A stretch of DNA of 64,000 nt, taken from positions 124,001 to 188,000 of IMG/VR virus record IMGVR_UViG_3300042473_001265; one strand, given 5' to 3'. The notes below the pieces were generated by a model that was not told where the DNA came from, made no database searches, and saw only the letters and a list, made by a program, of their open reading frames with translations. The stretch's first letter is position 1, and every line of letters starts with the position of its first letter. Made by a program: the position numbers and the translations under genes. This document shows, piece by piece, positions 1 through 64,000 of the stretch.

Positions 1-159
1 AAAAAAATTCCCTGGGTGGGCACTGTGGGCAGTGATGTCATGCGCAACGAGATTGAAGGTCCAATGGTCAGTGTGCATTTGGACCTTCCGCTACGGGTCG
101 ACGGCGTAGTGTATCAATATCTTAGAGTCAAATATAAAGAGTTACGACTACGGTCGTAA
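1..159 (+). CDS. Hypothetical protein, 3' fragment (truncated by window edge)
   Basis: Frame-1 open reading KKIPWVGTVGSD...LRLRS ending TAA at 157-159; read manually, not in ORF track. Confidence 0.6.
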   Translation, partial: KKIPWVGTVGSDVMRNEIEGPMVSVHLDLPLRVDGVVYQYLRVKYKELRLRS

Positions 160-220
160 CTGCAATAAATCTGCGGGCCATGCCCCTCAGCAGATAATTA
201 ATACAACAATAGGAAACACA

Positions 221-388
221 ATGGAAATCCAACCCAAAGATACTAGCCGCGGCCATTTTTATGTTAGTCTTGCAAAGAGTGCTATTCGTATTGTGGCAGG
301 CGGCTGTTTGATTACAGGTAATTTGCTAATGGCGGGTGTTTGCTTTATAATGGCAGAAGTGCTAGGCATTGTGGAGGAACTAGTATAA
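221..388 (+). CDS. Small hydrophobic/membrane protein, 55 aa (MEIQPKDTSRGHFYVSLAKS...AEVLGIVEELV)
   Basis: AGGAAA RBS upstream; stop overlaps next start (TAATG at 386-390); below ORF-track cutoff. Confidence 0.75.
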   Translation: MEIQPKDTSRGHFYVSLAKSAIRIVAGGCLITGNLLMAGVCFIMAEVLGIVEELV

Positions 389-1200
389 TGAAGAAAACCA
401 ACAAACCCACTTTGAAAGAAGTAACCAAAACACGCTACCACAAAAAATTCACTTACTACACCAACGATTCCATAATTGGTCGTAGTCTAAGATTGTATGG
501 CGAATATGGTCAGTCGGAAATTGATTTTTTACTTTCCATCATCAACAATATACAAAACAAGCCTGTGGTAGTGTATGATGTGGGTGCCAACATTGGTGTT
601 CATGCCACTGCATTTGCCAGCACTGGTGCTGAAGTTCATTGCTTTGAACCCAATCCGTTGAACTTTGCCATGCTGAAACAGAATACCAAAGGACTTGCCA
701 ATGTCACTTTGCACAACCTAGCAGCTACCAATGTGGCCGGTGACATTTTGATTCAGACATTTGATCCTGAAATTGTGGGCAACTACGGCGAGATGCTGAT
801 CAACAACGAGACCGGAGTCAGCGCACAGGCAGCACGGTTGGATGATACGGATATACCGCTGCCAAATCTGATTAAAATTGATGCCGAAGGTTCTGAACTG
901 GGTGTTATACAGGGCTGTCTTGAAAGCATTAAAAAGAACTTGCCATTGATCTACTACGAAGCACAGGAGTCTCCGCACCTGGACAAGATCTACCGCATGC
1001 TGACCGACATTGGCTATCACTTGTACTGGGGGTGTATTCGCAATTACAATCCTGACAATTTTAAAACCAACGCCGACAACATCTTTGGAAACAGTGCATT
1101 GTTCAGTGTGGTTGCTGTTCCTCCTGGATGGGCCGCTGTGGAAGGATTAGACCCTGTGATTGACGCCAATGACAGCTGGCGGCGCTTTTTATCTGAATGA
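388..1200 (+). CDS. FkbM-family SAM-dependent methyltransferase
   Basis: DVGANIGVH, FEPNP, IKIDAEGSE motifs; start moved to the TAATG-coupled ATG at 388. Confidence 0.9.
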   Translation: MKKTNKPTLKEVTKTRYHKKFTYYTNDSIIGRSLRLYGEYGQSEIDFLLSIINNIQNKPVVVYDVGANIGVHATAFASTGAEVHCFEPNPLNFAMLKQNTKGLANVTLHNLAATNVAGDILIQTFDPEIVGNYGEMLINNETGVSAQAARLDDTDIPLPNLIKIDAEGSELGVIQGCLESIKKNLPLIYYEAQESPHLDKIYRMLTDIGYHLYWGCIRNYNPDNFKTNADNIFGNSALFSVVAVPPGWAAVEGLDPVIDANDSWRRFLSE

Positions 1201-1225
1201 TCAATTTGCTCTAATTGGCCAAATA

Positions 1226-1259
1226 AGCAGTGAAAAACATTTTCACTGCTGTTTTTTTT
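1226..1259 (+). terminator. Rho-independent terminator
   Basis: AGCAGTGAAAA-ACA-TTTTCACTGCT stem followed by GTTTTTTTT. Confidence 0.8.
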
Positions 1260-1261
1260 AT

Positions 1262-1267
1262 TAAATA
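1262..1267 (+). promoter_or_regulatory. Putative late promoter (TAAATA), probably leaderless
   Basis: TAAATA 5 nt upstream of ATG 1273, no SD; resembles T4 late TATAAATA. Confidence 0.45.
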
Positions 1268-1272
1268 TCTGT

Positions 1273-1476
1273 ATGGAAAATAAAGAAATTACCATTGCTG
1301 ACTTGAATCTGTTGAAAAACATCATAGATCTTGCCAGTACCCGCGGCGCATTTCGTGCAGCGGAAATGAAAGAAGTAGGCGAAGTTTACAACAAACTCAC
1401 TGCCTTTTTAGAAGCTGTAGTAGCACAAGCCAAGGCCCAGGAAGAATCCCAGGCCAGTCAAACACAAGGAGAGTAA
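1273..1476 (+). CDS. Hypothetical protein, 67 aa
   Basis: ORF track; GGAG RBS for the next gene at its 3' end. Confidence 0.75.
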   Translation: MENKEITIADLNLLKNIIDLASTRGAFRAAEMKEVGEVYNKLTAFLEAVVAQAKAQEESQASQTQGE

Positions 1477-1478
1477 CA

Positions 1479-2246
1479 ATGGCATTTATGAAACACGTTG
1501 GTAAACACGGTGATCGCAAGGTCTGCATCGTATACCGTCAGGTCCCCGGAGATGATCACATGTGTCTAGTGATTTATCCAGAAACTCTACACGCACACTG
1601 GCAAGATGCTGTGCAAAAAGTTTTAGAAAGCGACATTGGACAAGCTGCTGAAGAATTTGCAGATGCATTGCATCGCAGTTATCTTCCAGATGGTCGCCCA
1701 ATCCTCGAAACATTGCATGTGGAACGAATGATAAAGAAAATTCGCACTGCCGATGTGCTGGTTACACCAACTGGTGCAGCAAAACTTCGTTTAGATGAAC
1801 TGAACAAAATGCTGAACGAAATGAAACAAGGCGATGCAGCCATCAAAAGACTGGCAGAGAATGACGCCAGTCGCGGTATGGTTGCTCCTGATGTCAAACG
1901 CAAGGCCGAAGCAGAATACAAAGCAAGTCAAGCAGCCAAGGCTGCACCTGGTTACACTGCTCCACCTGTGTTGCGAGCCGGTGAAAATGGTGTGTTGAGT
2001 GATCGCGATATTGCTTCCAACATGTTGGCACAAGCACAGTCCATGGAAGCCAATGCCAAAGCAATGATTGCTGAAGCAGCCAAAATGAAAAAAGATGCTG
2101 AAAAAATGGACCCAACAGTCAAACGCCCCAGCACTGCCAAGTTAGCGTTTGGCGAAACCCCAGCAAAGGTCGAACAAGCTGCGCCAGCTCGTCGCACTCG
2201 TGGCCCTAACAAAGTCAAGACTGCGGTGGCTGATGGAGCCAAATGA
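1479..2246 (+). CDS. Hypothetical protein (globular N-terminus, coiled-coil/low-complexity C-terminus)
   Basis: ORF track 255 aa; AGGAGAG RBS. Confidence 0.8.
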   Translation: MAFMKHVGKHGDRKVCIVYRQVPGDDHMCLVIYPETLHAHWQDAVQKVLESDIGQAAEEFADALHRSYLPDGRPILETLHVERMIKKIRTADVLVTPTGAAKLRLDELNKMLNEMKQGDAAIKRLAENDASRGMVAPDVKRKAEAEYKASQAAKAAPGYTAPPVLRAGENGVLSDRDIASNMLAQAQSMEANAKAMIAEAAKMKKDAEKMDPTVKRPSTAKLAFGETPAKVEQAAPARRTRGPNKVKTAVADGAK

Positions 2247-2538
2247 CGACTTCATTGCTGCGTGGGAACACATAATTGCTGACATAACAAAAACTGACGT
2301 TCCACTAGAATGTATCAAAAAGGTAATACTTAAACTACATGGTGGCCGTCAAAAAACTTTCAACTTGAATTCACTTCAGAAGCAAGGTATGAGCATAGAT
2401 GAAATTGAAACCATGCTTACTCGTACCTTTTTAGAACTGGATAAAGAAATTAGAGATGTAGATTTTGTTGTGGATGTAGTGGCTGTTGCCAATCTTGTTC
2501 AACCAGAAACCAATAAAATATTAAACAAACTCAAATGA
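2233..2538 (+). CDS. Hypothetical protein
   Basis: Start moved to ATG 2233 (MEPNDDF); ATGA coupling to thyX. Confidence 0.7.
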   Translation: MEPNDDFIAAWEHIIADITKTDVPLECIKKVILKLHGGRQKTFNLNSLQKQGMSIDEIETMLTRTFLELDKEIRDVDFVVDVVAVANLVQPETNKILNKLK

Positions 2539-3227
2539 ATGTTAAACTTGTATCCTACAGTCAGCCAACCGCAGAATTTGCCAACCTGGGCGTGGGCGAT
2601 GCCCAAGAGCTCATTGCGTATTGCGCCCGTGTCAGCAATCCTGCCAGTCAAGTCAACACAGAAACAAGTGAGCGACTCATTCGATATTTGGTCAAACACC
2701 AACACTGGAGCCCACTTGAAATGGTCTCGGCCTGTTGTGAAATCGTCACCACCCGCGACATCGCCAGACAGATTCTTCGTCACAGAAGTTTCAGCTTCCA
2801 AGAGTTCTCCCAACGATATGCTGATCCTACAGCTGAACTCGACGAAGCGTTTGTGCTACGTGAGGCACGATTCCAAGACACCAAAAACAGACAAAACAGC
2901 ATAGAACTGGACATGGCCGACGAACAGCAAAAGCTGCTGGCATATGAATGGGAACGAGCACAGAAGCGTGTGTTGTTCAGCGTCAAACAAGAATACTCCT
3001 GGGCCATTGCCAATGGCATTGCCAAAGAACAAGCTCGGGCTGTGCTGCCAGAAGGACTCACTGTGAGTCGCATGTACATGAACGGTACCTTGCGTAGCTG
3101 GATACACTACATGGAATTAAGAAGTGCAAATGGCACACAACGAGAACACATGGACATTGCTCGTGCATGTGCTCAGGCCATTGCAGCAATCTTCCCTATG
3201 ACTTCCGCTCTGGTTGCTAGCAACTGA
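2535..3227 (+). CDS. thyX: Flavin-dependent thymidylate synthase
   Basis: RHRSFSFQEFSQRY ThyX motif, HWSPLE, AKEQARAVLP, TQREH. Confidence 0.95.
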   Translation: MNVKLVSYSQPTAEFANLGVGDAQELIAYCARVSNPASQVNTETSERLIRYLVKHQHWSPLEMVSACCEIVTTRDIARQILRHRSFSFQEFSQRYADPTAELDEAFVLREARFQDTKNRQNSIELDMADEQQKLLAYEWERAQKRVLFSVKQEYSWAIANGIAKEQARAVLPEGLTVSRMYMNGTLRSWIHYMELRSANGTQREHMDIARACAQAIAAIFPMTSALVASN

Positions 3228-3242
3228 CTATTGTGCTATACT
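3214..3242 (+). promoter_or_regulatory. Sigma70-type promoter, likely leaderless
   Basis: TTGCTA-17 bp-TATACT with extended -10 TG; ATG 5 nt downstream. Confidence 0.55.
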
Positions 3243-3247
3243 AGCGT

Positions 3248-3580
3248 ATGGCAATTGTACACAACAAACAAGACGAATACAAGCACCGACGTGCTGCTGA
3301 GACTAAAATCGTAGACGGCAGGCCAGTGCGTTTTCGTGATGTATGTGTGCATACAATTAAAATGGGCGATGTAGAGGATCCGGACATATATGTTGCTGCA
3401 CCAATCTGGGAGTGGCAACAAACAAACGCAGGTAAGTTTGTGATGGAGCATGCTGTGGGCAAACCTTACTGGATTCAGCAGCCGGATTACGCAAGCTACC
3501 ACCTGTTGTATCGTATCATGGCACGACTCAGCGAACAGAATGAAACATTTTGGAGACTCAAATGGGACGGAATCAAGTGA
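3248..3580 (+). CDS. Hypothetical protein
   Basis: ORF track 110 aa, directly after the promoter. Confidence 0.75.
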   Translation: MAIVHNKQDEYKHRRAAETKIVDGRPVRFRDVCVHTIKMGDVEDPDIYVAAPIWEWQQTNAGKFVMEHAVGKPYWIQQPDYASYHLLYRIMARLSEQNETFWRLKWDGIK

Positions 3581-3858
3581 TAGAGTATATTGATGCAGAA
3601 GTGTATGCCGTTGCAGAAGTCATGCCAAGGTCACCTGTGCGGAAACAGGTATGGAATGGTGAACGGTTTGTGCCAATCCTATTGTACAGGATAAAAGGAT
3701 ATCCAGGCATGGCTGCAGAAAACTGGTTGCTGAAAAATTTTGGTCACGCAGGAATACATCGAGACGGAACATACTGGGACTACAGCAGCGCCGGGGACTT
3801 TATGTTGATGGATGAAAAAGTATATACATGGTATCAAATGAAATGGGGCAACCGATGA
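3577..3858 (+). CDS. Hypothetical protein
   Basis: GTGA overlap with previous stop; C-terminus (..YQMKW) resembles the previous gene's (..WRLKW). Confidence 0.65.
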   Translation: MIEYIDAEVYAVAEVMPRSPVRKQVWNGERFVPILLYRIKGYPGMAAENWLLKNFGHAGIHRDGTYWDYSSAGDFMLMDEKVYTWYQMKWGNR

Positions 3859-4823
3859 AAGTATTAATAACTGGCGGACTAGGACTGATCGGACACAATG
3901 TGGCAGCTCGTTTGCAGCAGCGTGAAGACACTGTAAGCATTGTGGATAGTCAAACCACCTACGGTATTATTCCGCGTGAAGAAGTTGACTATTTGATCGG
4001 TGAGCGTCTTAAAAAACTAGCACCGTGTAGTCACTATCATGACTACATTGAAAATGCAGATCGCATGGATGCCATTGTTGCTGCTGAAACTCCAGAAGTG
4101 ATCATACACTGTGCCAGCTTTCCCAGACAAAAAGTAGTCAATGCTAACCCTGCATACGCTGCTGATGTCATGATGCGTGGCTTGATCAATCTGCTTGAGA
4201 GTGCCAAAAAGCACAAGGTCAAGAGATTTGTGTACATGTCCAGCAGCATGGTCTACGGTGATTTTACAGATCAAGTGCTGGAAGATGACGAATGCAGACC
4301 GCAAGGGCAATATGGCATCATGAAGTTGGCAGGAGAATGGTTGGTCAAGGACTATGCTCGCAGAACCGGCATGGAGTATGTGATACTTCGGCCCAGTGCT
4401 GTGTACGGACCTCTTGATGTGGAGGATCGTGTGGTGGCCAAGTTCATGCTGACAGCCATGCGTGGCGGTGTGCTGAAAGTCAACGGTGCAGGCGAAACAC
4501 TGGACTTTACCTATGTGGATGATGCTGCGGATGGTGTGGTTGCTGCTGCAACTAGAATCATGAGTGCTAACCGAACATACAACATTACCAAATCACATTC
4601 AGTGAGCCTGTTACAAGCAGCCGAAATGATTGTGAAGATTGTGGGCAAGGGCACTATTGAATGTCGCGATAAAGATGCAGACTTTCCCAGCCGCGGAGCA
4701 CTGAACATTGATCGTGCAAGAGCCATCCTGGGCTTTGATCCCCGAGTAGACGTTGAACAAGGATTCCAAAATTACTATGAGTGGCTTTCAAATAGCGTTT
4801 ACTGGTCTACAAAGACAGTATAA
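3855..4823 (+). CDS. NAD-dependent nucleotide-sugar epimerase/dehydratase (extended SDR)
   Basis: GGLGLIG Rossmann motif, SSSMVYG, YGIMK (YxxxK), RPSAVYGP, DFTYVDD; ATGA-coupled start. Confidence 0.92.
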   Translation: MKVLITGGLGLIGHNVAARLQQREDTVSIVDSQTTYGIIPREEVDYLIGERLKKLAPCSHYHDYIENADRMDAIVAAETPEVIIHCASFPRQKVVNANPAYAADVMMRGLINLLESAKKHKVKRFVYMSSSMVYGDFTDQVLEDDECRPQGQYGIMKLAGEWLVKDYARRTGMEYVILRPSAVYGPLDVEDRVVAKFMLTAMRGGVLKVNGAGETLDFTYVDDAADGVVAAATRIMSANRTYNITKSHSVSLLQAAEMIVKIVGKGTIECRDKDADFPSRGALNIDRARAILGFDPRVDVEQGFQNYYEWLSNSVYWSTKTV

Positions 4824-5871
4824 CAATCTCAGAGAGGAGATACTGGATGCAACGGACCAGGTTCTAGCATCTGGCAATCTCATGAACGGCCAGTTCACTC
4901 AACAGTTTGAGGAATGGTTGGCTCAAAAGAATCATACCAATTATGCAGTACTGTGTCATTCAGGAACGCAGGCCTTGGAAATACTTGCTGGCTATTACCG
5001 CCCAGGCCGCACAGAGCATAAGCTGTATCTCCAGACAACCCCGCCCACAATATTGATTCCTGCCATGACGTTCCCTGCTAGTGCAAATGCATTTGTACGA
5101 GCAGGGTGGAACATACACTTGATTGACACTGATGCATATGGCAACATGAAATTCAGTAACATTCCGCCGGATCTGGATTACCAAGCTATACTTGGCATTG
5201 GATTGTATGGTTCAGCATTGCACGACAGTCTACGCCGTATTAGGCCGTTGATAATTGAAGATGCAGCACAACACTGGTTATCTAACAATTGCCATCGTGT
5301 GGGCGAAGCTAGTGCTATCAGTTTTGATCCCATGAAAAATCTAAACAACTACGGCAACGGTGGTGCTGTGGTCACAGACGATCATAATCTATGTGACTAT
5401 GCCCGTAACTGGTGTGACAACGGCAAACGATCTGGTCATACACAAACAGGCACTAACTCACGCATGAGTGAAGTAGACTGTGCGCAAATGATGGTCAAGA
5501 CTGTGTACCTGGCTCAATGGCAAGCTCGCAGAGAAAGCATTGCACGGCGTTACATAGCGGCATTTCGAGATGCACCGTTCCGTTGTCTAATTGACGACTC
5601 AAATGTGTTCGCTCACTGTTTCCACAAGTTTGTCATTGACACCAGCAATCGAGATCAATTACAAGTTGATCTACAGTCTGCGGGCATAGAGACTCGGGTG
5701 CATTATAAACATCCACTACACGAACTAGATGCATATCAACAGTATGCTGGGCCCAGTCTTCTCAGTGCTGCAAGTTCATTGAGTAGACGAGCGCTGAGTT
5801 TACCAATTTATCCTGAGTTAACGGATAGTGAAGTGGACTATGTTATAGATCAGGTACTAAGCTGCGTTTGA
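4777..5871 (+). CDS. DegT/DnrJ/EryC1/StrS PLP-dependent sugar aminotransferase
   Basis: SGTQAL, IEDAAQ, SFDPMKNL (PLP lysine), GNGGAVVT, GTNSRMSE, LSLPIYP. Confidence 0.92.
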   Translation: MSGFQIAFTGLQRQYNNLREEILDATDQVLASGNLMNGQFTQQFEEWLAQKNHTNYAVLCHSGTQALEILAGYYRPGRTEHKLYLQTTPPTILIPAMTFPASANAFVRAGWNIHLIDTDAYGNMKFSNIPPDLDYQAILGIGLYGSALHDSLRRIRPLIIEDAAQHWLSNNCHRVGEASAISFDPMKNLNNYGNGGAVVTDDHNLCDYARNWCDNGKRSGHTQTGTNSRMSEVDCAQMMVKTVYLAQWQARRESIARRYIAAFRDAPFRCLIDDSNVFAHCFHKFVIDTSNRDQLQVDLQSAGIETRVHYKHPLHELDAYQQYAGPSLLSAASSLSRRALSLPIYPELTDSEVDYVIDQVLSCV

Positions 5872-7663
5872 CGAACGCATAGCTGGCCAGCCACGCCCAT
5901 TCATAGCTCTTTCGAAGAGCTGCAAAATCCCCGTCAACTTCATTGTAGTATTCAACAGCATCCTCTGCACCCCAACGACTCCATTCTTCGTTGACCTGTA
6001 TTCGAGTCATGTTGTCAATGTTAATCCACTGTTTGATTCGATATTCATTTTCCACGTCAGGTAAACTGGCTTTGAGTTTTAGCACTTCGCGGAATGCAGT
6101 GCGCCAGCACAACCAGGCTGAAGTATTGTAGTATGCTATTCCGCTCAAGATGGGCACTACTTCGTGTGGCGAATCCAATGTGAAGTCTAGTCCAACACCA
6201 GGGTTGTCTAGCACCAATTGCCGGTTGTAGGCAATCATGGCCTGGTGACCATACACCAATCCATTCACAGGATTCTTTGCGTGAAAGATATAGTGCTTGG
6301 CTTGTTGCATGCGATCTGGTTGCCACTCAAAGTCAAAGTCGATATCAACTGCCAGCTTGGCAAACACAGCAAAGAACCAGGGTGTGGTGCTGGCCTGAGC
6401 CGCTGCATGATATGCTGCTGCTCGTCCATTGATGTTGTCTACTCGTACTGTGCGATTTTTCTTGGGCAACAAACTCAATCGCTTCCAATTGACTTCTGCG
6501 TTGGGCTCACCATTGCTGATAAACACAATATCCAACAGTTGATCTTTAAGCATGCGGTGCGTCTTGTCCACATAAGGATAATCGTATAGTTGTGTTTGAA
6601 TATGGCCAACTGCTGCTCTGGGCACAATCACACTGGTTGCACCTGGACTCAGCGGCACAATTGTTTTGGTTTCTGAACGCCACAATGGAACTGTGACTAA
6701 ATCGCCTGTTACATAGTCGGTGTTGGTAAATGTAGCAAGAGGACCAGACCAGCTGGAGTTTTTGACTGCGTCAACATGACTGTCGTTGTGATGTTCTATC
6801 ACAGGCATGGGCCTACGCGGAACAGATGTTTCAATAAAGTTTAAAGCATACCAATCTAACAATTCAATTTGATCTACTCTGTGCTGGAATGTGGGAACAT
6901 GCATGTAGAATGTGTCGCCAAACTTGTTGCTGCCGCTGGCAAATACATGCAGCATAGTGGCTTGCCATACTTCGGGATGCCACGAAAAATCAAAGTTTGA
7001 ATAATCACACACACTGCTGCATATCCACACATGTTCGTGTTCTGGCGGAATGCTTTTGGCCAGTCGTCGTAGTGTATCCAAATAGTTGTCAAAATATCTG
7101 ACACTGCGTGTGGTGTTTGGTATACGGCCAGCATTGCCGTCCATATGATCAATTTCATATATCGCAGTTGCTACTTTACGAGTTTTGATTTTTATCTGAT
7201 CAACATACTTTGTATCAGTTGCAGCGGGCATGCAACATTGTGGACCACCGGTTCGTTGATGCTGTGTGCCAAACTGATATATGTACGGAGGTTCAGTGTC
7301 ATCTGGATGCCATGTCCAATCAAATGTTGATACATCGGCTCCGTCAGGAACAGTCCATACGCCTTCAATTTTACCAATCCTAGGTACCAGTGTTTCTGTA
7401 CGATAATGTGTTTCAGTATAGCCCTGTTTGGGCACTAAATATGTACCGCTGCTCTTTTGCCATTGGCTGGGCCAGGCATGACGCTGATGCGCTTGCCATG
7501 GCACAGGTTCCCAAAGAAAATCAAAGTCTGCATAGTCCGATAAGTAATTTACAAACCAAAAGAAACGAGTACGACTCTGCTGTTGTGCTTGCTCAATGGT
7601 ATCTACTGCCTGCTCATGAGCGAACAAATTGGGTTTAGATCCAGAATAAAATACATCAAACAT
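5843..7663 (-). CDS. Glycosyltransferase-like protein with four FD[FW]xWxP repeat modules
   Basis: C-terminal domain (DIVFISNGEPNA..RVDNING..AYHAAA..NPVNGLVYG..WRTAFRE) paralogous to 22695-23621. Confidence 0.6.
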   Translation of the reverse strand: MFDVFYSGSKPNLFAHEQAVDTIEQAQQQSRTRFFWFVNYLSDYADFDFLWEPVPWQAHQRHAWPSQWQKSSGTYLVPKQGYTETHYRTETLVPRIGKIEGVWTVPDGADVSTFDWTWHPDDTEPPYIYQFGTQHQRTGGPQCCMPAATDTKYVDQIKIKTRKVATAIYEIDHMDGNAGRIPNTTRSVRYFDNYLDTLRRLAKSIPPEHEHVWICSSVCDYSNFDFSWHPEVWQATMLHVFASGSNKFGDTFYMHVPTFQHRVDQIELLDWYALNFIETSVPRRPMPVIEHHNDSHVDAVKNSSWSGPLATFTNTDYVTGDLVTVPLWRSETKTIVPLSPGATSVIVPRAAVGHIQTQLYDYPYVDKTHRMLKDQLLDIVFISNGEPNAEVNWKRLSLLPKKNRTVRVDNINGRAAAYHAAAQASTTPWFFAVFAKLAVDIDFDFEWQPDRMQQAKHYIFHAKNPVNGLVYGHQAMIAYNRQLVLDNPGVGLDFTLDSPHEVVPILSGIAYYNTSAWLCWRTAFREVLKLKASLPDVENEYRIKQWINIDNMTRIQVNEEWSRWGAEDAVEYYNEVDGDFAALRKSYEWAWLASYAFVKRSLVPDL

Positions 7664-8795
7664 GATTAGAATAGACGAGATTTACAATAATATTTTTTGG
7701 CCTTGGCTGCAAAAAAATAAGCCAGGTACAAGATTGTTTTTTTGTGATCCACCGGGCTCTACTAGCCCTGACTCTCTATTTAACTTAGGGAACGATGACA
7801 TTGTAGAAACCGACTATGTGTGGATGCACGACCAAGAACCTTGTTGGGTAGATGACTATTCGTCATTATTTGACGAGATAAAAATACGCAATGAGGACAT
7901 AGGCGGACATTGGAATGAAGACGGTACAAAATGGATTGAAATTTTTCCAAATCCTAGCGGGCATGTTGTTGTTAGCGAACAAGGCGAATATGTCGAACAA
8001 CTGTGTAAAAAGTACGGCTGGAAAAGTCATTATTATTTTTATCATGGCTGGGCTTGTCAGGACTGGTTTCGTGGCTACGATAAATCATTTCTAATTCCCA
8101 GAGCAAGAGACCGCGCACCTACAAAAACTTTCATGAGTCCCAATCGAATTGTGGGCGGACGTCGTGATCATCGTGTGTTGTTTTTGTATAACATATTTAA
8201 ACAGCAGTTGGAGCATAATCATATCAGTGCGCCACGAGTTTGTCAATTTGAAAATGTTGACATAAGTCAAGTGGCCCGTAAGTATTGTAACACATACCCA
8301 GACATTTTGCAAGTGTTTGAACAGGCTACATTGCCCAGACTATTTGCAGGTGAAGAATCGCAACAGATGACCAGCTGTTGGCTCACAAACTTTAGTGAAG
8401 CACAAGACAGTTTGGTGTATGTGCCAACTGAAACAGTTTATTTTGGCCGTAGAACACACATAACAGAAAAAACATTCAAAGCCATTGCTTTAGAAATGCC
8501 GTTTGTGTTGGTTGCGCCAGCGCACAGTTTAGAGTACATGCGCAGTTACGGATTTAAAACATTTGATGGTATTTTTGATGAAAGCTATGATCTTGAGACT
8601 GACGATATACTACGAGTGGAAAAAGTCACCCAGGTGTTAAAAGATCTAGACAATCTTAGTGATCAAGAACGACAACAAATACATCGTGCATGCATACCCA
8701 TAGTGGAACACAATTTTAGACATTTTTATCGTGGTGGCCTATCACATGTGTTGTGGGCAGAATTAACCGGAATGCTGGATGGGCTACTCAAATAA
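7662..8795 (+). CDS. Putative glycosyltransferase (GT10/fucosyltransferase-like TEK motif)
   Basis: VPTETVY..ITEKTFKAI..PFVLV..GFKTF..DESYD; paralog of 8779-9972 and 20180-21286. Confidence 0.5.
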   Translation: MIRIDEIYNNIFWPWLQKNKPGTRLFFCDPPGSTSPDSLFNLGNDDIVETDYVWMHDQEPCWVDDYSSLFDEIKIRNEDIGGHWNEDGTKWIEIFPNPSGHVVVSEQGEYVEQLCKKYGWKSHYYFYHGWACQDWFRGYDKSFLIPRARDRAPTKTFMSPNRIVGGRRDHRVLFLYNIFKQQLEHNHISAPRVCQFENVDISQVARKYCNTYPDILQVFEQATLPRLFAGEESQQMTSCWLTNFSEAQDSLVYVPTETVYFGRRTHITEKTFKAIALEMPFVLVAPAHSLEYMRSYGFKTFDGIFDESYDLETDDILRVEKVTQVLKDLDNLSDQERQQIHRACIPIVEHNFRHFYRGGLSHVLWAELTGMLDGLLK

Positions 8796-9972
8796 CTTTG
8801 TAGCCAACTGTATTGTCAAAGGCAAAGCATATCCAGAATTGGCACAGTGGTCTGCTGATCCTTACACTCCTGCTTGGAGACAATTTGTTCAGCACTGGCC
8901 CAATACAGTGCCTGTTGAACTGTATGAACATTTTAATACACATGGCATTGACTATAACTTGTGCGATATTAACAAAGCAGATGGCGCTGCGGTACCATAC
9001 TACGCTATAGGCATAGGATTTTTTAACTTTGATGTTGATTACTTTGAATTAATGTCGTCTACAACTCGTCAGCAATTGCAGCAAGAACAATTGACTGTGT
9101 TGTTCTACTATCACGAAGGCGATAATCCGTATCATATCAACCAGCGGCTAGATGAACTGTGTCAACGTCATTTGTTACCGCCAAATTGTTACCGGTTCGT
9201 CAGTGGCAACACAGCGGCCGACAATATCAAAAACTTTGTGTACTTTCCAGATCACGAACTGTTATACTGGCATCGCAATCAGCAAATTGCTCCAACCCCC
9301 ATACACTACCATCATCGAACACACAATTTTACTGTGCTCAGCAGAACACACAAGTGGTGGCGAGCCACTGTGATGACTGACCTACATCGTGCAGGACTAT
9401 TAGAAAACAGCTACTGGAGTTACGGAACTGAGATAGCATTGGATGAGTCCGAAACAGACAATCCCATTGAAGTAGATACATTGGGCATTCGTTCTGACAT
9501 TGCAGAATTTTTATCCAATGGTCCATACACTTGTGATGCAAAAACTGCATCACAACATAACGATCATCACTTGATTGAAACTGACCACTACACAGAAAGT
9601 TACTGCAACATTGTGCTGGAAACACATTTTGATGCTGACGGATCTGGTGGCGCATTTCTTACTGAAAAAACATTCAAAGCAATCAAACACGGTCAACCTT
9701 TTGTTGTTGTTGGCTGCCCGGGAAGTTTGGCAGCACTGAGAAAATTGGGTTACAGGACATTTGACCATGCTATCGACAACAGTTATGATGCCATAACAGA
9801 CAACACTCAACGCTGGACAGCAATCAAAGCAGCAATAACCAAATTAAAGTCGCAAGACTTGCATGCCTGGTTTGAATCTTGTAGAAGTGATATTGAACAC
9901 AACCAACAGTTATTTTGCAGCACAAAAGTGGACAGATTAAATACCCTATTAGAAAGATTATGTAATGATTAA
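8779..9972 (+). CDS. Putative glycosyltransferase (GT10-like TEK motif)
   Basis: IVLETHF..LTEKTFKAI..PFVVVG..GYRTF..DNSYD. Confidence 0.5.
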   Translation: MGYSNNFVANCIVKGKAYPELAQWSADPYTPAWRQFVQHWPNTVPVELYEHFNTHGIDYNLCDINKADGAAVPYYAIGIGFFNFDVDYFELMSSTTRQQLQQEQLTVLFYYHEGDNPYHINQRLDELCQRHLLPPNCYRFVSGNTAADNIKNFVYFPDHELLYWHRNQQIAPTPIHYHHRTHNFTVLSRTHKWWRATVMTDLHRAGLLENSYWSYGTEIALDESETDNPIEVDTLGIRSDIAEFLSNGPYTCDAKTASQHNDHHLIETDHYTESYCNIVLETHFDADGSGGAFLTEKTFKAIKHGQPFVVVGCPGSLAALRKLGYRTFDHAIDNSYDAITDNTQRWTAIKAAITKLKSQDLHAWFESCRSDIEHNQQLFCSTKVDRLNTLLERLCND

Positions 9973-10984
9973 CTCATATACCAGCTGGCAACCTTTAGAA
10001 GAAGTTATTGTGGGTCGTGCCTACAGCCCAGAATACTTTGATTTTATTGACAATGCTCAAGTGCGAAATCAACTGCAACAAATTCTAAGTGAGACTGAAG
10101 AAGATTTAACCAACTTACAAAAGACCATTGAAACATTTGGCGCTCGTGTCAGACGACCAAATCTTCCAGACATACATCAATTTCAGCAACAACAATCCAG
10201 TGGCGGCGGCGCACCATTGCCGCCACTGACACCTAGAGACTGGCAAATCAGTCTTGGTCAAAAGCTATTGCGTGTGTTACCAATGACAGAACTAGACGAA
10301 ATCTGTGCAGAGTATACTGATCAAGTGGTTAACCCGCATGGAAAAACATGGGATCCAGATTGTATATTGAATGGTGCCAGTGCCAGTTGTATTGTGCGTG
10401 TGGGGCAGGATGTGTTCTTTGACAACAGCGATTATTTGAAGCCTGAACAAACCAGATGGATTGTTGACAATTGTCTTGGTCCCGAGTATCGCATACACGA
10501 AGCCATCACAGACGGACACGGTGATGCAGTATTTGCTATTCTCAAACCTGGTGTAATTTTATCCAGTAAACATGACGCACAGTTGCATCTTGCCACAGAC
10601 TTTCCCGGATGGGAAGTGTTAAAAATTTGGGATAGCAGCATTTGGGCTGCAATGGAAGTGGGCAAGTTCAAATACGAACAAAGCCCGGGGGCATGGTATG
10701 TGCAGGGACAAACACCCACAGCAGAATTTACAGACTTTGTAAACACCTACTTGAACAAGTGGACTGGATTTGTTGCCGAAACAGTGTTTGATGTCAACTG
10801 TTTAGTGTTGGATGAACAGAATGTTATCTTCAGTGCCTACAACAGAGATGTGTTTGATTTTTGTAAAAAACACAAGATCAATCCCATCATTAGCGAACTA
10901 CGACACAGTTATTTCTGGGACGGCGGCATTTCATGTTGCACACAAGATTTAACACGAAAAGGTGGATTAGAAAGTTATCTATAA
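9965..10984 (+). CDS. Amidinotransferase (glycine/inosamine-phosphate amidinotransferase family)
   Basis: NSYTSWQPLEEVIVG N-terminus, PRD, GHGD, GGISCCTQD (catalytic Cys); TAAATA at 9938-9943 upstream. Confidence 0.85.
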   Translation: MINSYTSWQPLEEVIVGRAYSPEYFDFIDNAQVRNQLQQILSETEEDLTNLQKTIETFGARVRRPNLPDIHQFQQQQSSGGGAPLPPLTPRDWQISLGQKLLRVLPMTELDEICAEYTDQVVNPHGKTWDPDCILNGASASCIVRVGQDVFFDNSDYLKPEQTRWIVDNCLGPEYRIHEAITDGHGDAVFAILKPGVILSSKHDAQLHLATDFPGWEVLKIWDSSIWAAMEVGKFKYEQSPGAWYVQGQTPTAEFTDFVNTYLNKWTGFVAETVFDVNCLVLDEQNVIFSAYNRDVFDFCKKHKINPIISELRHSYFWDGGISCCTQDLTRKGGLESYL

Positions 10985-10996
10985 CTGTGTCAACAA

Positions 10997-11785
10997 TCAC
11001 TGCACCACTGGCAATTCTGTTGTGTCACTGATATGATTGTACATTAGATCTTTTACTGTATCTAATCTCTTTGATTTGTTTTCTGAACCCAAAACTATCA
11101 CTGCAAATATCTGCTTGTTTCTTTCTACTAGCAAGGCCACGCACCAGCCGGCTGGATTGGTAAAGCCTGTTTTACTGACCTGTATGTTGTCAAAATCAAA
11201 CAACAATGGCTGATTGGTATTGGGTAAAGAGATTACTCGAATGCGTTTTTTAAAATGCGATTCAATTTGAATCTGTCGTTGCACACTGATTTCTCGAACT
11301 AGCACATATGTGCCAGCAGCCGTTACCAAAGTACCCATGTCTCCTGCGGTACCCAAATTGTTTCGACTTAGGCCCGACGGATCTTGAAAGCTGGTGCTGG
11401 TCATGCCCAATGCTGCTGCACGACGATTCATAGCACGAATAAATGCTGTTCGTCCACCAGGATAGTCTTGTGCCAATGTTTCTGCTGCTGCATTGTCGCT
11501 GCGAACCAGCATGGCATCAAACAACTGGCGGCGTGTGTATAGACCAGCTGGTAAATTGCTGCCTACACGATTGCTAAGTTTTACACTGCGACTCAGCACA
11601 GGATCGTGGTCCAGGGCCACTATTGCTGTCATCAGTTTGGTAATAGATGCAATGGGCCTAACACGGTTGGCCTGTTGATTTAGCACAATGGTGTCTTGAG
11701 TTTGATTGTAGACCCAGACACTGGTGGCAGCATTTGCCCAGCCAGTGGCCGCAAGTACTAATGCTGTTATAAACGGTAGTTTCAT
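10997..11785 (-). CDS. D-alanyl-D-alanine carboxy/endopeptidase (peptidase S11, PBP5/PBP7-like), with signal peptide
   Basis: ASITK (SxxK), SDN (SxN), KTG triad; hydrophobic leader ending ..ANA. Confidence 0.92.
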   Translation of the reverse strand: MKLPFITALVLAATGWANAATSVWVYNQTQDTIVLNQQANRVRPIASITKLMTAIVALDHDPVLSRSVKLSNRVGSNLPAGLYTRRQLFDAMLVRSDNAAAETLAQDYPGGRTAFIRAMNRRAAALGMTSTSFQDPSGLSRNNLGTAGDMGTLVTAAGTYVLVREISVQRQIQIESHFKKRIRVISLPNTNQPLLFDFDNIQVSKTGFTNPAGWCVALLVERNKQIFAVIVLGSENKSKRLDTVKDLMYNHISDTTELPVVQ

Positions 11786-11793
11786 ACCTTATT

Positions 11794-12342
11794 TTAAGAA
11801 AACCGCCAGTAACTTGAAACTCTAATGGTGCCCTCTGGCACTGGATTAAACATGGCATGCCACAGCAGCGGCTGACTGCCGTCAGCAGCCAAGTGATTAA
11901 GCATGATATAGCCCGAATTGGGCCGGCTTAGAAATTGATACAGTAGGTTCTCTGGGTGTTTGTAACGATAAAATCCAGTGCCATATGCCTCGCTGGGCAC
12001 TGTCCAGTACAACTGCATGCTGTTAGGTACATGTCCGTCGGTGTGCATTGCAACATCAAATCCAGGAACATCTATCCAGAAGTGGCCACCCATTGATTTA
12101 AACTCTGTGCCCAGTGCAGTATTAATTTCAGGCAAGCAATGATTGATGTATCTGCTGTAACGCTGAGCAGTGACGTCGTCCCAATTGACTTGCCGACGAG
12201 GCCAAGACTCTTGTCCGCTGCTTAAACTGGTGGACACGGCGGACCAGTCTGTGCTGACTATTTCATCTGCTTGTTCTTGGGGCAGCAAGTCGTCGACTTG
12301 CCAAAGTCTGGCACGATCATCAACTTGTGTAAATTTGGCCAT
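11794..12342 (-). CDS. 2OG-Fe(II) oxygenase-like protein
   Basis: HTD (HxD), distal H (WHAM), RVS (RxS) in DSBH-like spacing. Confidence 0.7.
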   Translation of the reverse strand: MAKFTQVDDRARLWQVDDLLPQEQADEIVSTDWSAVSTSLSSGQESWPRRQVNWDDVTAQRYSRYINHCLPEINTALGTEFKSMGGHFWIDVPGFDVAMHTDGHVPNSMQLYWTVPSEAYGTGFYRYKHPENLLYQFLSRPNSGYIMLNHLAADGSQPLLWHAMFNPVPEGTIRVSSYWRFS

Positions 12343-13856
12343 TATGAATGGACCTTTACTCCGTACAATTGTTCAAATCGATCAGCGTCGGCACGATCAT
12401 TAACAACAGGCTCTCCGCGTATGTTAAGACTGGTGTTCAGCAGCATGGGACAGCCGGTCATTACAAACCACTTTTCCAAGAGTTCTCTAATGCCTGAACC
12501 ATCCGCAGGAACTGTCTGCACTCTACTAGTGCCGTCATGATGCACAATAGCAGGAAAAAGCTCAGGATACCAGCAGTTGGCGACTGCTTGCATATACCTA
12601 CTATGGCTGAAACCCCTAGGCATATCAAAATACTGATCAGCGTATTCTTCAAGGATAACTGGTGCAAATGGTCTGAATTTTTGTCTGCGTTTGATCTCAT
12701 TTACTCGATCCTTTATTTCCGGGCCGCGAGGGTCTGCTAGTAAACTCCTATTGCCTAACGCACGTGGGCCGAACTCGGCGCGTCCCGACGCCACGCCCAC
12801 AATACCATGCTGCAATAGATGATCCAGCAGCTGATTAACAGGATATTTACCACCAATGCTATCGCCCAAATAAGCGTCAGTCCAATCAATGCGACCACCG
12901 TAAGCCAACGCTGCGGCGCCAAGACTGCTGCCACCATCGCCTGGGCAGGGCATGATCCAAATATTGTCAAAATAATTTCCAATCCGTTGGTTGGCACTAC
13001 AGTTAAGGGCAACACCACCCATGTACACTAGATTGTTGCTCCAGTTGAATTGTTTTGCACGAAACATTACATTCAAAATAAGGTCTTCTGCTAGAGCCTG
13101 TGCCCCGGCAGCAATATCAAACTCTGAATAATCATTTAGATATTCAGCTGCCAGACCTGTGTGCAGATTATCTTTGAAACGAATTTCATATTCATTGTCG
13201 ACGAGATCGTAGCGCATTCGATTGCTGATATTGTTTTGTCCATATGCAGCCATGCCCATCAGGATGTATTCTTCGTCCAAGGGTCGTAGACCCACACGAG
13301 CTGTGACTGCGCTGTAAAACAAACCTATGCTGTGCGGATACCCGCGGGACCAAAGTTTTTGATAAGTTGCTCGACCCGAAGAATTGTATTCAGCACCCCA
13401 GATGGTTATAGTATCTAGTTCTCCAACAGCATCTATCACAACCACCGTGGCTCGATCATAGGGGCTGGTCTGGAATCCGGCGGCGGCGTGGGCAATATGG
13501 TGTCCTGTGTAACTGTGTCTAGCATGTAATAAAGCACTGAGATGTGGGCCAGCAGATAGATGTTTACGGAGATACTGCCCAAGAGTAAAAGAATTAAGAT
13601 CCAATGCTTCATGATATTGTCCGGAATAAAGTTGTTGTATTTTTTTGACCCATGGACGTTCGTAATAAGCAACCTGGTCCGGTGTGCCGTGACGCAAGGC
13701 TGCTGCCACTAGTTCATCATTTAGGTGTGCGTCATTCTTGATCTTGCTATAGCGTTCTGCATGTCCAGCAAACAGCACAGATCCGCCGGAGTCAATCATG
13801 CTGACAGCAGCATCGTGGTAACCGGCGCTGATTCCCAAATACTTTTTTAATTTCAT
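12342..13856 (-). CDS. O-carbamoyltransferase (NodU/CmcH/TobZ family)
   Basis: HDAA, ERYSKIKND, HHIAHA, GGVALN, EFGPRALGNRS, FRPFAP, DGTSRVQTV, LNTSLN. Confidence 0.93.
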   Translation of the reverse strand: MKLKKYLGISAGYHDAAVSMIDSGGSVLFAGHAERYSKIKNDAHLNDELVAAALRHGTPDQVAYYERPWVKKIQQLYSGQYHEALDLNSFTLGQYLRKHLSAGPHLSALLHARHSYTGHHIAHAAAGFQTSPYDRATVVVIDAVGELDTITIWGAEYNSSGRATYQKLWSRGYPHSIGLFYSAVTARVGLRPLDEEYILMGMAAYGQNNISNRMRYDLVDNEYEIRFKDNLHTGLAAEYLNDYSEFDIAAGAQALAEDLILNVMFRAKQFNWSNNLVYMGGVALNCSANQRIGNYFDNIWIMPCPGDGGSSLGAAALAYGGRIDWTDAYLGDSIGGKYPVNQLLDHLLQHGIVGVASGRAEFGPRALGNRSLLADPRGPEIKDRVNEIKRRQKFRPFAPVILEEYADQYFDMPRGFSHSRYMQAVANCWYPELFPAIVHHDGTSRVQTVPADGSGIRELLEKWFVMTGCPMLLNTSLNIRGEPVVNDRADADRFEQLYGVKVHS

Positions 13857-13954
13857 TTGTAGATAAACGGATCTCGTTTACGAAGTTCTTTGAGTTTTTT
13901 ACGATAACGTATTTCTAAGCGAATACGGCTAATTAAATTTTTAATCCAGTTCAT
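13853..13954 (-). CDS. 33-aa basic peptide MNWIKNLISRIRLEIRYRKKLKELRKRDPFIYK
   Basis: Fills the intergenic gap exactly, with ATGA overlaps at both ends; not in ORF track. Confidence 0.8.
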   Translation of the reverse strand: MNWIKNLISRIRLEIRYRKKLKELRKRDPFIYK

Positions 13955-15054
13955 GGAGTTTTCCTTGATGAATAGTCATAGCCCGGGCGCATCATATCAA
14001 TTTGTTTTTGCTTGTAATCAGCGTCGGTCCAACAGTAATCAAATGTACTGACGACACCGTCTATTTCTATCTTGTATATATCCAAATGCGAACTCAGTAT
14101 ATCCCAAATAGCCTGATAATCAGTTGTGCCGAAACTTTGCTGTAACTGCACTTGTCCAATGGGCAGGTATCCTAAACTCAATGCTGAATCTTCGGGGTCG
14201 CGTCCATTGGCCTGCAACCACCGTTTAAATTCGTCTTGTTGATTGTTGTGCCACGGTTGATTGCCATTGTATACCACATCGTTGCCCCATTCTATGTCAA
14301 ACTCTCCGCTGTAGTATTTTAATTCTGTAATAGCTTCGCATACTGTTGCAGTAAGTTCCGGAGCATGTTCGTCACGAAACACTTCGAATAGTGTTTTGCC
14401 TATCTGTGCCCAGTGCATATAAACACCGCCCAACACACGGTCGTATCCGTTTGTTACAAAGCCCGATCTATGTGCAGGTTTTAGATTGTAACGAGCTGCT
14501 GCTAAGAATGTAGTAATTTGACTGGGGCGCAGCCAATAAGGCGTAGTGTTTGCTTTGCGCTGACTGAGAATCAGTGACTCCATTTCGTGACAGATATTGT
14601 TCAACTGTCTTATGGCATACTTGGTATCATAGTCGGCCCGTTGATAATAGTTGCTTAAATTGTTTACGGTACCTTGCAGCACTTCAAAGTGGTTGTGAAG
14701 CCTGTTCAACATGTCGTGGTTGACATGTTGTACAATTTTGTCAGGATTTTGTGACCATGGACCTGCTGTTGTAACCGTAGCAGGCGAGTATGTTTCTTTA
14801 ATTTTGTAGTCATCAAAGAAGTTGTTTACTACACTGGCCGCTTGGTTGACTTCGTTGCACAGGTAATCAAGTGTGCGAGCTGTTTTGGAAAATCCCATAA
14901 AACAAAAGTTTTTTTCCAACAGGTTGCCAGACTGTAGCAGTGTTTTGAGAGCAGGTATCCAATCTTGTGCCAATTCATTGTCTGCGGGCAGTATGGTATA
15001 GTCAACCTGATCGCTATGTTTCAACGGATTGCGTAGTACAATTTTAACAGTCAA
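13951..15054 (-). CDS. Hypothetical protein (367 aa) in modification operon
   Basis: ORF track; TTG start overlapping the previous gene; LHNHFE and NNICHEME His/Glu motifs. Confidence 0.75.
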   Translation of the reverse strand: MTVKIVLRNPLKHSDQVDYTILPADNELAQDWIPALKTLLQSGNLLEKNFCFMGFSKTARTLDYLCNEVNQAASVVNNFFDDYKIKETYSPATVTTAGPWSQNPDKIVQHVNHDMLNRLHNHFEVLQGTVNNLSNYYQRADYDTKYAIRQLNNICHEMESLILSQRKANTTPYWLRPSQITTFLAAARYNLKPAHRSGFVTNGYDRVLGGVYMHWAQIGKTLFEVFRDEHAPELTATVCEAITELKYYSGEFDIEWGNDVVYNGNQPWHNNQQDEFKRWLQANGRDPEDSALSLGYLPIGQVQLQQSFGTTDYQAIWDILSSHLDIYKIEIDGVVSTFDYCWTDADYKQKQIDMMRPGYDYSSRKTP

Positions 15055-16336
15055 TTTGATTCCACCATGTTAACACATCAGGTCGGCTGGCCAGTATGTC
15101 GGCCATTGTAAATTTATCTTCACGAATTTGTTCTAGTTTTAACACACGCTGCTTGCCTCGAACAAGTCCTGCTTGCCAGGTGTCGGGCCATTGTTCTTCA
15201 AAGGTTGGGCGGGTTTTTAATTGTACCAGGATTGCTTGCACAGCTCCAGAACAAGAGGCTATCAATTCATCCAGCCACGGGTCAAGCAGGTGCCGCGGCA
15301 GAGCCAATGGGCTCATCACAATGTCAGGAGAAAACGCAAATACCACTTTTGCTAAGATATCGGTGTCTGTTTGTTGTGCAAGTTGCACAATGTTTTCAAT
15401 TTCAAACATTCCTGGCAAGGTGAGAGTAAAGTCGATTCTGACCTGGCGTCTGTGAGTTCTTGCTGCAACTGCTCTATCGTAATTTTTGCGCCAGCCAGCA
15501 TAGTCAAGGCCTGTTCTAATATATTCGCCAATGCGTTGTGTACCATCGAGACTCGCACAGATTTGCCAATCACGAAGGCCATGTAGAATCCCATCAAAGA
15601 GATCAATGCCACGATAATTAATTCTCGAAAGGTTAGTATTATATCTCGCATAGACTTTATGTCCATCTCCAAGTTCAACAATGCGTTTCATATAGCGCCA
15701 ATGTTGTTCGTACATCAAGGGTTCGCCACCAACCCAATACACTTCTTCAACGCGGTGTTCTTCAACTGCCTGCGCAAATTCTGCTTCGATTTGTTGATCT
15801 TGAAACTGAGAGATATCCTTTCTGACAGCAGGTTGCATCCAATTGTTCTTTGAATTGGACCAATCAATCATGTTGTGTTGGCGCTGTTCGCTTTCCCATG
15901 CACTGCTCAACATGTCACCGCATGTACGACATTTGAAATTGCACAGGTTACTGAATCTGTAGTCCCAACTCACTGGCAGCATGCTGGTGCTGCCGTCTGC
16001 ATCAGTGGTTTCCCAAATGCTATCATACTTATGTTTGAACATACTCCAGAAATAGCTGCGGTAAACATCGGTGTTTAGAAGTTTGCTGTTGCATACATCA
16101 CATTCTGGCAGTGTTTCTCCGGCCATCATACGGCGACGCACACTCCGCATGTGTTCACTGTTCCAGTGTTGATCCAGTGTGATGGGAGTATATTTGCCTG
16201 AGCCGGCGGCTGTGTCAATGTACTGTGTGAAACTTTGTGCAGGCTCACGGCTGGCACAGCACATTCTGCGTTCAGTTTGTGGACTCAGGTAGGTGTGAGT
16301 CCACGGCGCCATGCAAAGTGTTTCAGGCTTTGACAT
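15044..16336 (-). CDS. Radical SAM protein with N-terminal twitch (half-SPASM) domain
   Basis: CMAPW..RMCC..CDVC N-terminal; CNFKCRTC; GGEP; YNTN. Confidence 0.9.
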   Translation of the reverse strand: MSKPETLCMAPWTHTYLSPQTERRMCCASREPAQSFTQYIDTAAGSGKYTPITLDQHWNSEHMRSVRRRMMAGETLPECDVCNSKLLNTDVYRSYFWSMFKHKYDSIWETTDADGSTSMLPVSWDYRFSNLCNFKCRTCGDMLSSAWESEQRQHNMIDWSNSKNNWMQPAVRKDISQFQDQQIEAEFAQAVEEHRVEEVYWVGGEPLMYEQHWRYMKRIVELGDGHKVYARYNTNLSRINYRGIDLFDGILHGLRDWQICASLDGTQRIGEYIRTGLDYAGWRKNYDRAVAARTHRRQVRIDFTLTLPGMFEIENIVQLAQQTDTDILAKVVFAFSPDIVMSPLALPRHLLDPWLDELIASCSGAVQAILVQLKTRPTFEEQWPDTWQAGLVRGKQRVLKLEQIREDKFTMADILASRPDVLTWWNQIDC

Positions 16337-17537
16337 AGTCAATCAATGCTGCAAACTCCGGCTCTACATCTGCTAGATTTTGTTGTCGTTTACGGTCAAG
16401 ATCAAGGATATTCATTCGTAGCAATTGTCCATCCAAACTGTTGCCACGATTCATAAATTCTGCGGCACTGACAAATTCTGACAGTATGTTAGCAGGAACA
16501 TCAGCCCGGGTCAATTGTTTTGTAATCGCTGTTTTGGCTGATTCAGGCAGGGTACTGATGCTGAAGTAATAGGCATCATGCATCATGTTCCAGTATATAA
16601 AATCAAACTTTTGCTGTATTAACCATTGGGCCACTGTTTCAAGATAATACACATTGAACACATTGATGGTACAACAGGCCTGCAATGTAATGTTGCTGTT
16701 GCGACTGCGTAGTTGTCTAAAGCGTTCTGTATTTGCAACCACATCGGCCCAGACGGCATTGCTGCGCTGATATTCGAATCGGTGTTCAACATCGTCAATG
16801 CTTAGTGCAATTTCAACATGTTTGAAATGTTTCCAAATTGCTTCGCCTTCTTCGGGGTACTGTGTGCCATTGGTGTTGTAGTGTATTTCAACTTGTGCAG
16901 CGCGACCTGTGTCTACTAATTTTTGTAACAGTTGGAAATGTTCCTTGATCATGAACGGTTCACCACCAGTGAACTCAATGTAACGAATGTTGTCTAGATG
17001 TTGATCTAGATCCGTCCAAAATTCAGCACTTTCTCTTGGCCAGGCACCGTCTTTCAACATCTGATAAGCAAAGCTACTGCGAGTTTCTTCTGCACGATTG
17101 AACCGAATTTCTTCTGCTGCAAACTGGCTGCTGCTCCAAGATCCACATATGCGGCATTTTAGATTGCAAATGTTGCCCAGTTTGAGATCAAGAAACATCA
17201 AGGGCATTGCATCTGCTGTCCACGACACATTGGAATCGAGCAGGTGTTTGAGTCTGTCTAGTGTATGCATGCGCTTGCTGGTACGCCCGGCTCGCTCTTC
17301 ATTCCAGCAGCGGCGACAGTTTTGTGGTTTTTTGCCAGCAAGAAAATCTTCGCGCAGCGTTCGCATTGCTCGGCTATTTTGTATTTCCGTCAAGCTGGTG
17401 TTGGCCAACTTGTATTTGTTGCCGTCGTTGTCTTCAATCTCGTCAATGGCCAAACAACAAGGTCGTACTGTTCCCACTGGACTTGCTTCCAAGCTGATCC
17501 AAGGTAGTACACAAAAAGTATCATGGGGTATGTTCAT
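16323..17537 (-). CDS. Radical SAM protein with N-terminal twitch domain
   Basis: FCVLPW..RPCC..CRRCW; CNLKCRIC; GGEP; YNTNG. Confidence 0.9.
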   Translation of the reverse strand: MNIPHDTFCVLPWISLEASPVGTVRPCCLAIDEIEDNDGNKYKLANTSLTEIQNSRAMRTLREDFLAGKKPQNCRRCWNEERAGRTSKRMHTLDRLKHLLDSNVSWTADAMPLMFLDLKLGNICNLKCRICGSWSSSQFAAEEIRFNRAEETRSSFAYQMLKDGAWPRESAEFWTDLDQHLDNIRYIEFTGGEPFMIKEHFQLLQKLVDTGRAAQVEIHYNTNGTQYPEEGEAIWKHFKHVEIALSIDDVEHRFEYQRSNAVWADVVANTERFRQLRSRNSNITLQACCTINVFNVYYLETVAQWLIQQKFDFIYWNMMHDAYYFSISTLPESAKTAITKQLTRADVPANILSEFVSAAEFMNRGNSLDGQLLRMNILDLDRKRQQNLADVEPEFAALIDYVKA

Positions 17538-18853
17538 TTGATAGGAATCCTGGTATCAGGCCGACGAAATTCTATAATGGATTCAAGTTCTGGTACTACA
17601 CCAAGCAATGATTCACTGCGAGACCAATCCAGATCATTTACTGAATCCCAAAAATCTTTCAACAAGTGTGAATTGTCTGTGGCCATCATAAATGCTATGG
17701 CGCCTTCAAATCCGCCCACAGCTCGTTGTATCTGATCAATAGGACGCAGATATTCAATGTGTTCTTCAAACTGCTGTTTAAATTTTAATTTAAGGTGCAT
17801 CGGCAACATGTCTATACGATAATCCTGCGGCCCTTGTAAAATATTCAGATTGAAGTCTTGTGCTTTGATGAACCCAGAATCGATCATGTAACGGTGGAAT
17901 TTAACAAAGTTCCATATGTTCATCATACTCAGTGTGGGACTGATCATAAAATCTATATGCGGGCACTCGCGTTTTAGATCCCGTATATTTTGTTCTACCT
18001 GGGCCCAATCAGTTCCAGATCGTATAACTTCGGCCCGCTCGGCCATGTCATCCAGGCTGGCGGCCACACACACATTGGGAAAATGTTTCCATAGTTCCAG
18101 CACTGATTCTTTTTTATATCGCAGGTCGTTTAGATTGGTATTGTAAATCAGCCGCACTTCGGTGTTGCCTTTTTCTATCAGCAATTTTAAGATGCGATTG
18201 TGTTCTTCCATGATCAATGGTTCGCCACCGGCAAAATAAATTTGTTCCAAATGCGGAATATGTTCTTGCATTTGCTCCCACACATCCTCCTCGTGCTGGC
18301 CTGCAAATTGCACTCGCGGTCGTAATGGTTTCCCCCACAGCTTAACATCGTCGTCGTACCAGCGACTGCTAAAAATACTGCCACAACTGCGACATTTGAG
18401 CTGACACATGTTGCTAAATCTCACATCCCAATAATGCAACCGCATGTCGGGCAAGCTACCATCTGGCAAAGTTTGATCTATTTCGTCGATGTAATGTCCA
18501 AAATTCTTATTGCTGTTATTTCTCATGCTGGCAAATCCAGCGCCTTCCTGTTCGTAACAGTCGCCACACTGTTTACAAGATTTATCCGCCAACATATTGC
18601 GCCGCATTTCACGCATGGGCTCGTCGTTCCATATTTCCCGCATGGTGTTTTCTTTGAGATTTCCCACTGGATGTTCGGCTTTGCCTAAACAGCAAGGATA
18701 TGCTCGACCGTCCGGCCATGCATGCAGATGTATCCAGGGAATCATGCAAAACACTTCCGACTCAATCAATTTATGCTGCTGATCCTTTGTTATATCTTCT
18801 AGTTTTATGTAGGATGGAATGCGGTCTTTCCAATTGTAGTTGCTAAGACTCAT
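17534..18853 (-). CDS. Radical SAM protein with N-terminal twitch domain
   Basis: FCMIPW..YPCC..CGDCY; CQLKCRSC; GGEP; ATGA-coupled start. Confidence 0.9.
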   Translation of the reverse strand: MSLSNYNWKDRIPSYIKLEDITKDQQHKLIESEVFCMIPWIHLHAWPDGRAYPCCLGKAEHPVGNLKENTMREIWNDEPMREMRRNMLADKSCKQCGDCYEQEGAGFASMRNNSNKNFGHYIDEIDQTLPDGSLPDMRLHYWDVRFSNMCQLKCRSCGSIFSSRWYDDDVKLWGKPLRPRVQFAGQHEEDVWEQMQEHIPHLEQIYFAGGEPLIMEEHNRILKLLIEKGNTEVRLIYNTNLNDLRYKKESVLELWKHFPNVCVAASLDDMAERAEVIRSGTDWAQVEQNIRDLKRECPHIDFMISPTLSMMNIWNFVKFHRYMIDSGFIKAQDFNLNILQGPQDYRIDMLPMHLKLKFKQQFEEHIEYLRPIDQIQRAVGGFEGAIAFMMATDNSHLLKDFWDSVNDLDWSRSESLLGVVPELESIIEFRRPDTRIPIK

Positions 18854-20187
18854 AATGATTGATACCATTCTTTTAGGTTAGGAAATGTGTTGCTAAAGTT
18901 TTTGTTCCTGCGCACATCATATTGATCAAAGAACTGGCGAAAGTCGTTGTGTAACTTGGGCATGTCAAATGTGTCGCTGTGTGGAGTTTTAACAATTTTC
19001 AAATAGTCAATCAATCTGCGAACATGATTCAGTTCAAATTCTTGACATGCTGATCTATTGTCAACTGATTCTTCCCACATGATCAAACAATTGCGAGCAG
19101 AGGACAACAAGGCAGGTGATAATACCAACGGAGATTGAAAACTTGGAAAGCGTAATATATTTAGTGTAAAATTAACTCGTTGTGTTCCGTAGGCTTTTTT
19201 TAATTTTATCAACTGTGTTAGGAATTCGGGCAATGTTTCTAAACACAATGCATTGATTGTACACATCACATGCACAGCACGAATATGATCGTGCTCCAAC
19301 AATTCTTGAACATTGTGCATCCATAGATCATAGTCCAAGCCGTCTCTTATGTATTCAGCAGCCGAGCCTGTTGCTTCGCAACTGGTGTATATCTCTAGGT
19401 GTGGGATATCTTGAACTCGTTCAATGAACTCCTGTAGCTTGATGCGATCCATGCCCAGATTTGAATTGATTGCTAGACGAGTTTGACTGCGACCTTGATT
19501 TGTTTTGAACCAGTCAATCAGCTTCCAGGTCTCACCGCTCATCAAGGGTTCGCCGCCGGTGATTCTCAGCTCTTGTAGTGTTCGGTGGAGGTCTGATTCC
19601 CACCAAGCAAAGAACGCTTCAACATATGGATTCGTCTCACCAAAGCGGTATAGTTGACTGCTATCGTGAGTGTGAGTAAAGTGGTTGCGCCCATCAGACA
19701 CCAAATTGGCATAGCCGCCGTGCTTTCGAATGTCATTGACCCATGTGCTACTGAAAGCAGGGTTACAATAGCTACAAGCAAATTGGCAAGTGCGGTCGAA
19801 CGCAATTTCAAGTGTGCGAAGATTGACGTCTTCATTGTACGGAGTTTGGTAAGCTTCATCAAGTGCCTTTATAGGGTAAATTTTACTTTTGTATACACGG
19901 TCGCTGACAGCATCAGTGGCCATGTCTTCGATCTTCCAGCAGTATTCACAACCGGCAGGGCGATCACCTGCCAGCATCTTCTTGCGATCATCTTTTTTCT
20001 TTGCTGTGTTATGCAGTGCAGCCGGATTGGTTTTTAGTTCTTCGAGATCAACAGCATGTGCTGGTGGATGATGACAACTGGTTGTTTGCCCGGAACCCAA
20101 CCATATAGTGGCATTGTACCATTTGGCTGCACAGAAACTAGCACTTTTGGTATCCAAGACCTGGTGCTTGAAATCTAGATCATTCAT
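18850..20187 (-). CDS. Radical SAM protein with N-terminal twitch-like domain (SCHH subtype)
   Basis: FCAAKW..SCHH..CEYCW; CQFACSYC; GGEP. Confidence 0.9.
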   Translation of the reverse strand: MNDLDFKHQVLDTKSASFCAAKWYNATIWLGSGQTTSCHHPPAHAVDLEELKTNPAALHNTAKKKDDRKKMLAGDRPAGCEYCWKIEDMATDAVSDRVYKSKIYPIKALDEAYQTPYNEDVNLRTLEIAFDRTCQFACSYCNPAFSSTWVNDIRKHGGYANLVSDGRNHFTHTHDSSQLYRFGETNPYVEAFFAWWESDLHRTLQELRITGGEPLMSGETWKLIDWFKTNQGRSQTRLAINSNLGMDRIKLQEFIERVQDIPHLEIYTSCEATGSAAEYIRDGLDYDLWMHNVQELLEHDHIRAVHVMCTINALCLETLPEFLTQLIKLKKAYGTQRVNFTLNILRFPSFQSPLVLSPALLSSARNCLIMWEESVDNRSACQEFELNHVRRLIDYLKIVKTPHSDTFDMPKLHNDFRQFFDQYDVRRNKNFSNTFPNLKEWYQSL

Positions 20188-21286
20188 TGAAATGTTTGTT
20201 TATAAATTGTTTAAAGCGGGCCGGAAATTCAGATCGAACTCGAGTTCGCATTTCCGCAAGATGTTGCTGGTTGTATTTACATACATTATAGCATTCTTTT
20301 AAGAAACTTGCAAGGTCTTGTTGACATAAATCTTTAACCACACGACTCACTTGCACCATTCTATCTTGATTGTTTGCTATTTCATCAAACCTCTCGTCAA
20401 TCACATGTCCGAATGTTTGAAATCCTAGATTATGCATATCTCTATAATATCCCTGATTGGCAACCGCAATCCATGGATGTCCAATTGCAATGGGTTTCCA
20501 TATTTTCTCTGTTCTAAAACTGTAGCGATAGTTTTGAACAGTTTCGGTCACCAAGCTAAAATAAGTATTGGTATACTGTGCCGGAACTAGATACACGTCT
20601 CCCCATATGTCAGACTCGAACAAATATTTTTTTACATTTTCATCAGTCTGAGATATGTCAACATTGAACCGATCAAGTTCGTATTGCCGATCGAGCAATT
20701 TCACCGGGCCATTGGCAGGATCTAAATTGCTCCATAATGCTGTATCAAGTACGTCGGCTAACTGTTCAATCATAAATTTTCTATGCTGTCTTCCTTTTCC
20801 GTTCAAAAATAAAAATTTATATGGTCGATTGGTTGAATAGGTGCGTTTATAAGTTTTTATAGCGTTGATATTTTCATCGTAGTCTAGTATTTTAGGAAGA
20901 AAATTTTCATATACAAGATGCAGATATTGTGCCGGAACATCGCCGCCGGTTAATAATAGTATTTTTCCTTTTTTGAGTAACTCAAGTAGATCAGTATTTT
21001 CATTTCCATTGGCCAGTTTAGTACGAAATTCTGGCCGGCCGCAACGATTTATTAAAGTTGCCGATCCTTCACTTGGTTCAGCATATATAGCTTTTATAGT
21101 ATTAGTTTTTACCAACTCTACAATTTTTTCAAAATTTTCTCCAAACTCAGCGTGACTTATCAAATATATAGCATTGGGAACCAAAGTGTGTTCTTGAAAA
21201 ATAGAAAATTTATCGTCGGCATACACAGCAAGTTCATCGTGTATTCCACATCCTGTGTCTATTATTAATTTACGATTGCCGAGCAT
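20180..21286 (-). CDS. Putative glycosyltransferase (GT10-like TEK motif)
   Basis: LVTETV..RTEKIWKPI..HPWI..GFQTF..DERFD; visibly more AT-rich than neighbours. Confidence 0.5.
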   Translation of the reverse strand: MLGNRKLIIDTGCGIHDELAVYADDKFSIFQEHTLVPNAIYLISHAEFGENFEKIVELVKTNTIKAIYAEPSEGSATLINRCGRPEFRTKLANGNENTDLLELLKKGKILLLTGGDVPAQYLHLVYENFLPKILDYDENINAIKTYKRTYSTNRPYKFLFLNGKGRQHRKFMIEQLADVLDTALWSNLDPANGPVKLLDRQYELDRFNVDISQTDENVKKYLFESDIWGDVYLVPAQYTNTYFSLVTETVQNYRYSFRTEKIWKPIAIGHPWIAVANQGYYRDMHNLGFQTFGHVIDERFDEIANNQDRMVQVSRVVKDLCQQDLASFLKECYNVCKYNQQHLAEMRTRVRSEFPARFKQFINKHFNE

Positions 21287-22694
21287 GGTACTCACATTCC
21301 TTCCACCAGGCACTCATTTCTGGAAACACGCTCAAGAAGTCTGTACCGTGTCTGTGATCTGCTTCTGTAAAGAACCGATAGAAGTCAGCTTTATTTCGTT
21401 GCAGGTACGCAGAGTCTAATCGTTGTCCATCACGCATCCAGGCTATGTCGCGATCAAGACGAGATATTTCATAATCTTTGAAACCGTGCAATCTGGTTGC
21501 TTCTGTTTCGATACCGTGTTGCATTGATATTTTTAATTTTTCCAACTGTGCTGCATAGCTTTCTGGCAACAATTGTAAACTTTGCCAAGCGGGTTGTCGC
21601 AGCACTGGAGTATCAAACCACACACGCTGATATGTGCTGCTGTGTTTTTTTCTAAGTTCTATAATGCCATCTAACAGCTCGGGTAAACTTGTCACACTTA
21701 GGTTATTCATTGTCACAATAAATGTCACACTGTTGCGCGAAGGAACTTCGGTTAAGAACTGATTTACTCTGCTCCACACCAAATCAAAATTCATGCCATG
21801 GCGCATGTACTCGGCCTGACGGCCCCATCCGTCTAGACTGATGTATTGCATAAAGTGCTCAACCACTCCTTCTTGGCACAATTGTTTGGTGTAGGCCAAA
21901 TAGCGTTGCCAACTTTTTTCATCCACACTGAAGTTGCTGGTTACATTGAGATGCAGATTAGATTTGGGATTGGCCAGCACATAGTCAAACACACGATAGG
22001 TATTCCGATCCAGCAATGGTTCGCCGCCGGTCATTCTGAAGTGCTCCAACTCGGGATACAAGGTGGGCCACCACTGCCAAAACGCTTCCACATAGGGATT
22101 GTGCTCACGAACAGGAATGGATTTACGGTCACCTGCAAAGTGCTCAGGCGCATTGTGCGGGATGGATGTAGGATAAGCACCGTGCCGATCAGTTTCTTGT
22201 TGCCAGGTGCTGCTGAACTGTGGGCTACAATAGCTGCAAGCAAGGTTACAAGCGTTGTTGAAATTTACTTCAACATAACTGGGAGTAATGTCAGCGTCCC
22301 ACTCTGCATTCACAATGGTGCCAAAGTCTTTGGCAGCCCACGGTTCTCCTGATCTGTAATGTCGGTCACTGAGTTTGCCATTGTCTTCCATTGTCCAACA
22401 GTAGCTGCATTCAGCAGGACGTGTGCCCTCTAGCATTTGTTTACGCTGTTGTTTTTTATAATCAGTGTTGTGTAATGCAGCAGGATTGCGACCAATGGCA
22501 TCTACAGGAATACGATGCAAGGGCGGGTGGTAACAACTGTTGTTAAGGCCAGTGGTCAGGTGTAGACTGACTTGTTTCCATTTGGCCAGACACATGCTGG
22601 GACTAACAGTATCTAACTGTTGTTTGATTAGTTCGGCATCACTTAAAAACTTTGATTTAAAGTCTTCGTTGACTTCGTCACCTTTGTTTTGCAT
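21270..22694 (-). CDS. Radical SAM protein with N-terminal twitch-like domain (SCYH subtype)
   Basis: MCLAKW..SCYH..CSYCW; CNLACSYC; GGEP. Confidence 0.9.
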   Translation of the reverse strand: MQNKGDEVNEDFKSKFLSDAELIKQQLDTVSPSMCLAKWKQVSLHLTTGLNNSCYHPPLHRIPVDAIGRNPAALHNTDYKKQQRKQMLEGTRPAECSYCWTMEDNGKLSDRHYRSGEPWAAKDFGTIVNAEWDADITPSYVEVNFNNACNLACSYCSPQFSSTWQQETDRHGAYPTSIPHNAPEHFAGDRKSIPVREHNPYVEAFWQWWPTLYPELEHFRMTGGEPLLDRNTYRVFDYVLANPKSNLHLNVTSNFSVDEKSWQRYLAYTKQLCQEGVVEHFMQYISLDGWGRQAEYMRHGMNFDLVWSRVNQFLTEVPSRNSVTFIVTMNNLSVTSLPELLDGIIELRKKHSSTYQRVWFDTPVLRQPAWQSLQLLPESYAAQLEKLKISMQHGIETEATRLHGFKDYEISRLDRDIAWMRDGQRLDSAYLQRNKADFYRFFTEADHRHGTDFLSVFPEMSAWWKECEYHARQS

Positions 22695-23621
22695 TCACCA
22701 ACCTTCTTGACTACGAATAACATCAATCTCTCTCACAGCGACACCGCGATTGTGCCAGTTACTGCGATAATGATGTTTAAAGAATTTACTAGCAGACTCA
22801 TCAATCCATACCATTGGTAAATCCAACTGCGTAGTCAATTCGTTTGCTACTCGGCTCAACACCACTTCCGGGTCAGTGTCTTTTACTGTGTCCCACAGTT
22901 GTTCCAGCGCAGCAAAATCTTGTACTGCGCGATGGTCCCAGTTGGTCAGCATGGTCATGTATGAACCCATGCGCGATCCAGCCATACTCCAAATGCCGTG
23001 TTCAGCATCGCGACCCACATTGTGCCATATGGTCAAGTTGTCGAGATTGCGTTGATGCACACGATTTTGAAACTCTGCCACTGTGGGTTTCTTACCTGTG
23101 TTCAAACACATTTTGACCCCTTCGCGAAACCCGGCACGCCATGCGTGAAAAGCTGAACCATTGGGATATGTGGTTGAATAGCAATCATGCATGGCCCAGT
23201 ACAACGGATCAAAGCAAAACTCCACTTCGGTTGCTGCACGACCGTCGGTGGCTTCGTGTGTTCGCATATCGTTGACAAACTTTCTAGTCCACGAACTCAG
23301 CCCGCCGTTGCCATACATCAATCCGTTTATGTGATTACGGGCACGCCAGCGGAACACTGCGGATTCCCATTGTGCATCAGGCAACTCCAGTGTCTGGTTA
23401 AAAAATTCAGGGTCTGGCATGTTGTCGCCGTCGATCAACACAAAGCGTTCGGTATCACTGGCCGCAGCAGCAGCTTTGTGTGCTGCATCACTGCCCCGAA
23501 CACCATCCACTCGCTTGGCCCAAGGAACCATATTGCGAATCTTTATCCAGAATTCTTCTTTTTGTGGTTCATCATAAGTTAGATAAATGCAGTCAAGGTC
23601 TGCGATGTCAATCCGATTCAT
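22695..23621 (-). CDS. Glycosyltransferase-like protein (GT-A fold)
   Basis: IYLTYDEP, RVDGVRGSDAAHKAAA, LIDGDN (DxD), NGLMYGNGG, WRAGFREGVKM. Confidence 0.65.
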   Translation of the reverse strand: MNRIDIADLDCIYLTYDEPQKEEFWIKIRNMVPWAKRVDGVRGSDAAHKAAAAASDTERFVLIDGDNMPDPEFFNQTLELPDAQWESAVFRWRARNHINGLMYGNGGLSSWTRKFVNDMRTHEATDGRAATEVEFCFDPLYWAMHDCYSTTYPNGSAFHAWRAGFREGVKMCLNTGKKPTVAEFQNRVHQRNLDNLTIWHNVGRDAEHGIWSMAGSRMGSYMTMLTNWDHRAVQDFAALEQLWDTVKDTDPEVVLSRVANELTTQLDLPMVWIDESASKFFKHHYRSNWHNRGVAVREIDVIRSQEGW

Positions 23622-23955
23622 GTGATTTTAAACTCCATTTTGTATGTGGTTGTTGCGGATCAACAACAATGCTGATGTTGCTGGGTACGCAAGGTGTACC
23701 GGTTGAGCCGGGTACTAGTTTGGTAACTGTTTTCTTTGGCACTATGTGTACAAGTTTTCCTTCAATGACCTGCACACGATGTGAGCTCAGTCGATATGTT
23801 TCAGCATCTATGTCTATGTAATTACCTGGCTGGTGTTCCATGCTGTAAGATACCGGGCGACCATGTTCGTCGTAGTACAGCCTAAAAAACACAGGCGCAG
23901 GTTCTGGCACAGGTTCTGCCCAGGCCTTCCAAAAATTTTCTTCAGTTTCATTCAC
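23608..23955 (-). CDS. Hypothetical protein
   Basis: ORF track frame; start uncertain (GTG 23955 or ATG 23973). Confidence 0.6.
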   Translation of the reverse strand: MNETEENFWKAWAEPVPEPAPVFFRLYYDEHGRPVSYSMEHQPGNYIDIDAETYRLSSHRVQVIEGKLVHIVPKKTVTKLVPGSTGTPCVPSNISIVVDPQQPHTKWSLKSHESD

Positions 23956-24229
23956 GGTCCGGGGCCAATCCATTGCTGTGTTTATGAGCCGCTGTGTCGA
24001 CATCTTGATCAAATCGTTTCACTTGCACAGGGTCAATACCCAGTACTTTGGCGTAGGAGCACAACAAACATTTGGGATTGCCACAATCCATGGCATGCTG
24101 TTTTGCAAACTTGTGTGGTTGACTGACATCCGATCCTTTGGATTTTGCAATCCGGGTCTGCTTCTTTACAGCGTTTTCATCTTTGAGCAGTCGTTTGCTG
24201 TGTTTGATTTTGTCTTGTTCAGTACTCAT
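23948..24229 (-). CDS. Basic hypothetical protein with H..CGNPKCLLC putative Zn-binding motif
   Basis: GGAG RBS and ATGA overlap at 24226-24229. Confidence 0.7.
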   Translation of the reverse strand: MSTEQDKIKHSKRLLKDENAVKKQTRIAKSKGSDVSQPHKFAKQHAMDCGNPKCLLCSYAKVLGIDPVQVKRFDQDVDTAAHKHSNGLAPDRE

Positions 24230-24969
24230 GTCAATCTCCAGTCTTTCATATGATAATGCACAAATCCCCACTGTGCTATGGTGTTTATACGCACACCCGG
24301 ATTGGTATTTTCCCATACCAATTCTTTGGTCCAGTCGTTAGTGTGGGTGGCAACAATGCCTGGTTTCATATGCACCATAGTGGGTCCATATCCCAGGGGC
24401 AAGGTCACTTGTTCTCTGCCTGTGATTTCTACTGCCATTGCATAAACAACATCAGTTGACGGAACTTCTTCGGGAAATTTCAACAGTGTTTTAAAGTTGT
24501 CCCAGTTTTCAAAAATACTCCTGACCAATTGAAAAAAGTCCTGTGCTGTTTTACTTACACGCCAATATGTAATAGCATTATAAACATCAGGCAACTTGTT
24601 CACATCAAACAATTTTCTGTAACGACGATTGCTACCAGGTTGATCGTAAAAGTCTCTACATCCCTGACTGATCACAACATCACGATGTTCAAACATGGTC
24701 CACCAGTGATTCACTGGACTGGCTGCAATCATATCTGCTTCCAGTTTGATAGTTTGCCTGTAAGGGCTGGCAGCAAACACTTGCCAGTCGTTGGCAAAGC
24801 CACCGCGATCGCCGTAGGGCAACATTTCTTTTGTCAATACAGTTATGTTGGCATCAGGATGCCATGCTCGTATGCTGTCGGCCAACTGGTTGGCGCAGGC
24901 CACATAGTCCACTGTGTCTGTGTTTACAGCTGGGATTAGGTATCCGCGCTCAGCAAGGATTTTCAACAA
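24226..24969 (-). CDS. Glycosyltransferase-like protein (GT-A, GT8-like)
   Basis: SPYRQTIKLEAD, STDVVYA, VHMKP; paralog of 24950-25753. Confidence 0.6.
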   Translation of the reverse strand: MLKILAERGYLIPAVNTDTVDYVACANQLADSIRAWHPDANITVLTKEMLPYGDRGGFANDWQVFAASPYRQTIKLEADMIAASPVNHWWTMFEHRDVVISQGCRDFYDQPGSNRRYRKLFDVNKLPDVYNAITYWRVSKTAQDFFQLVRSIFENWDNFKTLLKFPEEVPSTDVVYAMAVEITGREQVTLPLGYGPTMVHMKPGIVATHTNDWTKELVWENTNPGVRINTIAQWGFVHYHMKDWRLT

Positions 24970-25753
24970 TTGCTCCTAGCTGTTGTTTGCCCATGGCATG
25001 AAAGTCCTGACTTATAGTAACCCATCGTGCTTTGTTGTCAATTGTTTTAAAGTCTATTCTGTATAGATCCGGTGATAACTGTGTCAATCGGTGTTCTGGT
25101 GTAACGCTGACCAGTGAACCCGGGATTGAGTTGACTTTCAATGTGTGTCCGTTTAGAGTATTTAACGCAATGCTCAGTGCATGGTCGTTTCTGTAGGTGG
25201 CTGTGTTATTTTTGTATAGATTTCTATAGTGTGTCCAGTTGTCTCTGACCATTTGCATTGAATCAAACAACAATTCAACCGACTTGCTGCGATTGAACAT
25301 CATCACAGTGGCCCACCACATGGGCATGCGATGACTGCCAAAGTAATTTAGATCATCAAATGTTCTAACACCTGTGGCATCGGCGGCCCATCTATGGCAT
25401 AAAAATTCTTGATGGCTTTGTAGTATAGTAGCAAGTTGATCACTGGCCACAACATAATCGGCGTCCAATACCAATGTTTGATCCCATGGACTAAGACGAT
25501 AAGCGTCCATACGGTTGGTGTTGTGCCACGCAACAGGTTCGCCAATGTCAGCAAAGTGTCGTACACCACTGCCTGCTGGATGGTCAACCAACACAACACG
25601 ATCAAAACTGTGGCCAACGAGTGGTTCTTTGTCTGTAACTAAACAAACAGGAATTTTTAAATGGCGGTGTATGTTGGCAGCAGACCAATTGGCCATGGCA
25701 ACATAATCAATATGCTTGTTGTTAAACGCAAATATTAGTGCGCCAGTGGTCAT
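24950..25753 (-). CDS. Glycosyltransferase-like protein (GT-A, GT8-like)
   Basis: SPWDQTLVLDAD (DxD), RNDHALSIA, HAMGK; ATGA-coupled start MTTGALIFA. Confidence 0.65.
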   Translation of the reverse strand: MTTGALIFAFNNKHIDYVAMANWSAANIHRHLKIPVCLVTDKEPLVGHSFDRVVLVDHPAGSGVRHFADIGEPVAWHNTNRMDAYRLSPWDQTLVLDADYVVASDQLATILQSHQEFLCHRWAADATGVRTFDDLNYFGSHRMPMWWATVMMFNRSKSVELLFDSMQMVRDNWTHYRNLYKNNTATYRNDHALSIALNTLNGHTLKVNSIPGSLVSVTPEHRLTQLSPDLYRIDFKTIDNKARWVTISQDFHAMGKQQLGAIVENPC

Positions 25754-26058
25754 CGTTTTTTGTTTAATTCTTCGTATTCGACCAACCATGCTGTCATTTG
25801 TTCTTGCCAGCGACCCAGTGCTAGATACTGTAGTTCTGCGGGATTAATCTGCACTGGTGTTTCGTACAGGTCTAAAATTACCACTGCATCTTGTACTGGA
25901 ATTGCTTGCAACAGTGTCAGCAGTTCAGGGCCAGCACACCACATGCCACCATTGTAGGCAAACAACATTTTGGCGGCATATTTTTCTTTGAGCAGACGGC
26001 GGGCGGCCACATGCTCAAAACGAGTGCGACCAGTTTCGATCAATTGTTCAGTATTCAT
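25750..26058 (-). CDS. Hypothetical protein, first gene of the modification operon
   Basis: ORF track 102 aa directly after promoter. Confidence 0.75.
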   Translation of the reverse strand: MNTEQLIETGRTRFEHVAARRLLKEKYAAKMLFAYNGGMWCAGPELLTLLQAIPVQDAVVILDLYETPVQINPAELQYLALGRWQEQMTAWLVEYEELNKKR

Positions 26059-26065
26059 GTAGATT

Positions 26066-26094
26066 ATTATACAGCATACACAGACAAAAGTAAA
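26066..26094 (-). promoter_or_regulatory. Sigma70-type promoter (leaderless) for the 26058-10997 operon
   Basis: TTTACT-17 bp-TATAAT, 7 nt before ATG, no SD. Confidence 0.6.
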
Positions 26095-26113
26095 GGGCCC
26101 TAAGGCCCTTTTT
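26086..26113 (-). terminator. Rho-independent terminator ending the tail operon (possibly bidirectional)
   Basis: AAAGGGCC-CTAA-GGCCCTTT stem with T-rich tracts on both strands. Confidence 0.8.
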
Positions 26114-26133
26114 GGTAAACCGTTACAGTTTAA

Positions 26134-27126
26134 TTAAGCAACTGTGGCAGCAATACTTGGTGTGCCCCATGCTGCACTGGTCAGGTAAGTGGCACTTGGT
26201 AAAAACAGTGTAACTATTGTGGCAGGTGCAGTACCAAATGTACTGAATGGTGAACCAGTAGCAGTACCACCAGAGATGATGTTGGTACCACCCGGTGCTG
26301 CATCGCCACCTGGATCATTCCACAATGTGGTCAATACCAGTTGTGTGCCGCTGCCTGCTGTTTTGGCGTTGATAGAAATGCTCTGACCAGTGTACGGTAC
26401 TGTATCGCCAAATTGACGATAAATCAGTTGATCGGAGGTTGAGAAATCATACCATCCCACTGTGGTTGCCAATGTGCCGGGTGTTCCAGTTCCACCAATT
26501 TTAGTTGTACCAGTATATGCTGTGCCTGCAATGGTCTGTGTGGCTATACCGCCGGTGATATAAATGTCGCCAACTAGTGTGGTGGCCAAGTCATTCCACT
26601 CAGGATCGCCATCGTTGCCAGTTGAAGATTTGTTGCATTCCCATTTGATGCGGCCGCCAGCATTGAAAAAATATCGTGCAGCATCAGCACTGGCCCAGGT
26701 TATGGTGTGAGTGAATGTGATTGACCACGCAGAATCACCACTGCCGGTGCTGGTTGTTTTGCTTGATGTACCACTGAATGCAACAGTCTGCGCACCACTG
26801 GCCACTGCATTACCACGGTTGGTAGTAATATTAGTAATATCTGTGTCTAAATTTGCTAAAATTGCAATGGTGCTACCCACAGTGGGATTTGATCTGCTGG
26901 TGATAGTTGTGCCAGTTTGGCTGGCCATTGAGCTAATTCTATTGTTCAATGTGGCCCATTGTGTGGCTGTGATAGTTGCATTAGTGGAGACGGTGCTCAC
27001 TGCTGTTTCACCATAGCCAAATGATGCGGCACCTGTTGACCAGATTCCATTTATATTGGCAGCGTTAGTGCTGATAAAACCGTTGTAGTCTGCTGCTACT
27101 ATGGTATTTCCTGCTGAATAAGTCAT
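26134..27126 (-). CDS. Virion structural protein (Thr/Gly/Ala-rich, tail/fibre associated)
   Basis: Composition; ARYFFNAGG motif; position at end of tail operon. Confidence 0.6.
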   Translation of the reverse strand: MTYSAGNTIVAADYNGFISTNAANINGIWSTGAASFGYGETAVSTVSTNATITATQWATLNNRISSMASQTGTTITSRSNPTVGSTIAILANLDTDITNITTNRGNAVASGAQTVAFSGTSSKTTSTGSGDSAWSITFTHTITWASADAARYFFNAGGRIKWECNKSSTGNDGDPEWNDLATTLVGDIYITGGIATQTIAGTAYTGTTKIGGTGTPGTLATTVGWYDFSTSDQLIYRQFGDTVPYTGQSISINAKTAGSGTQLVLTTLWNDPGGDAAPGGTNIISGGTATGSPFSTFGTAPATIVTLFLPSATYLTSAAWGTPSIAATVA

Positions 27127-27201
27127 TTTTGTTTCCCTTTGTATTAGTTGATCAATTTCAACGCAATCTTCGATTGCTGGGTGATATTAACCTGTGTTAT
27201 T

Positions 27202-28482
27202 TTAATTAATCTTAACAATTGCTTCCACAATGCCAAGATCTGTAGTTAATTTATCATTCAAAGAACGACCGATAACATTAAATGCTGTGGCTTCGCCTGC
27301 TTGTGCTGCTCTTGCAACGCCGTTGCCGGCTGAAACCAATCTGTCGCCTTTGCGCACCAACCCAACAGTGTTGACTGGGACACGGCCTGTCATGGCGACA
27401 GCAGGGTGAGTTGTGTCAGATCCAGCAAGACTATTCATCAAATAAGCTGCTCGAGTACTTATGACACCAAATACTTTTTCACTTAGTTCGTCGGCAACTC
27501 GGGTAATTTCGTTTTGGCCACCAAGTTCAACCACAGTTCCTGCTTCCAGCACATCATCTGCCGCAAAGCGCTCTGCAACGTCAGCATATTGAGCACTGAT
27601 GTTTGTACCACTGATGCCGCCGGTGGCGCCATTGATTGTCATAACTGTAGTTGGAGTACCGCCAATATTGACGTTGAATGCAATGTTACCATTGCTGGTT
27701 TGATTGTAAATTGTTGCTGCTGTGCCAACTACGCCAACACGGAAATCTTGGTTGGCACCAACTGATAATCCAGTGTTGTTTAACACACCAAAAGTACCAG
27801 TTGTGGTCTGGTTTACATTCTTCAATATGAAATCGGTTGAGTCATATCCATCAAGTGTTTGAGCAACTGATGCAGTTCCTTGGAACAACGGAACTTGTGT
27901 TCCTACCAATGTGCTCAATGTAATACCGGGGCGCACTGTGGTAAATCCAGTAATAGCTGACTGCGGAGTAAACGCAGCGTCTTTACTGACAATACCAACC
28001 ACATCATCTTCAACATACAATTTAATTACAACGTGACTTACAGATACATTGTCTGTAATGGTGTCGGCAATGGCACCTGTTGTGCCTTGCCCTGATGTAA
28101 ACGCTGGACCGACCAATAAAAATGCAGCGCCTGTCCAAACTTTGAGCTGAGCGTTGACTGTGTCGTACCATAGATCACCTATTACATTATTGGTGGGTGC
28201 AGTGGATTGAGCTGTAGCAGAAGAAATTGTCTTAAAGGTTGATCCGTTATAGACTTTCATCAAACTGTTAGCACTGTCCCACCAAAGCTGTCCAGTTAAT
28301 GGTGCGCCGGGCGCAGTGGTATTGGATCCATTTTCCAACAGGTGGATAAAGTTTTCATCTAAAAATTCGCCGTAACCCGCGTAATTTTTACCAACCAGCA
28401 CCATTGAACTGGCTGTGTTGATGGTACCATCTGCAATAGTAGCAAATATTGTACCGTTTGTTAAATTAATTGTATATGACAT
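27202..28482 (-). CDS. Tail fibre/appendage-like protein with C-terminal autoproteolytic chaperone (peptidase G2-like)
   Basis: GKNYAGYGE..ENFIHLLEN, GQLWWD/GDLWYD repeats; YADVAE..GTVV..GVIS..VAMTGRVPV..KGDRLVS. Confidence 0.7.
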   Translation of the reverse strand: MSYTINLTNGTIFATIADGTINTASSMVLVGKNYAGYGEFLDENFIHLLENGSNTTAPGAPLTGQLWWDSANSLMKVYNGSTFKTISSATAQSTAPTNNVIGDLWYDTVNAQLKVWTGAAFLLVGPAFTSGQGTTGAIADTITDNVSVSHVVIKLYVEDDVVGIVSKDAAFTPQSAITGFTTVRPGITLSTLVGTQVPLFQGTASVAQTLDGYDSTDFILKNVNQTTTGTFGVLNNTGLSVGANQDFRVGVVGTAATIYNQTSNGNIAFNVNIGGTPTTVMTINGATGGISGTNISAQYADVAERFAADDVLEAGTVVELGGQNEITRVADELSEKVFGVISTRAAYLMNSLAGSDTTHPAVAMTGRVPVNTVGLVRKGDRLVSAGNGVARAAQAGEATAFNVIGRSLNDKLTTDLGIVEAIVKIN

Positions 28483-28504
28483 TTGTAGCTTGCTCCGTTA
28501 AATG

Positions 28505-28511
28505 TATTTAT
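28505..28511 (-). promoter_or_regulatory. Putative late promoter ATAAATA
   Basis: Overlaps stop of 28508-29128; GGAG RBS follows. Confidence 0.5.
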
Positions 28512-29128
28512 GCTGCACTAAGATTGGTTAGCGTCTGAATACGAATTGTATAATCAATCTGTATCTGTCTGTTCAAACTCTTTTGTACTGGGTGAAATAT
28601 CACATGGGTAATCAAGCGCAGATCGGTAGCGCTGCCGTTCCATGTTTTAAGCCCTAGTTCGTCAAACACATATTCCCCATTGAAATTTGTGCTGTTATCA
28701 AACGCTTGCTGGCCCGGAGGCTCGCCGTAATCCAACAAACATGTCACTAAAATATCTGTATAAACTTTACCAGATGTATGCAACACTGTCATTTTGTTGT
28801 TGGCAGTGTCTGTATCAGCAGCAGAATTATCATCTACTACTTTGGCATAAGTTTCGTTGTATAGATTGGCATTTTGTCCAACTGTGTTTGGGGGCAAATA
28901 GGTAATGATACCTGTGGGATCCACACTGGAGCCGCCGTTGCCAAACGCCATCGAATATATCCAGCCGCCACCTTGCGCAGATGTTCTGTGGCTTAGAGTT
29001 TGGGCCATTGCATAGGATATATTTTCATAGTGAATTGCGTTCTTTTTATCCACCAACACTTCGCCAGTGACTGGATCATGAATCTTAATAAATCCTTCGA
29101 TTTTAGCTAATCCTGGCTGAATTATCAT
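28508..29128 (-). CDS. Virion structural protein (baseplate/tail-fibre associated)
   Basis: MAFGNGG, FDELGL, HVIFHPVQKSLNR; context. Confidence 0.65.
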   Translation of the reverse strand: MIIQPGLAKIEGFIKIHDPVTGEVLVDKKNAIHYENISYAMAQTLSHRTSAQGGGWIYSMAFGNGGSSVDPTGIITYLPPNTVGQNANLYNETYAKVVDDNSAADTDTANNKMTVLHTSGKVYTDILVTCLLDYGEPPGQQAFDNSTNFNGEYVFDELGLKTWNGSATDLRLITHVIFHPVQKSLNRQIQIDYTIRIQTLTNLSAA

Positions 29129-29262
29129 GCTCGCTTCTCCACTATAACTTCCTTAGTCTTTGGATCAAAAATACGAATATGACCTTCAACAGAAATGGTC
29201 CCTGTTTCTTGAGGTTTTTTGGCCGGTGCCGCAGGCTGTTGAGGTATTGCATTTTGAGTCAT
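29125..29262 (-). CDS. 45-aa protein MTQNAIPQQPAAPAKKPQETGTISVEGHIRIFDPKTKEVIVEKRA
   Basis: TAAATA 4 nt upstream; ATGA overlap with next gene; similar to N-terminus of 28508-29128; not in ORF track. Confidence 0.75.
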   Translation of the reverse strand: MTQNAIPQQPAAPAKKPQETGTISVEGHIRIFDPKTKEVIVEKRA

Positions 29263-29278
29263 ACTTTATTTACCTTGA

Positions 29279-32200
29279 TTATTCGCCCCGTAAAAACCTT
29301 GCAGCCACAGTATTGGTATCTTGCAGTGCTACGCCGTTGCTTGGGGTTCCTGCACCAGGTGCATACCATGTTACTCCGCGCCGTACCAATATTGTAACTT
29401 CTGAACCGGCTGCTGGTGCTGTATCAAACAACACAGTGACAGGGTTTTCATTGGTAACTGTATATCCGCCCAATTGCAATGTTCCGCCTATATAAACTTC
29501 AATTGCTTCGTTATATACAGTACTGTCTTCGCTGGACACATCTATCAGTGCAGCCACAAATGATGTGGTAACTCCGTCACCAATGTTTACTCCTGATATC
29601 AGTGGGTTAGTTATATTAGAAACAATATAATTCTGATATTCTGGTTGTAACAAATTGCCGCGGCCAATGTTATAAACATCTGCGTTGACTGCATGACTAG
29701 CAGCGCCAGTTCCGGCTGTTCCGCGACGCAATCCACTGACGGTATTGGTAACCAGATTGCGATTGCGGTACATGATTCGTTCACCGTTGACAGTCAACAG
29801 ACCCCAGATATTATTGGCTAAATTTGGTTCATCTAGTGCGGCTGCATTGTAAACATAAATTGTGTCGGCATCAGCACTCAACGCTTGTGTCAAATATGTT
29901 GTAGTTGCTGTGGTAATGCGGTAGGTAGCTTGCACACCGCGCATGTCTTGGAATATACGGAATGCCATTGCCAATGGAGCAATGCTGTTGGTAAACTGCG
30001 TGATCATCACTACATCAGTTGGTGACAATATATATCCGCCGGCCAACACAATTTCATCATTTACAAGTGTATAGCTAACATTGTTGAACAGCAAAACGCC
30101 ATTTAGAGTAACAAATAAACGATCAGGGTCTGTGTTCAAATGATCCAAGAACAAGTTGTTCAATGACACTTGCTGCGGCGGACTGTAATCAAACGACCCT
30201 GGCGCACCAACTACTGTTCCAACGTCAAAATCTGTACTGTCAAACGGTTCAGTGCCATCTGGAGTAACTCTTGCGCCAGGACCAACATATACCTGTGTCA
30301 GTATATCCTGTTGGCGAGTATCATTCCAGCTTGTTACAGCAATAATTTGGCCATCTGTAGGAACAAAGCCGCCGTATTGATTAAACAATATTTGATCGCC
30401 TGTGACCACAGCCTGTGCATCAGTGGTCACACAAATTAAAATTTTCTCTCCGTCGGTTGGAGTGACGTCAAAAATCACTGCTCTTGGAGTATCAGGATCA
30501 TATGGCTCGACAATAAAATCTATATTGAGAATTTGAGGAATATCGTCAACATAAACACGAACTTCGTTGTCAGCAATTATGCTCTGGTCAAAGCCTAGAC
30601 GTTGAGGCAACAGATATTCACTAGTGCCATCAGCATAGTATTGTGCGCCGGCTGCTGTTCTCACTCTGCGTCCGTCAATGGTGACATACACATTGTCTGG
30701 ATTGGTGTACTCCATGCTGTTGGTCAGCGTGTACAGATATTGGTTAGATATGCCTGCAATGTATTGAGTAACCGGAACAGACCAACTGTAATTTATTTCA
30801 GTGTCGTCAATGGTAGTTGGACCAATGGCCGCAATCATCAAGTAGTCAGCGGATGTATACAAGTTGGAAAACAGTAATTTAGTACTTGTTCCTGCTTGTA
30901 TATAGGTGTAGTTGGTAATCAGACTGCCATTGACAAATATAACAAACTCGTCAATCAATGAATACTGAACTGGAACAACCAATGAGCTTCCGATTGGTTC
31001 TGGTGTAACTTCGTCTCCATTGTAAGGACGTTTGAGTAGTTGATTGCCACCACCTATTTCAAACAATGAAATTACTATGACATCGTCTACATCAACACCA
31101 TTGATCACAGTGACAGTCTGGGCAACCCAATCAACTGTGTAATCTGTTACAGGATGCATCAACAATCCGGTAGTTTGATTTTCCACAAGCAATGTAGCAG
31201 GAACTGGATCTACACTAGCAAAATCAAATGTCTCTGGCACTGCTGTCACAGTGTATTTTTTAACTTCAATACGGAAGCCGTGGCCGTCACGGGCCCAATC
31301 AGCACCGGGAGTTGTGTACACTCTTAGATCCAGTGTGTCAAACTCGCTGCCTGGAACCAATTCTTCTGGAGCATGACTTGAATATGTGTCAATATAGGCA
31401 CCGCCGTCGGCGTTGATACTGGTGGCCAATGTTCCCAAATAAGGATCGTTATATGGACTTTGGTAGATGGCATCCAATATGGTCTGATCGTATGTGGGAC
31501 GACCTTCTGGGCCGTATGTCAAGTTATCAAATGGCGTTGTATCAAATGGTGCTATATCAAATCCCGGATATTGATCATATCCTACCCCAAACATTTGCAC
31601 TCCGGGATATTCAACACCGTCGATCAACAATGGCAAACTCAACCCAGGCTCGTTCACTGTGGGAGTATAAAAACCCATTGTACGGTCAACGCCGCTCAAC
31701 AGTCCAGGATTGACAATGACCCAATCTGCAGGGTCAAATGTATTGCTCTGAATGCCTGTGCTGTCGTCGGCTGCGGCTTCCCAGACACGGTTCAAATAAC
31801 GAACCTGTGTGCCATTGTCGTAGTTTACGCCGGCCTGCCATTCAACAATGGTAGATGAGTATTCATATCTGTCGTATTTGATTCTGGTGGTAATTTGACG
31901 AATCAAATCATTGCCCATTGTCACTGCTGCTGCGGCACCAGTTCCGTTGCCGCCAACAAAAGTTATAATAGCAGTGGTTGTGTAACCACTGCCATAGTTG
32001 TCAATGGTTATGCCGGACACTTGTCCTGCACCATTGATAATGGCAGTCATTTCAGCTTGTTCAACACAATCGCCGGTCACTGTGATCGACGGTGCCACTG
32101 TATACCCAACTCCGCCATTGGTAATCACAACTGCCTGTATGCTCAGTGTGTAATTTGCGTACCATTCGTCCCACGGGGTTTTAGCCCACAGTGTAGAATC

Positions 32201-35200
32201 AGCCGCTGTATCAGCATTGAAGTTGGTATTGCTGTTGGCAGTTGACTGAGTATACGGCAACAATACTGGACTGATAAATTGCGGTACAGTCAGAGTTGCA
32301 TCCCAAAATGCCGGCAAGTCAAAGTCGGTCATCAGTCCAGGATAAGCATCGTTGCCATTGTAAGACAGGTTAAACTCTCGAATTTGTGTATGATAAGGTT
32401 TAACTTCTTGTATGTAATTCAACACAAAGTCTTGATTGTCTCGATTGTAAAATTGATACGGTAATAAATTACGAATCTTATGATCAACATCAATTAGACT
32501 GGTTTTTATCAACCAGTCTGGTGAAGCAAATTCGCTCATCACATATTCAAATGTCAATATCAATGCACGATTGCGCTCAATCAACAACTCGTCAATGAAT
32601 AGTTGTTCATTGATTGCTTGGATAATTTTACGAGTTTCGATAACAGGTTCTTGATCAAAATACTGACTATCAAAAACTTCTACATCAAACCCAAAGTTGC
32701 CAGCAGCATAGTCCCACAATGATCGACTGAATTCAATTGTGCCATCTTCTAACCCCACACGATCCCATCCAAGATCAGTGCGTTGGTAAATTTCAAATTT
32801 TCCAGTGGTAGCAGCATTGGTCACTTCAACACTGGCACCAACTGGTGCAATTTTCAATGTCACCCCGGACAATCCAGAATAGTTCAACACCGAAGTTACT
32901 GGATTTACTGTTTTATTATAGCCTGGCAGATACCAATCAATATAAGACCAATATCTTCGTGTGTCATAGTTTTGAACACGAATCAATGTCAGCTCTCTGG
33001 ATCCTGGTGCAGAGCCAGACACAACTTCGTATATGGTCCAAAAACCACTGTTGTTGGTGTCAGTGGCCACTAGATATCGGTATCCAAGGGGTACAATAAT
33101 TAGATTTTGATAACCTAATTCTGAAAGGTTGGCAACTCTTTTGTTCCATGCACCAGAATTGGCTGCTGGTTCCGGCTCTCTGCTGTTGAGCAAGGTAAAA
33201 CTTTTTGTTTCAGTGATAGGATACTGTGCCAACACTGTGTTGGCGCGGCCTAGGTAGTTTTGCAGTGCCCCAAAACGGTCGGCAAACATGCTCTGTCGAG
33301 GGCGGAATTCCACACCGTACCGCATGGCCGGACTTAGTCCAGGATCTGGCACACTGGCGCCGGTAATGTTGATACCAGAGAAACTGTCTTGCAGTTTCAA
33401 ATACAAGTTACCACTTAAGAAACTGTCAGCACGATCCGCTGCAATTAATTCATATTCCTGGTGAACATTGTCATCATTGGCCAAGCGATCATATTCAACA
33501 TGCAGGATTGTGTCTTGAGCACTTATTAGGTCAAGCACATTGTAAATTGCCACTGTGCTTGCATTTAACGGAGCAAGATATGCAATGCCGCTGGCACGAG
33601 GAAACTGGATATAGTTGGCAATGGCAGTTGTGCTGAGTTTTTTTCCTGCCACAGTGTTGACTGTGGAAATATTTCTCACCCAGAAATAATAACGAGTAGC
33701 AAAAACATTTTCAGAATTTAATTCTGCACGAGTAGTATAGCTCAGGAAACTCAATGGAGTTCCGGGGCCTGTGTAATTGGCTGGTTGCACTTCGCTTTCG
33801 ACCCACTGATAGATATCAATACGGCTGCCTGGGAATGTTTGTCCCCAGCGGCGGCTTGCATAAACAATGTCGTCTTGATTGGGGTCTATGAAACGGACCG
33901 AGTTGGTATCCCACCAAATTTGGCCAACTCTTGCGCCAGCCCAGGGATTGCCAACATTGCGAATTGGCCCATTGTTGTAGTTTGCTGGATCCACCGCTCC
34001 AACATAATCAATATTTTCTTGGGCAATACCCAAGATCTTACCTTGCAATGGATCAAAGAAATCCAAGTAACTGGTCACTTGGGACTCTAACTTGTCGTAC
34101 ATGTAAACAGAATTTAGTAGAGCAACATCCACCACTGGTGTTTGTAGATGTTTCACTGTCCAGGCTGGCGTTCTGTCAGGGTTATCAAACACAACAACTT
34201 GACCAAAGTTGGCAAACTGGCTGTCTTCTAAGTCATTGCCGGGTGCGCCCACCAACAGCTTGCCTGTGATGTAGCTGAGCCCAGTTCCGTATCCGTCAAG
34301 TTCTTTGGTTGCATCATTGTATAATTGTTGACCAAACACAAACTTACCGGGATTGTTGACTGAGTCTGTGGAACTTGGCAAATAATCAAAAGTATATGCC
34401 ACGCCACTCTGTACAATTGTGGTTGAAAATACAGTACTGCGATCATCAAAATAAGTTGTGTTGTTGTCAAACGTCACTGGTTTATACATGTTGCCGTTTG
34501 GAGCACCCACCACCAATGTCAACGCAGTTGAGTCAATGAACAGGCTGGATCCAAAACGAGCAAACTGACTTGGATTTGGACTGGTAATTGTTTGTGTGTA
34601 AGGATAATTTACAAAACCAATGTCTGTAAACGCTGATCCAGTTAAGCCCGGCAGCACATTTAGTTTTGCGTTGGATGTTGCTGCGGCCGCATTTATGACA
34701 CTTAGAGTCAGTACACCCGTCACCACACGAATTACAGTTTTATCAGCTGGTGCAGTAATAAAGGCAATAGTACCTTTGGTATTGTTATAGGTGTAATCAA
34801 CATTTAATGTTTGTAATGTTGTGCCCAGGTACACTACTGTGTTATAGCTGTCAAATTGAGAATATGTTACACCAATGTCAAATGTTTTTACAATGCCATC
34901 AGCAACAAAATACAAATCATCACTTACTGTGGCTGTGGCATTTGGTATGCCAATGCCGTTGTTGGCGCTGTTGATGGCCGCAGCAAGGCCTGCCACGGTG
35001 TTGTTGGGAGCGGCAGGCACAGCAACTTGATAGTCATTGACACGCACGGTGTTGCCTGCTGTCAGCACAGGATTTGCAACTGGTGAAGAGATTATACCGT
35101 ACACACGAGCTTGGTTCACATTGCGCTGCACAGCGCCAGAGTCATTGTTGGTATTCTGTGGCGCTCCTATGTAGATGCTACAGTTGTTTGGACACAGGTC

Positions 35201-38200
35201 CACATCCCACCCAAATTGTGCTTGATAAATTGGTGCATTGTCTGCTGTTTGATTTAGAGAATCCCAATCAGATGTGATGACAATTTGTTGTACTGTGTTG
35301 AATATGTTGCTTTCAATTTCAATTATGTCGCCCACTGCCAGTGTCACTGCGCTGGTCAACACAACGTCATTGCCGACCACATTGAATCCACCATCAACTG
35401 CAAACTCTGCATTGGTCAAGAACACATTGTTGATCAACACGCTGACCGGCGCTTGCCATCCAGCAGGCAATGCAAATGTGGTTGTGGCTGTTTCGCCTAT
35501 GCCAACTTGATATCGTAATACGCTGCGATCATACACATATGTGCTGCCGGACTCCAGGGAAGAAACCAAACTTGTTGGCGCTCCTATCACTACCTGACGT
35601 CCATCTGTGGCTGACGCCACACTGTGACCAAAATTTACACTGTTGGCAGGGCCGTCAATTTTGTCAATATATTTAAAATATGTTCTAGCAGACGCAAAGA
35701 TAATTGCATCTGCAGGTGGTATGGCAGCAGGTTCAAATGTGACTGTTGTTCCGGCAAATGTATAATCAATGTATGGGCGCTGTGCAAATCCGTTTACTTC
35801 TAACAGGAACGAATCAATATCAGTTGCTGTGTACAAATATTCAGACAGGTCAAACGAGTCGTCGTTGTCGATGCCGGAACCCACAGGTGTAAATGTAACA
35901 ATGCCGCCAACTGTGACTGTGTTGACTGTGATCACCAAGTCATTTGCAGGTGATGTACCACCTCCAATGGTAGCAGCATTAATAGTAAGTGTATCACCAA
36001 TTGCATAGTCCAGGCCCGGAGCAGTTAACGATACTGCATAGTCTCCGCGAGTACGGTCTACAGTAAATGTTGCTTGTGATCCTGATCCTGATGTGGAATC
36101 TTGTGTTACTCCGTAGTAAACTTGATTGTCAAGTTGTATAGACTGGCGTCGAGCAATCACAATCACTGAACCGGCATCAGGTGTAGCTGCAAATAGCACA
36201 GCGGTATTGCTTAAAACATAGTCAACGCCTTCTGATTGTGCGGTGTTGTTAACAACCACTACCAATTGATTGGGATTTGTATAATCAATTTTGACAGCAC
36301 CGGAATATTGGTATTGTTGGTTTATTCCGTCAGCAATGTATGTCACCGACTGTGCAGCAACATCAACTCGACCATAGGCATACACTGCATTTTCGTCCGG
36401 AGCTCCGATGTACACAATTCGTTCATCTTTGCTTATGGCAACACTGGTGCCAAAACTTCCTGCACTGGTATCGTAGTCGGGTGCCACCAACAATTGTGGC
36501 TGTGTAAATCTACTGTCGGATGGATTTCTATTGATAATTGAAGCATACCCAACACCGCTGGCACTAAGGCTTGCGCCTGCTACTGCCCATGTTTGATTAC
36601 CAAATGCAATGTCATTACCAAATCCCAGTGTTTCGGGTGCTGTCAAGTATAATAAATTATCGTCAACATATAGCGCATCTGCTCCTCGTACATACGGATA
36701 TATCACACCGGTAACAGTAGCAGTTGCGTCATTGTAGAATGTAGGTGCGCCTACCAGGGCAGCAAGATTATCATAGGCTTGTGCAACACTTGTGCCATAC
36801 GCAGTATTTTCTATTGGCAAATGCTGCACTAAAGTATGGTTGTCAGTGAACACATCTTGTTTTTCCAGCACTTCCCATAGTTGGGCGCCGTTGTTGTCGA
36901 CCCAGGCCAGTGCACCAGGTACTAGATCATTGGCATAAGATAACAATCCCACGTCACTGGCCTGGGCCACACGCATTGTATCAAGATAAAATGCCAGGCC
37001 GTTGCCGGTGGCAACAATTTGGTTGCCTGTGAATGCATAAGCAACTGTCAAAGTAGTTGGCGTTGGTGCTGTCAACACACGATATACACCGTTGAACGAT
37101 TCATTAAAGAATCGAACAATTAATATATCTCCACGAGTTAAATCGTGTACTGCGGTGAATGTAACTAAACTTGTTCCGTTGAGATTGTCACTTACTCGAG
37201 TAATTCTTCCTGGGGTCTGAGTGGCACGGTACACATTCCAATCATAACTGTTTGTTTTGGCTACCCAAATTCTTGTGCCGTTTCCAATGTTGTCAAGGTC
37301 TGCTGCAATTGAACTTGGATCATCCAAAGAAAACACTGTGATATCAACGTCGTTGATGTTGACATAACCTGCTGTTGGCAATGCTGTGTCTGTAACAGTT
37401 GTGGTTGTTGTAGGTAAAATGTCAGTTGACGGCAACTTATAACTTTCACGCCATACATTATTCAACAACACAGTTTGATTTGCTACACTTGATTCGCCCA
37501 CTTCAATTATTTGTACTGTTGCAGGATCACTTTGCAACAATGCTTCATTCAATTGCAATTCAAAGAAACTGCGGTTGGCATTGGCACCATAGGTGCCGCG
37601 CAGCACTGCCCAATTTTCATAGATTTGATAATCAGCAACTTCTTTGCCAAGATTTGCACCAGTAAATATTTCAGCACTCAGCACAGTACCTTTGGTACCA
37701 ATGAACTGCTTGTACAGATTGACTTGACTGGTATCGTCAAGATTCAATGCAACCATATATTCGCGAGGTTGGAATCCGATCAGTCCATAACTTAATAAAT
37801 CGTTGTCACGCTCCAAGTTGGCTGTTTGTGTGTTGTAACTGTTGGCCAGCTGGTCTGCTTTGTTGGCCAAGTTGGGCAACAGACCTTTTTGTATTTTGGT
37901 ATAGTCGCTCTTGACCCAGTCAGCATAGGCAAATTCTCTTTTGGGCTGAACAATTATCTGTGCAGACCAATAGGTATTTTTATAATTGACAATTTCGCCT
38001 TTGGCATATCGGCGATTTGGAACCCAATCTTGCACATTGTCTTGGTTCAACACAAACCCTTGTGCATTCAATGTGCCGTCCCACTCGGTAGTGGTCATTG
38101 CTATTACATTCACGCGGTTTTGTCTAGCAGAAGTAGTTGGGTTATAAATTAAATCAGCAAAAATACTGACATTGTCTAAAATTACAAGATTTTCATAACT

Positions 38201-41200
38201 GGTGTATCGTAAGTTGGCATAGGCAATTGCCTGGCCAGTGGCACTGGTCACGCTAAATCTATTTTCCAGTCTTTCTATAATTAAATTTCTAGCATCAAAC
38301 GGTTGACGATTTTGATCCAGCATTATATTTTCTATATTCTGCATCATCACATTGTCAATGACTGCGCCGGGTCTTTCTGCAACCAATTGAGTTGCAGCTG
38401 GATTCAAGTTGATTAAACTGTTGACACCCCAACCTTGGTTGGCCCAGTACAGGAACTCTCTGGCCATTTGTTGCCAATCCAGCGGATAACCATTTTCACG
38501 ATCTTCACCAAAAATCAATCCTTGACCAGTTAAGTACTGTCCATAACTCAACAAGAAGTCGACCACCGAACTTTGATTTGTGAATACAAATCCGTATGGC
38601 ACTTGCACAATGTCTGTACTGTATTGTTTTGGCACACGCACAGTGCTGCCACCAGCGCTGACTGTCTGTAGTTGGCCATTGGCACGACTTGCTAGAATAT
38701 TAAAGTATGGATCAACTGTGCTGTATCCAAGCACTGCATATCCAGTGGCAACTGCCTGCACAATAACTGCACTGTATGCAAATGAACTAAATGGCACATT
38801 TTTGTACAACAGCAAATTGTAACTTTCATCCGGCAACAGCAGACTGGAGTTTTGACTGTCTGGACTTGACCGCTCGGTATACACTTTGAGGTATTGTTTG
38901 TCTGTAAAACTGGCAGTTCTCCAGCACAAACGAACATCAAGGCTGGCCAACGCCTGTTCCAACGCATCTGTTGAATTGATGCCCAACTGTTGATTGTAAT
39001 CCACAATCCAGTTGATGTAACTGGCCTTGCTGACAGGAGTAACTGTTCCAGCAACACGGTCAACATGCCCGCCGTACACTTGAACACCATTGGCATCCAG
39101 TCTATAACGACCATTGTATAGATATTGTTCTAAGTCAGCATCGTATTTGTAAAGGTCGCGATCAGCAAATAAACTAAAGAATTTGGCCGGACAGGTTAAT
39201 GCCAACAAACGCATAACAGCAAAAGGATAACTGCTGCTGGTCCACCATGCAGCTTCGGCCGGCCCACCATCGCCAACTACCCAGCTCTTACGGAAAGCAT
39301 TGGGATCGTATGCTCCAACCACACTGTCCAGTGGAGGCAGCAGTGCGCCTTCTGACCCAGTGGGGATAAAGAATGTGGACAAGTTTGGTCGTTGATATTT
39401 TGGAATAATATACGGTGCTACAGGATCAGCCACATAACCCGCTTGAATGTCATCCCATAATACCAAGTTGTCTCCGGTGTAAGGAACCGGTCCATAACGA
39501 TTGGTCCACCACACAGGCTGTTGACTAAATCCCAGCATTTCCCATGGTGTGGTAGATGGACTCAGAGTATCATAAAAATTTCTATAGATTCCGCGCCAGG
39601 CCCCCAACAATGGCAGGTTGAATTGTTTGTCGCCGGCTTGACTGTAGTTGTATGTGAACGCATTGGTGTTGATGTACTGCTGAGTTTTGTAATCAATCTT
39701 GTTCTGGCCACACCAGGTCAAGAAACTTTCGCCAAGTATGGTTGTAATTTCAGCAGCAGTGTAATCTGTTGTTCTGAAGTATCCGGGTATCACATCATCT
39801 GCTACCAATGGAACTGGATTGTCTTGAGTTTTCAAATTGTTAAAAATTCTACGCTCAAATTCCAGCAGTATATCATCACGCAGATCGCCAAATGCAACAG
39901 TAACGCTGCCGTCGTGGCCACGAATAACCACGGTGGGATTGACATAGTTTATATCCAAATACATCTGTGGTTTGTACGCTGCATACAATCCCATCTTGGT
40001 AGGAGTATTGGGAACAAAACTGCCAGTGGTTGTGGCATATTCTCGAACAGTGACTTGATCGCCCACAGCCAATGGCACAGTGACATCAATTCGTGGTCCA
40101 TCTGTGGCCACGGTGTAATCATAATTCAATGTTAACAAATTGCCATTTAGATAAACCAACAATCCTAAAAAGTTAGCAGATGTAAATGTGTATGTCTGAA
40201 CTGTGTCAAATACACCTGAGGTAATTGGTGTCACAGTGTGAATAATCTCTGTGTACACACTGCCGTGTGGTATCATGTCACTGTAGAAAAAACTGTTTAT
40301 ATTAGTTTTACCCAAGCTCAGGTCCGTGATGATTGAATCAAGTATTTGACTGGTGGTGAATGTGCCCCATTCGCTTTGAATGGCTGCTGCTAACATTCTA
40401 TTCTTAAATTTATTGTATTCTCTATCATTGAACTCTAGAGATTTAAAAATATTATAATTTGGCTCTCTCATAAAGAACCCAGCCAGAGTCATTGGAGAAC
40501 TTTGTTGCAGTATGGTTGTGCCATAGCGACCAATGTTGCCCAGGTCTCTGGTGTTGTTAGCTCCGTTGATTTTACCAACAAAGCCAATGAGATTCTCTGC
40601 AATACTTTCGTAATGTGTTCGCACAGTGCCCAGTGTAAACACATCACTGTTGGCGTTGAGTGGATTGTTCTCCAGATTGATGGGAACTTCATAAAAACCT
40701 GTTGCACTAACTTGATCACTCAGCACTTGTACTTCAATCACTGAGCCTGGTACATAGATTTTGTTCAGCGTAATTATAGTTGTGGTTGCATTTATTGTAA
40801 CTGTGTAATCTTGAGGCAACACAAATTCATCAGCCACATAAAGCATAATGGCCGGCACTGTGGTGTTAACTGGCACAACGATATCCAATTGCAACGGTGT
40901 TCCGTTGTAGGTAAATTGGAATTGTTGGCGAATCTGACTCGGAGTCGCTGCAACATCCCACCCAATTTTACGAGTGTATAAAACGCGGTCGCTGTATTGA
41001 TACACAAACCCATCACTGACATTGCCCACTACACCAGAAGTACCAGTTACATAATTGAATGTGTCAGTGTATAAATTATTATCAAACACTATATCACCAA
41101 TGTTGGTAAGACTCAGGTAACGCACAGGAAATCCCAATACAGGGTCTGCTGTTCCATTGCCAATGGCATAGCTGAATAGTTTACTTCCAACAAATGTAGA

Positions 41201-43726
41201 ACTAGGGTATGTTGTTTGATTACTAAAACTCACACCGGCAGAATCAAATACATCAAACAACGGTGCTTGGTTGGTGGCAGTTTTTTCTTGTGCCAGTATC
41301 CAGTCAACACCATCAAAATAGTAACTTAATCCTTGCTGTGTCAATCCGTTTAAGGCAACTACTGTTTGGTTAACCAGCACAGTAGAATCAGCAGCAGGAA
41401 CTAAATTTATTATAGGCTGGTTAATCAAAGGATTAACAGTGTCTGGTTCAATAAATGTTACTTCGTATATTTTATTTCGAACTTGTAAATCTGAATCATT
41501 TGCAAATATAACACGACTGCCATTGATAAATGTGTATCCGTCGGTGCTGTAGCCAATTGTGCCGTTGATGGTGCTGAGTGCATCAGTTGCGTTAAAGTCA
41601 ACAATATCAACTGGTTGTTTGCCTTCGGTGCCAAACTCAAATAATTTAGTACCAGCAATGAATTCTATCACTGGTCGTTTGGCTCTGTAGTTGTTGTCTA
41701 GAACTGCTGTGGTATTATTGTATGCCGCGCTGGCGTTGACAACATCAACATGAAACCAACGATTAGATCGCGACCACGCATTCAGGTCTGGGCTTGCACG
41801 GTTAATTGTCAAATAATCTGGAATCAGTGGAGCATTATCTGTGGCATCATAGTTGCCAATGTCATACCCAACACTGTCAAAAGGAACACTGGAGCTTTGA
41901 GTGTATGTTTCAGGAGTTACAAAACTAGCAACAGCTAACAATTTAATTGCTGTTCCTACTCCTTCAACATAGTATTCTTGGTTTTCGTAACTGGCTGGAA
42001 ATGTGGTTCCGCGGAATTGAACTTTGAGACCATTGGTGAATACTACACCATTGGGACTGGTGTAGGACGGTTGGCCAATGATATCTTCGACGAAGATTGT
42101 ACTGGCTTGGTCTTGATTGATCAAACGAATTTGACCAAATATTTCTGGATCTGTGCCGTCTTGGTAATACAACACATCTTTAATTGCTGTCAGTAACGGA
42201 ATTTGTTCAAATATTCCGTCGGCATTTTTATACCATTCGGTACTGGAATATTGTGTTCCAAACAACACATTAAATTTTTCTAAATTTTCAACTGACAACA
42301 CACTGTTCAACTGCATGTATTGCTGACCACCGGTGGTAGTGATATATTCAATTTGCCATATGCTGTAGCGTTGTGCTTGAGTCAGCGGAGTTGCTTGTGC
42401 AAATGGAATGCTGTCAAAACTGCCGGCGCCGGACTGAACATTGCCCACATTGGGCAACGGATCAAATTGCGAAGTAACTTCCCAGCCGCCTTGATCAGCA
42501 CTGGCATTGTTGACGAATGCAACTGTGCGACCATTTAAATTGGTAATGCCGTCAATGCCGGTGGGATTCTGTGTGAAGAATTCAGCTAAGAACTGATTGT
42601 TGATTTGTTCAAACGTCAGGCTGGTTATTAAATCAACTGATCCAATACTGGGCAATGTGTAATAAAAACTCTGTGCTGTGGCCAGTGGTACATTGAATTG
42701 CACTGCGCCCAAGTCTTCGCCGTTGTTGAATACTCCCAACACATCTCTGCTGCTGATGTTTGGTGCCCAGGGTAGTGTTCCTGAAACACCAGGTGTCATT
42801 TGAATCCAAAATCCTGGACCAGTGCCTGGAGTTCCGTCCACAATGGTAAATGTTCCTTGCATGTTGAACTGCGTTTCGCTGGCATAATATAAATTATCTG
42901 GCGCATCTTGCGGCACAGTAAATGTAATGTTGCCGGTTTGTGACCCGTTGCGACTGACACCTGTGTTGTATTGATTGCCAGTGCCCTGAGTCGGAGCAGT
43001 TTTGATCCAGAACGGCGACGCTGTATCAAGATTTAAATTGAATACATAGGTGTTGCCGCGAACCAGAGTCAATGCAGGATTTGGAACATAATCAATCACA
43101 TACGCAGATATGCCGCTGCTGGTAACGCGGAAATTGACTGATTCTTTTTGATTTTGTGCTACATTAAATGTGTAGTTGCCTCCGCGCACCAGAGTGATTG
43201 AAGGATTATTTGTGGGGTAATTAGAAAAAGTATATACACCATTTTCTCGTGTAACTGTGTAATCAGCCATTAACGGAATAGCAGTGGCACCAACATCCAC
43301 ATTGTCTGGACCAGCTGGCAACCAATAATATTGACTGAAGTTTACAAACTTGTCAAAGTCAAGTTGAGGATTCCAAGTATAGTATTCGCTGGTGTAGAGT
43401 CTATCGCTGTTGTCAGTAAACGATCCTTGTGTGGACAATGCATCACTGATGCCAGGATATGTAATAGCGTCTTCAACTGAGTCGCTATCAGGTTTCAGCA
43501 TGATGACACCCGGCTCCAACTGATAGTTTGTGCGAGTTGCAGTGGGTTCCACTACATAACGATTGTCAGCATTGACTCCGGGTCCAACACGACGACCAAC
43601 AAACCCTTGTGTCTTTTTAAACTGGGGTTCTTGAACCAGTTGGTCCAGAGTAGCAGCTAAAAATTGCTTGTTGGTAGATGTCTGAAATATTTCAGGTAAG
43701 AAATCTACTGTTCTCACTTTTGCCAT
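29279..43726 (-). CDS. Giant (4815 aa) baseplate/tail structural protein with FG-GAP-like propeller repeats and Ig/ubiquitin-like repeats
   Basis: Uninterrupted ORF TAATG-coupled to gp6-like gene; FGxSVA..VxGAP repeats; DYT repeats; VKPYHT motif. Confidence 0.75.
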   Translation of the reverse strand: MAKVRTVDFLPEIFQTSTNKQFLAATLDQLVQEPQFKKTQGFVGRRVGPGVNADNRYVVEPTATRTNYQLEPGVIMLKPDSDSVEDAITYPGISDALSTQGSFTDNSDRLYTSEYYTWNPQLDFDKFVNFSQYYWLPAGPDNVDVGATAIPLMADYTVTRENGVYTFSNYPTNNPSITLVRGGNYTFNVAQNQKESVNFRVTSSGISAYVIDYVPNPALTLVRGNTYVFNLNLDTASPFWIKTAPTQGTGNQYNTGVSRNGSQTGNITFTVPQDAPDNLYYASETQFNMQGTFTIVDGTPGTGPGFWIQMTPGVSGTLPWAPNISSRDVLGVFNNGEDLGAVQFNVPLATAQSFYYTLPSIGSVDLITSLTFEQINNQFLAEFFTQNPTGIDGITNLNGRTVAFVNNASADQGGWEVTSQFDPLPNVGNVQSGAGSFDSIPFAQATPLTQAQRYSIWQIEYITTTGGQQYMQLNSVLSVENLEKFNVLFGTQYSSTEWYKNADGIFEQIPLLTAIKDVLYYQDGTDPEIFGQIRLINQDQASTIFVEDIIGQPSYTSPNGVVFTNGLKVQFRGTTFPASYENQEYYVEGVGTAIKLLAVASFVTPETYTQSSSVPFDSVGYDIGNYDATDNAPLIPDYLTINRASPDLNAWSRSNRWFHVDVVNASAAYNNTTAVLDNNYRAKRPVIEFIAGTKLFEFGTEGKQPVDIVDFNATDALSTINGTIGYSTDGYTFINGSRVIFANDSDLQVRNKIYEVTFIEPDTVNPLINQPIINLVPAADSTVLVNQTVVALNGLTQQGLSYYFDGVDWILAQEKTATNQAPLFDVFDSAGVSFSNQTTYPSSTFVGSKLFSYAIGNGTADPVLGFPVRYLSLTNIGDIVFDNNLYTDTFNYVTGTSGVVGNVSDGFVYQYSDRVLYTRKIGWDVAATPSQIRQQFQFTYNGTPLQLDIVVPVNTTVPAIMLYVADEFVLPQDYTVTINATTTIITLNKIYVPGSVIEVQVLSDQVSATGFYEVPINLENNPLNANSDVFTLGTVRTHYESIAENLIGFVGKINGANNTRDLGNIGRYGTTILQQSSPMTLAGFFMREPNYNIFKSLEFNDREYNKFKNRMLAAAIQSEWGTFTTSQILDSIITDLSLGKTNINSFFYSDMIPHGSVYTEIIHTVTPITSGVFDTVQTYTFTSANFLGLLVYLNGNLLTLNYDYTVATDGPRIDVTVPLAVGDQVTVREYATTTGSFVPNTPTKMGLYAAYKPQMYLDINYVNPTVVIRGHDGSVTVAFGDLRDDILLEFERRIFNNLKTQDNPVPLVADDVIPGYFRTTDYTAAEITTILGESFLTWCGQNKIDYKTQQYINTNAFTYNYSQAGDKQFNLPLLGAWRGIYRNFYDTLSPSTTPWEMLGFSQQPVWWTNRYGPVPYTGDNLVLWDDIQAGYVADPVAPYIIPKYQRPNLSTFFIPTGSEGALLPPLDSVVGAYDPNAFRKSWVVGDGGPAEAAWWTSSSYPFAVMRLLALTCPAKFFSLFADRDLYKYDADLEQYLYNGRYRLDANGVQVYGGHVDRVAGTVTPVSKASYINWIVDYNQQLGINSTDALEQALASLDVRLCWRTASFTDKQYLKVYTERSSPDSQNSSLLLPDESYNLLLYKNVPFSSFAYSAVIVQAVATGYAVLGYSTVDPYFNILASRANGQLQTVSAGGSTVRVPKQYSTDIVQVPYGFVFTNQSSVVDFLLSYGQYLTGQGLIFGEDRENGYPLDWQQMAREFLYWANQGWGVNSLINLNPAATQLVAERPGAVIDNVMMQNIENIMLDQNRQPFDARNLIIERLENRFSVTSATGQAIAYANLRYTSYENLVILDNVSIFADLIYNPTTSARQNRVNVIAMTTTEWDGTLNAQGFVLNQDNVQDWVPNRRYAKGEIVNYKNTYWSAQIIVQPKREFAYADWVKSDYTKIQKGLLPNLANKADQLANSYNTQTANLERDNDLLSYGLIGFQPREYMVALNLDDTSQVNLYKQFIGTKGTVLSAEIFTGANLGKEVADYQIYENWAVLRGTYGANANRSFFELQLNEALLQSDPATVQIIEVGESSVANQTVLLNNVWRESYKLPSTDILPTTTTTVTDTALPTAGYVNINDVDITVFSLDDPSSIAADLDNIGNGTRIWVAKTNSYDWNVYRATQTPGRITRVSDNLNGTSLVTFTAVHDLTRGDILIVRFFNESFNGVYRVLTAPTPTTLTVAYAFTGNQIVATGNGLAFYLDTMRVAQASDVGLLSYANDLVPGALAWVDNNGAQLWEVLEKQDVFTDNHTLVQHLPIENTAYGTSVAQAYDNLAALVGAPTFYNDATATVTGVIYPYVRGADALYVDDNLLYLTAPETLGFGNDIAFGNQTWAVAGASLSASGVGYASIINRNPSDSRFTQPQLLVAPDYDTSAGSFGTSVAISKDERIVYIGAPDENAVYAYGRVDVAAQSVTYIADGINQQYQYSGAVKIDYTNPNQLVVVVNNTAQSEGVDYVLSNTAVLFAATPDAGSVIVIARRQSIQLDNQVYYGVTQDSTSGSGSQATFTVDRTRGDYAVSLTAPGLDYAIGDTLTINAATIGGGTSPANDLVITVNTVTVGGIVTFTPVGSGIDNDDSFDLSEYLYTATDIDSFLLEVNGFAQRPYIDYTFAGTTVTFEPAAIPPADAIIFASARTYFKYIDKIDGPANSVNFGHSVASATDGRQVVIGAPTSLVSSLESGSTYVYDRSVLRYQVGIGETATTTFALPAGWQAPVSVLINNVFLTNAEFAVDGGFNVVGNDVVLTSAVTLAVGDIIEIESNIFNTVQQIVITSDWDSLNQTADNAPIYQAQFGWDVDLCPNNCSIYIGAPQNTNNDSGAVQRNVNQARVYGIISSPVANPVLTAGNTVRVNDYQVAVPAAPNNTVAGLAAAINSANNGIGIPNATATVSDDLYFVADGIVKTFDIGVTYSQFDSYNTVVYLGTTLQTLNVDYTYNNTKGTIAFITAPADKTVIRVVTGVLTLSVINAAAATSNAKLNVLPGLTGSAFTDIGFVNYPYTQTITSPNPSQFARFGSSLFIDSTALTLVVGAPNGNMYKPVTFDNNTTYFDDRSTVFSTTIVQSGVAYTFDYLPSSTDSVNNPGKFVFGQQLYNDATKELDGYGTGLSYITGKLLVGAPGNDLEDSQFANFGQVVVFDNPDRTPAWTVKHLQTPVVDVALLNSVYMYDKLESQVTSYLDFFDPLQGKILGIAQENIDYVGAVDPANYNNGPIRNVGNPWAGARVGQIWWDTNSVRFIDPNQDDIVYASRRWGQTFPGSRIDIYQWVESEVQPANYTGPGTPLSFLSYTTRAELNSENVFATRYYFWVRNISTVNTVAGKKLSTTAIANYIQFPRASGIAYLAPLNASTVAIYNVLDLISAQDTILHVEYDRLANDDNVHQEYELIAADRADSFLSGNLYLKLQDSFSGINITGASVPDPGLSPAMRYGVEFRPRQSMFADRFGALQNYLGRANTVLAQYPITETKSFTLLNSREPEPAANSGAWNKRVANLSELGYQNLIIVPLGYRYLVATDTNNSGFWTIYEVVSGSAPGSRELTLIRVQNYDTRRYWSYIDWYLPGYNKTVNPVTSVLNYSGLSGVTLKIAPVGASVEVTNAATTGKFEIYQRTDLGWDRVGLEDGTIEFSRSLWDYAAGNFGFDVEVFDSQYFDQEPVIETRKIIQAINEQLFIDELLIERNRALILTFEYVMSEFASPDWLIKTSLIDVDHKIRNLLPYQFYNRDNQDFVLNYIQEVKPYHTQIREFNLSYNGNDAYPGLMTDFDLPAFWDATLTVPQFISPVLLPYTQSTANSNTNFNADTAADSTLWAKTPWDEWYANYTLSIQAVVITNGGVGYTVAPSITVTGDCVEQAEMTAIINGAGQVSGITIDNYGSGYTTTAIITFVGGNGTGAAAAVTMGNDLIRQITTRIKYDRYEYSSTIVEWQAGVNYDNGTQVRYLNRVWEAAADDSTGIQSNTFDPADWVIVNPGLLSGVDRTMGFYTPTVNEPGLSLPLLIDGVEYPGVQMFGVGYDQYPGFDIAPFDTTPFDNLTYGPEGRPTYDQTILDAIYQSPYNDPYLGTLATSINADGGAYIDTYSSHAPEELVPGSEFDTLDLRVYTTPGADWARDGHGFRIEVKKYTVTAVPETFDFASVDPVPATLLVENQTTGLLMHPVTDYTVDWVAQTVTVINGVDVDDVIVISLFEIGGGNQLLKRPYNGDEVTPEPIGSSLVVPVQYSLIDEFVIFVNGSLITNYTYIQAGTSTKLLFSNLYTSADYLMIAAIGPTTIDDTEINYSWSVPVTQYIAGISNQYLYTLTNSMEYTNPDNVYVTIDGRRVRTAAGAQYYADGTSEYLLPQRLGFDQSIIADNEVRVYVDDIPQILNIDFIVEPYDPDTPRAVIFDVTPTDGEKILICVTTDAQAVVTGDQILFNQYGGFVPTDGQIIAVTSWNDTRQQDILTQVYVGPGARVTPDGTEPFDSTDFDVGTVVGAPGSFDYSPPQQVSLNNLFLDHLNTDPDRLFVTLNGVLLFNNVSYTLVNDEIVLAGGYILSPTDVVMITQFTNSIAPLAMAFRIFQDMRGVQATYRITTATTTYLTQALSADADTIYVYNAAALDEPNLANNIWGLLTVNGERIMYRNRNLVTNTVSGLRRGTAGTGAASHAVNADVYNIGRGNLLQPEYQNYIVSNITNPLISGVNIGDGVTTSFVAALIDVSSEDSTVYNEAIEVYIGGTLQLGGYTVTNENPVTVLFDTAPAAGSEVTILVRRGVTWYAPGAGTPSNGVALQDTNTVAARFLRGE

Positions 43727-46700
43727 TAAATTACTCCGCTGCCTGGGGCAGTTCTAAGGTTGGTACTGGTTAATGCTTCGATCACCACAATGTCGGCCAC
43801 AGTGGCTGCATTGACAAAAATTTCATTGGGTGCGGATCTGATCTCATATAGATCACCAAAACTCTTTTGTGGATTTATCGGAACCAATACCACTGAACTC
43901 ACTATATCGCCCAACTGTTGATGCAGGTAGGCCGATAGTTCTGAAAAGTAGAATGTATCACCAAAATCCCAATTTGCAATTGCAAAGTATGCGTCTAAGT
44001 TGGCAACCACATTGCTTTTGATTTCACTGACTGATGCAGTTGAGTTACTGGCGCGAATAACTTTGATAGTTGCTCGCAACTGTTCTGCTGCCTTGGCGCC
44101 AAACAGCGGTTTGAACTGCACAGGGTTCACAATTACATTGTCAGAAATCATTTTATAATTTTGTAATCCTGCATACTCTGTACTTAGCGCATCAATTGTG
44201 GGTGGTACAGGTGCTGGTATTGTGTTGGTAGAATCCACAATGTAATTTCTATAAGCAGTATAGTAATCTTGTGTGACCACATACAAATCAATAATGTTTG
44301 TTGAGCCCGGATCAATGCGATTGGTCAAAGAGCTATTGTGGCGATATTGATAATATAAATCTTGGCGTCCCACACGACTTTCGTAGTCATTGGTCACTAC
44401 CAGCGAAGTTGTGCCAGTTGTGTTCAATGATAAAATATAAAATACTTGATCAGTATAAGCATAAAACACTTGACCAACAATGTACTGTGATTTTTCTAAG
44501 GTAATGTCATCTAGTGTTGCGTACTGATCGTTTACTATGCCAGAATCCACCAGCACATAGCGTTCAAGATTGTCAAAGTCCACAATCCGTTGAAAGAATA
44601 CCAATTTGGTATCAGGGTTGACTGCTGGCGCAACAATTTCGTCAAAAAAGTCTGGATTGTCGGGTACACCGTCGGCATCTCTGTCTTGCCAAGATACCAG
44701 CACTTGATAATCATCTACATACCCGTCGGGCTGCACAGGCTGGCCAATGATACGCATTGAAATGTCGCTGTCAAGTGGCAAATTAGAATCAGGACGACTG
44801 TTTGTTTTCAGTACTCTTACAAAGTCACGAATGACTGTGCCTGTGCGGCTGTCATAGATTTGTTCGTCGCCGTAAAAAAAGAATCGTGTTTCAAGTACAC
44901 TGCCAAAATAATAATTCAATGCTCTAGTGGTCACTTGGTATGATTCACCGTTGGTAACAAATTGTACTACCCAGCTGGCATCTAAATTTGCGCCTGAGGT
45001 GTCACCGGCATAGGTTTCACTCCAAGTGGCATCCACTGCAAGATTACTGGCAGTAATCACATACCATGTGTTGGTCAAGTTATTGTAGCCAAGACCAAAA
45101 TTGCGATACAATTCAATTTGAGCCAGAGCACTTTGTCTGACAGTTGTGCCTAGATCAGTCAAGAACAGCGGAATTACTTCAACACATTGAGAGTTGGTGG
45201 GCACATAGTTGTTGAGTACCACTGGACCTAATCCATTGGTAAAATTACCTAACCCTTGATTTGTTCCTTCAAGATATACCGCTGTGGCCGATGCCCATAT
45301 GGTTAATTTTTCGTCGGCTCTGGTAGGAGTGCCCAATACCAGTCTATTGTTGGCATCAAAGTAATAGCCAGCTGGCGCTCTAAATTTGATCAAGCTGCCA
45401 ACTTGAACATATTTCATATTGTTACTGGAGTACGATCCTATGGAAACAGGAAAACCGGCGGCATTTTTAAAATAACCAGTGGTTTCGTTTGCCAGTGTCG
45501 TGCTCTGGTTCCAACTCACTGCCAATGGTATCAGCGACGGTCTTGGATAGTTTGCATAGTAAAATTGTGTTGTGGCTGCGTTTGCCAATATTGGTTCAAC
45601 ACGATTGGTCAATGTATCGCTGATGTCATTGGTTGTTAACCAACTGAATAAAAATGTTGGCAATTCATTTGATTTATACAATGCACCATCGCTGCCAAAT
45701 GTGTTGGTGCTGCTGTACTTGCCAGTGTTGTCAACTAAATCAAGATATCGACTGGTGCCAATTGAAGCACGGTTCAGTGCTTTGGATTTGATAATTGAAT
45801 TGTACTGAGTGAACGGGAAGTTGTTGTAGTCTTCACCATTGACCATGCGATTTTGTGTGTAGTAGCGGGCCGGAGCTCGTTGCTTGATTTCGTCAATGCT
45901 TTCACGAGCAAGAGAATTACTCACTGGCTCTGTAATACCACAGGTAACTGTCAATGTTTCATTCTGTCCAGTGCGACTGATGTAAGCAATGCTCAGTATC
46001 ACACTTTGCATTTCTTCTGGGTTGATGATGTATTGCAAACCATTTGATGCGCGAACATATGCACGGAAAAATCCCACTGGAATTTCTGAAAATACACCGT
46101 CGCCAAAGTTCAATGTGATTTGGTCGCTGGCTCTGCTGGTAACTGAATACAATGGTCGTAGCCCGTTTTGTTGTTCAGCCGCGGCTGTGTACACACTTTC
46201 AACAAACTCCCATTCACGAGCGATGTTGCCCACATTGTCCAATTGATATAACCAGCGGTCGGTGTTGTTGACACCTTCGATATTGATATTGACTGCACGG
46301 TTGGCAATGCGTTCGGCCAAATTAAAATCTTGATTTTGCAGCACACCCTGTTTGAATAGGAAGAAGAATCCAGTATTGGCTGATGCAAACCCCAGTTGGT
46401 CGTTGCGGAACAGCATGCCAAATTGTCCGTTGGGAACTGGGCTTGGTTCATACACATATTCAACGCCGGTTGGTAGTCCACTGGCAGTGGCGCTGACAGC
46501 TTCAAATGGCATGTTGACGCCATCTACCACTGCGCTGTAAGGCAGCACTGGCAGAAAACCTGGAACTAAATTAACTGTATATTCATCAGTGCGAACACCC
46601 TGAATTGTGGTTCTATTGCCGGGACGACCAACTCGCTGAGTGTTTATCAATGAAGAATTTATAATGGCGTTGAACTGTTCTTGCCAATCAAAATTTGTAG

Positions 46701-47139
46701 GGTCAGCCCAGTTGACAGTGATGTTGGCCAGGTTGATGCCGTTGTAGTCCACAACATTTTCTGTTGTTTGTATAGAAAACACCTTGAGATATCCATTGGC
46801 TTCGGTGTTGCGTTTGGGTGTGTAGCTTACCAAATTGGCCAGGCGGACCACACTGTCGCGGCGTTCAGCAGTGTCTAGATAATTTTCACGAGTGTTTAAA
46901 TCTGTGCGGAAGGCCAATGACTGACCCATAAATGCCATCACATCCAGTATGGCAATAAATTCTGACGACTCAATGTAGTCATTGAATGTTTCCGGGTAGT
47001 ACAGTCGTACATAGTCAACAAAACTCTTGCGCAGAGTTTCAAAGTCATAACTTTGGAAGTCGGCTTCGCGGTAAGTTTGGTAGATTCTTTTCCAATCCTC
47101 AACACCAAATACTGCGGTTTGTCTAGTAGTTTTTGCCAT
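43726..47139 (-). CDS. Baseplate wedge subunit (T4 gp6-like)
   Basis: DFETLRKS..FNDYIESSE..ENYLDTAERRDSVVRLA..SYTPKR; FGDGVF; ESIDEIKQRAP..QNRMVNGEDY. Confidence 0.85.
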   Translation of the reverse strand: MAKTTRQTAVFGVEDWKRIYQTYREADFQSYDFETLRKSFVDYVRLYYPETFNDYIESSEFIAILDVMAFMGQSLAFRTDLNTRENYLDTAERRDSVVRLANLVSYTPKRNTEANGYLKVFSIQTTENVVDYNGINLANITVNWADPTNFDWQEQFNAIINSSLINTQRVGRPGNRTTIQGVRTDEYTVNLVPGFLPVLPYSAVVDGVNMPFEAVSATASGLPTGVEYVYEPSPVPNGQFGMLFRNDQLGFASANTGFFFLFKQGVLQNQDFNLAERIANRAVNINIEGVNNTDRWLYQLDNVGNIAREWEFVESVYTAAAEQQNGLRPLYSVTSRASDQITLNFGDGVFSEIPVGFFRAYVRASNGLQYIINPEEMQSVILSIAYISRTGQNETLTVTCGITEPVSNSLARESIDEIKQRAPARYYTQNRMVNGEDYNNFPFTQYNSIIKSKALNRASIGTSRYLDLVDNTGKYSSTNTFGSDGALYKSNELPTFLFSWLTTNDISDTLTNRVEPILANAATTQFYYANYPRPSLIPLAVSWNQSTTLANETTGYFKNAAGFPVSIGSYSSNNMKYVQVGSLIKFRAPAGYYFDANNRLVLGTPTRADEKLTIWASATAVYLEGTNQGLGNFTNGLGPVVLNNYVPTNSQCVEVIPLFLTDLGTTVRQSALAQIELYRNFGLGYNNLTNTWYVITASNLAVDATWSETYAGDTSGANLDASWVVQFVTNGESYQVTTRALNYYFGSVLETRFFFYGDEQIYDSRTGTVIRDFVRVLKTNSRPDSNLPLDSDISMRIIGQPVQPDGYVDDYQVLVSWQDRDADGVPDNPDFFDEIVAPAVNPDTKLVFFQRIVDFDNLERYVLVDSGIVNDQYATLDDITLEKSQYIVGQVFYAYTDQVFYILSLNTTGTTSLVVTNDYESRVGRQDLYYQYRHNSSLTNRIDPGSTNIIDLYVVTQDYYTAYRNYIVDSTNTIPAPVPPTIDALSTEYAGLQNYKMISDNVIVNPVQFKPLFGAKAAEQLRATIKVIRASNSTASVSEIKSNVVANLDAYFAIANWDFGDTFYFSELSAYLHQQLGDIVSSVVLVPINPQKSFGDLYEIRSAPNEIFVNAATVADIVVIEALTSTNLRTAPGSGVI

Positions 47140-47158
47140 AATAATCCATCTTGTAGAT

Positions 47159-47165
47159 TATTTAT
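47159..47165 (-). promoter_or_regulatory. Putative late promoter ATAAATA
   Basis: GTTTATT-N6-ATAAATA, same arrangement as at 56548-56567. Confidence 0.55.
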
Positions 47166-47199
47166 GGAGATAATAAACCACCCAGTTTATGTGTGAGTA

Positions 47200-47574
47200 T
47201 TATGCGTAACTGGCACTGGCGGTTTGTTGATCAAAGTACACGCTTAAAAATTCAGTTGTTTGTCCCGGTACCATCGTCACTTGCAGCTCAACCAATATGC
47301 CGTTTTCTTGCGGAAACATAGCAGCTGACTGTATAAAAATTCTTGGATCTAAACTGGCCACACGCTGTATTTCTGCCAGTATGGCTCGTTCAGTGTCTTG
47401 TGTTTGATTTTCAAATATGTAACTGTATATCAAGGTGCCATAACCTGGACGACCTGGCAGTTGTCCTTGCTGTATATTAAGAGCATTCAGCAGATCGCGC
47501 TTGACCAATTCAAAATCTACCAATGTAAATTTCTTGGTTTGTCCTATTGTGTTGAATCCTACAAATGTTGTCAT
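47200..47574 (-). CDS. Baseplate wedge protein (T4 gp25-like)
   Basis: LVKRDLLNAL..GQLPGRPGYGT..IFE..DPRI; TAAATA 4 nt upstream (47579-47584). Confidence 0.85.
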   Translation of the reverse strand: MTTFVGFNTIGQTKKFTLVDFELVKRDLLNALNIQQGQLPGRPGYGTLIYSYIFENQTQDTERAILAEIQRVASLDPRIFIQSAAMFPQENGILVELQVTMVPGQTTEFLSVYFDQQTASASYA

Positions 47575-47589
47575 ATTGTATTTACTCAG

Positions 47590-48945
47590 TTAGGCTGTCT
47601 GTATTGGAGGCAGTCCCAATCGTTGTCTAATAATTGGGTCGTCACCGGTGTAAGGAGGTGCGTTGGGATCTCCCAAAGAGTTAACAAAAGAGTTGGCATT
47701 TGCGTTGAGTCCAGCAAGGCCACCTGGTATGTTTCCGTTAAGTGCAGCTTTTGCTTGCAGGGCGGCAGCTTCTAATGAAGCAATATCAACGGCCTGTGGA
47801 CTAAAAAGCTGCGCCGGTATTTTACTGCTACCAACCAGTTTACTCACTGCTGAATTCAATGTTGCTCTGTCCACTGTGCCTTTGAATCCAGCTGCTGGAA
47901 TAACACCTGCCACTGCGGCCGGCAATTTGAAATCACTAAAATTAACAGCAAACTGTCCTTGTTTGGCCAACGAATCCATTTGTGGTTTTAATGCTTCTGC
48001 TTTTGCGGCAAAGTCGGCACCGGCACTTTTTAGACTTCCTAAATTGCCAATGGCACCGGTGATGCCGCCGGATTTTGAAAAGCCGCTGACTGAACTTTCG
48101 AAGCCGCTGGCAATGCCTTTGAGGCTACTGGCAACACCTTCCACACTGTTTACATCTAATCCTGTTGAACTGGCTGAACTTTCAATTCCTTTGGCCCAGG
48201 CCGTGGCAGTGCCCACGCCAAATTTGCTAGAATTTGCCAGCAGGCCGCCAAGGTCTGCTATTCCTTTGTTGGATGCAAGGGCAGCACTGGCGCCGCCCAA
48301 TGCATCTGCCCCTGCTTGGGTTATTGCAGGCAGTCCCAGTCGAGCTCTGACAATCGGATCATCGCCGGTGTAGGGCGGTGCGTTGGGATCATTTAATGCA
48401 TTGACTGCCGAATTAATGCTTGCACTGAGTCCGGCAGCACCACCTTTTAAACTGCTGCCAAAACTGCTGCCAATACTGCTGCCAATATTGCCAACACCGT
48501 CGAGGCCGCCGCTCACTGCTGATTTTAAACTGCCGGCCAGTCCGGACAATTTAGATTCCAACGAGGATAATGAATTTTCTAACCCACTGGTGGATAGTTT
48601 ACTCAGCACATCTGGTGCCTTGACCAGCCCAGCAGATGCTGATATTAAATTTTTGCCAAAATTAGCAGCAGCATCATACAGTTGTCCAACTGGTGGAGTT
48701 AAATTAACACCGGGTGTTTTGATTTGACCAGTTTCGACCAATGTATCAAAACTGGATTTCATAAGCCCAAATTGAATTTTATCTTGCAGTGCTGGATTTG
48801 ACAGCAGCGCATTTACTCCAGTAACACCATCTTTGCCGGTCCATACACTGGGACTGTTCAACACACTGATGAAATTGCTTGGGTTGGGTATACCCGTAAA
48901 GGCCGGTAAGTTAGGTAATCCAGGAATATTTGGTAAAGTAGCCAT
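47590..48945 (-). CDS. Tail/baseplate-associated protein (WTGKDG lysozyme-like half-domain plus Gly/Ser/Ala-rich region)
   Basis: Start moved to TAATG-coupled ATG 48945; two PYTGDDP modules. Confidence 0.65.
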   Translation of the reverse strand: MATLPNIPGLPNLPAFTGIPNPSNFISVLNSPSVWTGKDGVTGVNALLSNPALQDKIQFGLMKSSFDTLVETGQIKTPGVNLTPPVGQLYDAAANFGKNLISASAGLVKAPDVLSKLSTSGLENSLSSLESKLSGLAGSLKSAVSGGLDGVGNIGSSIGSSFGSSLKGGAAGLSASINSAVNALNDPNAPPYTGDDPIVRARLGLPAITQAGADALGGASAALASNKGIADLGGLLANSSKFGVGTATAWAKGIESSASSTGLDVNSVEGVASSLKGIASGFESSVSGFSKSGGITGAIGNLGSLKSAGADFAAKAEALKPQMDSLAKQGQFAVNFSDFKLPAAVAGVIPAAGFKGTVDRATLNSAVSKLVGSSKIPAQLFSPQAVDIASLEAAALQAKAALNGNIPGGLAGLNANANSFVNSLGDPNAPPYTGDDPIIRQRLGLPPIQTA

Positions 48946-49472
48946 TATGGTCCTTGTAAAAATCTTGCGCATGTGCCAGGTTTTAGTAACCCGGCTGCTT
49001 CCAACTGATCGCAATTGAACCCGTACTTGCCGCACCCCAGTTCGTTTGTGATAACATCGGCTGGTTGACACACACATGCAGCAATTGCTGCCATAATTGC
49101 TTGAACATTAGTCGGAGTCAATGGGCCTATTGACGCAGTCACCACTGATGTGTCCACATAATCAGACACTGTAATGCCATTGTTGATTGGCACATCTCTC
49201 AATGCAGGCAACGACGAAACCACTGCTTCTCCGTAAATGGCCAGCAACGGAACATCTGGAACGCCGGCTGTTCCTCTGTCAAGGCGTGACAGAGAAAATT
49301 GAACACCAGTTGTGGTCGGCGACTGCAATGTGTCACCAGATTTTAAACCAACAAATGTGCCAGCGGCCAACTGTTCAAGATAAACTCGTTCAGCTTCAAT
49401 TGCAGTGGTTCCAGCAGGAGCTTCTAATGTGAATAACAATCCATTGGGAAGATTAAAACTAAATTTAGCCAT
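48945..49472 (-). CDS. Tail/baseplate-associated protein ending in GKYGF..LEAAGLLKPG (first half of a lysozyme-like domain)
   Basis: ORF track 175 aa; follows gp5-like gene. Confidence 0.65.
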   Translation of the reverse strand: MAKFSFNLPNGLLFTLEAPAGTTAIEAERVYLEQLAAGTFVGLKSGDTLQSPTTTGVQFSLSRLDRGTAGVPDVPLLAIYGEAVVSSLPALRDVPINNGITVSDYVDTSVVTASIGPLTPTNVQAIMAAIAACVCQPADVITNELGCGKYGFNCDQLEAAGLLKPGTCARFLQGP

Positions 49473-49473
49473 G

Positions 49474-50988
49474 TTATGATACTGTTCCTGTAAATCCTGC
49501 AGGCAGTGGCGGAGTATTTGGCGGAGTGGTTGGTTGCCCAGGTTCCATTGGTACTTCTACGCTGACGCCTTGATTGTGAAACGGCCACGGTTCGTGCGTG
49601 GGTGCTCTGGTCACAATGCTTTCTAATCCCGAAGAAGAAATTTGCCAACCAGTGGCGTTGTTGAATTCTGTTTCAGGCATTACATATTTTTCCAACTTCT
49701 TGGGTGCATCTACATTTTCTGCAGATCCGCCATTGAGATCAATGCCGCCGGCTTGCAATGTCATGGCAGACCCAGCGTTCCATGATCCGTTGTTGCTGGC
49801 CAGTGCTAGACTGCCGTCGGCTTTGACAGCAATGCGAGCTTTGCTGTACAGAACGGTTTCTTCTGTGCTGTAAAATGTCAATTTCTTTTCAGATTCTACA
49901 GTTGTGCCTTCCATACTTTTCATATTGATACGAGCACCGGCAAACATGTTGATGTCTTTGTCTGCGTGAAAATTAATTGTTCCTTGTGTGCGAACATTAA
50001 CCGAGTTGGTAGCATACACATCCAGTGTGCCTTCTTGTCCCATTTCTAACCAAGTTTGTCCATTGGCATGAATGATGTATAAGAAGTTGCCGTCGTCACT
50101 CATTGTGATCTGATGACCGCCGGCTGTGCGAACACGCACAAGATTGTCTTTGTTGTTGAGATTGCCGTCATCCATCACAATGCTGTGGCCGCCACGACGG
50201 CCAATCACATTTACATCTGTGGCATTGATAGTTCTAGCAGCGATGCGTTGTTGTATATCAACTTCTGAAAATCCACCTTGGTACACTGGCCGCCCTGGCG
50301 TACTGATACCAAACACAGCACTGGGACTTTCTCGCTGGCTGGTTGAACTGATGGGGCCGCGCATTGGATCAGCCAGTGTGCCTTGCTGAAACATTTCAGC
50401 TGCTATAAAGCTGTGTACAGGTTTTGGTTGATTAAAGAATTGCGGATTATTGTCTATCTTTGAATTGTTTGGATTGATTTCTGTCACCGGCAATACAGTT
50501 GCGCCCAGGTAGTAGCTTTGTTGATCACTGTTTTGTAAATCAAAATTTGCACTGGACCCAATGGCCGGAATCATATGCGTCATGCCTTGATCTGGAATAC
50601 ATCCCATGTAATAGCCCAAGTTTGGGTCGCCGCCGGCAAAGAAACACAACACACTTACTCCAAGATCTGGAGGCGTGAACCACATGCCATAACTTTGCGG
50701 ATTCCCGTCCAGGTATCCTCCTACCGAGTTAGTATCACCTTTTTTACCAGCCTGTGGTGGTGTTGCTCCATAGAACGGAGATGCATAACTCACAGTGCGC
50801 CACAGCGACTTATTTGATGGATCGGACCCGGCAAACTGCTCAATATAAACTTGTAACCGACCTTGTCTGGTTGGATCAACATTGTTTTTTACCACGCCGA
50901 CAAACGGACCAAAGTCCGCTTTCATTCCGCCACGGTCGTATTTGTAATTGGGTGCTACGCCACTGTTTCTTTGTATATTTTCAGACAT
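49474..50988 (-). CDS. Baseplate central spike (T4 gp5/VgrG-like; OB-fold plus beta-helix, no lysozyme domain)
   Basis: DPTRQGRLQV, SYGMWFTPPD, RTAGGHQITMSD, beta-helix repeats, C-terminal RAPTHEPWPFH. Confidence 0.8.
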   Translation of the reverse strand: MSENIQRNSGVAPNYKYDRGGMKADFGPFVGVVKNNVDPTRQGRLQVYIEQFAGSDPSNKSLWRTVSYASPFYGATPPQAGKKGDTNSVGGYLDGNPQSYGMWFTPPDLGVSVLCFFAGGDPNLGYYMGCIPDQGMTHMIPAIGSSANFDLQNSDQQSYYLGATVLPVTEINPNNSKIDNNPQFFNQPKPVHSFIAAEMFQQGTLADPMRGPISSTSQRESPSAVFGISTPGRPVYQGGFSEVDIQQRIAARTINATDVNVIGRRGGHSIVMDDGNLNNKDNLVRVRTAGGHQITMSDDGNFLYIIHANGQTWLEMGQEGTLDVYATNSVNVRTQGTINFHADKDINMFAGARINMKSMEGTTVESEKKLTFYSTEETVLYSKARIAVKADGSLALASNNGSWNAGSAMTLQAGGIDLNGGSAENVDAPKKLEKYVMPETEFNNATGWQISSSGLESIVTRAPTHEPWPFHNQGVSVEVPMEPGQPTTPPNTPPLPAGFTGTVS

Positions 50989-50997
50989 GTGTTATCC

Positions 50998-52698
50998 TTA
51001 GGTATCTCTAACTATCAGTTGCGTTGCACCCGGAGTGGCCGGCAACGGTGGGAGTCCCAGTCGTTGTCTAACAATTGGATCATCGCCGGTGTAAGGTGGT
51101 GCATTTGGGTCCTGTAGTGATTTAACAAAAGAATCGGCATTTGATGCAATGCCCCCCAGAGTCAATGTTGGTGGCAACGTGACTGCTGGTGCCAACAGTT
51201 GTTGACCTCCTAATTCAGTTGTGAGCAATGCTTGAGCTGATTCAATGCCCGGTGTGGCCAATGATTCAGTTGGTGCTGCTAGTAGTGCTTGATTTTTTCT
51301 TGCTAGGTCCGCATTGGTAAGTTCTTGAGTTGCTGGTACTGCTCGATCTTGACGGGCAAAATCTCCAGCGGATAGGCTACCTGATGCTGGCGCTTTGGTT
51401 CTTGGATCAGTAATTTGAAATAATTTGCCCCGAAGGTCTTGTTCAAATTTGCCTTTGCTAAATTTGTTAGTACATTCAGTGGCTGTGTAGGTGTAGGTCT
51501 GAGATGCCTGAGCTGTGTTGGGAGTTTTGTTAGGACTTGCCAGGCCGGTACCGTTGACATCGTAATCTGCCACAGTGTTCCATTGCAGATCAAAAATAAT
51601 TTCTTGGGCGTCAAAATTGATTCCACCGTCGGGATTAAATGGGTTGAAATTGAATTCCAGTGACTTAACACCAGTGGCTGCTTCGCCTTGTTGTAACCAA
51701 GCTGGATCTCCAATGATGTTGAGATTTACCGTGGCAATGTCAGTTGGACTGTACAAATAATCAGCTGCACTTGCACCAATGCTGTTGGTTATTCCATCGG
51801 CACCTTGACTACTACTGCCGGCAACTGCTGCTTGATATTCAATTGCAGGAGCTTCTCGGGCCAGTTGATTGGTCAAGGCCTTGGTGTTGGTTGCAATTGT
51901 AGAATTGCTAAAGGTCAATTTATATGCAGAATTGAATTGCTGCTCATATCGTATCACCTGTGTGTTCTGTCCAGTAAACCAATACTTGTAACTTTTGTGT
52001 ATTCCACGCAGAGTGCCGGCTGGAAAATACTCGCTCATCATGCTGCTTATACCATATGCGCTGATGGTATATGTTATATTATACGCAAAATCTCTTCTTT
52101 TTTTGTCATACTGCAACGGCGAAGTGGTTACTGAAATTTTATACCACCCAAGATCGCCCAATGGTTTCTGTGGCTTGGTTTGTTGACTAACTTCGTCAAC
52201 CATCCAGGCCGCTTGATCTGTGATGTAACTGCTGTTTTTTAATATTTCGTCAAGAATTGCAACAATTGGAGTGCCAGCAGCAAAGTCAAAAGTTCTAACA
52301 TCGTATGATACAGAATTGGTAGCAGGATTGAGAGCATCAGCCTGATTGACACTTTGTTGCATGGGAACTTTGGCTTTGTTGGGTTTGCCACCTTTGGTAA
52401 CTTTTGCATCACCCAGTGCTGGCGGTGCAAATTCAATTTTGTATACATTGGCCACTTCCCATACACCATCAGCAACCAATTTTTGTTCGGCTGCATTTAA
52501 TGAATCTACTAAGCCGACTGCTGCTATTTTACTTTTTTTAATAGCTACTGCATTGGCCTTAGGTGGTGGTGTTGCTACGGGTGGTGGTGGTGTTGCTACG
52601 GCTGCTCGCGCTGCTGCACCCTTGGCCAACATAGCTGCGTCGGCTGCACGCATTCGAGCTATTATGCCCGGTCGTTTGGCGAAAAAGTCAGTGGCCAT
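50998..52698 (-). CDS. Baseplate hub/tail protein, C-terminal part (gp27-like)
   Basis: KSYKYWFTGQN, LNIIGDPAWL, FSKGKFEQDL; AGGAG RBS; one PYTGDDP module. Confidence 0.6.
   Translation of the reverse strand: MATDFFAKRPGIIARMRAADAAMLAKGAAARAAVATPPPPVATPPPKANAVAIKKSKIAAVGLVDSLNAAEQKLVADGVWEVANVYKIEFAPPALGDAKVTKGGKPNKAKVPMQQSVNQADALNPATNSVSYDVRTFDFAAGTPIVAILDEILKNSSYITDQAAWMVDEVSQQTKPQKPLGDLGWYKISVTTSPLQYDKKRRDFAYNITYTISAYGISSMMSEYFPAGTLRGIHKSYKYWFTGQNTQVIRYEQQFNSAYKLTFSNSTIATNTKALTNQLAREAPAIEYQAAVAGSSSQGADGITNSIGASAADYLYSPTDIATVNLNIIGDPAWLQQGEAATGVKSLEFNFNPFNPDGGINFDAQEIIFDLQWNTVADYDVNGTGLASPNKTPNTAQASQTYTYTATECTNKFSKGKFEQDLRGKLFQITDPRTKAPASGSLSAGDFARQDRAVPATQELTNADLARKNQALLAAPTESLATPGIESAQALLTTELGGQQLLAPAVTLPPTLTLGGIASNADSFVKSLQDPNAPPYTGDDPIVRQRLGLPPLPATPGATQLIVRDT
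52562..52601. repeat. 21-bp tandem duplication (VATPPPP VATPPP)
   Basis: ggtggtggtgttgctacgg twice in tandem. Confidence 0.8.
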
Positions 52699-52700
52699 GA

Positions 52701-54146
52701 TTATGCTCCTACCTGGAATGGCGAAAGACTTTCGCCGGTGAAACTACCATTTTCATCTACTCCAGCATTGGCAGGTACCACATTGACTGGAGGGGCCGGT
52801 GGCTGTGGAGTTGTAATTCTGCCGTCGTCTGCTGACACTTCTGCATTTGCTATGCCATTCATTAATAAATCTTTTACTGTGGCGCCGGTGATTTCAATTG
52901 GTGCTTTTATCACGCCCAAATTGGATCCAAACCCCACATCGTATACCAATGGTTTTGCCTTGACCGAGTATTCAACCAATTTGTTTCCCACAGAAAAATT
53001 CAACTCAGACAGTTTGAATGGTATAATTTTTTCCACTAGAGCATTGTTGTTGTCGCTGTTGCTGGCCTGCACTATCTTGCCAGTTTCGTCGTAGCCGTAA
53101 AATTTTATGACCAAACAATACATTGCAGAAACATAAGGAATATCAGAATTTTTATACACACTTTGCACTGCGTTATAAAGATTATCAATCAGTGTTATGC
53201 CTGTTGTTTCTGTCACAGTAAATGAGATGTCTGTTGTATTGTTGGCCCGGCCAGTGCCTTTTCCTGTTATTTTACTTTTAATTTCTAAATTGTCAATGTA
53301 ATAATCTAATTCAAAAAATTTATTGCGAGCAATTGCTGCGTTGGGAGCGGTAGAAGCTCCACCACTCTGCATCAACAAACTGTAAGCGGCATAATTGGCC
53401 TTTCCAGTTTTTGTCAATGCAGCAACACTGGCTGGATCCATCAAGTACCAGGCAATGTTATAGGTGTAACTGGCATACTGATCCAATATGTTGTTTCTAG
53501 GAGCAAATCTTGTTTTGTTGAATGCGTTGAGAATTCGTTGAGTGTTTGCTGCTGTCTGACCGCTGTCTTCGCCGGCACCCACACCGGCTGCGCCTGCAGG
53601 CCGTCCTTCTGTGCTGCGGCCAGTATTGGCTGGTGGAACACTCTGAGTCTGAGCCAGGGTCTTTACAGGAGGGTTGGTTCCTGTGTCTGTGTTGGCGGCC
53701 AGAGTGGCAGCTTGATTTGTGGTCAGCCGTTCGTTGGCACTGGCCGGCGGTGGTGCAGGATTTTGTGTGGCGCCGTCGGCTGATTCTTTTACTTCAGAGG
53801 TGGCAGTGGGGGCTGTTTGTTTTGCATCAAAATCTGCTTTTTGCTGTGCTGCGTACAGATCATTTTCAAGAGTTCGAATTTTTGCTTGTTCGGCCTCGAG
53901 TGCCTGTGCGGCTGCGTCGCCGGCTGCGTCAATTTTGGCATCAAGCTGAGCAGCCTGCTCGCGCAGAAGTTTTGCTCCGGCTTGGTCGCCGCCCTGAGCT
54001 TGTTTTCGAGCAGCCGCTATCAGCTGATCTTTTTCGGCTTCCAACACAGCAACTTCGCGCCGGGCAGCGCCATTAGCGGCCTCCAACGGGCCCAGCGCTG
54101 CGCGAGCTGCTGCTATCCGTTGTTCAATTTCTGCTGGTGTTGCCAT
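52701..54146 (-). CDS. Baseplate hub/tail protein, N-terminal part
   Basis: Coiled-coil N-terminus; NILDQYASYTY, DYYIDNLEI, ISFTVTE..G..LIDNL, IKFYGYD. Confidence 0.6.
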   Translation of the reverse strand: MATPAEIEQRIAAARAALGPLEAANGAARREVAVLEAEKDQLIAAARKQAQGGDQAGAKLLREQAAQLDAKIDAAGDAAAQALEAEQAKIRTLENDLYAAQQKADFDAKQTAPTATSEVKESADGATQNPAPPPASANERLTTNQAATLAANTDTGTNPPVKTLAQTQSVPPANTGRSTEGRPAGAAGVGAGEDSGQTAANTQRILNAFNKTRFAPRNNILDQYASYTYNIAWYLMDPASVAALTKTGKANYAAYSLLMQSGGASTAPNAAIARNKFFELDYYIDNLEIKSKITGKGTGRANNTTDISFTVTETTGITLIDNLYNAVQSVYKNSDIPYVSAMYCLVIKFYGYDETGKIVQASNSDNNNALVEKIIPFKLSELNFSVGNKLVEYSVKAKPLVYDVGFGSNLGVIKAPIEITGATVKDLLMNGIANAEVSADDGRITTPQPPAPPVNVVPANAGVDENGSFTGESLSPFQVGA

Positions 54147-54149
54147 AGT

Positions 54150-54449
54150 TTAGAATCCCAACACTGCTCTTAGTGTGCTCAGTTTGGGAACATAGATATT
54201 GGTATTCATTGCAAAATCCAATGGTGGTTTTGTGAGTGTGTTGGGGTTGCGTTGATAAAACACCCACCATAGGCCACCGTTGTCGTACAGGTCAAATGCC
54301 AGTAGATCTGGTCTGTACTGATAAGTTTGATTGATGGTAAACACCAGATCGTCGGACTGTGAGGGGATTGGTCTATTGACCATGGTGTCTAGGAAGAACT
54401 GACTGTAGCCAGTGGTTGCATATGGACTGGTTGAATTATAAGTTGCCAT
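54150..54449 (-). CDS. Baseplate wedge protein (T4 gp53/LysM-like)
   Basis: YQYRPDLLAFDLYDNGGLWWVF..N; TAATG-coupled start. Confidence 0.8.
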   Translation of the reverse strand: MATYNSTSPYATTGYSQFFLDTMVNRPIPSQSDDLVFTINQTYQYRPDLLAFDLYDNGGLWWVFYQRNPNTLTKPPLDFAMNTNIYVPKLSTLRAVLGF

Positions 54450-56527
54450 TACCACATTCCTCCTTTGAGCAGATCACCGGTGGCATATTGTCGTACACTG
54501 AATCGTTGACTCTGTGCTTGACGACTGACCACTGGCAACAGCGAAACTGATATGGTCATTTTGGTTGGCACATATGTGGGAATTGTGTTTGATCCCAGTG
54601 TCTGCGGCGCTGGCGGAATATTTTGGCCGCCTTTTGGCAAGGGCTGTCCGTTGAACAGTTTGGATGATGCCAATCTGTTTACTGCACCACCCAGTACGCC
54701 GCCCAGTATGCCATTGCCCCAGGATGTGCCAGGGCCAGTTGAATTGTTTGATTGGCGTTGCTGTAGCATATTGCTGTTATTTACATTGGGACTGTAGGCA
54801 CGAATATAATCCACATCAGCTGGTAGGTCATATGTGAATCCACTGACCACACAAGGATGTTCGTTGAATTGAAACTCACCCAGGCCGGTCAGATACACCA
54901 AGGGCGGCGGTGTTCCGCGCTGTGGATCTTGTCCGTAGAACATTTTGGTAACAGATTTAAAAAAGTGTATCACTGCCAACAGGTATTCGGCCTCTGCTGT
55001 GCTCTGTGCTGTGAAAGTCGAACTTATTGTAAACGGTTCCACTGCACTGCCTTGATAAAAATATCCTTTATAATTGGAATGTGTGATGTCCGTGGTGACA
55101 TAAGTGGCCTTGTAACTGGTCTGTATTGTGGGAGTGTAGGGGAATATCACACCATCTGGTGCCAAGGGTGCTAAAATTCCTGGCGGCTTGGCCATGTACA
55201 GATAATCGGCTAGGGGTGCTAGGCGCAGTTTGACACGCCAGTCGGCGTTGTTTTTGTTGCTGCGTTGATTGGCAATGGTATTTTGTGCTCGGGCCTTGTC
55301 CAATGTAACAGCTTGTTGAGCAGCAGCTTCTTGTGCATCAGCAGCTTGCAGTTGTGCGCGAGCAGCGGCCTGATTTGCATCTTGGGCAATTGTTTCTTCA
55401 TCAGTTGGATAGACTGTGGGGTCATCAGTAACTGCTGCAGGTTCAGCTGTTTGTTCGGCTAGCTCTTGTCGATTGAGTTCTTGTTCTCTTTCTAATCTCT
55501 CAGCTTCGAACGGATCATCCGCAGGGTCAACATCAGCAGGATCAACATCTATTGGGTTATCATTGAGTTCTTGTTCTCTTTCTAATCTTTCAGCTTCAAA
55601 TGGATCGTCAACTGCCTCGGGTTCGCCCAACTCAACTGCGTCTGCGCCGTCGGTTTCTTCGCTGGTGAATCCATAGTCATTTCCTAATTCTTCGGGAGTA
55701 ACTGGTGCTGCGGCGGCAGCCGTGTCAGCATTGGGTGCCCGGCCTTGAGCATCTATCTGCGCTTCGGTTTGTTGTGCCTGCTGTTGATCATTGTTTGAAT
55801 CAACTGCTTCATTGGTGCTGGTGGTTCCCGAAGTAACTGTTTCAGTAGTTGTTGTGGTATTGGGTACTGTGGTTACTGTTGGCGCACCTGGTGTTTCGGC
55901 ATCAATTTGTTTGTTTTTAAGTTCGCTTCTTTCAGCTGACAGTTTGTCTAGTTTTTCTTGTCGTTCTTGTTTTTCCTCGGGACTGAGAGGTGGAAGACCT
56001 TGTTTTTTTCTAGCAAAGTCGCTGGGATTGTCTTTCTGGAACTGATCAATTTCAGCTTGTTTTGCCGCAATTGCCGGTTGCACTGCCTGGCTGGCTGCAT
56101 TGGGAGTTCTGGCTCCAGCAGTGACTGTGGTTGACCCTCCTCCACTGACTGTTTCCGTACTGGTAGTGGTATAGTTGATTGGAGTTTTGCTGCTGGGCTG
56201 CGCTGCGGCATCTTGAGCATAATCAACCTGTTCAAAGTTTGATGGTGACTTTAGCCCTTGGTCAAACCTGGCACTGTCAGCAGCTTCGGCTTGGTCGGCC
56301 CTGGCGCTTTGTGCAGCTTCGGCTGCGGTTGGTGGATCATAATCAACACCGGCCACTTTGCTGCCGCCGCCGGCTATGGTGGCTCCTAACTGTCCATTAT
56401 CGCCAATGGCATAGTTGGTAGCTTCAGCTTCGCTGATGCCAGACTGAGCAAACGCCGCATCTTGGGACATGCCTTTTTGAATCAAGCTGTTATATAGTGC
56501 TGCTTTTTTTGGGCTGTAGTCTGCCAT
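54449..56527 (-). CDS. Baseplate tail-tube initiator/cap (gp48/gp54-like) with long acidic N-terminal extension
   Basis: VIFPYTPTI..HSNY..FTAQ..HFFKSVTKMFYG..GTPPP..PCVV; AGGAAA RBS. Confidence 0.6.
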   Translation of the reverse strand: MADYSPKKAALYNSLIQKGMSQDAAFAQSGISEAEATNYAIGDNGQLGATIAGGGSKVAGVDYDPPTAAEAAQSARADQAEAADSARFDQGLKSPSNFEQVDYAQDAAAQPSSKTPINYTTTSTETVSGGGSTTVTAGARTPNAASQAVQPAIAAKQAEIDQFQKDNPSDFARKKQGLPPLSPEEKQERQEKLDKLSAERSELKNKQIDAETPGAPTVTTVPNTTTTTETVTSGTTSTNEAVDSNNDQQQAQQTEAQIDAQGRAPNADTAAAAAPVTPEELGNDYGFTSEETDGADAVELGEPEAVDDPFEAERLEREQELNDNPIDVDPADVDPADDPFEAERLEREQELNRQELAEQTAEPAAVTDDPTVYPTDEETIAQDANQAAARAQLQAADAQEAAAQQAVTLDKARAQNTIANQRSNKNNADWRVKLRLAPLADYLYMAKPPGILAPLAPDGVIFPYTPTIQTSYKATYVTTDITHSNYKGYFYQGSAVEPFTISSTFTAQSTAEAEYLLAVIHFFKSVTKMFYGQDPQRGTPPPLVYLTGLGEFQFNEHPCVVSGFTYDLPADVDYIRAYSPNVNNSNMLQQRQSNNSTGPGTSWGNGILGGVLGGAVNRLASSKLFNGQPLPKGGQNIPPAPQTLGSNTIPTYVPTKMTISVSLLPVVSRQAQSQRFSVRQYATGDLLKGGMW
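55472..55609. repeat. Two-copy direct repeat (90-bp period) encoding DDPFEAERLEREQELN
   Basis: attgagttcttgttctctttctaatct..cagcttc..ggatc at 55472 and 55562. Confidence 0.85.
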
Positions 56528-56547
56528 GGTTATTGTTTCCTATACCT

Positions 56548-56567
56548 TATTTATTGCAAAAATAAAC
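56548..56567 (-). promoter_or_regulatory. Putative late promoter for the baseplate operon
   Basis: GTTTATT-N6-ATAAATA upstream of the AGGAAA RBS of 56527. Confidence 0.55.
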
Positions 56568-56587
56568 TGGGCACATAATGATAAAGG

Positions 56588-56620
56588 TTGACAACACGGT
56601 AAACCATGCTATAATAAATA
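56588..56620 (+). promoter_or_regulatory. Consensus sigma70 promoter overlapped by late ATAAATA
   Basis: TTGACA-16 bp-(TGc)TATAAT, continuing ATAAATA; GAGGAG RBS downstream. Confidence 0.75.
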
Positions 56621-56641
56621 CATTACGAGGAGACACTGCCT

Positions 56642-57658
56642 GTGGCAACAAAACGCACTATATCCAACTTGGATTCTACCAAATCAATATCATCAACTCC
56701 GATAGCGCCAAAAGTAAATTATCTCAACAACAGAGACATTTTAAAAGAGATTCACGCCAGCAAAAACACCTACTGCTACTATGTCAATCCTGATGCGGAC
56801 AGTCAATACGACATTATTTTGCCCAGCCTGGACAAAATCAATCAGCGTACCATTGCCGAAGCACGCCGAAATCGTGCTGACCGTCTCAAACGACTGGGCA
56901 CTATAGTTGACCCTGTGAAAATCCCCAACACTGATTTGGTGTTCCGTATCAGCTGCTGGGATCATATCCCAATGGCAGAGAAAAAAATTCCCAAATCAGA
57001 ACAAAAGAAAAAACAAAAACTGGAAGACCTACTGCAATTTGAAGACGAGCCCATTGATGATTCACTAGACGAGCTGCTGGATGATGTGCTGTTGAATCCG
57101 GTTCGGCAGCGACTGAACTTTCCTCCATTTGAGCATTGGCGCCTGGATAATAACAAAGAAAAATACCTTGTTGGCCGTAGTCATTGGAAAGGCAATCTTG
57201 AAACCGGAGAATTTTCCAAGGATCACGGCGACATGACACGCAAACTTGCACACATGTTTATGAAGCTGTGTGAACGCTATGCCACCAGATCAAACTGGCG
57301 CGGCTACACCTACAACGAAGAAATGCGCGGCCAGGCCCTGTTGCAACTGAGTCAAATTGGACTACAGTTTGACGAAAGCAAAAGTCAAAATCCATTTGCC
57401 TACTACACTGCTGCCATTACCAACAGCTTTACTCGCATCTTGAATTTGGAAAAGAAAAGTCAAAACATTCGTGATGACATTTTGGAAATCAACGGGCTAA
57501 GTCCGTCGTGGACAAGACAAAATGCCGGCCGGCCCAGTATGGCTCAGCTGAGTGGTCCTGTTACCATCACCACTTACATTGTGGATCGACCAGTGGCGGA
57601 GCCTGCGGGTATCAATATTGATGTTGAAGAATACAATAAAGACAATGCTACCAACTGA
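56642..57658 (+). CDS. Late-transcription sigma factor (T4 gp55-like)
   Basis: YLNNRDIL; NWRGYTYNEEM..FDESKSQNPFAYYT..NSFTRILNLEKK matches gp55 pattern; synteny with gp47/gp46. Confidence 0.85.
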   Translation: MATKRTISNLDSTKSISSTPIAPKVNYLNNRDILKEIHASKNTYCYYVNPDADSQYDIILPSLDKINQRTIAEARRNRADRLKRLGTIVDPVKIPNTDLVFRISCWDHIPMAEKKIPKSEQKKKQKLEDLLQFEDEPIDDSLDELLDDVLLNPVRQRLNFPPFEHWRLDNNKEKYLVGRSHWKGNLETGEFSKDHGDMTRKLAHMFMKLCERYATRSNWRGYTYNEEMRGQALLQLSQIGLQFDESKSQNPFAYYTAAITNSFTRILNLEKKSQNIRDDILEINGLSPSWTRQNAGRPSMAQLSGPVTITTYIVDRPVAEPAGINIDVEEYNKDNATN

Positions 57659-59135
57659 GTTGTACCAACAATTGCAAAAAACATACAAGGTTGTATGTTT
57701 TGTAGACATGGCTGATATTTCCAAGTCGCCTGGCGCTATTTTTAAATTGTTTACAGACCATTACAAGTCTGAATACAAAGAAAATGAACGATTGGTTTTT
57801 TACACCAACGAAGATCCTGGAATCAAGTTACTTGAGCATATTCAACAGGCAGCAATGATAATTGATATTAGCCATTGTTTTATATTAATTTGTTGCCCTG
57901 TAGATTTAACTGATCGTATGGGGTTGACCGATACTACAATGCAACAGATTGTAATTGAGTGTGACTCTGTACCACTTGACAATGGATTTGTTGTGCCCGA
58001 TACCATGTGTGTTTTTCCGTTTAAACATCTTGAAATTAACCATCAAGGTGCCGTTAAACCTTGTTGTTTGTATAAAACTACAGTAGGACAAGTTCCGGAT
58101 CAATCAATTAACGAAATTTTTTATTCTGAAAAAATGGAAAAATTACGCAATGATTTTTTAAACGGTATTAAATCTAGTGATTGCTCCCATTGTTGGAATC
58201 TTGAAGACATCGGACTTACAAGTTCTAGGCAAGCAAGTTTACTTCTGGATAGACAACAATTGTATACCACATGGCTTTCTAAGCCTGGTGTGTATAGTTT
58301 GGATTTAAAGCCTGGCAATGTGTGCAATTTTAAATGCAGAATTTGTAATGCACAATCAAGTTCGTTGTATGCTGGCGAACAACTAGCAAAATCAACTAAT
58401 CCTGAATCTAAATTACAAATACAAAAATTCATTGATGGCAGTCGTTGGTTTGAAAATAGTGAAAAATTTATTCAAGAATTTGAAGAGTTGCTGTGCCAGA
58501 TAGAAAATCTTGATTTTTATGGTGGTGAGCCTTTTTTATTAAAGAATTTAAACACTTTGCTCAGCAAGGCTGTTGAAATGGAACGAGCACAGAACATCAG
58601 GTTACATTTTAATACCAATGGATCTGTATTTCCAGCTCATCTAATAGACACGTTTAAAAAATTTAAACATATTGACTTGGCTATTAGCGTTGACTGTGTT
58701 GGACCAAGATTTGAATACGAACGCGGCGGTTCTTGGCAAGAAATTGAAGAGAATATTAAAAAACTGAGTCGACTGGTTGACGACCAGTTTAGTGTTTACT
58801 TGTTTACTACTGTAAATATTCAAAATGTTTTATATTTAGATGAGTTGTACTCTTGGGCAGAATCAACTGGGTTGAGGGTAGTCTTAAATGTTTTAAAAGG
58901 ACCTCAATTTATGAATATTGACTATATGACTCAAGCAGCAAAGGATTTGGTAATTGAAAAATTTCAAAACAGTAGCATTCCAGAACTTCAAAGCATTGCC
59001 AATCGTGTCAAAAAAAGCCCAGGTAGCAATGGAGAGAAGTTTATAGAGTATATGCAACAACTCGACAAATGGAGAAATGAAAACTTTGGGTTGACGCACA
59101 AAGAGATTGCAAATGCTATGGGATACATGTTATAA
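57645..59135 (+). CDS. Radical SAM protein with extra N-terminal domain plus twitch domain
   Basis: MCVFPF..KPCC..CSHCW; CNFKCRIC; GGEP; FNTNG; start moved to ATG 57645. Confidence 0.88.
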   Translation: MLPTELYQQLQKTYKVVCFVDMADISKSPGAIFKLFTDHYKSEYKENERLVFYTNEDPGIKLLEHIQQAAMIIDISHCFILICCPVDLTDRMGLTDTTMQQIVIECDSVPLDNGFVVPDTMCVFPFKHLEINHQGAVKPCCLYKTTVGQVPDQSINEIFYSEKMEKLRNDFLNGIKSSDCSHCWNLEDIGLTSSRQASLLLDRQQLYTTWLSKPGVYSLDLKPGNVCNFKCRICNAQSSSLYAGEQLAKSTNPESKLQIQKFIDGSRWFENSEKFIQEFEELLCQIENLDFYGGEPFLLKNLNTLLSKAVEMERAQNIRLHFNTNGSVFPAHLIDTFKKFKHIDLAISVDCVGPRFEYERGGSWQEIEENIKKLSRLVDDQFSVYLFTTVNIQNVLYLDELYSWAESTGLRVVLNVLKGPQFMNIDYMTQAAKDLVIEKFQNSSIPELQSIANRVKKSPGSNGEKFIEYMQQLDKWRNENFGLTHKEIANAMGYML

Positions 59136-59136
59136 T
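59107..59136 (+). promoter_or_regulatory. Sigma70-type promoter, leaderless
   Basis: TTGCAA-18 bp-(TGt)TATAAT, 7 nt before ATG 59144. Confidence 0.55.
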
Positions 59137-59143
59137 ATCAAAT

Positions 59144-60157
59144 ATGAATTTATTTAAAAAAGTAGCTGTCTGCACAGATATACATTTTGGTCTTAAATCA
59201 AACAGTCTTCAACACAATCAAGATTGTAGTGATTTTATTGATTGGTTTATTGAGACTGCCCAAGCCAATGGGTGTGAAACTGGTATGTTCCTTGGTGATT
59301 GGAGTCACCAACGAGCCGCTATTAACATGCAGACCTTACAGTATAGTCTACGAAGCCTGGAAAAACTATCTAAGGCGTTTGATCGTTTTTATTTTATTCC
59401 CGGAAATCATGATTTGTATTATCGAGATAAACGAGACATCTACTCAACCGAGTGGGCCAAACACATACCCAATATTCAAATTGTCAATGATTGGTTCCAA
59501 GACGGTGATGTTGTAATTGCTCCTTGGCTGGTGGGCGATGATCATAAGAAGATCCCAAAAATGACGGCCAAGTACATGTTTGGCCACTTTGAACTTCCTC
59601 ATTTTAAAATGAATGCCATGGTAGAGATGCCAGACCACGGTGAGGTCAAGGTCGAAAGCTTTGGCGGCTTTGATGGCGTATTTTCAGGGCACTTTCATCT
59701 GCGACAACAGAAAAAAAATATCAACTACATTGGCAACTGCTTTCCACACAATTTTGCCGATGCCGGCGACAGTGCCCGTGGCATGATGGTGTTGGGTTGG
59801 GGACAAGAACCGGAATATCATGCATGGCCTGGACAGCCCTTGTACCGTGTGATGAAATTGAGCAATGTAATTGATCAAGCACCTAAGCTGTTGGCCGCCA
59901 ACATGCATGTGCGTGTGGAGTTGGATATTGATATCAGTTACGAAGAAGCAAACTTTATCAAAGAAACATTTGTTCGAGAATACAATCTCAGAGAAATGGC
60001 CTTGATCAATGTAAAAAACAGTGCTGTGGACGCTGACATGGCGCCAGGTGAAGTCAAATTTGAAAGTGTGGATCAGATTGTAACCGATCAACTGACCAAC
60101 ATTGAATCAGAATTTTACGACAACAAATTGTTGCTGAAGATTTATAATGCTCTGTAA
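59144..60157 (+). CDS. Recombination nuclease subunit (T4 gp47/Mre11/SbcD-like)
   Basis: DIHFG, LGDW, GNHD, GHFE, SGHFH metallophosphoesterase motifs. Confidence 0.92.
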   Translation: MNLFKKVAVCTDIHFGLKSNSLQHNQDCSDFIDWFIETAQANGCETGMFLGDWSHQRAAINMQTLQYSLRSLEKLSKAFDRFYFIPGNHDLYYRDKRDIYSTEWAKHIPNIQIVNDWFQDGDVVIAPWLVGDDHKKIPKMTAKYMFGHFELPHFKMNAMVEMPDHGEVKVESFGGFDGVFSGHFHLRQQKKNINYIGNCFPHNFADAGDSARGMMVLGWGQEPEYHAWPGQPLYRVMKLSNVIDQAPKLLAANMHVRVELDIDISYEEANFIKETFVREYNLREMALINVKNSAVDADMAPGEVKFESVDQIVTDQLTNIESEFYDNKLLLKIYNAL

Positions 60158-60857
60158 TAAAAACGAGTTGTTGGAATCAAGGAATTTTGTCGACGGTGTT
60201 GACTTTACTCGCAACGATCCCTGTATATTTGTTGTGTATCCAACAGGTGCGGCGGGAGATTTATTAATTTCAATTATCGACAAGCATTACTTGCGCACCG
60301 GTTGCGAATATTACGGCATTGGCGATAACGGGCGTGTACATATGTTCACTGCCGATTATGAATCAATGGATCAACATAGTCGTTATACATTCAATGATCA
60401 GTGGTTTTACAATCTGGCGGCCAATCTGGGCGACAGAAATCTAAATTATTCATTGCTAGATCAAGTTATTTTTGGTTGTCACATGTATCTAGACTCGCAG
60501 GTACAATACATACTTGACACCTTTCCGCATGCTAAAATTATACGAATTATGCCAACTGATCAAGATGGCACAAAATTAATAAAGTGGTTGGGCAATTATA
60601 AAGTAAAAAATACAACGACTCCCATTGATGAAGAAGTTAGAGAATTTAATGCAAGTAAAATTATACACGATCGTGTGTTTAATTTACCTTTTGGATCTTT
60701 GTTTACCGAGGAATCGTATTACAAACAATATGATTCTATTATTAAATTTTTAAATTTAAACGGGCGCCTAATTTGCTTTGACTACATAAGATATTATTTG
60801 TCAAAACAATCTGATTTGATTCGATCTTCTTTGATAGATTACAGTAAAACTTTATGA
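60147..60857 (+). CDS. Hypothetical, possibly sulfotransferase-like P-loop protein
   Basis: N-terminal VVYPTGAAGDLL loop, H..FPHAKIIRI, IIKFL; AT-rich insert. Confidence 0.4.
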   Translation: MLCNKNELLESRNFVDGVDFTRNDPCIFVVYPTGAAGDLLISIIDKHYLRTGCEYYGIGDNGRVHMFTADYESMDQHSRYTFNDQWFYNLAANLGDRNLNYSLLDQVIFGCHMYLDSQVQYILDTFPHAKIIRIMPTDQDGTKLIKWLGNYKVKNTTTPIDEEVREFNASKIIHDRVFNLPFGSLFTEESYYKQYDSIIKFLNLNGRLICFDYIRYYLSKQSDLIRSSLIDYSKTL

Positions 60858-62617
60858 TCCATATAAGAAATTTAACAGTTAAGAATTTTATGAGTGTGGG
60901 CAACAGTACCCAGGCTATTGATTTTGATCGAAAAGATTTAACGCTGGTATTGGGAGAAAACTTGGACCTGGGTGGCGACGGCAGTCGCAATGGCACAGGC
61001 AAGACCACAATCATCAACGCACTCAGCTATGCCTTGTACGGCACAGCACTCAGTAATATCCGCAAAGACAACCTGGTCAATAAAACCAATGCTAAAAACA
61101 TGTTGGTTAGCCTGGAGTTTGGCGTAGGTGGCAAAGAATATAAAATTGAGCGGGGGCGCAAGCCCAATGTGTTAAGATTCTATATCAACAATCAAGAACA
61201 AGAATCTACAGACAATGCTCAAGGCGACAGCAGAGAGACTCAGCAGGCCATTGAAACCACACTGGGACTTAGTCACGACATGTTCAAACATATCTTAGCG
61301 TTGAACACCTACACTGAACCGTTTTTGAGTTTAAAAGCCAACGATCAACGAACCATTATCGAACAACTGCTGGGCATTACCATGCTGAGCGAACGAGCGG
61401 ATCGTATCAAAGAACTCAATCGCGAAACCAAGGATTCTCTAACACAAGAAGAATTCCGTATACGAGCAGTGCAAGAGGCCAACAAGCGAATCGAAGAACA
61501 GATTGAAAGTCTGCGAAAACGACAACGATTATGGAATGCCAAACGAGCAGAAGATGTAGCACAGTACACACAGGCCATTGCAGATCTTGAACATATCAAT
61601 ATTGAACTAGAAGTCAGTGCCCATCGAGAACTGGCAGTGTTTCATCAGCGCAAGACCGCAATTGACGAAGCTAACAAATGGATACGCAGCATTGACGCAG
61701 ACGATATCAAACTGGTCAAGACCAAGACCAAACTGACTGAAGAAATTGCATCTTTGGACAATCACAAGTGCTATGCTTGTGGCTCTGACATTCACGACAC
61801 CAAGCAAGACGAAATTCGTGTGAACAAACAAAATTCTTTGCAAGAGGCAGCACTACAATTGTTGGCCAATGACTCCCAGCGCATGGAACACCAAGACACC
61901 GTGAAGGAACTTGGTGAACTGGGCAAGGCACCCACAGTGTTTTATGACACACTGGAAGATGCACTGAATCATAAAAATTCCGTGGACAGCTTGCAAAAAA
62001 GCCTGGCCGCAAGATCTGTTGAAGCTGATCCATATGATGAACAAATTGAAGAAATGCAAGCACAGGCCTTGCAAGAAGTCAGCTACGACACTGTGAACGA
62101 GTTTACAAGACTGCAGGAACACCAGGAGTTTTTGTTGAAACTGCTGACCAGCAAGGACAGTTTCATTCGTAAAAAGATCATAGAACAAAATCTAAGTTAC
62201 CTGAACACAAGACTCACACACTATCTTGATCGCATTGGATTGCCACACACTGTGGTGTTCCAAAATGATTTGAGCGTGAGCATTGAAGAATTGGGTCGCG
62301 AACTGGACTTTGACAATCTGAGTCGTGGCGAACGCAACAGACTTATACTCAGCATGAGTTGGGCATTCCGAGATGTGTACGAAAGTTTGTACCAACCAAT
62401 TAATGTGTTGTTCATTGACGAGATGATCGATTCTGGAATGGATACGCAAGGTGTCGAAAACAGCCTGGCCCTGCTCAAGCACATGAGTCGAGAACGTCAC
62501 AAGAGTATTTGGCTTGTGAGCCATAGAGACGAATTGGCTGGCCGTGTTGAAAACATTCTCAAAGTGGTGAAAGAAAACGGCTTCACCAGCTATAATACGG
62601 ATATTGAACTTGTTTAA
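60854..62617 (+). CDS. Recombination ATPase subunit (T4 gp46/Rad50/SbcC-like)
   Basis: KNFMSVG, NGTGKTT Walker A, CYAC zinc hook, LSRGE signature, FIDE Walker B, VSH. Confidence 0.93.
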   Translation: MIHIRNLTVKNFMSVGNSTQAIDFDRKDLTLVLGENLDLGGDGSRNGTGKTTIINALSYALYGTALSNIRKDNLVNKTNAKNMLVSLEFGVGGKEYKIERGRKPNVLRFYINNQEQESTDNAQGDSRETQQAIETTLGLSHDMFKHILALNTYTEPFLSLKANDQRTIIEQLLGITMLSERADRIKELNRETKDSLTQEEFRIRAVQEANKRIEEQIESLRKRQRLWNAKRAEDVAQYTQAIADLEHINIELEVSAHRELAVFHQRKTAIDEANKWIRSIDADDIKLVKTKTKLTEEIASLDNHKCYACGSDIHDTKQDEIRVNKQNSLQEAALQLLANDSQRMEHQDTVKELGELGKAPTVFYDTLEDALNHKNSVDSLQKSLAARSVEADPYDEQIEEMQAQALQEVSYDTVNEFTRLQEHQEFLLKLLTSKDSFIRKKIIEQNLSYLNTRLTHYLDRIGLPHTVVFQNDLSVSIEELGRELDFDNLSRGERNRLILSMSWAFRDVYESLYQPINVLFIDEMIDSGMDTQGVENSLALLKHMSRERHKSIWLVSHRDELAGRVENILKVVKENGFTSYNTDIELV

Positions 62618-63572
62618 CTATAAAACAGTACATCTTGAAATCAGTAGCAAATGCGTACTCAAATGTCCGCGCTGCCCTAGGACTGAGTTGAAGTTGGACC
62701 GATTAAATCAAGAAATAACACTGAGCGACTTCAAGTCTGGATTTCCAGTGGATGTGCTGAGTCATATTGAACATTTTATATTTTGTGGTGACATTGGTGA
62801 TCCAATATATGCTACAGAGTTTTTAGAAATTATACAATACATCAAACAACACAGCAAGATTCGTGTACGCATTGTGACCAATGGCAGTTACAAAAAACCC
62901 GAATGGTGGCAACAGTTGGGTGCAATATTAACCGGTAACGATCAGATCACATTCAGTGTTGATGGATGGGACAACCAGTCAAACAATCAATATCGTGTCA
63001 ACAGCGATTTTGAAAGTATTGTATCAGGTATCACTGCGCTGAGAGCATCAAGCAGTTGCGTAATACAATGGTCTGCAATTTATTTTGCGTTTAATCAAGA
63101 CAAAATCAATGACATGCGTGATTTTGCAAAATCTTTAGGGTGCAACCAATTTCAAACTGTTAAAAGTTCAAAGTTTGATAATAGATACCTGGCCGACGGT
63201 ATAGACGAATTAAAGCCTGCCACAGAGTTTGTTGCAAGTACTTTGGTATACGAAACTAGTACAGAATTGTTAAATCAAACTGATTATATACCAATTGTAC
63301 CCAGAACCTCTGAACGGCCACATGCCTGGGCCAAATGTTTAAATTATAAAAAAGATTTGTTTGTTGGAATCAACGGACTAGTAATGCCGTGTCCTTGGTT
63401 CAACAACGGTTACAATGATAACGAGTTTATAAAAAAAAATCATACTCTCATGTCTATCAAAACTCGGCCATTTTTAGAAATAATAAATGATGTCGGTCTA
63501 TGGCAAAAATTACTAGATAGTTTTGATACATCGCCTTTGGAAATTTGTCAATTAAAGTGTAAAAATGGATAA
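62604..63572 (+). CDS. Radical SAM protein with C-terminal SPASM/twitch domain
   Basis: CVLKCPRC, GDIGDP, TNGS, FSVDG; C..GLVMPCPW..CQLKC. Confidence 0.88.
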   Translation: MNLFNYKTVHLEISSKCVLKCPRCPRTELKLDRLNQEITLSDFKSGFPVDVLSHIEHFIFCGDIGDPIYATEFLEIIQYIKQHSKIRVRIVTNGSYKKPEWWQQLGAILTGNDQITFSVDGWDNQSNNQYRVNSDFESIVSGITALRASSSCVIQWSAIYFAFNQDKINDMRDFAKSLGCNQFQTVKSSKFDNRYLADGIDELKPATEFVASTLVYETSTELLNQTDYIPIVPRTSERPHAWAKCLNYKKDLFVGINGLVMPCPWFNNGYNDNEFIKKNHTLMSIKTRPFLEIINDVGLWQKLLDSFDTSPLEICQLKCKNG

Positions 63573-64000
63573 TAAAAAAATATTTTGTACAGTACCTTGG
63601 TTTGAAGTTCATGTTAATGCTGACGGAACCTACCATACCTGCGGGGCACAGCCGACACCCAGCAGCATGCCGATGCTGTCGGGATTTACAGAAAAAAATA
63701 ATGTACATTCGATGCATATACAGGACTGGGTCAATGGTGAATACCAAAAAAGAGTCAGACTAGATAAACTCAATGGAGTTTACGAAAAAAGATGTTTGAT
63801 GTGTTATTCAGAAGAGGCCACTGGATCGTCTAGTAAAAGAATTAAAGAAAATTTAAAAAGCAAAATCTACGATGTCAAGTTTGATTTAACTTATAAACAC
63901 AGTCCAGATTTAGCAACCTTTGAGTTTTCAAGGCAAAATCAAGGACTGACTGATATTGTTAAGCCAATCAGCTATCACTTGAATCTTGGTAACGAATGCA
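63565..64000 (+). CDS. N-terminal-twitch radical SAM protein, 5' part (truncated by window edge)
   Basis: Manual translation MDNKKIFCTVPWFEVHVNADG..HTC..CLMCY..E..G..S.R..HLNLGNEC. Confidence 0.8.
   Translation, partial: MDNKKIFCTVPWFEVHVNADGTYHTCGAQPTPSSMPMLSGFTEKNNVHSMHIQDWVNGEYQKRVRLDKLNGVYEKRCLMCYSEEATGSSSKRIKENLKSKIYDVKFDLTYKHSPDLATFEFSRQNQGLTDIVKPISYHLNLGNEC

What the first reader, a model, noticed from the sequence alone, without database searches (positions are those of the whole stretch)
388..26058. Candidate new system: phage-encoded glycan/aminosugar tailoring pathway combining radical SAM, aminotransferase, amidinotransferase, carbamoyltransferase, oxygenase, methyltransferase and about 7 GTs
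Seen: about 25 kb directly downstream of the tail genes is largely devoted to modification enzymes. A 17-gene minus-strand run (26058 to 10997) has overlapping or abutting genes and its own sigma70-like promoter behind a terminator. Known: the same enzyme classes act in aminoglycoside and alkaloid tailoring: twitch-type radical SAM dehydrogenase (BtrN), DegT aminotransferase (BtrR/StsC), amidinotransferase (StrB1/SxtG) and O-carbamoyltransferase (TobZ/NodU/SxtI). Some phage carbamoyltransferases act on hydroxymethyl-C in DNA. Inference: the phage builds a heavily decorated sugar (oxidise, aminate, amidinate/carbamoylate, methylate) and transfers it to virion proteins, DNA or the host envelope. 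No hydroxymethylase is visible in this window and the island abuts Ser/Thr-rich tail genes, which mildly favours virion or surface glycosylation.
Basis: partly seen in the sequence, partly recalled or inferred. Interest (0 to 1): 0.9.

Follow-up and report, generated by a model that had tools for sequence, protein, structure and literature searches.

The report
Jumbo-phage radical-SAM glycosylation operon
A large uncultured phage carries, just after its tail-fibre genes, a strictly conserved operon of five ancient radical-SAM enzymes, sugar-transferase-like proteins and a carbamoyltransferase; its bacterial relatives sit in clusters that look like glycosylated-peptide makers, so it probably decorates a protein with an unusual, radically tailored sugar.

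Summary
The island is real and far from patchy. In 51 of 51 related jumbo-phage contigs that span it, the order is U308–R5–R4–R3–R2–R1–U367–carbamoyltransferase, with 1–11 accessory genes interleaved. It starts behind a conserved terminator plus sigma70-like promoter, right after a Ser/Thr-rich fibre gene.

- **Confirmed:** FkbM methyltransferase, NAD epimerase/dehydratase, DegT aminotransferase and a TobZ/NovN-type O-carbamoyltransferase.
- **Different from claimed:** the "BtrN-like" radical SAM is five paralogues of the uncharacterised N-terminal-twitch family NF033640.
- **Not found:** an amidinotransferase or an oxygenase.
- **Weakly supported:** the "7 GTs" are three families with only motif- or fold-level support.

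U367 models confidently but matches no solved structure.

New evidence on function:
- N-twitch radical SAMs sit beside glycosyltransferases in every other context examined.
- The U308 domain (37–42% identical) recurs in bacteria, fused to a GT-B domain. These genes lie next to double-glycine-leader peptides and C39-ABC exporters. Two such clusters also carry an N-twitch radical SAM.

Best reading (confidence 0.4): soluble enzymes build and radical-tailor a glycan on a protein acceptor, probably the phage's own fibres. DNA and host-envelope targets remain open. Novelty: new variant of a known kind.

The parts
26066..26111 (-). Transcription boundary: a terminator hairpin (26111-26092, AAAGGGCC-TTAG-GGCCCTTT plus a T-run) overlapping a sigma70-like promoter (TTTACT-17-TATAAT, 26094-26066)
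   Evidence: The same hairpin-plus-promoter arrangement sits between the fibre gene and the first module gene in relatives, with different stem sequences.
25750..26058 (-). U102: small conserved protein of unknown role, first gene of the module
   Evidence: Found in 66 loci. Alignment A7 shows a conserved AYNGG motif, and RsoM2USA ORF354 aligns. It has no double-glycine-leader features.
24950..25789 (-). U279: GT-A-like (GT8-like?) protein with an LDAD motif; paralogue of U247
   Evidence: Paralogy. Found in 70 loci. The profile hits only glycogenin (GT8) in the PDB, at E 0.15. No Pfam hit. RsoM2USA ORF353 is 30% identical.
24226..24969 (-). U247: second GT-A-like paralogue
   Evidence: Matches phrog_1903, function unknown. 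RsoM2USA ORF352 is 27% identical.
23608..24012 (-). U134: small, weakly conserved protein of unknown role
   Evidence: Found in 73 loci. Alignment A8.
22695..23621 (-). U308: highly conserved GT-A-like enzyme with TYDEP and invariant D-G-D-N motifs. It is the core domain shared with the bacterial peptide-associated clusters.
   Evidence: - Mean column identity 71%.
- AF2 pLDDT 73.6.
- Best Foldseek matches are nucleotidyltransferase and GT-A folds, E 0.07-1.
- 1369 representative clusters.
- 37-42% identical to the C-terminal domain of bacterial GT28_C fusions.
- RsoM2USA ORF350 is 36% identical.
21270..22694 (-). R5: N-terminal-twitch radical SAM
   Evidence: NF033640 E 5e-96, 322 bits against a cutoff of 170. 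Monophyletic orthologue clade, SH-aLRT 100.
20180..21313 (-). Pc: accessory protein of the Pa/Pb/Pc family, inserted between R5 and R4
   Evidence: Paralogy. Alignment A3. 2895 homologues, all hypothetical, with no Pfam hit. No PDB hit. Present in only about 30 loci.
18850..20187 (-). R4: N-terminal-twitch radical SAM
   Evidence: NF033640 E 4e-90. Clade support 99.
17534..18868 (-). R3: N-terminal-twitch radical SAM
   Evidence: NF033640 E 7e-120. Clade support 95. Fused to R2 in 13 loci.
16323..17537 (-). R2: N-terminal-twitch radical SAM
   Evidence: NF033640 E 4e-103. Clade support 100, in a clade that also holds the sixth copy at 57552-59135.
15044..16342 (-). R1: N-terminal-twitch radical SAM
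   Evidence: NF033640 E 6e-83. Clade support 100.
13951..15054 (-). U367: conserved enzyme-like protein whose fold matches no solved structure
   Evidence: - Found in 71 loci, with about 60 invariant columns.
- AF2 pLDDT 83.5, pTM 0.83.
- No PDB match: best E 0.25, TM below 0.2.
- Matches only uncharacterised phage proteins in BFVD, including one from Atu_ph07.
12342..13856 (-). O-carbamoyltransferase of the NodU/CmcH/TobZ/NovN/GdmN type
   Evidence: Pfam Carbam_trans_N and Carbam_trans_C. PDB matches to NovN (4e-51), GdmN and TobZ. phrog_1601. Present in all 51 loci that span the module.
11794..12342 (-).
   Evidence: No Pfam hit at E<=5. No similarity to a genuine 2OG oxygenase from locus L144. 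Found in only 4 loci.
10997..11785 (-). Secreted S11 D-Ala-D-Ala carboxypeptidase, last gene of the run; an accessory gene seen only in this phage
   Evidence: Pfam Peptidase_S11 E 1e-36. Signal-peptide-like N-terminus. Found in 1 of 80 loci.
7662..10984 (+). Convergent arm: Pa (7662-8795), Pb (8779-9972) and U339 (9965-10984)
   Evidence: Pa and Pb are paralogues of Pc. The arrangement CbT followed by convergent U339, Pb and Pa recurs in about 20 loci. U339 has only a weak PylC-like_N hit, E 0.005.
5843..7663 (-). U606: 606-aa protein whose C-terminal domain is U308-like but lacks the DxD motif
   Evidence: hhalign gives 98.9% probability against the bacterial U308 domain; FAVFAKL replaces LVDADN. 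Linked to DegT and the epimerase in L022, L044, L073 and L077.
3828..5871 (+). NDP-sugar 4,6-dehydratase/epimerase (3828-4823) and DegT/EryC1 aminotransferase (4753-5871): an amino-sugar supply pair
   Evidence: Pfam E 1e-44 and 3e-55.
340..1200 (+). FkbM-family methyltransferase
   Evidence: Pfam PF05050 E 3e-14. Not seen in the +/-10 kb loci of relatives.
26134..28482 (-). Candidate acceptors: fibre proteins U330 (26134-27126; 29% Ser+Thr) and U426 (27202-28482; C-terminal intramolecular-chaperone domain)
   Evidence: Composition. U426 hits a phrog virion structural protein and Peptidase_G2. U330 directly precedes U102 in 62 loci. The acceptor role is inferred, not shown.

Best explanation
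Proposal: the operon is a protein-directed glycosylation and glycan-tailoring system.

What is shown:
- The module has its own sigma70-like promoter, placed behind a terminator.
- It encodes only soluble proteins, apart from the secreted S11 accessory peptidase at its 3' end.

Inferred mechanism:
1. The GT-A-like transferases (U279, U247, U308, and in some phages Pa/Pb/Pc and U606) attach sugars to a protein acceptor. The most likely acceptor is the phage's own Ser/Thr-rich fibre proteins, encoded immediately upstream.
2. The five anciently diverged N-terminal-twitch radical SAM enzymes (R5 to R1) each perform a distinct step initiated by a 5'-deoxyadenosyl radical. Each step starts with C-H abstraction on the glycan or at the glycan-peptide junction. 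Oxidation, epimerisation, deoxygenation or C-C bond formation are all possible.
3. U367, the SGNH-like proteins, the O-carbamoyltransferase and (in relatives) an APS-kinase-like protein add finishing groups.
4. Interleaved accessory genes vary the product between phages, much as O-antigen clusters vary.

Shown: the gene content, family memberships, synteny, transcription signals and the bacterial homologous contexts. Inferred: the acceptor and every chemical step.
For: 1. One selected unit.
- 51 of 51 loci share the order U308-R5-R4-R3-R2-R1-U367-CbT, and 50 are fully co-directional.
- Orthologues are 45-77% identical, while the paralogues are only 21-32% identical.
- Each of the five forms a well-supported clade.
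- R3 and R2 are fused in 13 loci.

2. All five radical SAMs keep the CX3CX2C motif and four N-terminal cysteines. All score well above the NF033640 cutoff.

3. N-twitch radical SAMs lie beside glycosyltransferases in every other context examined:
- Vibrio phage K566: rSAM, GT8 (PF01501, E 8e-8), rSAM, rSAM, GT4-like.
- Methylomagnum plasmid: GT2, GT4 and an ABC transporter.
- MAG L144: PF03407 transferase, a U308 homologue and an epimerase.
- L217: three GT2 genes, MBOAT and an ABC2 transporter.
- Hahella: an EryCIII-like GT.

4. Link to a peptide or protein acceptor.
- U308-domain proteins in bacteria are fusions of GT28_C with the U308 domain.
- They sit next to double-glycine-leader peptides, C39-peptidase ABC exporters and a small GT-A-like protein, in L204 (Agarivorans aestuarii), L207-209, L210, L213 and L216.
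- L204 and L216 also carry an N-twitch radical SAM, 27-28% identical to R3 over its full length (E 8e-43 and 3e-47).

5. No module enzyme has a transmembrane segment (only the accessory S11 peptidase has a signal peptide), and there is no Wzx/Wzy-type or lipid-carrier gene. This fits a cytoplasmic acceptor.

6. The module abuts the fibre genes in 62 loci. It does so too in the cultured Ralstonia phage RsoM2USA, which has a mini-module (ORF354-348) after fibre-like ORF355.

7. Sugar-supply and decoration enzymes (epimerase/dehydratase, DegT, FkbM, CbT, SGNH) are attached to the island in several lineages.
Against: - No glycosyltransferase assignment in the window reaches significance. U308's Foldseek matches have E>=0.07. 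U279/U247 match glycogenin at E 0.15. Pa/Pb/Pc match nothing.
- The acceptor is inferred from adjacency and from bacterial analogy only.
- The phage has no double-glycine-leader peptide and no C39 exporter.
- A terminator and a separate sigma70-type promoter split the module from the fibre genes. Co-location is therefore not co-transcription, and the module may be expressed early.
- In 9 relatives the carbamoyltransferase is followed by a kinase and a dCMP deaminase. Those are neighbours typical of characterised phage 5hmC carbamoyltransferases (PMC8670742).
- No chemistry of any N-twitch radical SAM is known.
Confidence: 0.4

Rival explanations
1. Host-envelope or free-sugar remodelling. The island is an auxiliary-metabolism cluster that makes unusual NDP-sugars or oligosaccharides. 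These enter host LPS, capsule or other polysaccharide, for example to block superinfection. Alternatively they are released as a free glycoside.
For: - Two bacterial N-twitch radical SAMs lie in polysaccharide clusters with GT2/GT4, MBOAT and ABC-2 exporters.
- The epimerase/dehydratase, DegT, FkbM, carbamoyltransferase and SGNH classes are typical of O-antigen and capsule loci.
- A sigma70-like promoter suggests early expression by the host polymerase.
- A secreted DD-carboxypeptidase ends the operon in this phage.
Against: - No priming transferase, flippase, polymerase, Gtr-type or other membrane protein appears in the module, either in the window or in 80 relatives.
- The core U308 domain is tied to peptide clusters in bacteria, not to polysaccharide clusters.
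- The strict five-fold conservation next to fibre genes is unexplained by this reading.
Confidence: 0.2
2. DNA hypermodification. The enzymes glycosylate, carbamoylate and radical-tailor a hydroxymethylated base in phage DNA to evade restriction.
For: - A phage carbamoyltransferase of this family makes 5-carbamoyloxymethyl-C, and such genes co-occur with dCMP deaminase (PMC8670742).
- In 9 relatives a dCMP deaminase follows CbT, and in 28 a P-loop kinase does.
- Radical SAM enzymes take part in thymidine hypermodification (PMC8989533, listed).
- All module enzymes are soluble, and the promoter looks early.
Against: - No ThyA-like hydroxymethylase, TET/JBP or aGPT-Pplase is found in the window or in the +/-10 kb loci. 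Only a standard ThyX is present.
- In the cited study, carbamoyltransferases on unmodified contigs were the ones flanked by glycosyltransferases.
- None of the homologous contexts found for the U308 domain or the N-twitch radical SAMs shows a link to DNA metabolism.
- The rest of the 340-kb genome was not inspected.
Confidence: 0.12
3. Phage-made glycosylated RiPP. A small phage protein such as U102 or U134 is the substrate. The product is a modified peptide with a role in infection or competition, parallel to the bacterial double-glycine-leader clusters.
For: - The U308 domain and N-twitch radical SAM co-occur with precursor peptides in bacteria.
- Two small conserved ORFs lie inside the core, and also in RsoM2USA.
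Against: - U102 and U134 have no leader or core organisation, no double-glycine motif and no PYG motif. They look like folded proteins.
- There is no C39 exporter or leader protease.
Confidence: 0.1
4. There is no single pathway: the region is a hypervariable dump of unrelated morons next to the tail genes.
For: Accessory genes do vary a great deal (1-11 inserted per locus). Several window genes (S11, U182, FkbM, ThyX) are rare or absent in relatives.
Against: The core order is identical in 51 of 51 loci, with overlapping genes, a shared promoter, an R3-R2 fusion and a reduced version in a distant cultured phage.
Confidence: 0.03

Closest known systems
Glycocins and other glycosylated RiPP systems (for example SunS/sublancin): GT plus double-glycine-leader peptide plus C39-ABC exporter
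   Same: Bacterial homologues of the phage core domain U308 (37-42% identical) and of the N-twitch radical SAM lie in clusters with double-glycine-leader peptides, C39-ABC exporters and glycosyltransferases. SunS appears among the weak fold matches of U308.
   Different: The phage has no leader peptide, exporter or protease. It has five radical SAMs, U367 and a carbamoyltransferase. The bacterial clusters themselves look undescribed: no paper found links glycocins with these radical SAMs.
Virus-encoded virion glycosylation (chlorovirus PBCV-1 capsid glycans, Mimivirus fibril glycans, mycobacteriophage capsid and tail glycosylation). This comparison is from my own knowledge.
   Same: A virus-encoded, host-independent set of soluble GT-like enzymes, amino-sugar synthesis (dehydratase plus DegT-type aminotransferase) and methyltransferase, placed next to fibre genes.
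   Different: To my knowledge none of those systems contains radical SAM enzymes, a carbamoyltransferase or the U367 fold. Glycosylation of this phage's proteins has not been shown.
   Same: A DegT-family aminotransferase and a TobZ-homologous O-carbamoyltransferase are present. The radical SAMs carry an auxiliary-cluster twitch domain.
   Different: The twitch domain is N-terminal, whereas in BtrN, from my own knowledge, it is C-terminal. No similarity to BtrN surfaced in the NCBIfam scan. Five copies are conserved, while DegT is accessory. No amidinotransferase is present.
Phage 5-hydroxymethylcytosine carbamoyltransferase pathway (MetaGPA, PMC8670742)
   Same: The same carbamoyltransferase superfamily, carried on a phage. 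A dCMP deaminase is adjacent in 9 relatives.
   Different: No ThyA-like hydroxymethylase or MazG lies nearby. The enzyme is embedded in an operon of GT-like and radical SAM genes, the context that study associated with unmodified contigs.
LPS and polysaccharide gene islands of marine T4-like cyanophages, and radical-SAM-rich environmental T4-like genomes (PMC5332604)
   Same: A large phage with a block of sugar-modifying auxiliary genes and many radical SAM genes. One environmental T4-like genome with 12 radical SAM genes is reported.
   Different: Here the radical SAMs form a fixed, ordered five-gene array of one specific family with conserved partners. The phage belongs to the distant Rak2/Atu_ph07-like jumbo group.

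Membership tests
NF033640 N-terminal-twitch radical SAM (R1-R5, and the copy at 57552-59135) | HMM score above the curated cutoff of 170 bits | tested here: met
   R1-R5 score 279-401 bits. The sixth copy was not scanned with NCBIfam. It shows SPASM followed by Radical_SAM in Pfam and falls in the R2 clade.
NF033640 N-terminal-twitch radical SAM | CX3CX2C radical SAM motif, with a four-Cys auxiliary-cluster (twitch) motif N-terminal to it | tested here: met
   Invariant C155/C159/C162 and C41/C59/C101/C104 (R3 numbering). Pfam places SPASM at residues 9-105, before Radical_SAM at 120-312.
NF033640 N-terminal-twitch radical SAM | SAM cleavage activity and a defined substrate | not testable with these tools
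   No characterised member was found in the literature searches.
   The auxiliary domain is N-terminal. The weak secondary NCBIfam hits are to other radical SAM families; none is to BtrN.
NodU/CmcH/TobZ O-carbamoyltransferase (12342-13856) | Both Carbam_trans_N and Carbam_trans_C domains, and homology to solved members | tested here: met
   Pfam E 9e-34 and 2e-46. PDB matches to NovN 4e-51, GdmN 2e-45 and TobZ 5e-39.
Phage 5hmC carbamoyltransferase pathway | Co-occurrence with a ThyA-like dCMP hydroxymethylase (and MazG, dCMP deaminase) | tested here: inconclusive
   The window has only ThyX. No ThyA-like gene is seen in the 80 loci, but a dCMP deaminase follows CbT in 9. The rest of the genome was not examined. 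The discriminating residues (TobZ W408, G421, R423) could not be evaluated, because the paper text does not give the residue states.
GT-A glycosyltransferase (U308) | Invariant DxD metal and nucleotide-sugar binding motif after an N-terminal Rossmann-like beta-alpha-beta core | tested here: met
   D64-G65-D66-N67 is invariant in phages, and D-A-D-N in the bacterial fusions. The model shows alternating strands and helices at residues 2-112.
GT-A glycosyltransferase (U308) | Significant fold or sequence match to a known GT family | tested here: inconclusive
   The best Foldseek matches are nucleotidyltransferases and GT-A enzymes (IspD, RmlA, STIV A197, GtrB, SunS), but at E 0.07-1.4 and TM 0.2-0.3. 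No Pfam or PDB sequence hit.
GT8 glycosyltransferase (U279/U247) | A match to PF01501 or to solved GT8 enzymes | tested here: inconclusive
   No Pfam hit for 31 members. The five PDB hits at E<=1 are all glycogenin, at E 0.15-0.31, and span the N-terminus through the DxD motif. hhalign against a genuine phage GT8 is not significant.
Glycosyltransferase (Pa/Pb/Pc) | Any sequence or profile match to a GT family | tested here: not met
   No Pfam, NCBIfam, PHROG or PDB hit. All 2895 homologues are hypothetical. The TEK-like motif resembles fucosyltransferases only from memory.
DegT/DnrJ/EryC1 sugar aminotransferase (4753-5871) | Full-length PF01041 match | tested here: met
   E 3e-55, covering profile positions 3-359 of 360.
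   No Pfam hit in any of the 31 ORFs. U367, the best unknown candidate, has a confident model with no PDB fold match.
   No hit at E<=5 for U182 and its relatives. No similarity to a genuine 2OG oxygenase.
Glycocin-like RiPP system | A precursor peptide with a double-glycine leader, plus a C39-peptidase ABC exporter | tested here: not met
   Neither is present in the window or the 80 loci. Both are present in the bacterial homologous clusters.

The most novel reading that the evidence does not exclude
The operon installs a glycan on phage fibre proteins, and five dedicated radical SAM enzymes then rewrite it. That would be a new class of virion post-translational modification. It would also give the first function for the N-terminal-twitch radical SAM family (NF033640) as radical glycan or glycopeptide tailoring enzymes. 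The same enzyme pair (U308 domain plus N-twitch radical SAM) would define an undescribed family of glycosylated RiPPs in bacteria, with double-glycine-leader precursors that carry a PYG core motif.
Probability: 0.3. Interest if true: 0.85.

Novelty: new variant of a known kind. Interest (0 to 1): 0.7.

Why it matters
- **Abundance.** The module is very common in metagenomes. R3 alone has more than 6500 protein clusters at 90% identity, and the U308 family has 1369 clusters at 50% identity. Yet every core protein is annotated as hypothetical or as generic "radical SAM".
- **Chemistry.** Five ancient paralogues kept in fixed order imply five non-redundant radical reactions. The family has no known chemistry, and it sits beside a conserved protein (U367) whose predicted fold matches no solved structure.
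- **Phage biology.** If the product decorates virion fibres, it would be a new layer of phage surface chemistry. That bears on host recognition, on resistance to proteases and on evasion of defences.
- **Natural products.** The bacterial counterparts point to an unexplored glycosylated-peptide class.
- **Tractability.** A cultured relative, Ralstonia phage RsoM2USA (ORF348-354), makes the question testable by experiment.

Tried and rejected
- Megablast of 20 kb against cultured phages found nothing.
- tblastn of R3 found distant hits in only three cultured phages and one plasmid.
- Profile searches of U367, U308 and Pa/Pb/Pc against PDB sequences found nothing significant.
- hhalign found no link between U367 and Pa/Pb/Pc, U308 and U279/U247, U279/U247 and a genuine GT8 or PF03407 protein, or U279/U247 and the bacterial 229-aa GT-A-like family.
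- I then scanned genome contigs with a degenerate twitch-motif DNA pattern. It mostly retrieved ordinary C-terminal SPASM radical SAMs, and four ORFs (five loci counting the tblastn-only hit L124) had the N-terminal layout. The motif is therefore generic and the scan gave little.
- The T4 late-promoter motif TATAAATA is absent from the window.
- The N-terminal 370 residues of U606 do not align with the GT28_C part of the bacterial fusions.
- U102 and U134 were examined as possible precursor peptides and rejected.
- A conserved G-Y-G-Q-[S/T] motif in U330 orthologues resembles the bacterial PYG core motif. From my own recollection it may simply be a common fibre N-terminal motif, so I give it no weight.
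- Literature searches for the N-twitch family, for jumbo phage plus radical SAM plus GT, and for glycocin plus radical SAM found no description of such a system.

Full report
**What the window is**

The window comes from an uncultured jumbo myophage, IMG/VR UViG_3300042473_001265, 340 kb. Its baseplate wedge protein (43726-47139) is about 34% identical to those of Atu_ph07, 121Q/Rak2-like and Erwinia jumbo phages. One long minus-strand block runs from the baseplate genes to 10997. In order, it holds:
- a 4815-aa ORF (29279-43726);
- fibre-like genes U206, U426 and U330;
- the region of the finding.

Names such as U308 are my own labels: U plus the ORF length in residues. R1-R5 are the five radical SAM genes.

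**Checking the observation**

The minus-strand run from 26058 to 10997 is real. I count 16 ORFs, one of them (23948-24316) doubtful. They overlap or abut, except for gaps of 94 bp and 8 bp.

The 75-bp gap upstream of the run carries the strongest terminator-like hairpin in the 19 kb scanned. A TTTACT-17-TATAAT promoter-like site overlaps it. Promoter-like sites overall are no commoner than chance. This one, however, is conserved in position: most relatives have a GC-rich hairpin followed by a TATAAT or TATACT -10 element, often with a perfect TTGACA -35, between the fibre gene and the first module gene. The stem sequences differ in a compensatory way. The enzymes therefore form their own transcription unit with a host-type promoter.

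**Gene content**

Confirmed by Pfam, NCBIfam or PDB:
- FkbM methyltransferase (340-1200)
- ThyX (2535-3227)
- NAD-dependent epimerase/dehydratase (3828-4823)
- DegT aminotransferase (4753-5871)
- S11 DD-carboxypeptidase (10997-11785)
- a two-domain O-carbamoyltransferase (12342-13856), homologous to NovN, GdmN and TobZ at E 4e-51 to 5e-39

The main surprise is that five consecutive-but-one genes are paralogues, 21-32% identical to each other. All five belong to NCBIfam NF033640, "twitch domain-containing radical SAM protein" (279-401 bits against a cutoff of 170). In this family the auxiliary-cluster domain lies N-terminal to the radical SAM core. The CX3CX2C motif and four N-terminal cysteines are invariant. 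A sixth copy lies at 57552-59135, and an ordinary rSAM-SPASM protein at 62604-63572. I found no literature on the function of this family.

No ORF matches an amidinotransferase or an oxygenase, even at E<=5.

None hits a Pfam GT model. The evidence for each is as follows.
- **U308.** It is extremely conserved (71% mean column identity), with TYDEP and invariant DGDN motifs. Its AF2 model (pLDDT 73.6) matches only nucleotidyltransferase and GT-A folds, and weakly (E 0.07-1.4).
- **U279/U247.** The profile's only PDB hits at E<=1 are glycogenins, at E 0.15-0.31.
- **Pa/Pb/Pc.** No detectable relative of known function, among 2895 homologues.

U367 gives a confident model (pLDDT 83.5, pTM 0.83). 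It has no PDB fold match. In BFVD it matches only uncharacterised phage proteins, one of them from Atu_ph07.

**Conservation**

A viral-contig scan with R3 returned 80 loci, 49-100% identical. ORF-by-ORF mapping shows a fixed backbone:

fibre U426 – U330 – U102 – U279 – U247 – U134 – U308 – R5 – R4 – R3 – R2 – R1 – U367 – (1-4 SGNH/DUF6071-like genes) – carbamoyltransferase

- All 51 loci that span U308 to CbT have exactly this order. Fifty are fully co-directional. Between 1 and 11 accessory genes (median 4) are interleaved: Pa/Pb/Pc members, extra radical SAMs and SGNH-like proteins.
- A maximum-likelihood tree recovers R1, R3, R4 and R5 as clades with SH-aLRT 95-100, separated by long branches. 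All R2 orthologues fall in one clade (SH-aLRT 100) that also holds the window's sixth copy at 57552-59135. The five-fold duplication is therefore ancient, and each copy has been retained.
- In 13 loci R3 and R2 are fused into a single ORF of about 850 aa that keeps both motifs.
- Beyond CbT the island continues in one of three ways. One is an APS-kinase-like P-loop protein (28 loci), sometimes followed by a dCMP deaminase (9 loci). The second is a convergent arm of Pa, Pb and U339. The third is U606 with DegT and the epimerase.
DegT, the epimerase, FkbM, U182 and S11 are accessory.

**A reduced version in a cultured phage**

Ralstonia phage RsoM2USA (343 kb) has the following genes directly after fibre-like ORF355 and downstream of its giant virion protein ORF361 (PMC8504454):
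- ORF354, a U102-like gene
- ORF353, 30% identical to U279
- ORF352, 27% identical to U247
- ORF351
- ORF350, 36% identical to U308
- ORF349, a radical SAM 35% identical to R5 and sister to the R4+R5 clade
- ORF348, a second U308-like gene

All are annotated as hypothetical.

**What the families do elsewhere**

N-twitch radical SAMs sat next to glycosyltransferases in all but two of the other contexts I could open. The exceptions were the Chitinophagales MAG below, which has four of them beside a GDSL-like protein, and the Rickettsiales MAG L136, where no GT was found among the neighbours scanned.
- Vibrio phage K566: rSAM, GT8 (PF01501, above cutoff), rSAM, rSAM, GT4-like.
- A Methylomagnum plasmid: a polysaccharide locus with GT2, GT4 and an ABC transporter.
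- A marine MAG contig: a second radical SAM, a 2OG oxygenase, a U308 homologue (hhalign 99.6%), an epimerase and a PF03407 sugar transferase.
- A Chitinophagales MAG: four N-twitch radical SAMs plus a GDSL-like protein.
- Hahella ganghwensis: next to an EryCIII-like GT.
- A 3.4-Mb genome: among MBOAT, three GT2 genes and an ABC-2 exporter.

The most informative result came from a profile search with U308, which found 1369 representative clusters. Many bacterial members are proteins of 730-770 aa. Their N-terminal part has a Glyco_tran_28_C/EryCIII-like GT-B domain. Their C-terminal part is a U308 domain, 37-42% identical to the phage protein (E 1e-47 to 1e-55), with the D-x-D-N motif invariant.

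In five independent genomic contexts (L204 from Agarivorans aestuarii, L207-209, L210, L213 and L216), these genes sit beside:
- one or two small ORFs with textbook double-glycine leaders (…ISIAGG, …EAFGG, …TVAGG, …DIAGG, …LSIAGG), followed by Gly/Ser/Thr/Pro-rich cores with a recurrent PYG motif;
- a Peptidase_C39-ABC exporter;
- an HlyD-like protein (annotated in three of the five contexts: L204, L213, L216);
- a conserved 229-238-aa GT-A-like protein.

Two of these clusters (L204, L216) also encode an N-twitch radical SAM. It is 27-28% identical to R3 over its full length, and NCBI itself names the L204 protein a twitch domain-containing radical SAM protein. So the two signature enzymes of the phage core co-occur in bacteria in what look like glycosylated-RiPP clusters. 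I found no paper describing such clusters.

**Interpretation**

The evidence favours glycan chemistry on a protein or peptide acceptor:
- None of the module's enzymes has a transmembrane segment; only the accessory S11 peptidase carries a signal peptide.
- There is no lipid-carrier machinery.
- Sugar-supply and decoration enzymes are attached to the island.
- The core domain is homologous to one tied to peptide substrates in bacteria.

The nearest candidate acceptors are the fibre proteins immediately upstream. U330 is 29% Ser+Thr. That assignment is inference from adjacency, and the terminator and promoter between them show the two are not co-transcribed.

The chemistry of R1-R5 is unknown. 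I propose five distinct hydrogen-abstraction-initiated steps on the glycan or at its linkage. The grounds are the retention of five orthologues, the R3-R2 fusion and the constant association with GTs.

Alternatives:
- **DNA hypermodification stays open.** Characterised phage 5hmC carbamoyltransferases co-occur with dCMP deaminases, and such a gene follows CbT in nine relatives. But no hydroxymethylase was seen, and in that study the GT-flanked carbamoyltransferases were on unmodified contigs.
- **Host-envelope remodelling** is weakened by the lack of any membrane component.
- **A phage RiPP** is weakened by the lack of a plausible precursor.

**Limits**
- Only the 64-kb window and +/-10 kb of each relative were examined.
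- ORFs were called mechanically.
- Only two structures could be predicted.
- The GT assignments remain below significance.
- All functional statements beyond family membership are inferences.

Noticed in passing
L204:212-10250 (Agarivorans aestuarii, GCA_036320465.1); also L216:2586-12284, L213:8390-17482, L210:4876-11984, L207:8286-14733: These bacterial clusters look like an undescribed class of glycosylated RiPP. Each has double-glycine-leader peptides with a PYG core motif, fusions of GT28_C with the U308 domain, a 229-238-aa GT-A-like protein and a C39-ABC exporter; L204, L213 and L216 also have an annotated HlyD-like protein. L204 and L216 also have an N-twitch radical SAM.
   Followed up: partly
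L026, L034, L035, L036, L075 and 8 further loci, e.g. L034:9959-12514: R3 and R2 are fused into a single ORF of about 850 aa that keeps both CX3CX2C motifs. This Rosetta-stone fusion suggests the two enzymes work together.
   Followed up: partly
window 5843-7663 (-): The U308-like C-terminal domain of U606 has lost the DxD motif: FAVFAKL replaces LVDADN. It may be catalytically dead or repurposed. Its N-terminal 370 residues match nothing.
   Followed up: partly
window 10997-11785 (-): An S11 D-Ala-D-Ala carboxypeptidase with a signal-peptide-like N-terminus ends the operon. It is present in only this one of 80 related loci, so it looks like a recently acquired enzyme acting on host peptidoglycan.
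   Followed up: partly
window 29279-43726 (-): A single 4815-aa ORF lies between the baseplate wedge and the fibre genes. It has no internal repeats detectable by BLAST. It occupies the same position as the >288-kDa virion protein ORF361 of RsoM2USA, but shows no detectable similarity to the 558 C-terminal residues of ORF361 held in locus L083.
   Followed up: partly
window 57552-59135 (+) and 62604-63572 (+): A sixth N-twitch radical SAM, with a 150-aa N-terminal extension and falling in the R2 clade, lies outside the island. So does an ordinary rSAM-SPASM protein. They flank SbcD-like (59144-60157) and SbcC-like (60854-62617) genes.
   Followed up: partly
window 13951-15054 (-): U367 gives a confident AF2 model that matches no PDB structure. 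Its only structural relatives are about ten uncharacterised phage proteins, including one from Agrobacterium phage Atu_ph07. This appears to be a phage-restricted enzyme-like family whose predicted fold matches no solved structure.
   Followed up: yes
window 26134-27126 (-), residues ~36-42, and orthologues in L003-L051: The fast-evolving Ser/Thr-rich fibre U330 keeps a G-Y-G-Q/E-[S/T] motif near its N-terminus in most orthologues. This loosely resembles the PYG core motif of the bacterial precursor peptides. From my own recollection it may be only a common fibre N-terminal motif.
   Followed up: partly
window 13857-13950 and 20001-22000: The only sizeable gap in the operon (94 bp, between U367 and CbT) lies exactly where relatives carry 1-4 SGNH/DUF6071-like genes, which suggests a deletion here. 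The 20001-22000 interval (Pc plus the 3' third of R5 and the 5' end of R4) has the lowest GC of the island (0.397 against about 0.44), which fits recent acquisition of Pc.
   Followed up: no
window 2535-3227 (+): A flavin-dependent thymidylate synthase (ThyX, E 2e-39) sits inside the plus-strand arm, between the methyltransferase and the sugar genes. ThyX is the only C1-transfer pyrimidine enzyme in the window.
   Followed up: no
L026, L030, L034-L036, L048, L069, L075, L079 downstream of CbT: In one clade of relatives the carbamoyltransferase is followed by an APS-kinase-like P-loop protein and a dCMP/MafB19-type deaminase. The deaminase is one of the neighbours reported for 5hmC carbamoyltransferases.
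   Followed up: partly

Follow-up and report, generated by a model that had tools for sequence, protein, structure and literature searches.

A conserved 33-codon gene that travels with a carbamoyltransferase in lake jumbo phages encodes a stand-alone variant of a C-terminal tail of SGNH-type enzymes

We analyzed a 64,000-nucleotide stretch (hereafter, the window) of the virus record IMGVR_UViG_3300042473_001265, in which a short gene on the minus strand lies between the gene for a conserved 367-aa protein and that for a carbamoyltransferase (CT) (Table 1). Its translation was the 33-residue peptide of the preliminary description. The ATG of the peptide gene (13954–13952) overlapped the TGA stop of the upstream 367-aa ORF (13953–13951), and its own TGA stop (13855–13853) overlapped the ATG of the CT gene (13856–13854) as ATGA. 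No slippery heptamer was found by inspection before the upstream overlap, and a frameshift fusion of the peptide with the upstream gene was discarded. Four radical SAM genes shared an operon-like run with the peptide gene. The 367-aa ORF was present in about 55 of the 80 related viral loci, which made it a frequent but not obligatory neighbor; its structure model was confident and matched no clear solved fold. The 182-aa ORF was conserved only in the closest relatives (loci L002 and L043).

Table 1. Features around the peptide gene, with positions in the window.
Feature	Position	Strand	Basis or remark
33-codon microprotein gene	13853..13954	-	sequence, conservation, homology to SGNH-enzyme tails
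AAGGA Shine-Dalgarno-like motif	13962..13966	-	7 nt 5' of the peptide ATG, within the end of the upstream gene
504-aa O-carbamoyltransferase, NodU/CmcH/TobZ type	12342..13856	-	Carbam_trans_N 8.7e-34, Carbam_trans_C 2.1e-46; synteny
367-aa conserved protein, no recognised family	13951..15054	-	directly upstream; stop overlaps the peptide ATG
Four tandem radical SAM genes, N-terminal twitch domain	15044-16342, 16323-17537, 17534-18868, 18850-20187	-	NF033640, E 6e-83 to 7e-120
182-aa ORF, no recognised family	11794..12342	-	downstream of the CT gene

A frame of this size means little by itself, because 263 ORFs of at least 25 aa overlap an 18-kb stretch, and the reality of the gene rests on its conservation. 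The preliminary description had read the ATGA overlaps at both ends as strong evidence for a real gene; the coordinates proved exact, and the peptide was encoded on the same strand upstream of CT in 78 of the 80 related viral loci, preceded in 65 of these 78 by a Shine-Dalgarno-like motif. Across 75 distinct nucleotide versions, the C-terminal D-P-F-I-Y-K was invariant while all synonymous codons occurred and synonymous sites were saturated, and the stop codon was TGA in 61 versions, mostly as ATGA. The dN/dS ratio (NG86) was 0.10 overall, 0.03 for codons 17–33, and 0 for the last six codons, where dS was approximately 1.2; the amphipathic N-terminal part reached 0.30. Conservation and synteny in relatives, whose lack had been named beforehand as one observation that would speak against the proposal, were both present. 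In lake jumbo phages the 33-codon frame is a real small gene, highly conserved, that accompanies CT and is under strong purifying selection. The earlier statement that it was unlisted applies only to its shortness, since metagenome gene callers had already called it as a 'hypothetical protein'.

The peptide family was previously undescribed. Among 1.84 billion proteins, 101 cluster representatives matched the peptide at E ≤ 1e-3, and the exact sequence was found on 47 contigs. Pfam and NCBIfam scans of the peptide gave no match even at E ≤ 10, and when the family profile was run against solved structures, the matches did not rise above chance level. A tblastn search of 50,697 cultured-phage records gave no match at E ≤ 0.01. 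A divergent, unannotated copy at record positions 125894-126001 of the cultured Ralstonia phage RsoM2USA, unique in that collection, was reached only through the CT of that phage, gp199, and the peptide–CT pairing holds there. A feature search yielded nothing beyond unnamed clusters of this peptide family. Contigs of relatives also occurred in two lake RNA runs (metatranscriptomes), with the deepest coverage over the peptide ORF; DNA carry-over is possible in these runs, and transcription would not prove translation of the peptide.

The peptide consists of a variable N-terminal part, a conserved basic stretch (residues 17–27), and the invariant C-terminal DPFIYK. Its net charge is +9 (12 Lys/Arg and 3 Asp/Glu), and it contains no hydrophobic run. 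The amphipathic helix proposed in the preliminary description was borne out for residues 1–11, with a hydrophobic moment (muH) of 0.69, but not for an 18-residue window, whose amphipathicity was not above that of shuffled sequences.

We then compared the peptide family with the last ~34 residues of SGNH-type enzymes. Profile alignment by hhalign matched the peptide family to the tails of GDSL_2-like proteins over 27 columns (probability 96.4%, P 1.3e-9) and to those of DUF6071 (PF19547) proteins over 20 columns (probability 89.6%, P 1.9e-6). The scores of 38.4 and 24.7, respectively, compared with 15.3 and 12.5 for the best column-shuffled alignments. A basic linker followed by [D][P]F/Y-I/L/V-Y ended all 33 DUF6071 homologues, which had been gathered through the SGNH domain alone, and three GDSL_2-like proteins from different phyla ended in ...KRKDPFIY. 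What the peptide and the tails share is a basic stretch that leads into a terminal D-P-F/Y-I/L-Y, with endings of ...FIYK or ...FIY in the peptide and of ...FIYP, ...FLYP, or ...FIY in the tails; the part of the DUF6071 tail that matches the N-terminal region of the peptide is an arginine-rich linker of variable length. These data showed that the peptide is homologous to the tails of SGNH-type enzymes.

The two forms differ in their gene organization. In the DUF6071 and GDSL_2-like enzymes the module is fused to an SGNH catalytic domain, whereas in the phages it is a separate 33-codon gene, usually upstream of an SGNH-like gene rather than at the 3' end of that gene. Each of the 78 viral loci encoded the peptide as an ORF of its own (stop-to-stop frames of 33–89 aa), as did locus L093, and the peptide is therefore a stand-alone variant of the tail module, not a member of the SGNH enzyme family. 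The possibility that the 367-aa ORF and the peptide represent a split version of the bacterial tailed enzyme was rejected, since the 367-aa ORF has no similarity to tailed enzymes. DUF6071 was absent from 400 further sampled Actinomycetota genomes, and a literature search found no paper mentioning it and no described function.

CT was the sole neighbor that the peptide kept everywhere. The peptide gene abutted that for CT in 44 of the 80 viral loci, where no SGNH gene was adjacent, and in 33 of the 80 an SGNH/DUF6071-like gene alone separated the two. A 2.58-Mb gammaproteobacterial contig showed the gene order DUF6071, peptide, CT, and in locus L089 CT came first and the peptide second. The tailed bacterial enzymes, like the peptide, are encoded about one gene from CT: a CT gene was 0–1 genes away in all 11 DUF6071 loci examined and within one or two genes in all three GDSL_2-like loci, and these CTs were short (about 480–500 aa) and of the NodU/TobZ type. 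Conversely, six loci with a CT of the subfamily (L033, L053, L092, L096, L098, and L102) had no peptide within 4 kb.

We consider the most probable reading, at roughly even odds, to be that the peptide is a stand-alone tail module working with CT, probably by docking its invariant C-terminus. As a copy of a tail whose enzymes are likewise encoded beside CTs, the peptide is probably an accessory or docking subunit, and this reading rests on the synteny, the gene fusions, and the disordered tail in an AlphaFold model. In the AlphaFold2 model of a DUF6071 protein, the core had pLDDT values >90 and tail residues 262–290 had values <50, which suggested a free extension rather than a part of the enzyme's own fold; the prediction does not have the DUF6071-type tail folding back onto the enzyme that carries it. 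The translated 33-residue microprotein would be the free-standing form of a ~27-residue module, composed of a basic helix-prone stretch and D-P-F-I-Y, whose bacterial form would be the disordered C-terminal tail of SGNH-type enzymes beside a short NodU/TobZ-type CT. The extreme C-terminus may act as a short linear docking motif binding the co-inherited CT, the basic N-terminal part may contact a second, anionic surface (membrane or substrate polymer) or the SGNH partner, and the start–stop overlap would ensure joint synthesis of the peptide and the next enzyme.

Several observations qualify this reading. The phage CT matched the structures of NovN, GdmN, and TobZ (E 4e-51 to 5e-39) and has both Pfam halves in common with them, although it is shorter (504 vs. 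576–702 aa). None of these solved entries lists a partner peptide, and their deposition as single enzymes indicates that the CT fold is not generally partner-dependent, which argues against docking. The net charge of the CTs ranged from −10 to +14; an electrostatic match with the +9 peptide failed as an explanation because the CTs are not acidic. A co-fold prediction of CT with the peptide scored 0.15 (mark 0.32), which is evidence neither way. Moreover, the phage genome carries SGNH-like genes elsewhere, so that an SGNH enzyme, rather than CT, may be the true partner of the peptide. The arrangement, with a small accessory protein encoded beside the biosynthetic enzyme that it is proposed to bind, has an analogy in the MbtH-like proteins of nonribosomal peptide synthetases (NRPS). 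The latter are folded domains of some 70 aa, whereas the 33-residue peptide is probably disordered or helical and has no sequence or fold relation to them.

A closer parallel is offered by DUF5989 (PF19451), the family of SxtK. The sxt cluster groups sxtI (CT), sxtJ, sxtK, and sxtL (GDSL lipase), and SxtI was proposed to act with SxtJ and SxtK, although the role of SxtK/DUF5989 is only a proposed help in carbamoyl transfer (PMC2679770). No gene for an SxtJ-type membrane protein was recognised in the Pfam results for the neighbors of the phage peptide. The preliminary description had stated that such small proteins beside SxtI-type CTs end in a PFIY motif, which proved accurate: all 20 DUF5989 proteins from Bacteroidota genomes ended in APFIY[TA][LI]F, and 17 of the 20 loci had a CT homologue within 1.5 kb. 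As a third family that combines this ending with a CT neighbor, DUF5989 was counted in favor of docking.

The peptide might also be a genuine DUF5989/SxtK homologue, stripped of its membrane helix and serving as a soluble accessory of SxtI-type CTs. This would be compatible with the tail-module reading, from which it differs only in claiming common descent; we regard this descent as unlikely. Both proteins are small and CT-linked; in each, a short N-terminal helix precedes a basic RKK cluster and PFIY stands near the C-terminus. The GDSL enzyme of the sxt cluster matches the SGNH genes here. When the DUF5989 membrane segment was removed post hoc, hhalign aligned 25 collinear columns (P 2.3e-4, probability 44%). 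However, the peptide, which the preliminary description had suggested comparing with the DUF5989 HMM, was not a detectable member: the model gave no match at E ≤ 10 to the peptide or to the six-frame translation of the entire 340-kb genome (Pfam cut-off 27 bits; true members score 70–94 bits with the same model), and none in five bacterial genomes carrying related CTs. The similarity found by hhalign was confined to the terminal PFIY (P 2-5e-4, probability 33–44%; P 4.5e-4 for the local match over the motif), a global profile alignment failed, and the score of 10.0 for the N-terminal parts was reached by 17.5% of column shuffles. In all 20 DUF5989 sequences a membrane helix of ~20 residues separates the basic cluster from PFIY, and the end is ..TLF, whereas the phage peptide has no such helix and ends in DPFIYK, and the DUF5989-linked CTs belong to a longer subfamily with 31–36% identity. 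The expected topology also places the C-terminus of DUF5989 outside the cell; should the hydrophobic stretch cross the membrane, PFIY would lie on the opposite side from the cytoplasmic CT, which weakens PFIY as a CT-docking motif in general. It is only a tentative proposal, and one we would rate as doubtful, that a C-terminal 'PFIY tail' is a general recruitment code for NodU/CmcH-type CTs in three guises, namely DUF5989/SxtK, DUF6071/GDSL tails, and the free phage microprotein.

Comparably improbable is the reading of the peptide as a cationic, amphipathic tag that, whether free or fused, brings glycan-modifying enzymes to the inner membrane or an anionic polymer with no specific CT contact. 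The net charge and the strongly amphipathic residues 1–11, which we take to resemble the membrane-targeting helix of FtsA, are in line with such a tag, as are the glycosyltransferases and sugar-modifying enzymes among the bacterial neighbors, the true membrane helix of DUF5989 at the same place, and the non-acidic CTs. Selection, however, has fixed the extreme C-terminal D-P-F-I-Y and left the amphipathic part free to vary, the corresponding part of the DUF6071 tail is the variable arginine-rich linker, and the amphipathicity does not extend over 18 residues. A terminal motif that never varies points, as a rule, to recognition of a specific protein rather than to binding of lipids.

The preliminary description had alternatively proposed a RiPP-like substrate of the upstream radical SAM enzymes. 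Such a precursor or scaffold, similar to PqqA or MftA and modified at its C-terminal residues by the radical SAM enzymes and CT, is very unlikely in our assessment. At least four radical SAM genes in the window do share the direction of the peptide gene and form a single run with it, the peptide has a conserved Tyr and Lys at its end, and known peptide-derived cofactors arise from small peptides with a C-terminal Tyr. Nevertheless, about 20 of the 78 viral loci and bacterial loci L085, L086, L089, and L097 kept the peptide and CT but lacked radical SAM genes within 4 kb, which argues against a RiPP substrate. The radical SAM genes matched NF033640 (279–401 bits), which is no known peptide-maturase family, and peptide-maturase models scored them at 15–27 bits, far under the cut-offs. 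A scan of the cluster genes found no RRE/PqqD-type recognition domain, and the module also forms the tail of intact SGNH enzymes, which would be unexpected for a precursor.

Equally remote is a cis-acting leader for ribosome arrest or coupling, whose C-terminal 17 residues would act in the exit tunnel and control the overlapping downstream gene: the very basic sequence, the concentration of conservation in the last 17 codons (about the span on which known arrest peptides depend), and a stop, predominantly TGA, that overlaps or abuts the next start whichever gene follows would suit it, but the same motif ends full-length Actinomycetota enzymes with varying downstream genes (CT, DegT aminotransferase, methyltransferase, Asp/Arg hydroxylase, or 2OG-Fe oxygenase), the peptide follows CT in L089, and no conserved RNA element or sensor logic was evident.

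The analysis joins three uncharacterised entities, the phage microprotein family, the DUF6071 tail, and DUF5989, by one motif and one constant neighbor; small SxtK/DUF5989-type proteins beside CTs have carried the label 'unknown' ever since the first description of the saxitoxin cluster. It provides a concrete and cheap hypothesis, that a ~30-residue peptide binds or activates a CT. If true, this would account for a gene pair that recurs in natural-product and glycan clusters and give a handle for the in vitro reconstitution of such enzymes. Jumbo-phage biology, where genes so short are routinely missed, would also gain a functional microprotein. Should the more tentative 'PFIY tail' code hold as well, CTs would be obligate complexes with an overlooked small subunit, of which jumbo phages carry the minimal form.

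The ORF for the 33-residue peptide (P0001) is not evidence of a gene by its length alone, as 18 kb was overlapped by 263 ORFs of at least 25 aa. With the adjacent carbamoyltransferase (CT) as query, a scan of IMG/VR matched over 598 viral stretches; the comparison used 80 loci. A small same-strand ORF ending in ...RKRDPFIYK was found upstream of the CT gene in 78 of the 80 viral loci, with a Shine-Dalgarno-like motif 5' of its ATG in 65 of the 78 and, in most of them, a stop codon overlapping the start of the next gene, whichever gene that was. The last six residues were unchanged over 75 distinct nucleotide versions, which used four Pro codons, three Ile codons, and six codons for the conserved Leu. 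The NG86 dN/dS was 0.10 for the whole peptide, 0.30 for residues 2–16, 0.03 for residues 17–33, and 0 for the last six codons at a dS of about 1.2. These comparisons indicate that the peptide is translated and under selection as a protein, in agreement with the preliminary description of a real coupled gene. Owing to this conservation, codon use, and dN/dS, an assembly error was excluded as the cause of the split between the peptide and the upstream 367-aa ORF.

When 1.84 billion representative proteins were scanned in full with HMMER, 101 clusters passed E ≤ 1e-3, almost all of them 33–60 aa long. The identical sequence was carried by 47 contigs; the 90% cluster to which it belongs comprised 202 members, every one named 'hypothetical protein'; no Pfam or NCBIfam model covered the family. 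Two predicted metagenomic proteins, P0003 (75 aa) and P0002 (59 aa), each contained two tandem peptide modules, each copy ending in ...DPFIYK or a degenerate version.

The constant partner of the peptide is the CT. The two genes directly adjoined each other in 44 of the 80 viral loci and were separated by one or two SGNH-type genes (DUF6071-like or GDSL_2-like) in 33; one of the remaining loci had a short gap and two had no peptide. The 367-aa ORF, conserved in about 55 of the 80 loci, lay with an adjacent radical SAM gene 5' of the peptide there, and both were missing within 4 kb in about 20 other viral loci and in four bacterial loci (L085, L086, L089, and L097). This ORF had no match in Pfam or NCBIfam. 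AlphaFold2 modelled it with confidence (pLDDT 87, pTM 0.85); Foldseek gave no solved fold, the VIA-align matches were to cyclophilin-like barrels, among them the Pictet-Spenglerases McbB and KslB, at a Z of only about 8, and its AlphaFold DB relatives were uncharacterised.

The source record of the window, which spans its positions 124001-188000, is a jumbo phage genome from lake water (340,172 bp, rated 98% complete), in which the peptide occurred as a single copy. The solved relatives of its CT are NovN, GdmN, and TobZ. Four to five radical SAM paralogues formed one operon-like run; so many NF033640 paralogues are unusual for a phage. The wider window also encoded sugar-modifying proteins (an epimerase/dehydratase, a DegT aminotransferase, and an FkbM methyltransferase), ThyX, an S11 peptidase, and baseplate and tail proteins. 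Given the FG-GAP ORF and the baseplate spike-like gene, the CT/radical SAM cluster adjoins the tail and baseplate module. At least three more SGNH/DUF6071-like genes were located outside the window, away from the CT locus.

Features of the phage genome and of the closest cultured phage, in window coordinates unless a record is named
Feature	Coordinates	Strand	Basis
Peptide P0001, 33 residues	13853..13954	-	ORF translation
AAGGA motif	7 nt 5' of the peptide's ATG	-	sequence
CT, 504 aa	12342..13856	-	start shares ATGA with the peptide's TGA; Carbam_trans_N and Carbam_trans_C matches
367-aa ORF	13951..15054	-	stop shares ATGA with the peptide's ATG
Tandem NF033640 radical SAM genes (N-terminal-twitch subfamily), four and a weaker fifth, upstream of the peptide	15044-22694	-	family matches
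4815-aa ORF with FG-GAP repeats	29279-43726	-	domain matches
Baseplate spike-like protein	49474-50988	-	Phage_base_V/DUF2345, weak matches
Further SPASM/radical SAM gene, 35 kb from the tandem run	57552-59135	+	family match
SGNH/DUF6071-like genes outside the window	whole phage genome (G000:C1), about 41.1 kb, 92.7-93.9 kb, 316.3 kb		tblastn, E 4e-10 to 6e-7
Peptide homologue of phage RsoM2USA	L133:6026-6136 = MG752970.1 125894-126001	-	unannotated gap between RsoM2USA_201 and _200

Among cultured phages, the closest was Ralstonia phage RsoM2USA (343.8 kb), which carried a divergent 36-codon copy ending in ...RKQDPFIYK. Both flanking genes were DUF6071-like, the CT (RsoM2USA_199) lay just after the peptide copy, and all genes in the region were annotated as hypothetical. 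A 2.58-Mb gammaproteobacterial contig showed the gene order glycosyltransferase-like, DUF6071, peptide, and CT; this cluster (L093:1-9446) had a phage-type integrase and a DDE transposase fragment at its flanks, and the arrangement suggests a mobile island. The gene order of the phages (radical SAM, 367-aa ORF, peptide, and CT) also appeared in contigs filed under a Haliscomenobacter MAG (L082, 183-kb contig) and a Polynucleobacter MAG (L083), with CT identities of 59–72%; these contigs may come from jumbo phages and have been binned with bacteria, or they may hint at hosts.

In cellular genomes, the peptide sequence formed the tail at the C-terminus of enzymes. GDSL_2-like proteins of 345–389 aa from a Terrimicrobiaceae MAG, an Actinomycetota MAG, and Geodermatophilus, encoded directly upstream of CT, ended in ...RRVRAMKRKDPFIY, and Streptomyces DUF6071 proteins encoded directly downstream of CT ended in ...RRSDRSDPYIYP. 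All 33 DUF6071 homologues gathered by catalytic domain alone ended with a variable basic linker, [D][P/R]F/Y-I/L/V-Y, and no more than one further residue. A CT of 490–502 aa was encoded within one gene in each of six further DUF6071 loci, and thus in 11/11 when the Streptomyces loci were included. Profile-profile comparison with the phage peptide family, controlled by 100 column shuffles, aligned the GDSL_2-like tails over 27 columns (probability 96.4%, P 1.3e-9, score 38.4, best shuffle 15.3) and the DUF6071 tails over 20 columns (89.6%, P 1.9e-6, 24.7, best shuffle 12.5). In the AlphaFold2 model of a DUF6071 protein, the pLDDT was above 90 for the SGNH core and below 50 for tail residues 262–290; the tail is thus predicted to be a free extension outside the fold. 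Since these tails are homologous to the peptide and the phage SGNH-like genes beside it have no such tail, the phage peptide represents a stand-alone form of the tail module.

An actinobacterial gene set recurred around the CT and DUF6071 pair (L099, L135, L136, L138, L139, and two JGI contigs), encoding, depending on the locus, Y_phosphatase3, 2OG-Fe oxygenase, class I methyltransferase, DegT aminotransferase, GFO_IDH_MocA, GrpB, an EPSP-synthase-like protein, radical SAM, and sometimes AMP-binding/PP-binding proteins. This set resembles a biosynthetic cluster, so far undescribed, that would make a carbamoylated amino-sugar-like product.

The preliminary description likened the peptide to DUF5989/SxtK, a likeness that held for the PFIY end and the CT neighbor but not for family membership. 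DUF5989 proteins (20/20 from Bacteroidota genomes) consisted of a short helix, RKK, a membrane helix, and ...APFIY[TA][LI]F, with a CT homologue (31–36% identity) alongside in 17/20. Membership was not supported: the DUF5989 Pfam model had no match in the peptide or phage genome at E ≤ 10, the peptide lacks the membrane helix that DUF5989 has, and hhalign aligned the PFIY end alone (P 4.5e-4, probability 33%). Post hoc removal of the membrane segment extended the alignment to 25 columns (probability 44%), and the N-terminal parts alone scored no better than 17.5% of shuffles. Common descent is at most possible. The sxt cluster contains sxtI (CT), sxtJ, sxtK, and sxtL (GDSL lipase) together, and its authors proposed a joint action of SxtI with SxtJ and SxtK (PMC2679770). 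The functional parallel, in which a CT occurs together with an SGNH enzyme and a small PFIY protein, is striking.

We propose that the peptide C-terminus is a short linear motif docking on another protein, because the invariant motif ends a disordered or helical basic segment that sits on different SGNH scaffolds or stays free, invariably accompanies a single enzyme family in its gene context, and is predicted not to pack against the protein that bears it. The candidate target is the co-inherited CT. Within this best explanation, we assign the docking step a probability of about 0.5, and much higher confidence to the peptide being a real protein and a stand-alone DUF6071-type tail. A cis-acting arrest or leader peptide would fit in part, matching the start-stop overlaps and the conservation of the 17 final codons; however, enzyme-fused tails precede varied downstream genes, and one locus has the peptide after CT. 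The RiPP-type precursor suggested earlier is disfavoured, as loci without radical SAM genes keep the peptide, the neighbouring radical SAM genes are of non-maturase type, and enzyme-fused forms of the module exist. Under pure membrane targeting, it is left unexplained that the terminal motif is invariant and the amphipathic part is not. The amphipathic helix described earlier was itself recovered for residues 1–11 (muH 0.69), but a longer window was not above shuffles.

Beside the docking motif, the basic part of the peptide (net charge +9) probably makes a second contact. Since the CTs are not acidic, the candidates for this contact are an anionic membrane or polymer, or an SGNH enzyme in trans. 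Bacterial neighbours of the module included glycosyltransferases, DegT aminotransferases, epimerases, methyltransferases, 2OG oxygenases, and radical SAM enzymes, contexts that suit sugar-decorating enzymes. The literature searched did not mention DUF6071 or DUF5989 by name. The peptide is best placed, as a new form that stands alone, among the little-known PFIY elements, either small proteins or enzyme tails, that are found alongside carbamoyltransferases.

What the first reader, a model, noticed from the sequence alone, without database searches (positions are those of the whole stretch)
15044..22694. Tandem array of five inverted-architecture (N-terminal twitch) radical SAM genes; eight radical SAM genes in the window
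Seen: each gene has the auxiliary Fe-S twitch cysteines (C..[PK]W..C[CHY]..CxxC) before the CxxxCxxC core, the reverse of the usual rSAM-SPASM order. There are two subtypes: CC-type with CxxKCRxC (15044, 16323, 17534, 57645) and SC[HY]H-type with CxxACSYC (18850, 21270). Known: an N-terminal-twitch rSAM family exists, mostly from uncultured sources, with unknown function. Inference: the diverged paralogs perform sequential or site-specific radical steps on one substrate class, at a large Fe-S cost to the host.
Basis: partly seen in the sequence, partly recalled or inferred. Interest (0 to 1): 0.78.

Follow-up and report, generated by a model that had tools for sequence, protein, structure and literature searches.

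The report
Jumbo-phage radical SAM glycan operon
A 340-kb environmental jumbo phage carries five old, strictly conserved "inverted" radical SAM enzymes inside an operon of sugar-transferring enzymes next to its tail-fibre genes, and their bacterial relatives sit in O-antigen gene clusters, so they most likely perform radical chemistry on a sugar chain rather than on a peptide.

Summary
The five minus-strand ORFs at 15044-22694 all exceed the curated cut-off of NCBIfam NF033640 (N-terminal twitch radical SAM). The two cysteine subtypes are as described. The window holds eight radical SAM genes and the 340-kb phage genome holds about sixteen. The array is interrupted once by a non-radical-SAM ORF (20180-21313).

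The copies are not recent duplicates. They are 21-33% identical to each other, yet each has its own ortholog (45-86% identity) in the same order in 80 related environmental phage contigs. They are under strong purifying selection, and the twitch and core cysteines are invariant.

They lie in one tightly packed operon of about 15 kb, directly downstream of the fibre genes. The operon also holds two GT8-like transferases, a GT-A-fold protein, a candidate GT-B transferase and a NodU/TobZ-type carbamoyltransferase. Relatives add an NDP-sugar dehydratase, SGNH-like proteins and a B12 radical SAM.

In cellular genomes the family is rare. Where present it sits beside glycosyltransferases. In one case four tandem copies lie in an ABC-transporter O-antigen cluster, one of them fused to Wzt.

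The conserved 33-aa ORF tracks the carbamoyltransferase, not the radical SAM genes.

Best reading: radical tailoring of a carbohydrate, probably a virion-linked glycan. The chemistry and the target are untested.

The parts
21270..22694 (-). rS5: N_Twi radical SAM, SC[HY]H subtype (474 aa)
   Evidence: NF033640 322 bits. Own ortholog clade, support 97, sister to rS4. C35, C54, C96, C99 and C149/153/156 invariant in 67 orthologs. A 35%-identical ortholog sits next to a u308 homolog in Ralstonia phage RsoM2USA.
20180..21313 (-). u377: non-radical-SAM ORF that interrupts the array; candidate glycosyltransferase (a lead only)
   Evidence: No Pfam or NCBIfam hit. Atlas structure matches phage proteins fused to GDP_Man_Dehyd/Epimerase or to an MTS methyltransferase; the nearest named feature clusters are GT10 at score 0.80. 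Conserved ETVFE..Y..RTEK block. Profile search against PDB was negative. Present in only part of the related loci.
18850..20187 (-). rS4: N_Twi radical SAM, SC[HY]H subtype (445 aa)
   Evidence: NF033640 303 bits. Clade support 99. Twitch and core cysteines invariant in 68 orthologs. A 51%-identical ortholog lies beside the micro-ORF and carbamoyltransferase in RsoM2USA.
17534..18868 (-). rS3: N_Twi radical SAM, CC subtype (444 aa); the best-conserved copy
   Evidence: NF033640 401 bits. More than 6,500 homologs, the top 120 all at 79% identity or more. Clade support 100.
16323..17537 (-). rS2: N_Twi radical SAM, CC subtype (404 aa)
   Evidence: NF033640 346 bits. Clade support 99, and that clade also holds the window gene 57552-59135.
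15044..16342 (-). rS1: N_Twi radical SAM, CC subtype (432 aa)
   Evidence: NF033640 279 bits. Orthologs are 67-79% identical even in the distant loci. Clade support 91.
13951..15054 (-). u367: conserved protein of unknown fold, always directly after rS1
   Evidence: Present after rS1 in nearly all loci. Model pLDDT 87. No PDB match. Only uncharacterised AlphaFold DB relatives.
13853..13954 (-). pep33: conserved 33-aa micro-ORF MNWIKNLISRIRLEIRYRKKLKELRKRDPFIYK, with ATGA overlaps on both sides
   Evidence: Read from the sequence. Among 53 distinct versions, W3, L13, E14, Y17, R18, L21, L24, D28, P29, F30 and Y32 are invariant. pN/pS is 0.03-0.3. Linked to the carbamoyltransferase rather than to the array. 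An unannotated copy exists in RsoM2USA.
12342..13856 (-). CarbT: NodU/TobZ-type carbamoyltransferase (504 aa)
   Evidence: Carbam_trans_N 8.7e-34 and Carbam_trans_C 2.1e-46. NodU 1.1e-37, below the equivalog cut-off. Orthologs are 51-71% identical across the loci.
11794..12342 (-). u182: unknown ORF at the operon tail; not a core gene
   Evidence: No family hit. Found in only a few loci.
10997..11785 (-). S11 D-Ala-D-Ala carboxy/endopeptidase (PbpG-like), last gene on this strand; not a core gene
   Evidence: Peptidase_S11 1e-36. Nearest cellular relatives are Beta/Gammaproteobacteria at 33-40% identity. Seen beside the module in only one other locus, L168.
22695..23621 (-). u308: GT-A / nucleotide-diphospho-sugar-transferase-fold protein directly upstream of rS5
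   Evidence: 58-80% identical across the loci. Invariant D64-G65-D66-N67 after a beta strand. All top fold matches are GT-A glycosyltransferases or sugar nucleotidyltransferases, but Z is only 6-8 and Foldseek E is 0.01 or worse.
23608..24012 (-). u134: small conserved unknown ORF
   Evidence: Syntenic in most loci. No family hit.
23948..24229 (-). Small Cys-containing ORF of about 93 aa; its ATG at 24229 overlaps the u247 stop (ATGA)
   Evidence: Read from the sequence. ORFs of 87-95 aa occupy this position in several of the closer related loci.
24226..24969 (-). u247: GT8-like (glycogenin-like) glycosyltransferase
   Evidence: A profile of 20 orthologs hits about 18 glycogenin chains at E 0.002-0.04 over the N-terminal 110 residues. 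phrog_1903. Paralog of u279.
24950..25789 (-). u279: GT8 / Nucleotid_trans-like glycosyltransferase, paralog of u247
   Evidence: Atlas places it in a 'nucleotide-diphospho-sugar transferase' cluster at 0.99. The model of that top hit (not of u279 itself) aligns to a bacterial PF03407/PF01501 cluster at TM 0.62-0.70. hhalign against u247: 99.3% probability, E 3.7e-20.
25750..26058 (-). u102: small conserved ORF, probably the first gene of the operon
   Evidence: Syntenic in the loci. A terminator-like hairpin at 26111-26092 and a promoter-like site at 26094-26066 lie just upstream, but those scans are not above chance overall.
26134..28482 (-). u330 and fib426: fibre-like genes always directly upstream of the operon
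   Evidence: fib426 hits virion-protein phrogs and, weakly, the Peptidase_G2 intramolecular chaperone domain. Both are syntenic in the loci. Counterparts lie next to the GT/rS5 block in RsoM2USA.
29279..47139 (-). Giant 4,815-aa virion protein and the baseplate wedge protein upstream (context)
   Evidence: phrog_10646 baseplate wedge, 8.8e-279. The wedge protein is 34% identical to those of Atu_ph07, 121Q and similar phages. The giant protein's N-terminus matches virion structural proteins of PA5oct, Atu_ph07 and cyanophages.
57552..59135 (+). Sixth N_Twi radical SAM in the window (527 aa, CC subtype, with a long N-terminal extension)
   Evidence: SPASM 2e-10 N-terminal of Radical_SAM 6.5e-14. 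NF033640 293 bits. Groups with the rS2 clade, support 99.
62604..63572 (+). Radical SAM gene without an N-terminal twitch (CxxxCxxC at residue 17)
   Evidence: PF04055 34 bits. Only 29 bits to NF033640. Motif position.
63565..64000 (+). Start of an eighth radical SAM gene (N_Twi), cut by the window end; the full gene is G000 187565-188836
   Evidence: NF033640 244 bits. PF04055 43.5 bits.

Best explanation
The five genes are five different, ancient N-terminal-twitch radical SAM enzymes. They form the tailoring core of a phage glycan operon (about 26058 to 10997, minus strand) placed directly behind the tail-fibre genes.

Proposed mechanism. The glycosyltransferase-like proteins (u279 and u247, GT8-like; u308, GT-A fold; possibly u377) build a sugar chain from host or phage nucleotide sugars. 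Each radical SAM enzyme reductively cleaves SAM at its CxxxCxxC cluster and abstracts a hydrogen atom from one particular sugar position. The N-terminal twitch cluster serves as electron conduit or substrate anchor. The outcome is a distinct change at each position, such as oxidation, epimerisation, deoxygenation, or C-C or C-methyl chemistry. The NodU/TobZ-type enzyme then O-carbamoylates a hydroxyl group. I think the product is most likely a heavily modified glycan on the phage's own fibre or baseplate proteins. The alternative is a remodelled host envelope glycan.

Shown: family membership; conservation, synteny and selection; glycosyltransferase and carbamoyltransferase neighbours; the glycan-cluster context of the cellular homologs.

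Inferred: that the substrate is a carbohydrate, the chemistry of each step, Fe-S binding by the twitch cysteines, and the target of the glycan.
For: Family and motifs. Non-redundant ancient paralogs under purifying selection.

Operon neighbours are sugar enzymes. u247 hits glycogenin/GT8. u279 is GT8/Nucleotid_trans-like and a paralog of u247. u308 has a GT-A fold with an invariant DGD motif. The u377 fold occurs fused to an NDP-sugar dehydratase or to a methyltransferase in other phages. The carbamoyltransferase is of the NodU/TobZ type.

Accessory genes inserted between the same core genes in relatives are sugar-tailoring types: an NDP-sugar 4,6-dehydratase/epimerase at 1.6e-48, a B12 radical SAM, SGNH/DUF6071-like proteins and a weak sulfotransferase match.

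Cellular homologs. In a Zetaproteobacteria MAG, four tandem N_Twi genes lie between rmlC-rmlD-wzm and TylF-type and other methyltransferases plus a WbsX glycosyltransferase. One is fused as ABC_tran-Wzt_C-twitch-radical SAM. The contig also carries dnaE and accA, and an independent gene call shows the same fusion. Other homologs sit beside a GT2 and an NDP-sugar epimerase at a prophage edge, beside a GT2 with or without a GT1-like gene, and beside RbsD/FucU and an aldo-keto reductase.

Link to fibres. fib426 and u330 are always directly upstream. In RsoM2USA, where the module is split, the GT block with rS5 stays next to the fibre-like genes. The phage genome has no initiating phosphoglycosyl transferase and no ABC-2 exporter.

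No RiPP signature. The only candidate peptide has no cysteine and tracks the carbamoyltransferase. Published context: glycosyltransferases and radical SAM cassettes lie in the 'host recognition cluster' of pelagimyophages (PMC7029224).
Against: No member of NF033640 has a known reaction or a solved structure. All functional inference is guilt by association.

The glycosyltransferase calls are weak to moderate: u308 has Z 6-8 and Foldseek E of 0.01 or worse; u247 has E 0.002; u377 is only a lead. u367 and several small ORFs remain unexplained.

Other N_Twi copies in this genome lie next to terminase, UvsX and primase/helicase genes, not sugar genes. The family may therefore not have a single substrate class.

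The cellular examples are few and come from two or three lineages. Nothing shows that virion proteins are glycosylated. Expression timing is unknown, and the promoter and terminator scans are at chance level.
Confidence: 0.5

Rival explanations
1. Host-envelope remodelling. The same glycan chemistry acts on the host's lipid-linked O-antigen, capsule or LPS during infection. This could block superinfection or stop progeny adsorbing to debris. The virion is not the target.
For: The clearest cellular homologs act in an ABC-transporter O-antigen pathway, and one is fused to Wzt. One homolog sits with a GT2 and an epimerase at a prophage edge, resembling a serotype-conversion cassette. The pelagimyophage paper interprets its GT8 genes this way (PMC7029224).
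Against: The phage encodes no initiating transferase and no exporter. The core enzymes are conserved across phages from many different samples, whereas host surface glycans vary. The operon is tightly linked to fibre genes. None of this is decisive.
Confidence: 0.2
2. Peptide or protein maturases (RiPP-like). The radical SAM enzymes cross-link, epimerise or otherwise modify the 33-aa peptide or the virion fibre proteins themselves.
For: SPASM/twitch radical SAM enzymes are the mainstay of RiPP maturation (PMC11002830). A strongly conserved 33-aa ORF with W, Y, F and K residues lies in the operon. There are weak NCBIfam similarities to peptide maturases. An S11 peptidase closes the operon in this genome.
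Against: The peptide motif occurs in at least 120 viral stretches. Most hold a carbamoyltransferase, and only about a quarter hold any array gene. The peptide has no cysteine, its C-terminus is invariant, and its N-terminus is variable. No RiPP recognition element or PqqD-like match was found. The neighbours and the cellular contexts are sugar enzymes, not proteases or transporters. The S11 peptidase is not a core gene. The complex prediction gave no answer.
Confidence: 0.12
3. DNA hypermodification. The radical SAM enzymes, transferases and carbamoyltransferase decorate phage DNA bases with modified sugars or carbamoyl groups to evade restriction.
For: From my own knowledge, radical SAM enzymes and glycosyltransferases take part in known phage DNA hypermodification pathways. 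Other N_Twi copies in this genome lie beside replication and packaging genes.
Against: The operon lies in the structural (fibre) module on the structural strand. The cellular homologs are in O-antigen clusters. I did not search the genome for a base hydroxymethylase or a DNA glycosyltransferase family, so this is not excluded.
Confidence: 0.08
4. A diffusible small molecule, either aminoglycoside-like or a nucleotide analogue, is made during infection for competition or counter-defence.
For: From my own knowledge, twitch radical SAM enzymes (BtrN, AprD4) and a TobZ-type carbamoyltransferase occur together in aminoglycoside pathways. There are weak NCBIfam similarities to viperin and MoaA.
Against: Those similarities are far below the cut-offs and are generic to the radical SAM core. 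No aminotransferase, inosose synthase or export gene was seen in the module. The strict linkage to fibre genes would be unexplained.
Confidence: 0.05

Closest known systems
NCBIfam NF033640 (N_Twi_rSAM, twitch domain-containing radical SAM protein)
   Same: All five genes, and five more in the genome, exceed the curated cut-off. They share the N-terminal Cys-rich twitch region, CxxxCxxC and GGEP.
   Different: The family is a sequence definition with no assigned reaction. Added here: a conserved five-paralog operon in jumbo phages, the glycosyltransferase context, and O-antigen-cluster homologs.
Carbohydrate-tailoring radical SAM enzymes with an auxiliary cluster (BtrN, AprD4, BlsE, NeoN; from my own knowledge)
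   Same: The logic is the same: a radical SAM core plus one auxiliary cluster acts on sugar C-H bonds, within pathways that also hold glycosyltransferases and a TobZ-type carbamoyltransferase.
   Different: The domain order is reversed, with the twitch N-terminal. There is no significant sequence match (BlsE E 0.001, far below its cut-off; no PDB relative). The resemblance is in how they work, not in family membership.
Host recognition cluster of pelagi- and cyanomyophages, and the marine T4-like genome with 12 radical SAM genes (PMC7029224; PMC5332604)
   Same: Glycosyltransferases (GT8 prominent) and radical SAM cassettes lie after a giant baseplate protein and the tail fibres. Phage-encoded Fe-S carriers accompany many radical SAM genes.
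   Different: Those regions are described as hypervariable and the radical SAM cassettes as add-ons. Here the five genes and their order form a conserved core in a different clade of Rak2/Atu_ph07-like jumbo phages, with variable inserts between them.
Zetaproteobacterial ABC-transporter O-antigen cluster with four tandem N_Twi genes
   Same: The protein family is the same, the genes are tandem paralogs, and they sit together with sugar methyltransferases and a glycosyltransferase.
   Different: The bacterial copies are recent duplicates of one another, forming one clade. One is fused to Wzt, and an exporter is present. The phage has no exporter.
SPASM/twitch RiPP maturases (PqqE, MftC, sactisynthases, cyclophane synthases)
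   Same: A radical SAM core with an auxiliary-cluster domain, and a small conserved ORF nearby.
   Different: In those enzymes the auxiliary domain is C-terminal and a recognition element is N-terminal. Here the order is reversed, no recognition element was detected, and the small ORF tracks the carbamoyltransferase.
Ralstonia phage RsoM2USA (MG752970), the only deposited phage with the cassette
   Same: gp354-gp349 correspond to u102, u279, u247, u134, u308 and an rS5 ortholog, next to fibre-like genes. gp202 is an rS4 ortholog lying near a ...DPFIYK micro-ORF and the carbamoyltransferase gp199.
   Different: Only the two SC[HY]H-type enzymes are present and the module is split into two loci. 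All of these genes are annotated as hypothetical.

Membership tests
NF033640 N_Twi_rSAM | Whole-protein score above the curated cut-off (170 bits) over nearly the full 398-position model | tested here: met
   279, 346, 401, 303 and 322 bits, each covering about positions 1-2 to 388-398 of the model. Confirmed on the genome.
NF033640 N_Twi_rSAM | Cys-rich twitch/SPASM-like region placed N-terminal of the CxxxCxxC radical SAM core | tested here: met
   The Pfam SPASM match lies before the Radical_SAM match in three of the five copies. Cysteine positions. These cysteines are invariant in 60-68 orthologs per copy.
Radical SAM superfamily | CxxxCxxC cluster motif and a GGEP-type SAM-binding motif | tested here: met
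   the three core cysteines and G214-G215-E216-P217 are invariant across 12 paralogs.
Radical SAM superfamily / twitch enzymes | Binding of two [4Fe-4S] clusters and reductive cleavage of SAM | not testable with these tools
   Only conservation of the ligand cysteines is available.
RiPP radical SAM maturases | A precursor peptide that co-occurs specifically with the maturase | tested here: not met
   The 33-aa ORF motif occurs in at least 120 viral stretches. 101 of them hold the carbamoyltransferase and about 29 hold rS1/u367.
RiPP radical SAM maturases | A peptide-recognition element (PqqD-like RRE) in or beside the enzyme | tested here: inconclusive
   No Pfam or NCBIfam match to PqqD/RRE in any operon protein. 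Divergent elements could be missed, and u367 has an unknown fold.
Sugar-tailoring radical SAM enzymes (BtrN, BlsE, AprD4, DesII, NeoN) | Sequence membership in one of these characterised families | tested here: not met
   The best match is BlsE at E 0.0011, 18.5 bits against a cut-off of 400. The solved-structure search found no relative.
Sugar-tailoring radical SAM enzymes | Genomic association with nucleotide-sugar and glycosyltransferase genes | tested here: met
   Phage operon. Cellular homologs.
Myophage host recognition cluster (PMC7029224) | Location after the giant baseplate protein and tail fibres, with glycosyltransferases and radical SAM cassettes | tested here: inconclusive
   The gene order fits. 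I did not show that the 4,815-aa protein is VrlC. This module is conserved rather than hypervariable, and the phage belongs to another clade.
NodU/CmcH/TobZ O-carbamoyltransferases (for 12342-13856) | Both the Carbam_trans_N (Kae1-like) and Carbam_trans_C (YrdC-like) domains | tested here: met
   8.7e-34 and 2.1e-46. The NodU equivalog cut-off is not reached (130 against 1000 bits), so the acceptor is unknown.

The most novel reading that the evidence does not exclude
N-terminal-twitch radical SAM enzymes are a previously unrecognised class that edits assembled glycans, not free nucleotide sugars. A widespread clade of jumbo phages uses five of them in fixed order to build a heavily radical-tailored, carbamoylated glycan on its own tail fibres or baseplate. 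Bacteria use close relatives, one physically fused to the Wzt exporter, to edit O-antigen before export.
Probability: 0.25. Interest if true: 0.8.

Novelty: new variant of a known kind. Interest (0 to 1): 0.55.

Why it matters
The family has thousands of environmental members and no known reaction. This work gives it a testable substrate class (carbohydrates). It also provides a fixed five-enzyme pathway to dissect and a bacterial counterpart fused to an O-antigen exporter. A cultured phage, RsoM2USA, carries a two-enzyme mini-version for genetics.

If the glycan sits on the virion, this would be a much more elaborate case of phage self-glycosylation than those known so far. That would bear on host recognition and on how phages evade receptors, depolymerases or grazers. 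If the glycan is on the host envelope instead, it would be a new kind of infection-time surface remodelling.

The chemistry (five different radical steps on sugars) would interest enzymologists in either case.

Tried and rejected
- Megablast of the array against 50,697 phage records found no match.
- The T4 late promoter TATAAATA does not occur in the window. Sigma-70 promoter and terminator scans are at chance level, so nothing can be said about expression timing.
- Profile searches against PDB sequences for u308, u367, u377 and u279 gave nothing usable. A single-sequence search for rS3 gave only a marginal hit to the tetraether synthase radical SAM core.
- The u367 model is confident but has no solved-structure match, and its Atlas search gave nothing.
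- The complex prediction of pep33 with the carbamoyltransferase and u367 returned 'no answer'. It is evidence in neither direction.
- Literature searches for the peptide motif, for the family name, and for radical SAM with O-antigen/Wzt found nothing relevant.
- Recent tandem duplication is rejected. Pseudogenisation is rejected.
- The S11 peptidase as a pathway member is rejected because it is not conserved with the module.
As a result, the plus-strand genes at 1-10984 and 60147-64000, and the phage's possible DNA-modification genes, were not scanned.

Full report
WHAT THE WINDOW IS. The window is bases 124001-188000 of a 340,172-bp IMG/VR virus record estimated to be 98% complete. The minus strand from about 56.5 kb down to 11 kb is a structural module. 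It runs through virion proteins, a baseplate hub (gp5-like), a baseplate wedge (phrog_10646, 8.8e-279), a 4,815-aa giant protein and fibre-like proteins. The wedge protein is about 34% identical to those of Atu_ph07, 121Q, Rak2-type and related jumbo myoviruses. The N-terminus of the giant protein matches virion structural proteins of PA5oct, Atu_ph07 and cyanomyoviruses. A gp55-like late sigma factor lies at 56642-57658. The finding therefore concerns a jumbo phage, not a cellular genome.

THE OBSERVATION. All exceed the curated cut-off of NCBIfam NF033640, at 279-401 bits against 170. Pfam puts a SPASM-type match before the Radical_SAM match in three of them. The cysteine patterns and the two subtypes (CC with CxxKCRxC; SC[HY]H with CxxACSYC) are as described. 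Eight Radical_SAM matches fall in the window and fifteen in the genome. One further copy is detected only by NF033640, and one is a B12-binding radical SAM. One correction is needed: a 377-aa ORF without radical SAM motifs (20180-21313) lies between the fourth and fifth copies.

AGE AND SELECTION. The paralogs in this genome are only 21-33% identical to each other. A scan of IMG/VR with the best-conserved copy returned 80 loci from contigs of up to 354 kb. In these, each of the five genes has its own ortholog at 43-86% identity, in the same order. In a maximum-likelihood tree each of rS1-rS5 is a separate clade (support 91-100). rS4 and rS5 are sisters (support 100). The plus-strand gene at 57552 groups with the rS2 clade (support 99). 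Synonymous sites are saturated (pS about 0.8), while pN is 0.09-0.25. All twitch and core cysteines are invariant in 60-68 distinct orthologs per gene, whereas other cysteines vary. These are therefore five old, functional, non-redundant enzymes.

THE OPERON. From about 26058 to 10997 the minus-strand genes abut or overlap, often by ATGA. The only candidate boundary is a hairpin plus a promoter-like site at 26.1 kb, and those scans are at chance level overall. The conserved gene order across the loci is: fib426, u330, u102, u279, u247, (u134), u308, rS5, (u377), rS4, rS3, rS2, rS1, u367, pep33, CarbT. Variable genes are inserted between the core genes.

The non-radical-SAM core genes point to sugars:
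- A profile of u247 hits glycogenin (GT8) at E of about 0.002.
- u279 falls in a nucleotide-diphospho-sugar transferase cluster and is a paralog of u247 (hhalign 99.3%).
- u308 is 58-80% conserved. It has an invariant DGDN motif, and its model matches only GT-A glycosyltransferases and sugar nucleotidyltransferases, though at modest Z of 6-8.
- The u377 fold recurs in phage proteins fused to a GDP-mannose-dehydratase-type epimerase or to a methyltransferase.
- CarbT has both domains of the NodU/TobZ O-carbamoyltransferases.
- The accessory inserts include a clear NDP-sugar 4,6-dehydratase/epimerase (1.6e-48), further radical SAM genes including a B12-binding one, SGNH/DUF6071-like proteins and a weak sulfotransferase match.
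- u367 folds confidently (pLDDT 87) but has no solved relative.

CELLULAR RELATIVES. True family members are rare in cells: 2 of 401 sampled Pseudomonadota genomes.

One genome has four tandem copies inside an ABC-transporter O-antigen cluster. The NCBI name of an identical protein marks this genome as a Zetaproteobacteria MAG. The cluster runs rmlC, rmlD, wzm, then a single 854-aa ORF reading ABC_tran-Wzt_C-twitch-radical SAM, then three more copies, a TylF-type O-methyltransferase, another methyltransferase and a WbsX glycosyltransferase. The contig also carries dnaE and accA. An independent gene call on another assembly shows the same fusion.

The second genome has a copy beside a GT2 and an NDP-sugar epimerase at the edge of a prophage. 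Homologs in Rhodospirillales-type genomes sit beside a GT2, with or without a GT1-like gene. One more sits beside RbsD/FucU and an aldo-keto reductase. No cellular context resembled a RiPP cluster.

THE 33-AA ORF. It is real coding sequence. Its C-terminal residues are almost invariant in 53 distinct versions, and there are synonymous changes. Of these, 101 hold a carbamoyltransferase homolog, which follows the ORF in most stretches where gene order could be read. Only about 29 hold rS1/u367. The N-terminal half varies widely and is often hydrophobic. An unannotated copy (...RKQDPFIYK-stop) lies upstream of the carbamoyltransferase locus in Ralstonia phage RsoM2USA. The peptide is therefore a partner of the carbamoyltransferase. 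It could be a leader or arrest peptide, a small subunit, or a carbamoyl acceptor, and I cannot tell which. It is an unlikely substrate for the radical SAM array. The complex prediction gave no answer.

THE TARGET. Three things favour a virion-linked glycan. First, the invariable position directly behind the fibre genes. Second, the GT block with rS5 stays next to fibre-like genes in RsoM2USA even though the module is split there. Third, the phage encodes no initiating phosphoglycosyl transferase and no ABC-2 exporter. The O-antigen context of the bacterial homologs, and the interpretation given for pelagimyophage GT8 genes (PMC7029224), favour host-envelope remodelling. This question is open. 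I put roughly 0.3 on the virion, 0.2 on the host envelope, and about 0.6 on 'carbohydrate substrate' overall.

WHAT IS KNOWN. Many radical SAM genes together with Fe-S carrier genes have been noted in marine T4-like viral genomes (PMC5332604). Radical SAM cassettes and glycosyltransferases have been noted in the host recognition cluster of pelagimyophages (PMC7029224). In both cases no function was assigned. The present phage also encodes two IscA/HesB carriers, each beside a radical SAM gene. New here are four things: the fixed five-gene core in a jumbo-phage clade, its embedding in a glycosyltransferase-carbamoyltransferase operon, the O-antigen-cluster homologs including a Wzt fusion, and a cultured phage with a reduced version.

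VERDICT. The family is already catalogued and similar cassettes have been noticed before, so I classify this as a new variant of a known kind, with moderate interest (0.55). The chemistry, Fe-S binding and the target are all untested.

Noticed in passing
window 13853-13954 (-); also L090-L209, and L210:11029-11136: A micro-ORF family of about 33-40 aa has a variable, often hydrophobic N-terminus and an invariant C-terminus [KR]xDPFIYK-stop. It usually lies just upstream of a NodU/TobZ-type carbamoyltransferase, often with an ATGA overlap. It occurs in at least 120 viral contigs and, unannotated, in Ralstonia phage RsoM2USA. Its function is unknown: arrest or leader peptide, small subunit, or carbamoyl acceptor.
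   Followed up: partly
G000 23708-24004 and 283765-284067 (outside the window): Two phage-encoded A-type Fe-S carrier (IscA/HesB) genes. One lies near the radical SAM gene at 20891-22441. The other lies directly upstream of the B12-binding radical SAM gene at 284086-285714.
   Followed up: partly
G000 237067-248601, 274395-275438 and 20891-22441 (outside the window): Further N_Twi radical SAM paralogs are scattered between core genes (terminase, UvsX/RecA-like, primase/helicase). One pair flanks a truncated SDR/epimerase-like ORF (L003:16906-17445).
   Followed up: partly
L298 (G105:C19) 8579-11143 (-): A bacterial single ORF of 854 aa fuses the O-antigen ABC ATPase Wzt and its carbohydrate-binding Wzt_C domain to an N-terminal-twitch radical SAM enzyme. 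Three more tandem copies follow it. The same fusion was called independently in L302.
   Followed up: yes
window 29279-43726 (-): A 4,815-aa ORF with FG-GAP repeat matches. Its N-terminal 900 residues resemble virion structural proteins of PA5oct-, Atu_ph07- and cyanophage-type myoviruses. It is probably the giant baseplate or fibre protein.
   Followed up: partly
window 13951-15054 (-): u367 gives a confident model (pLDDT 87, pTM 0.85) with no match among solved structures and only uncharacterised AlphaFold DB relatives. It always follows rS1.
   Followed up: partly
window 10997-11785 (-): A PbpG-like S11 D-Ala-D-Ala endopeptidase closes the operon in this phage only. Its nearest cellular relatives are Beta/Gammaproteobacteria at 33-40% identity, which is a weak hint about the host.
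   Followed up: partly
G000 286453-288036 (outside the window; L005:16453-18036): A pectate-lyase-like beta-helix protein, of tailspike or depolymerase type, lies two genes after the B12 radical SAM gene.
   Followed up: no
window 56642-57658 (+) and 57552-59135 (+): The gp55-like late sigma factor gene overlaps by about 100 bases the longest reading of the sixth N_Twi radical SAM gene. That gene has an N-terminal extension of about 150 aa which the other copies lack.
   Followed up: no
window 59144-60157 (+): A calcineurin-like metallophosphoesterase lies directly after the sixth radical SAM gene.
   Followed up: no
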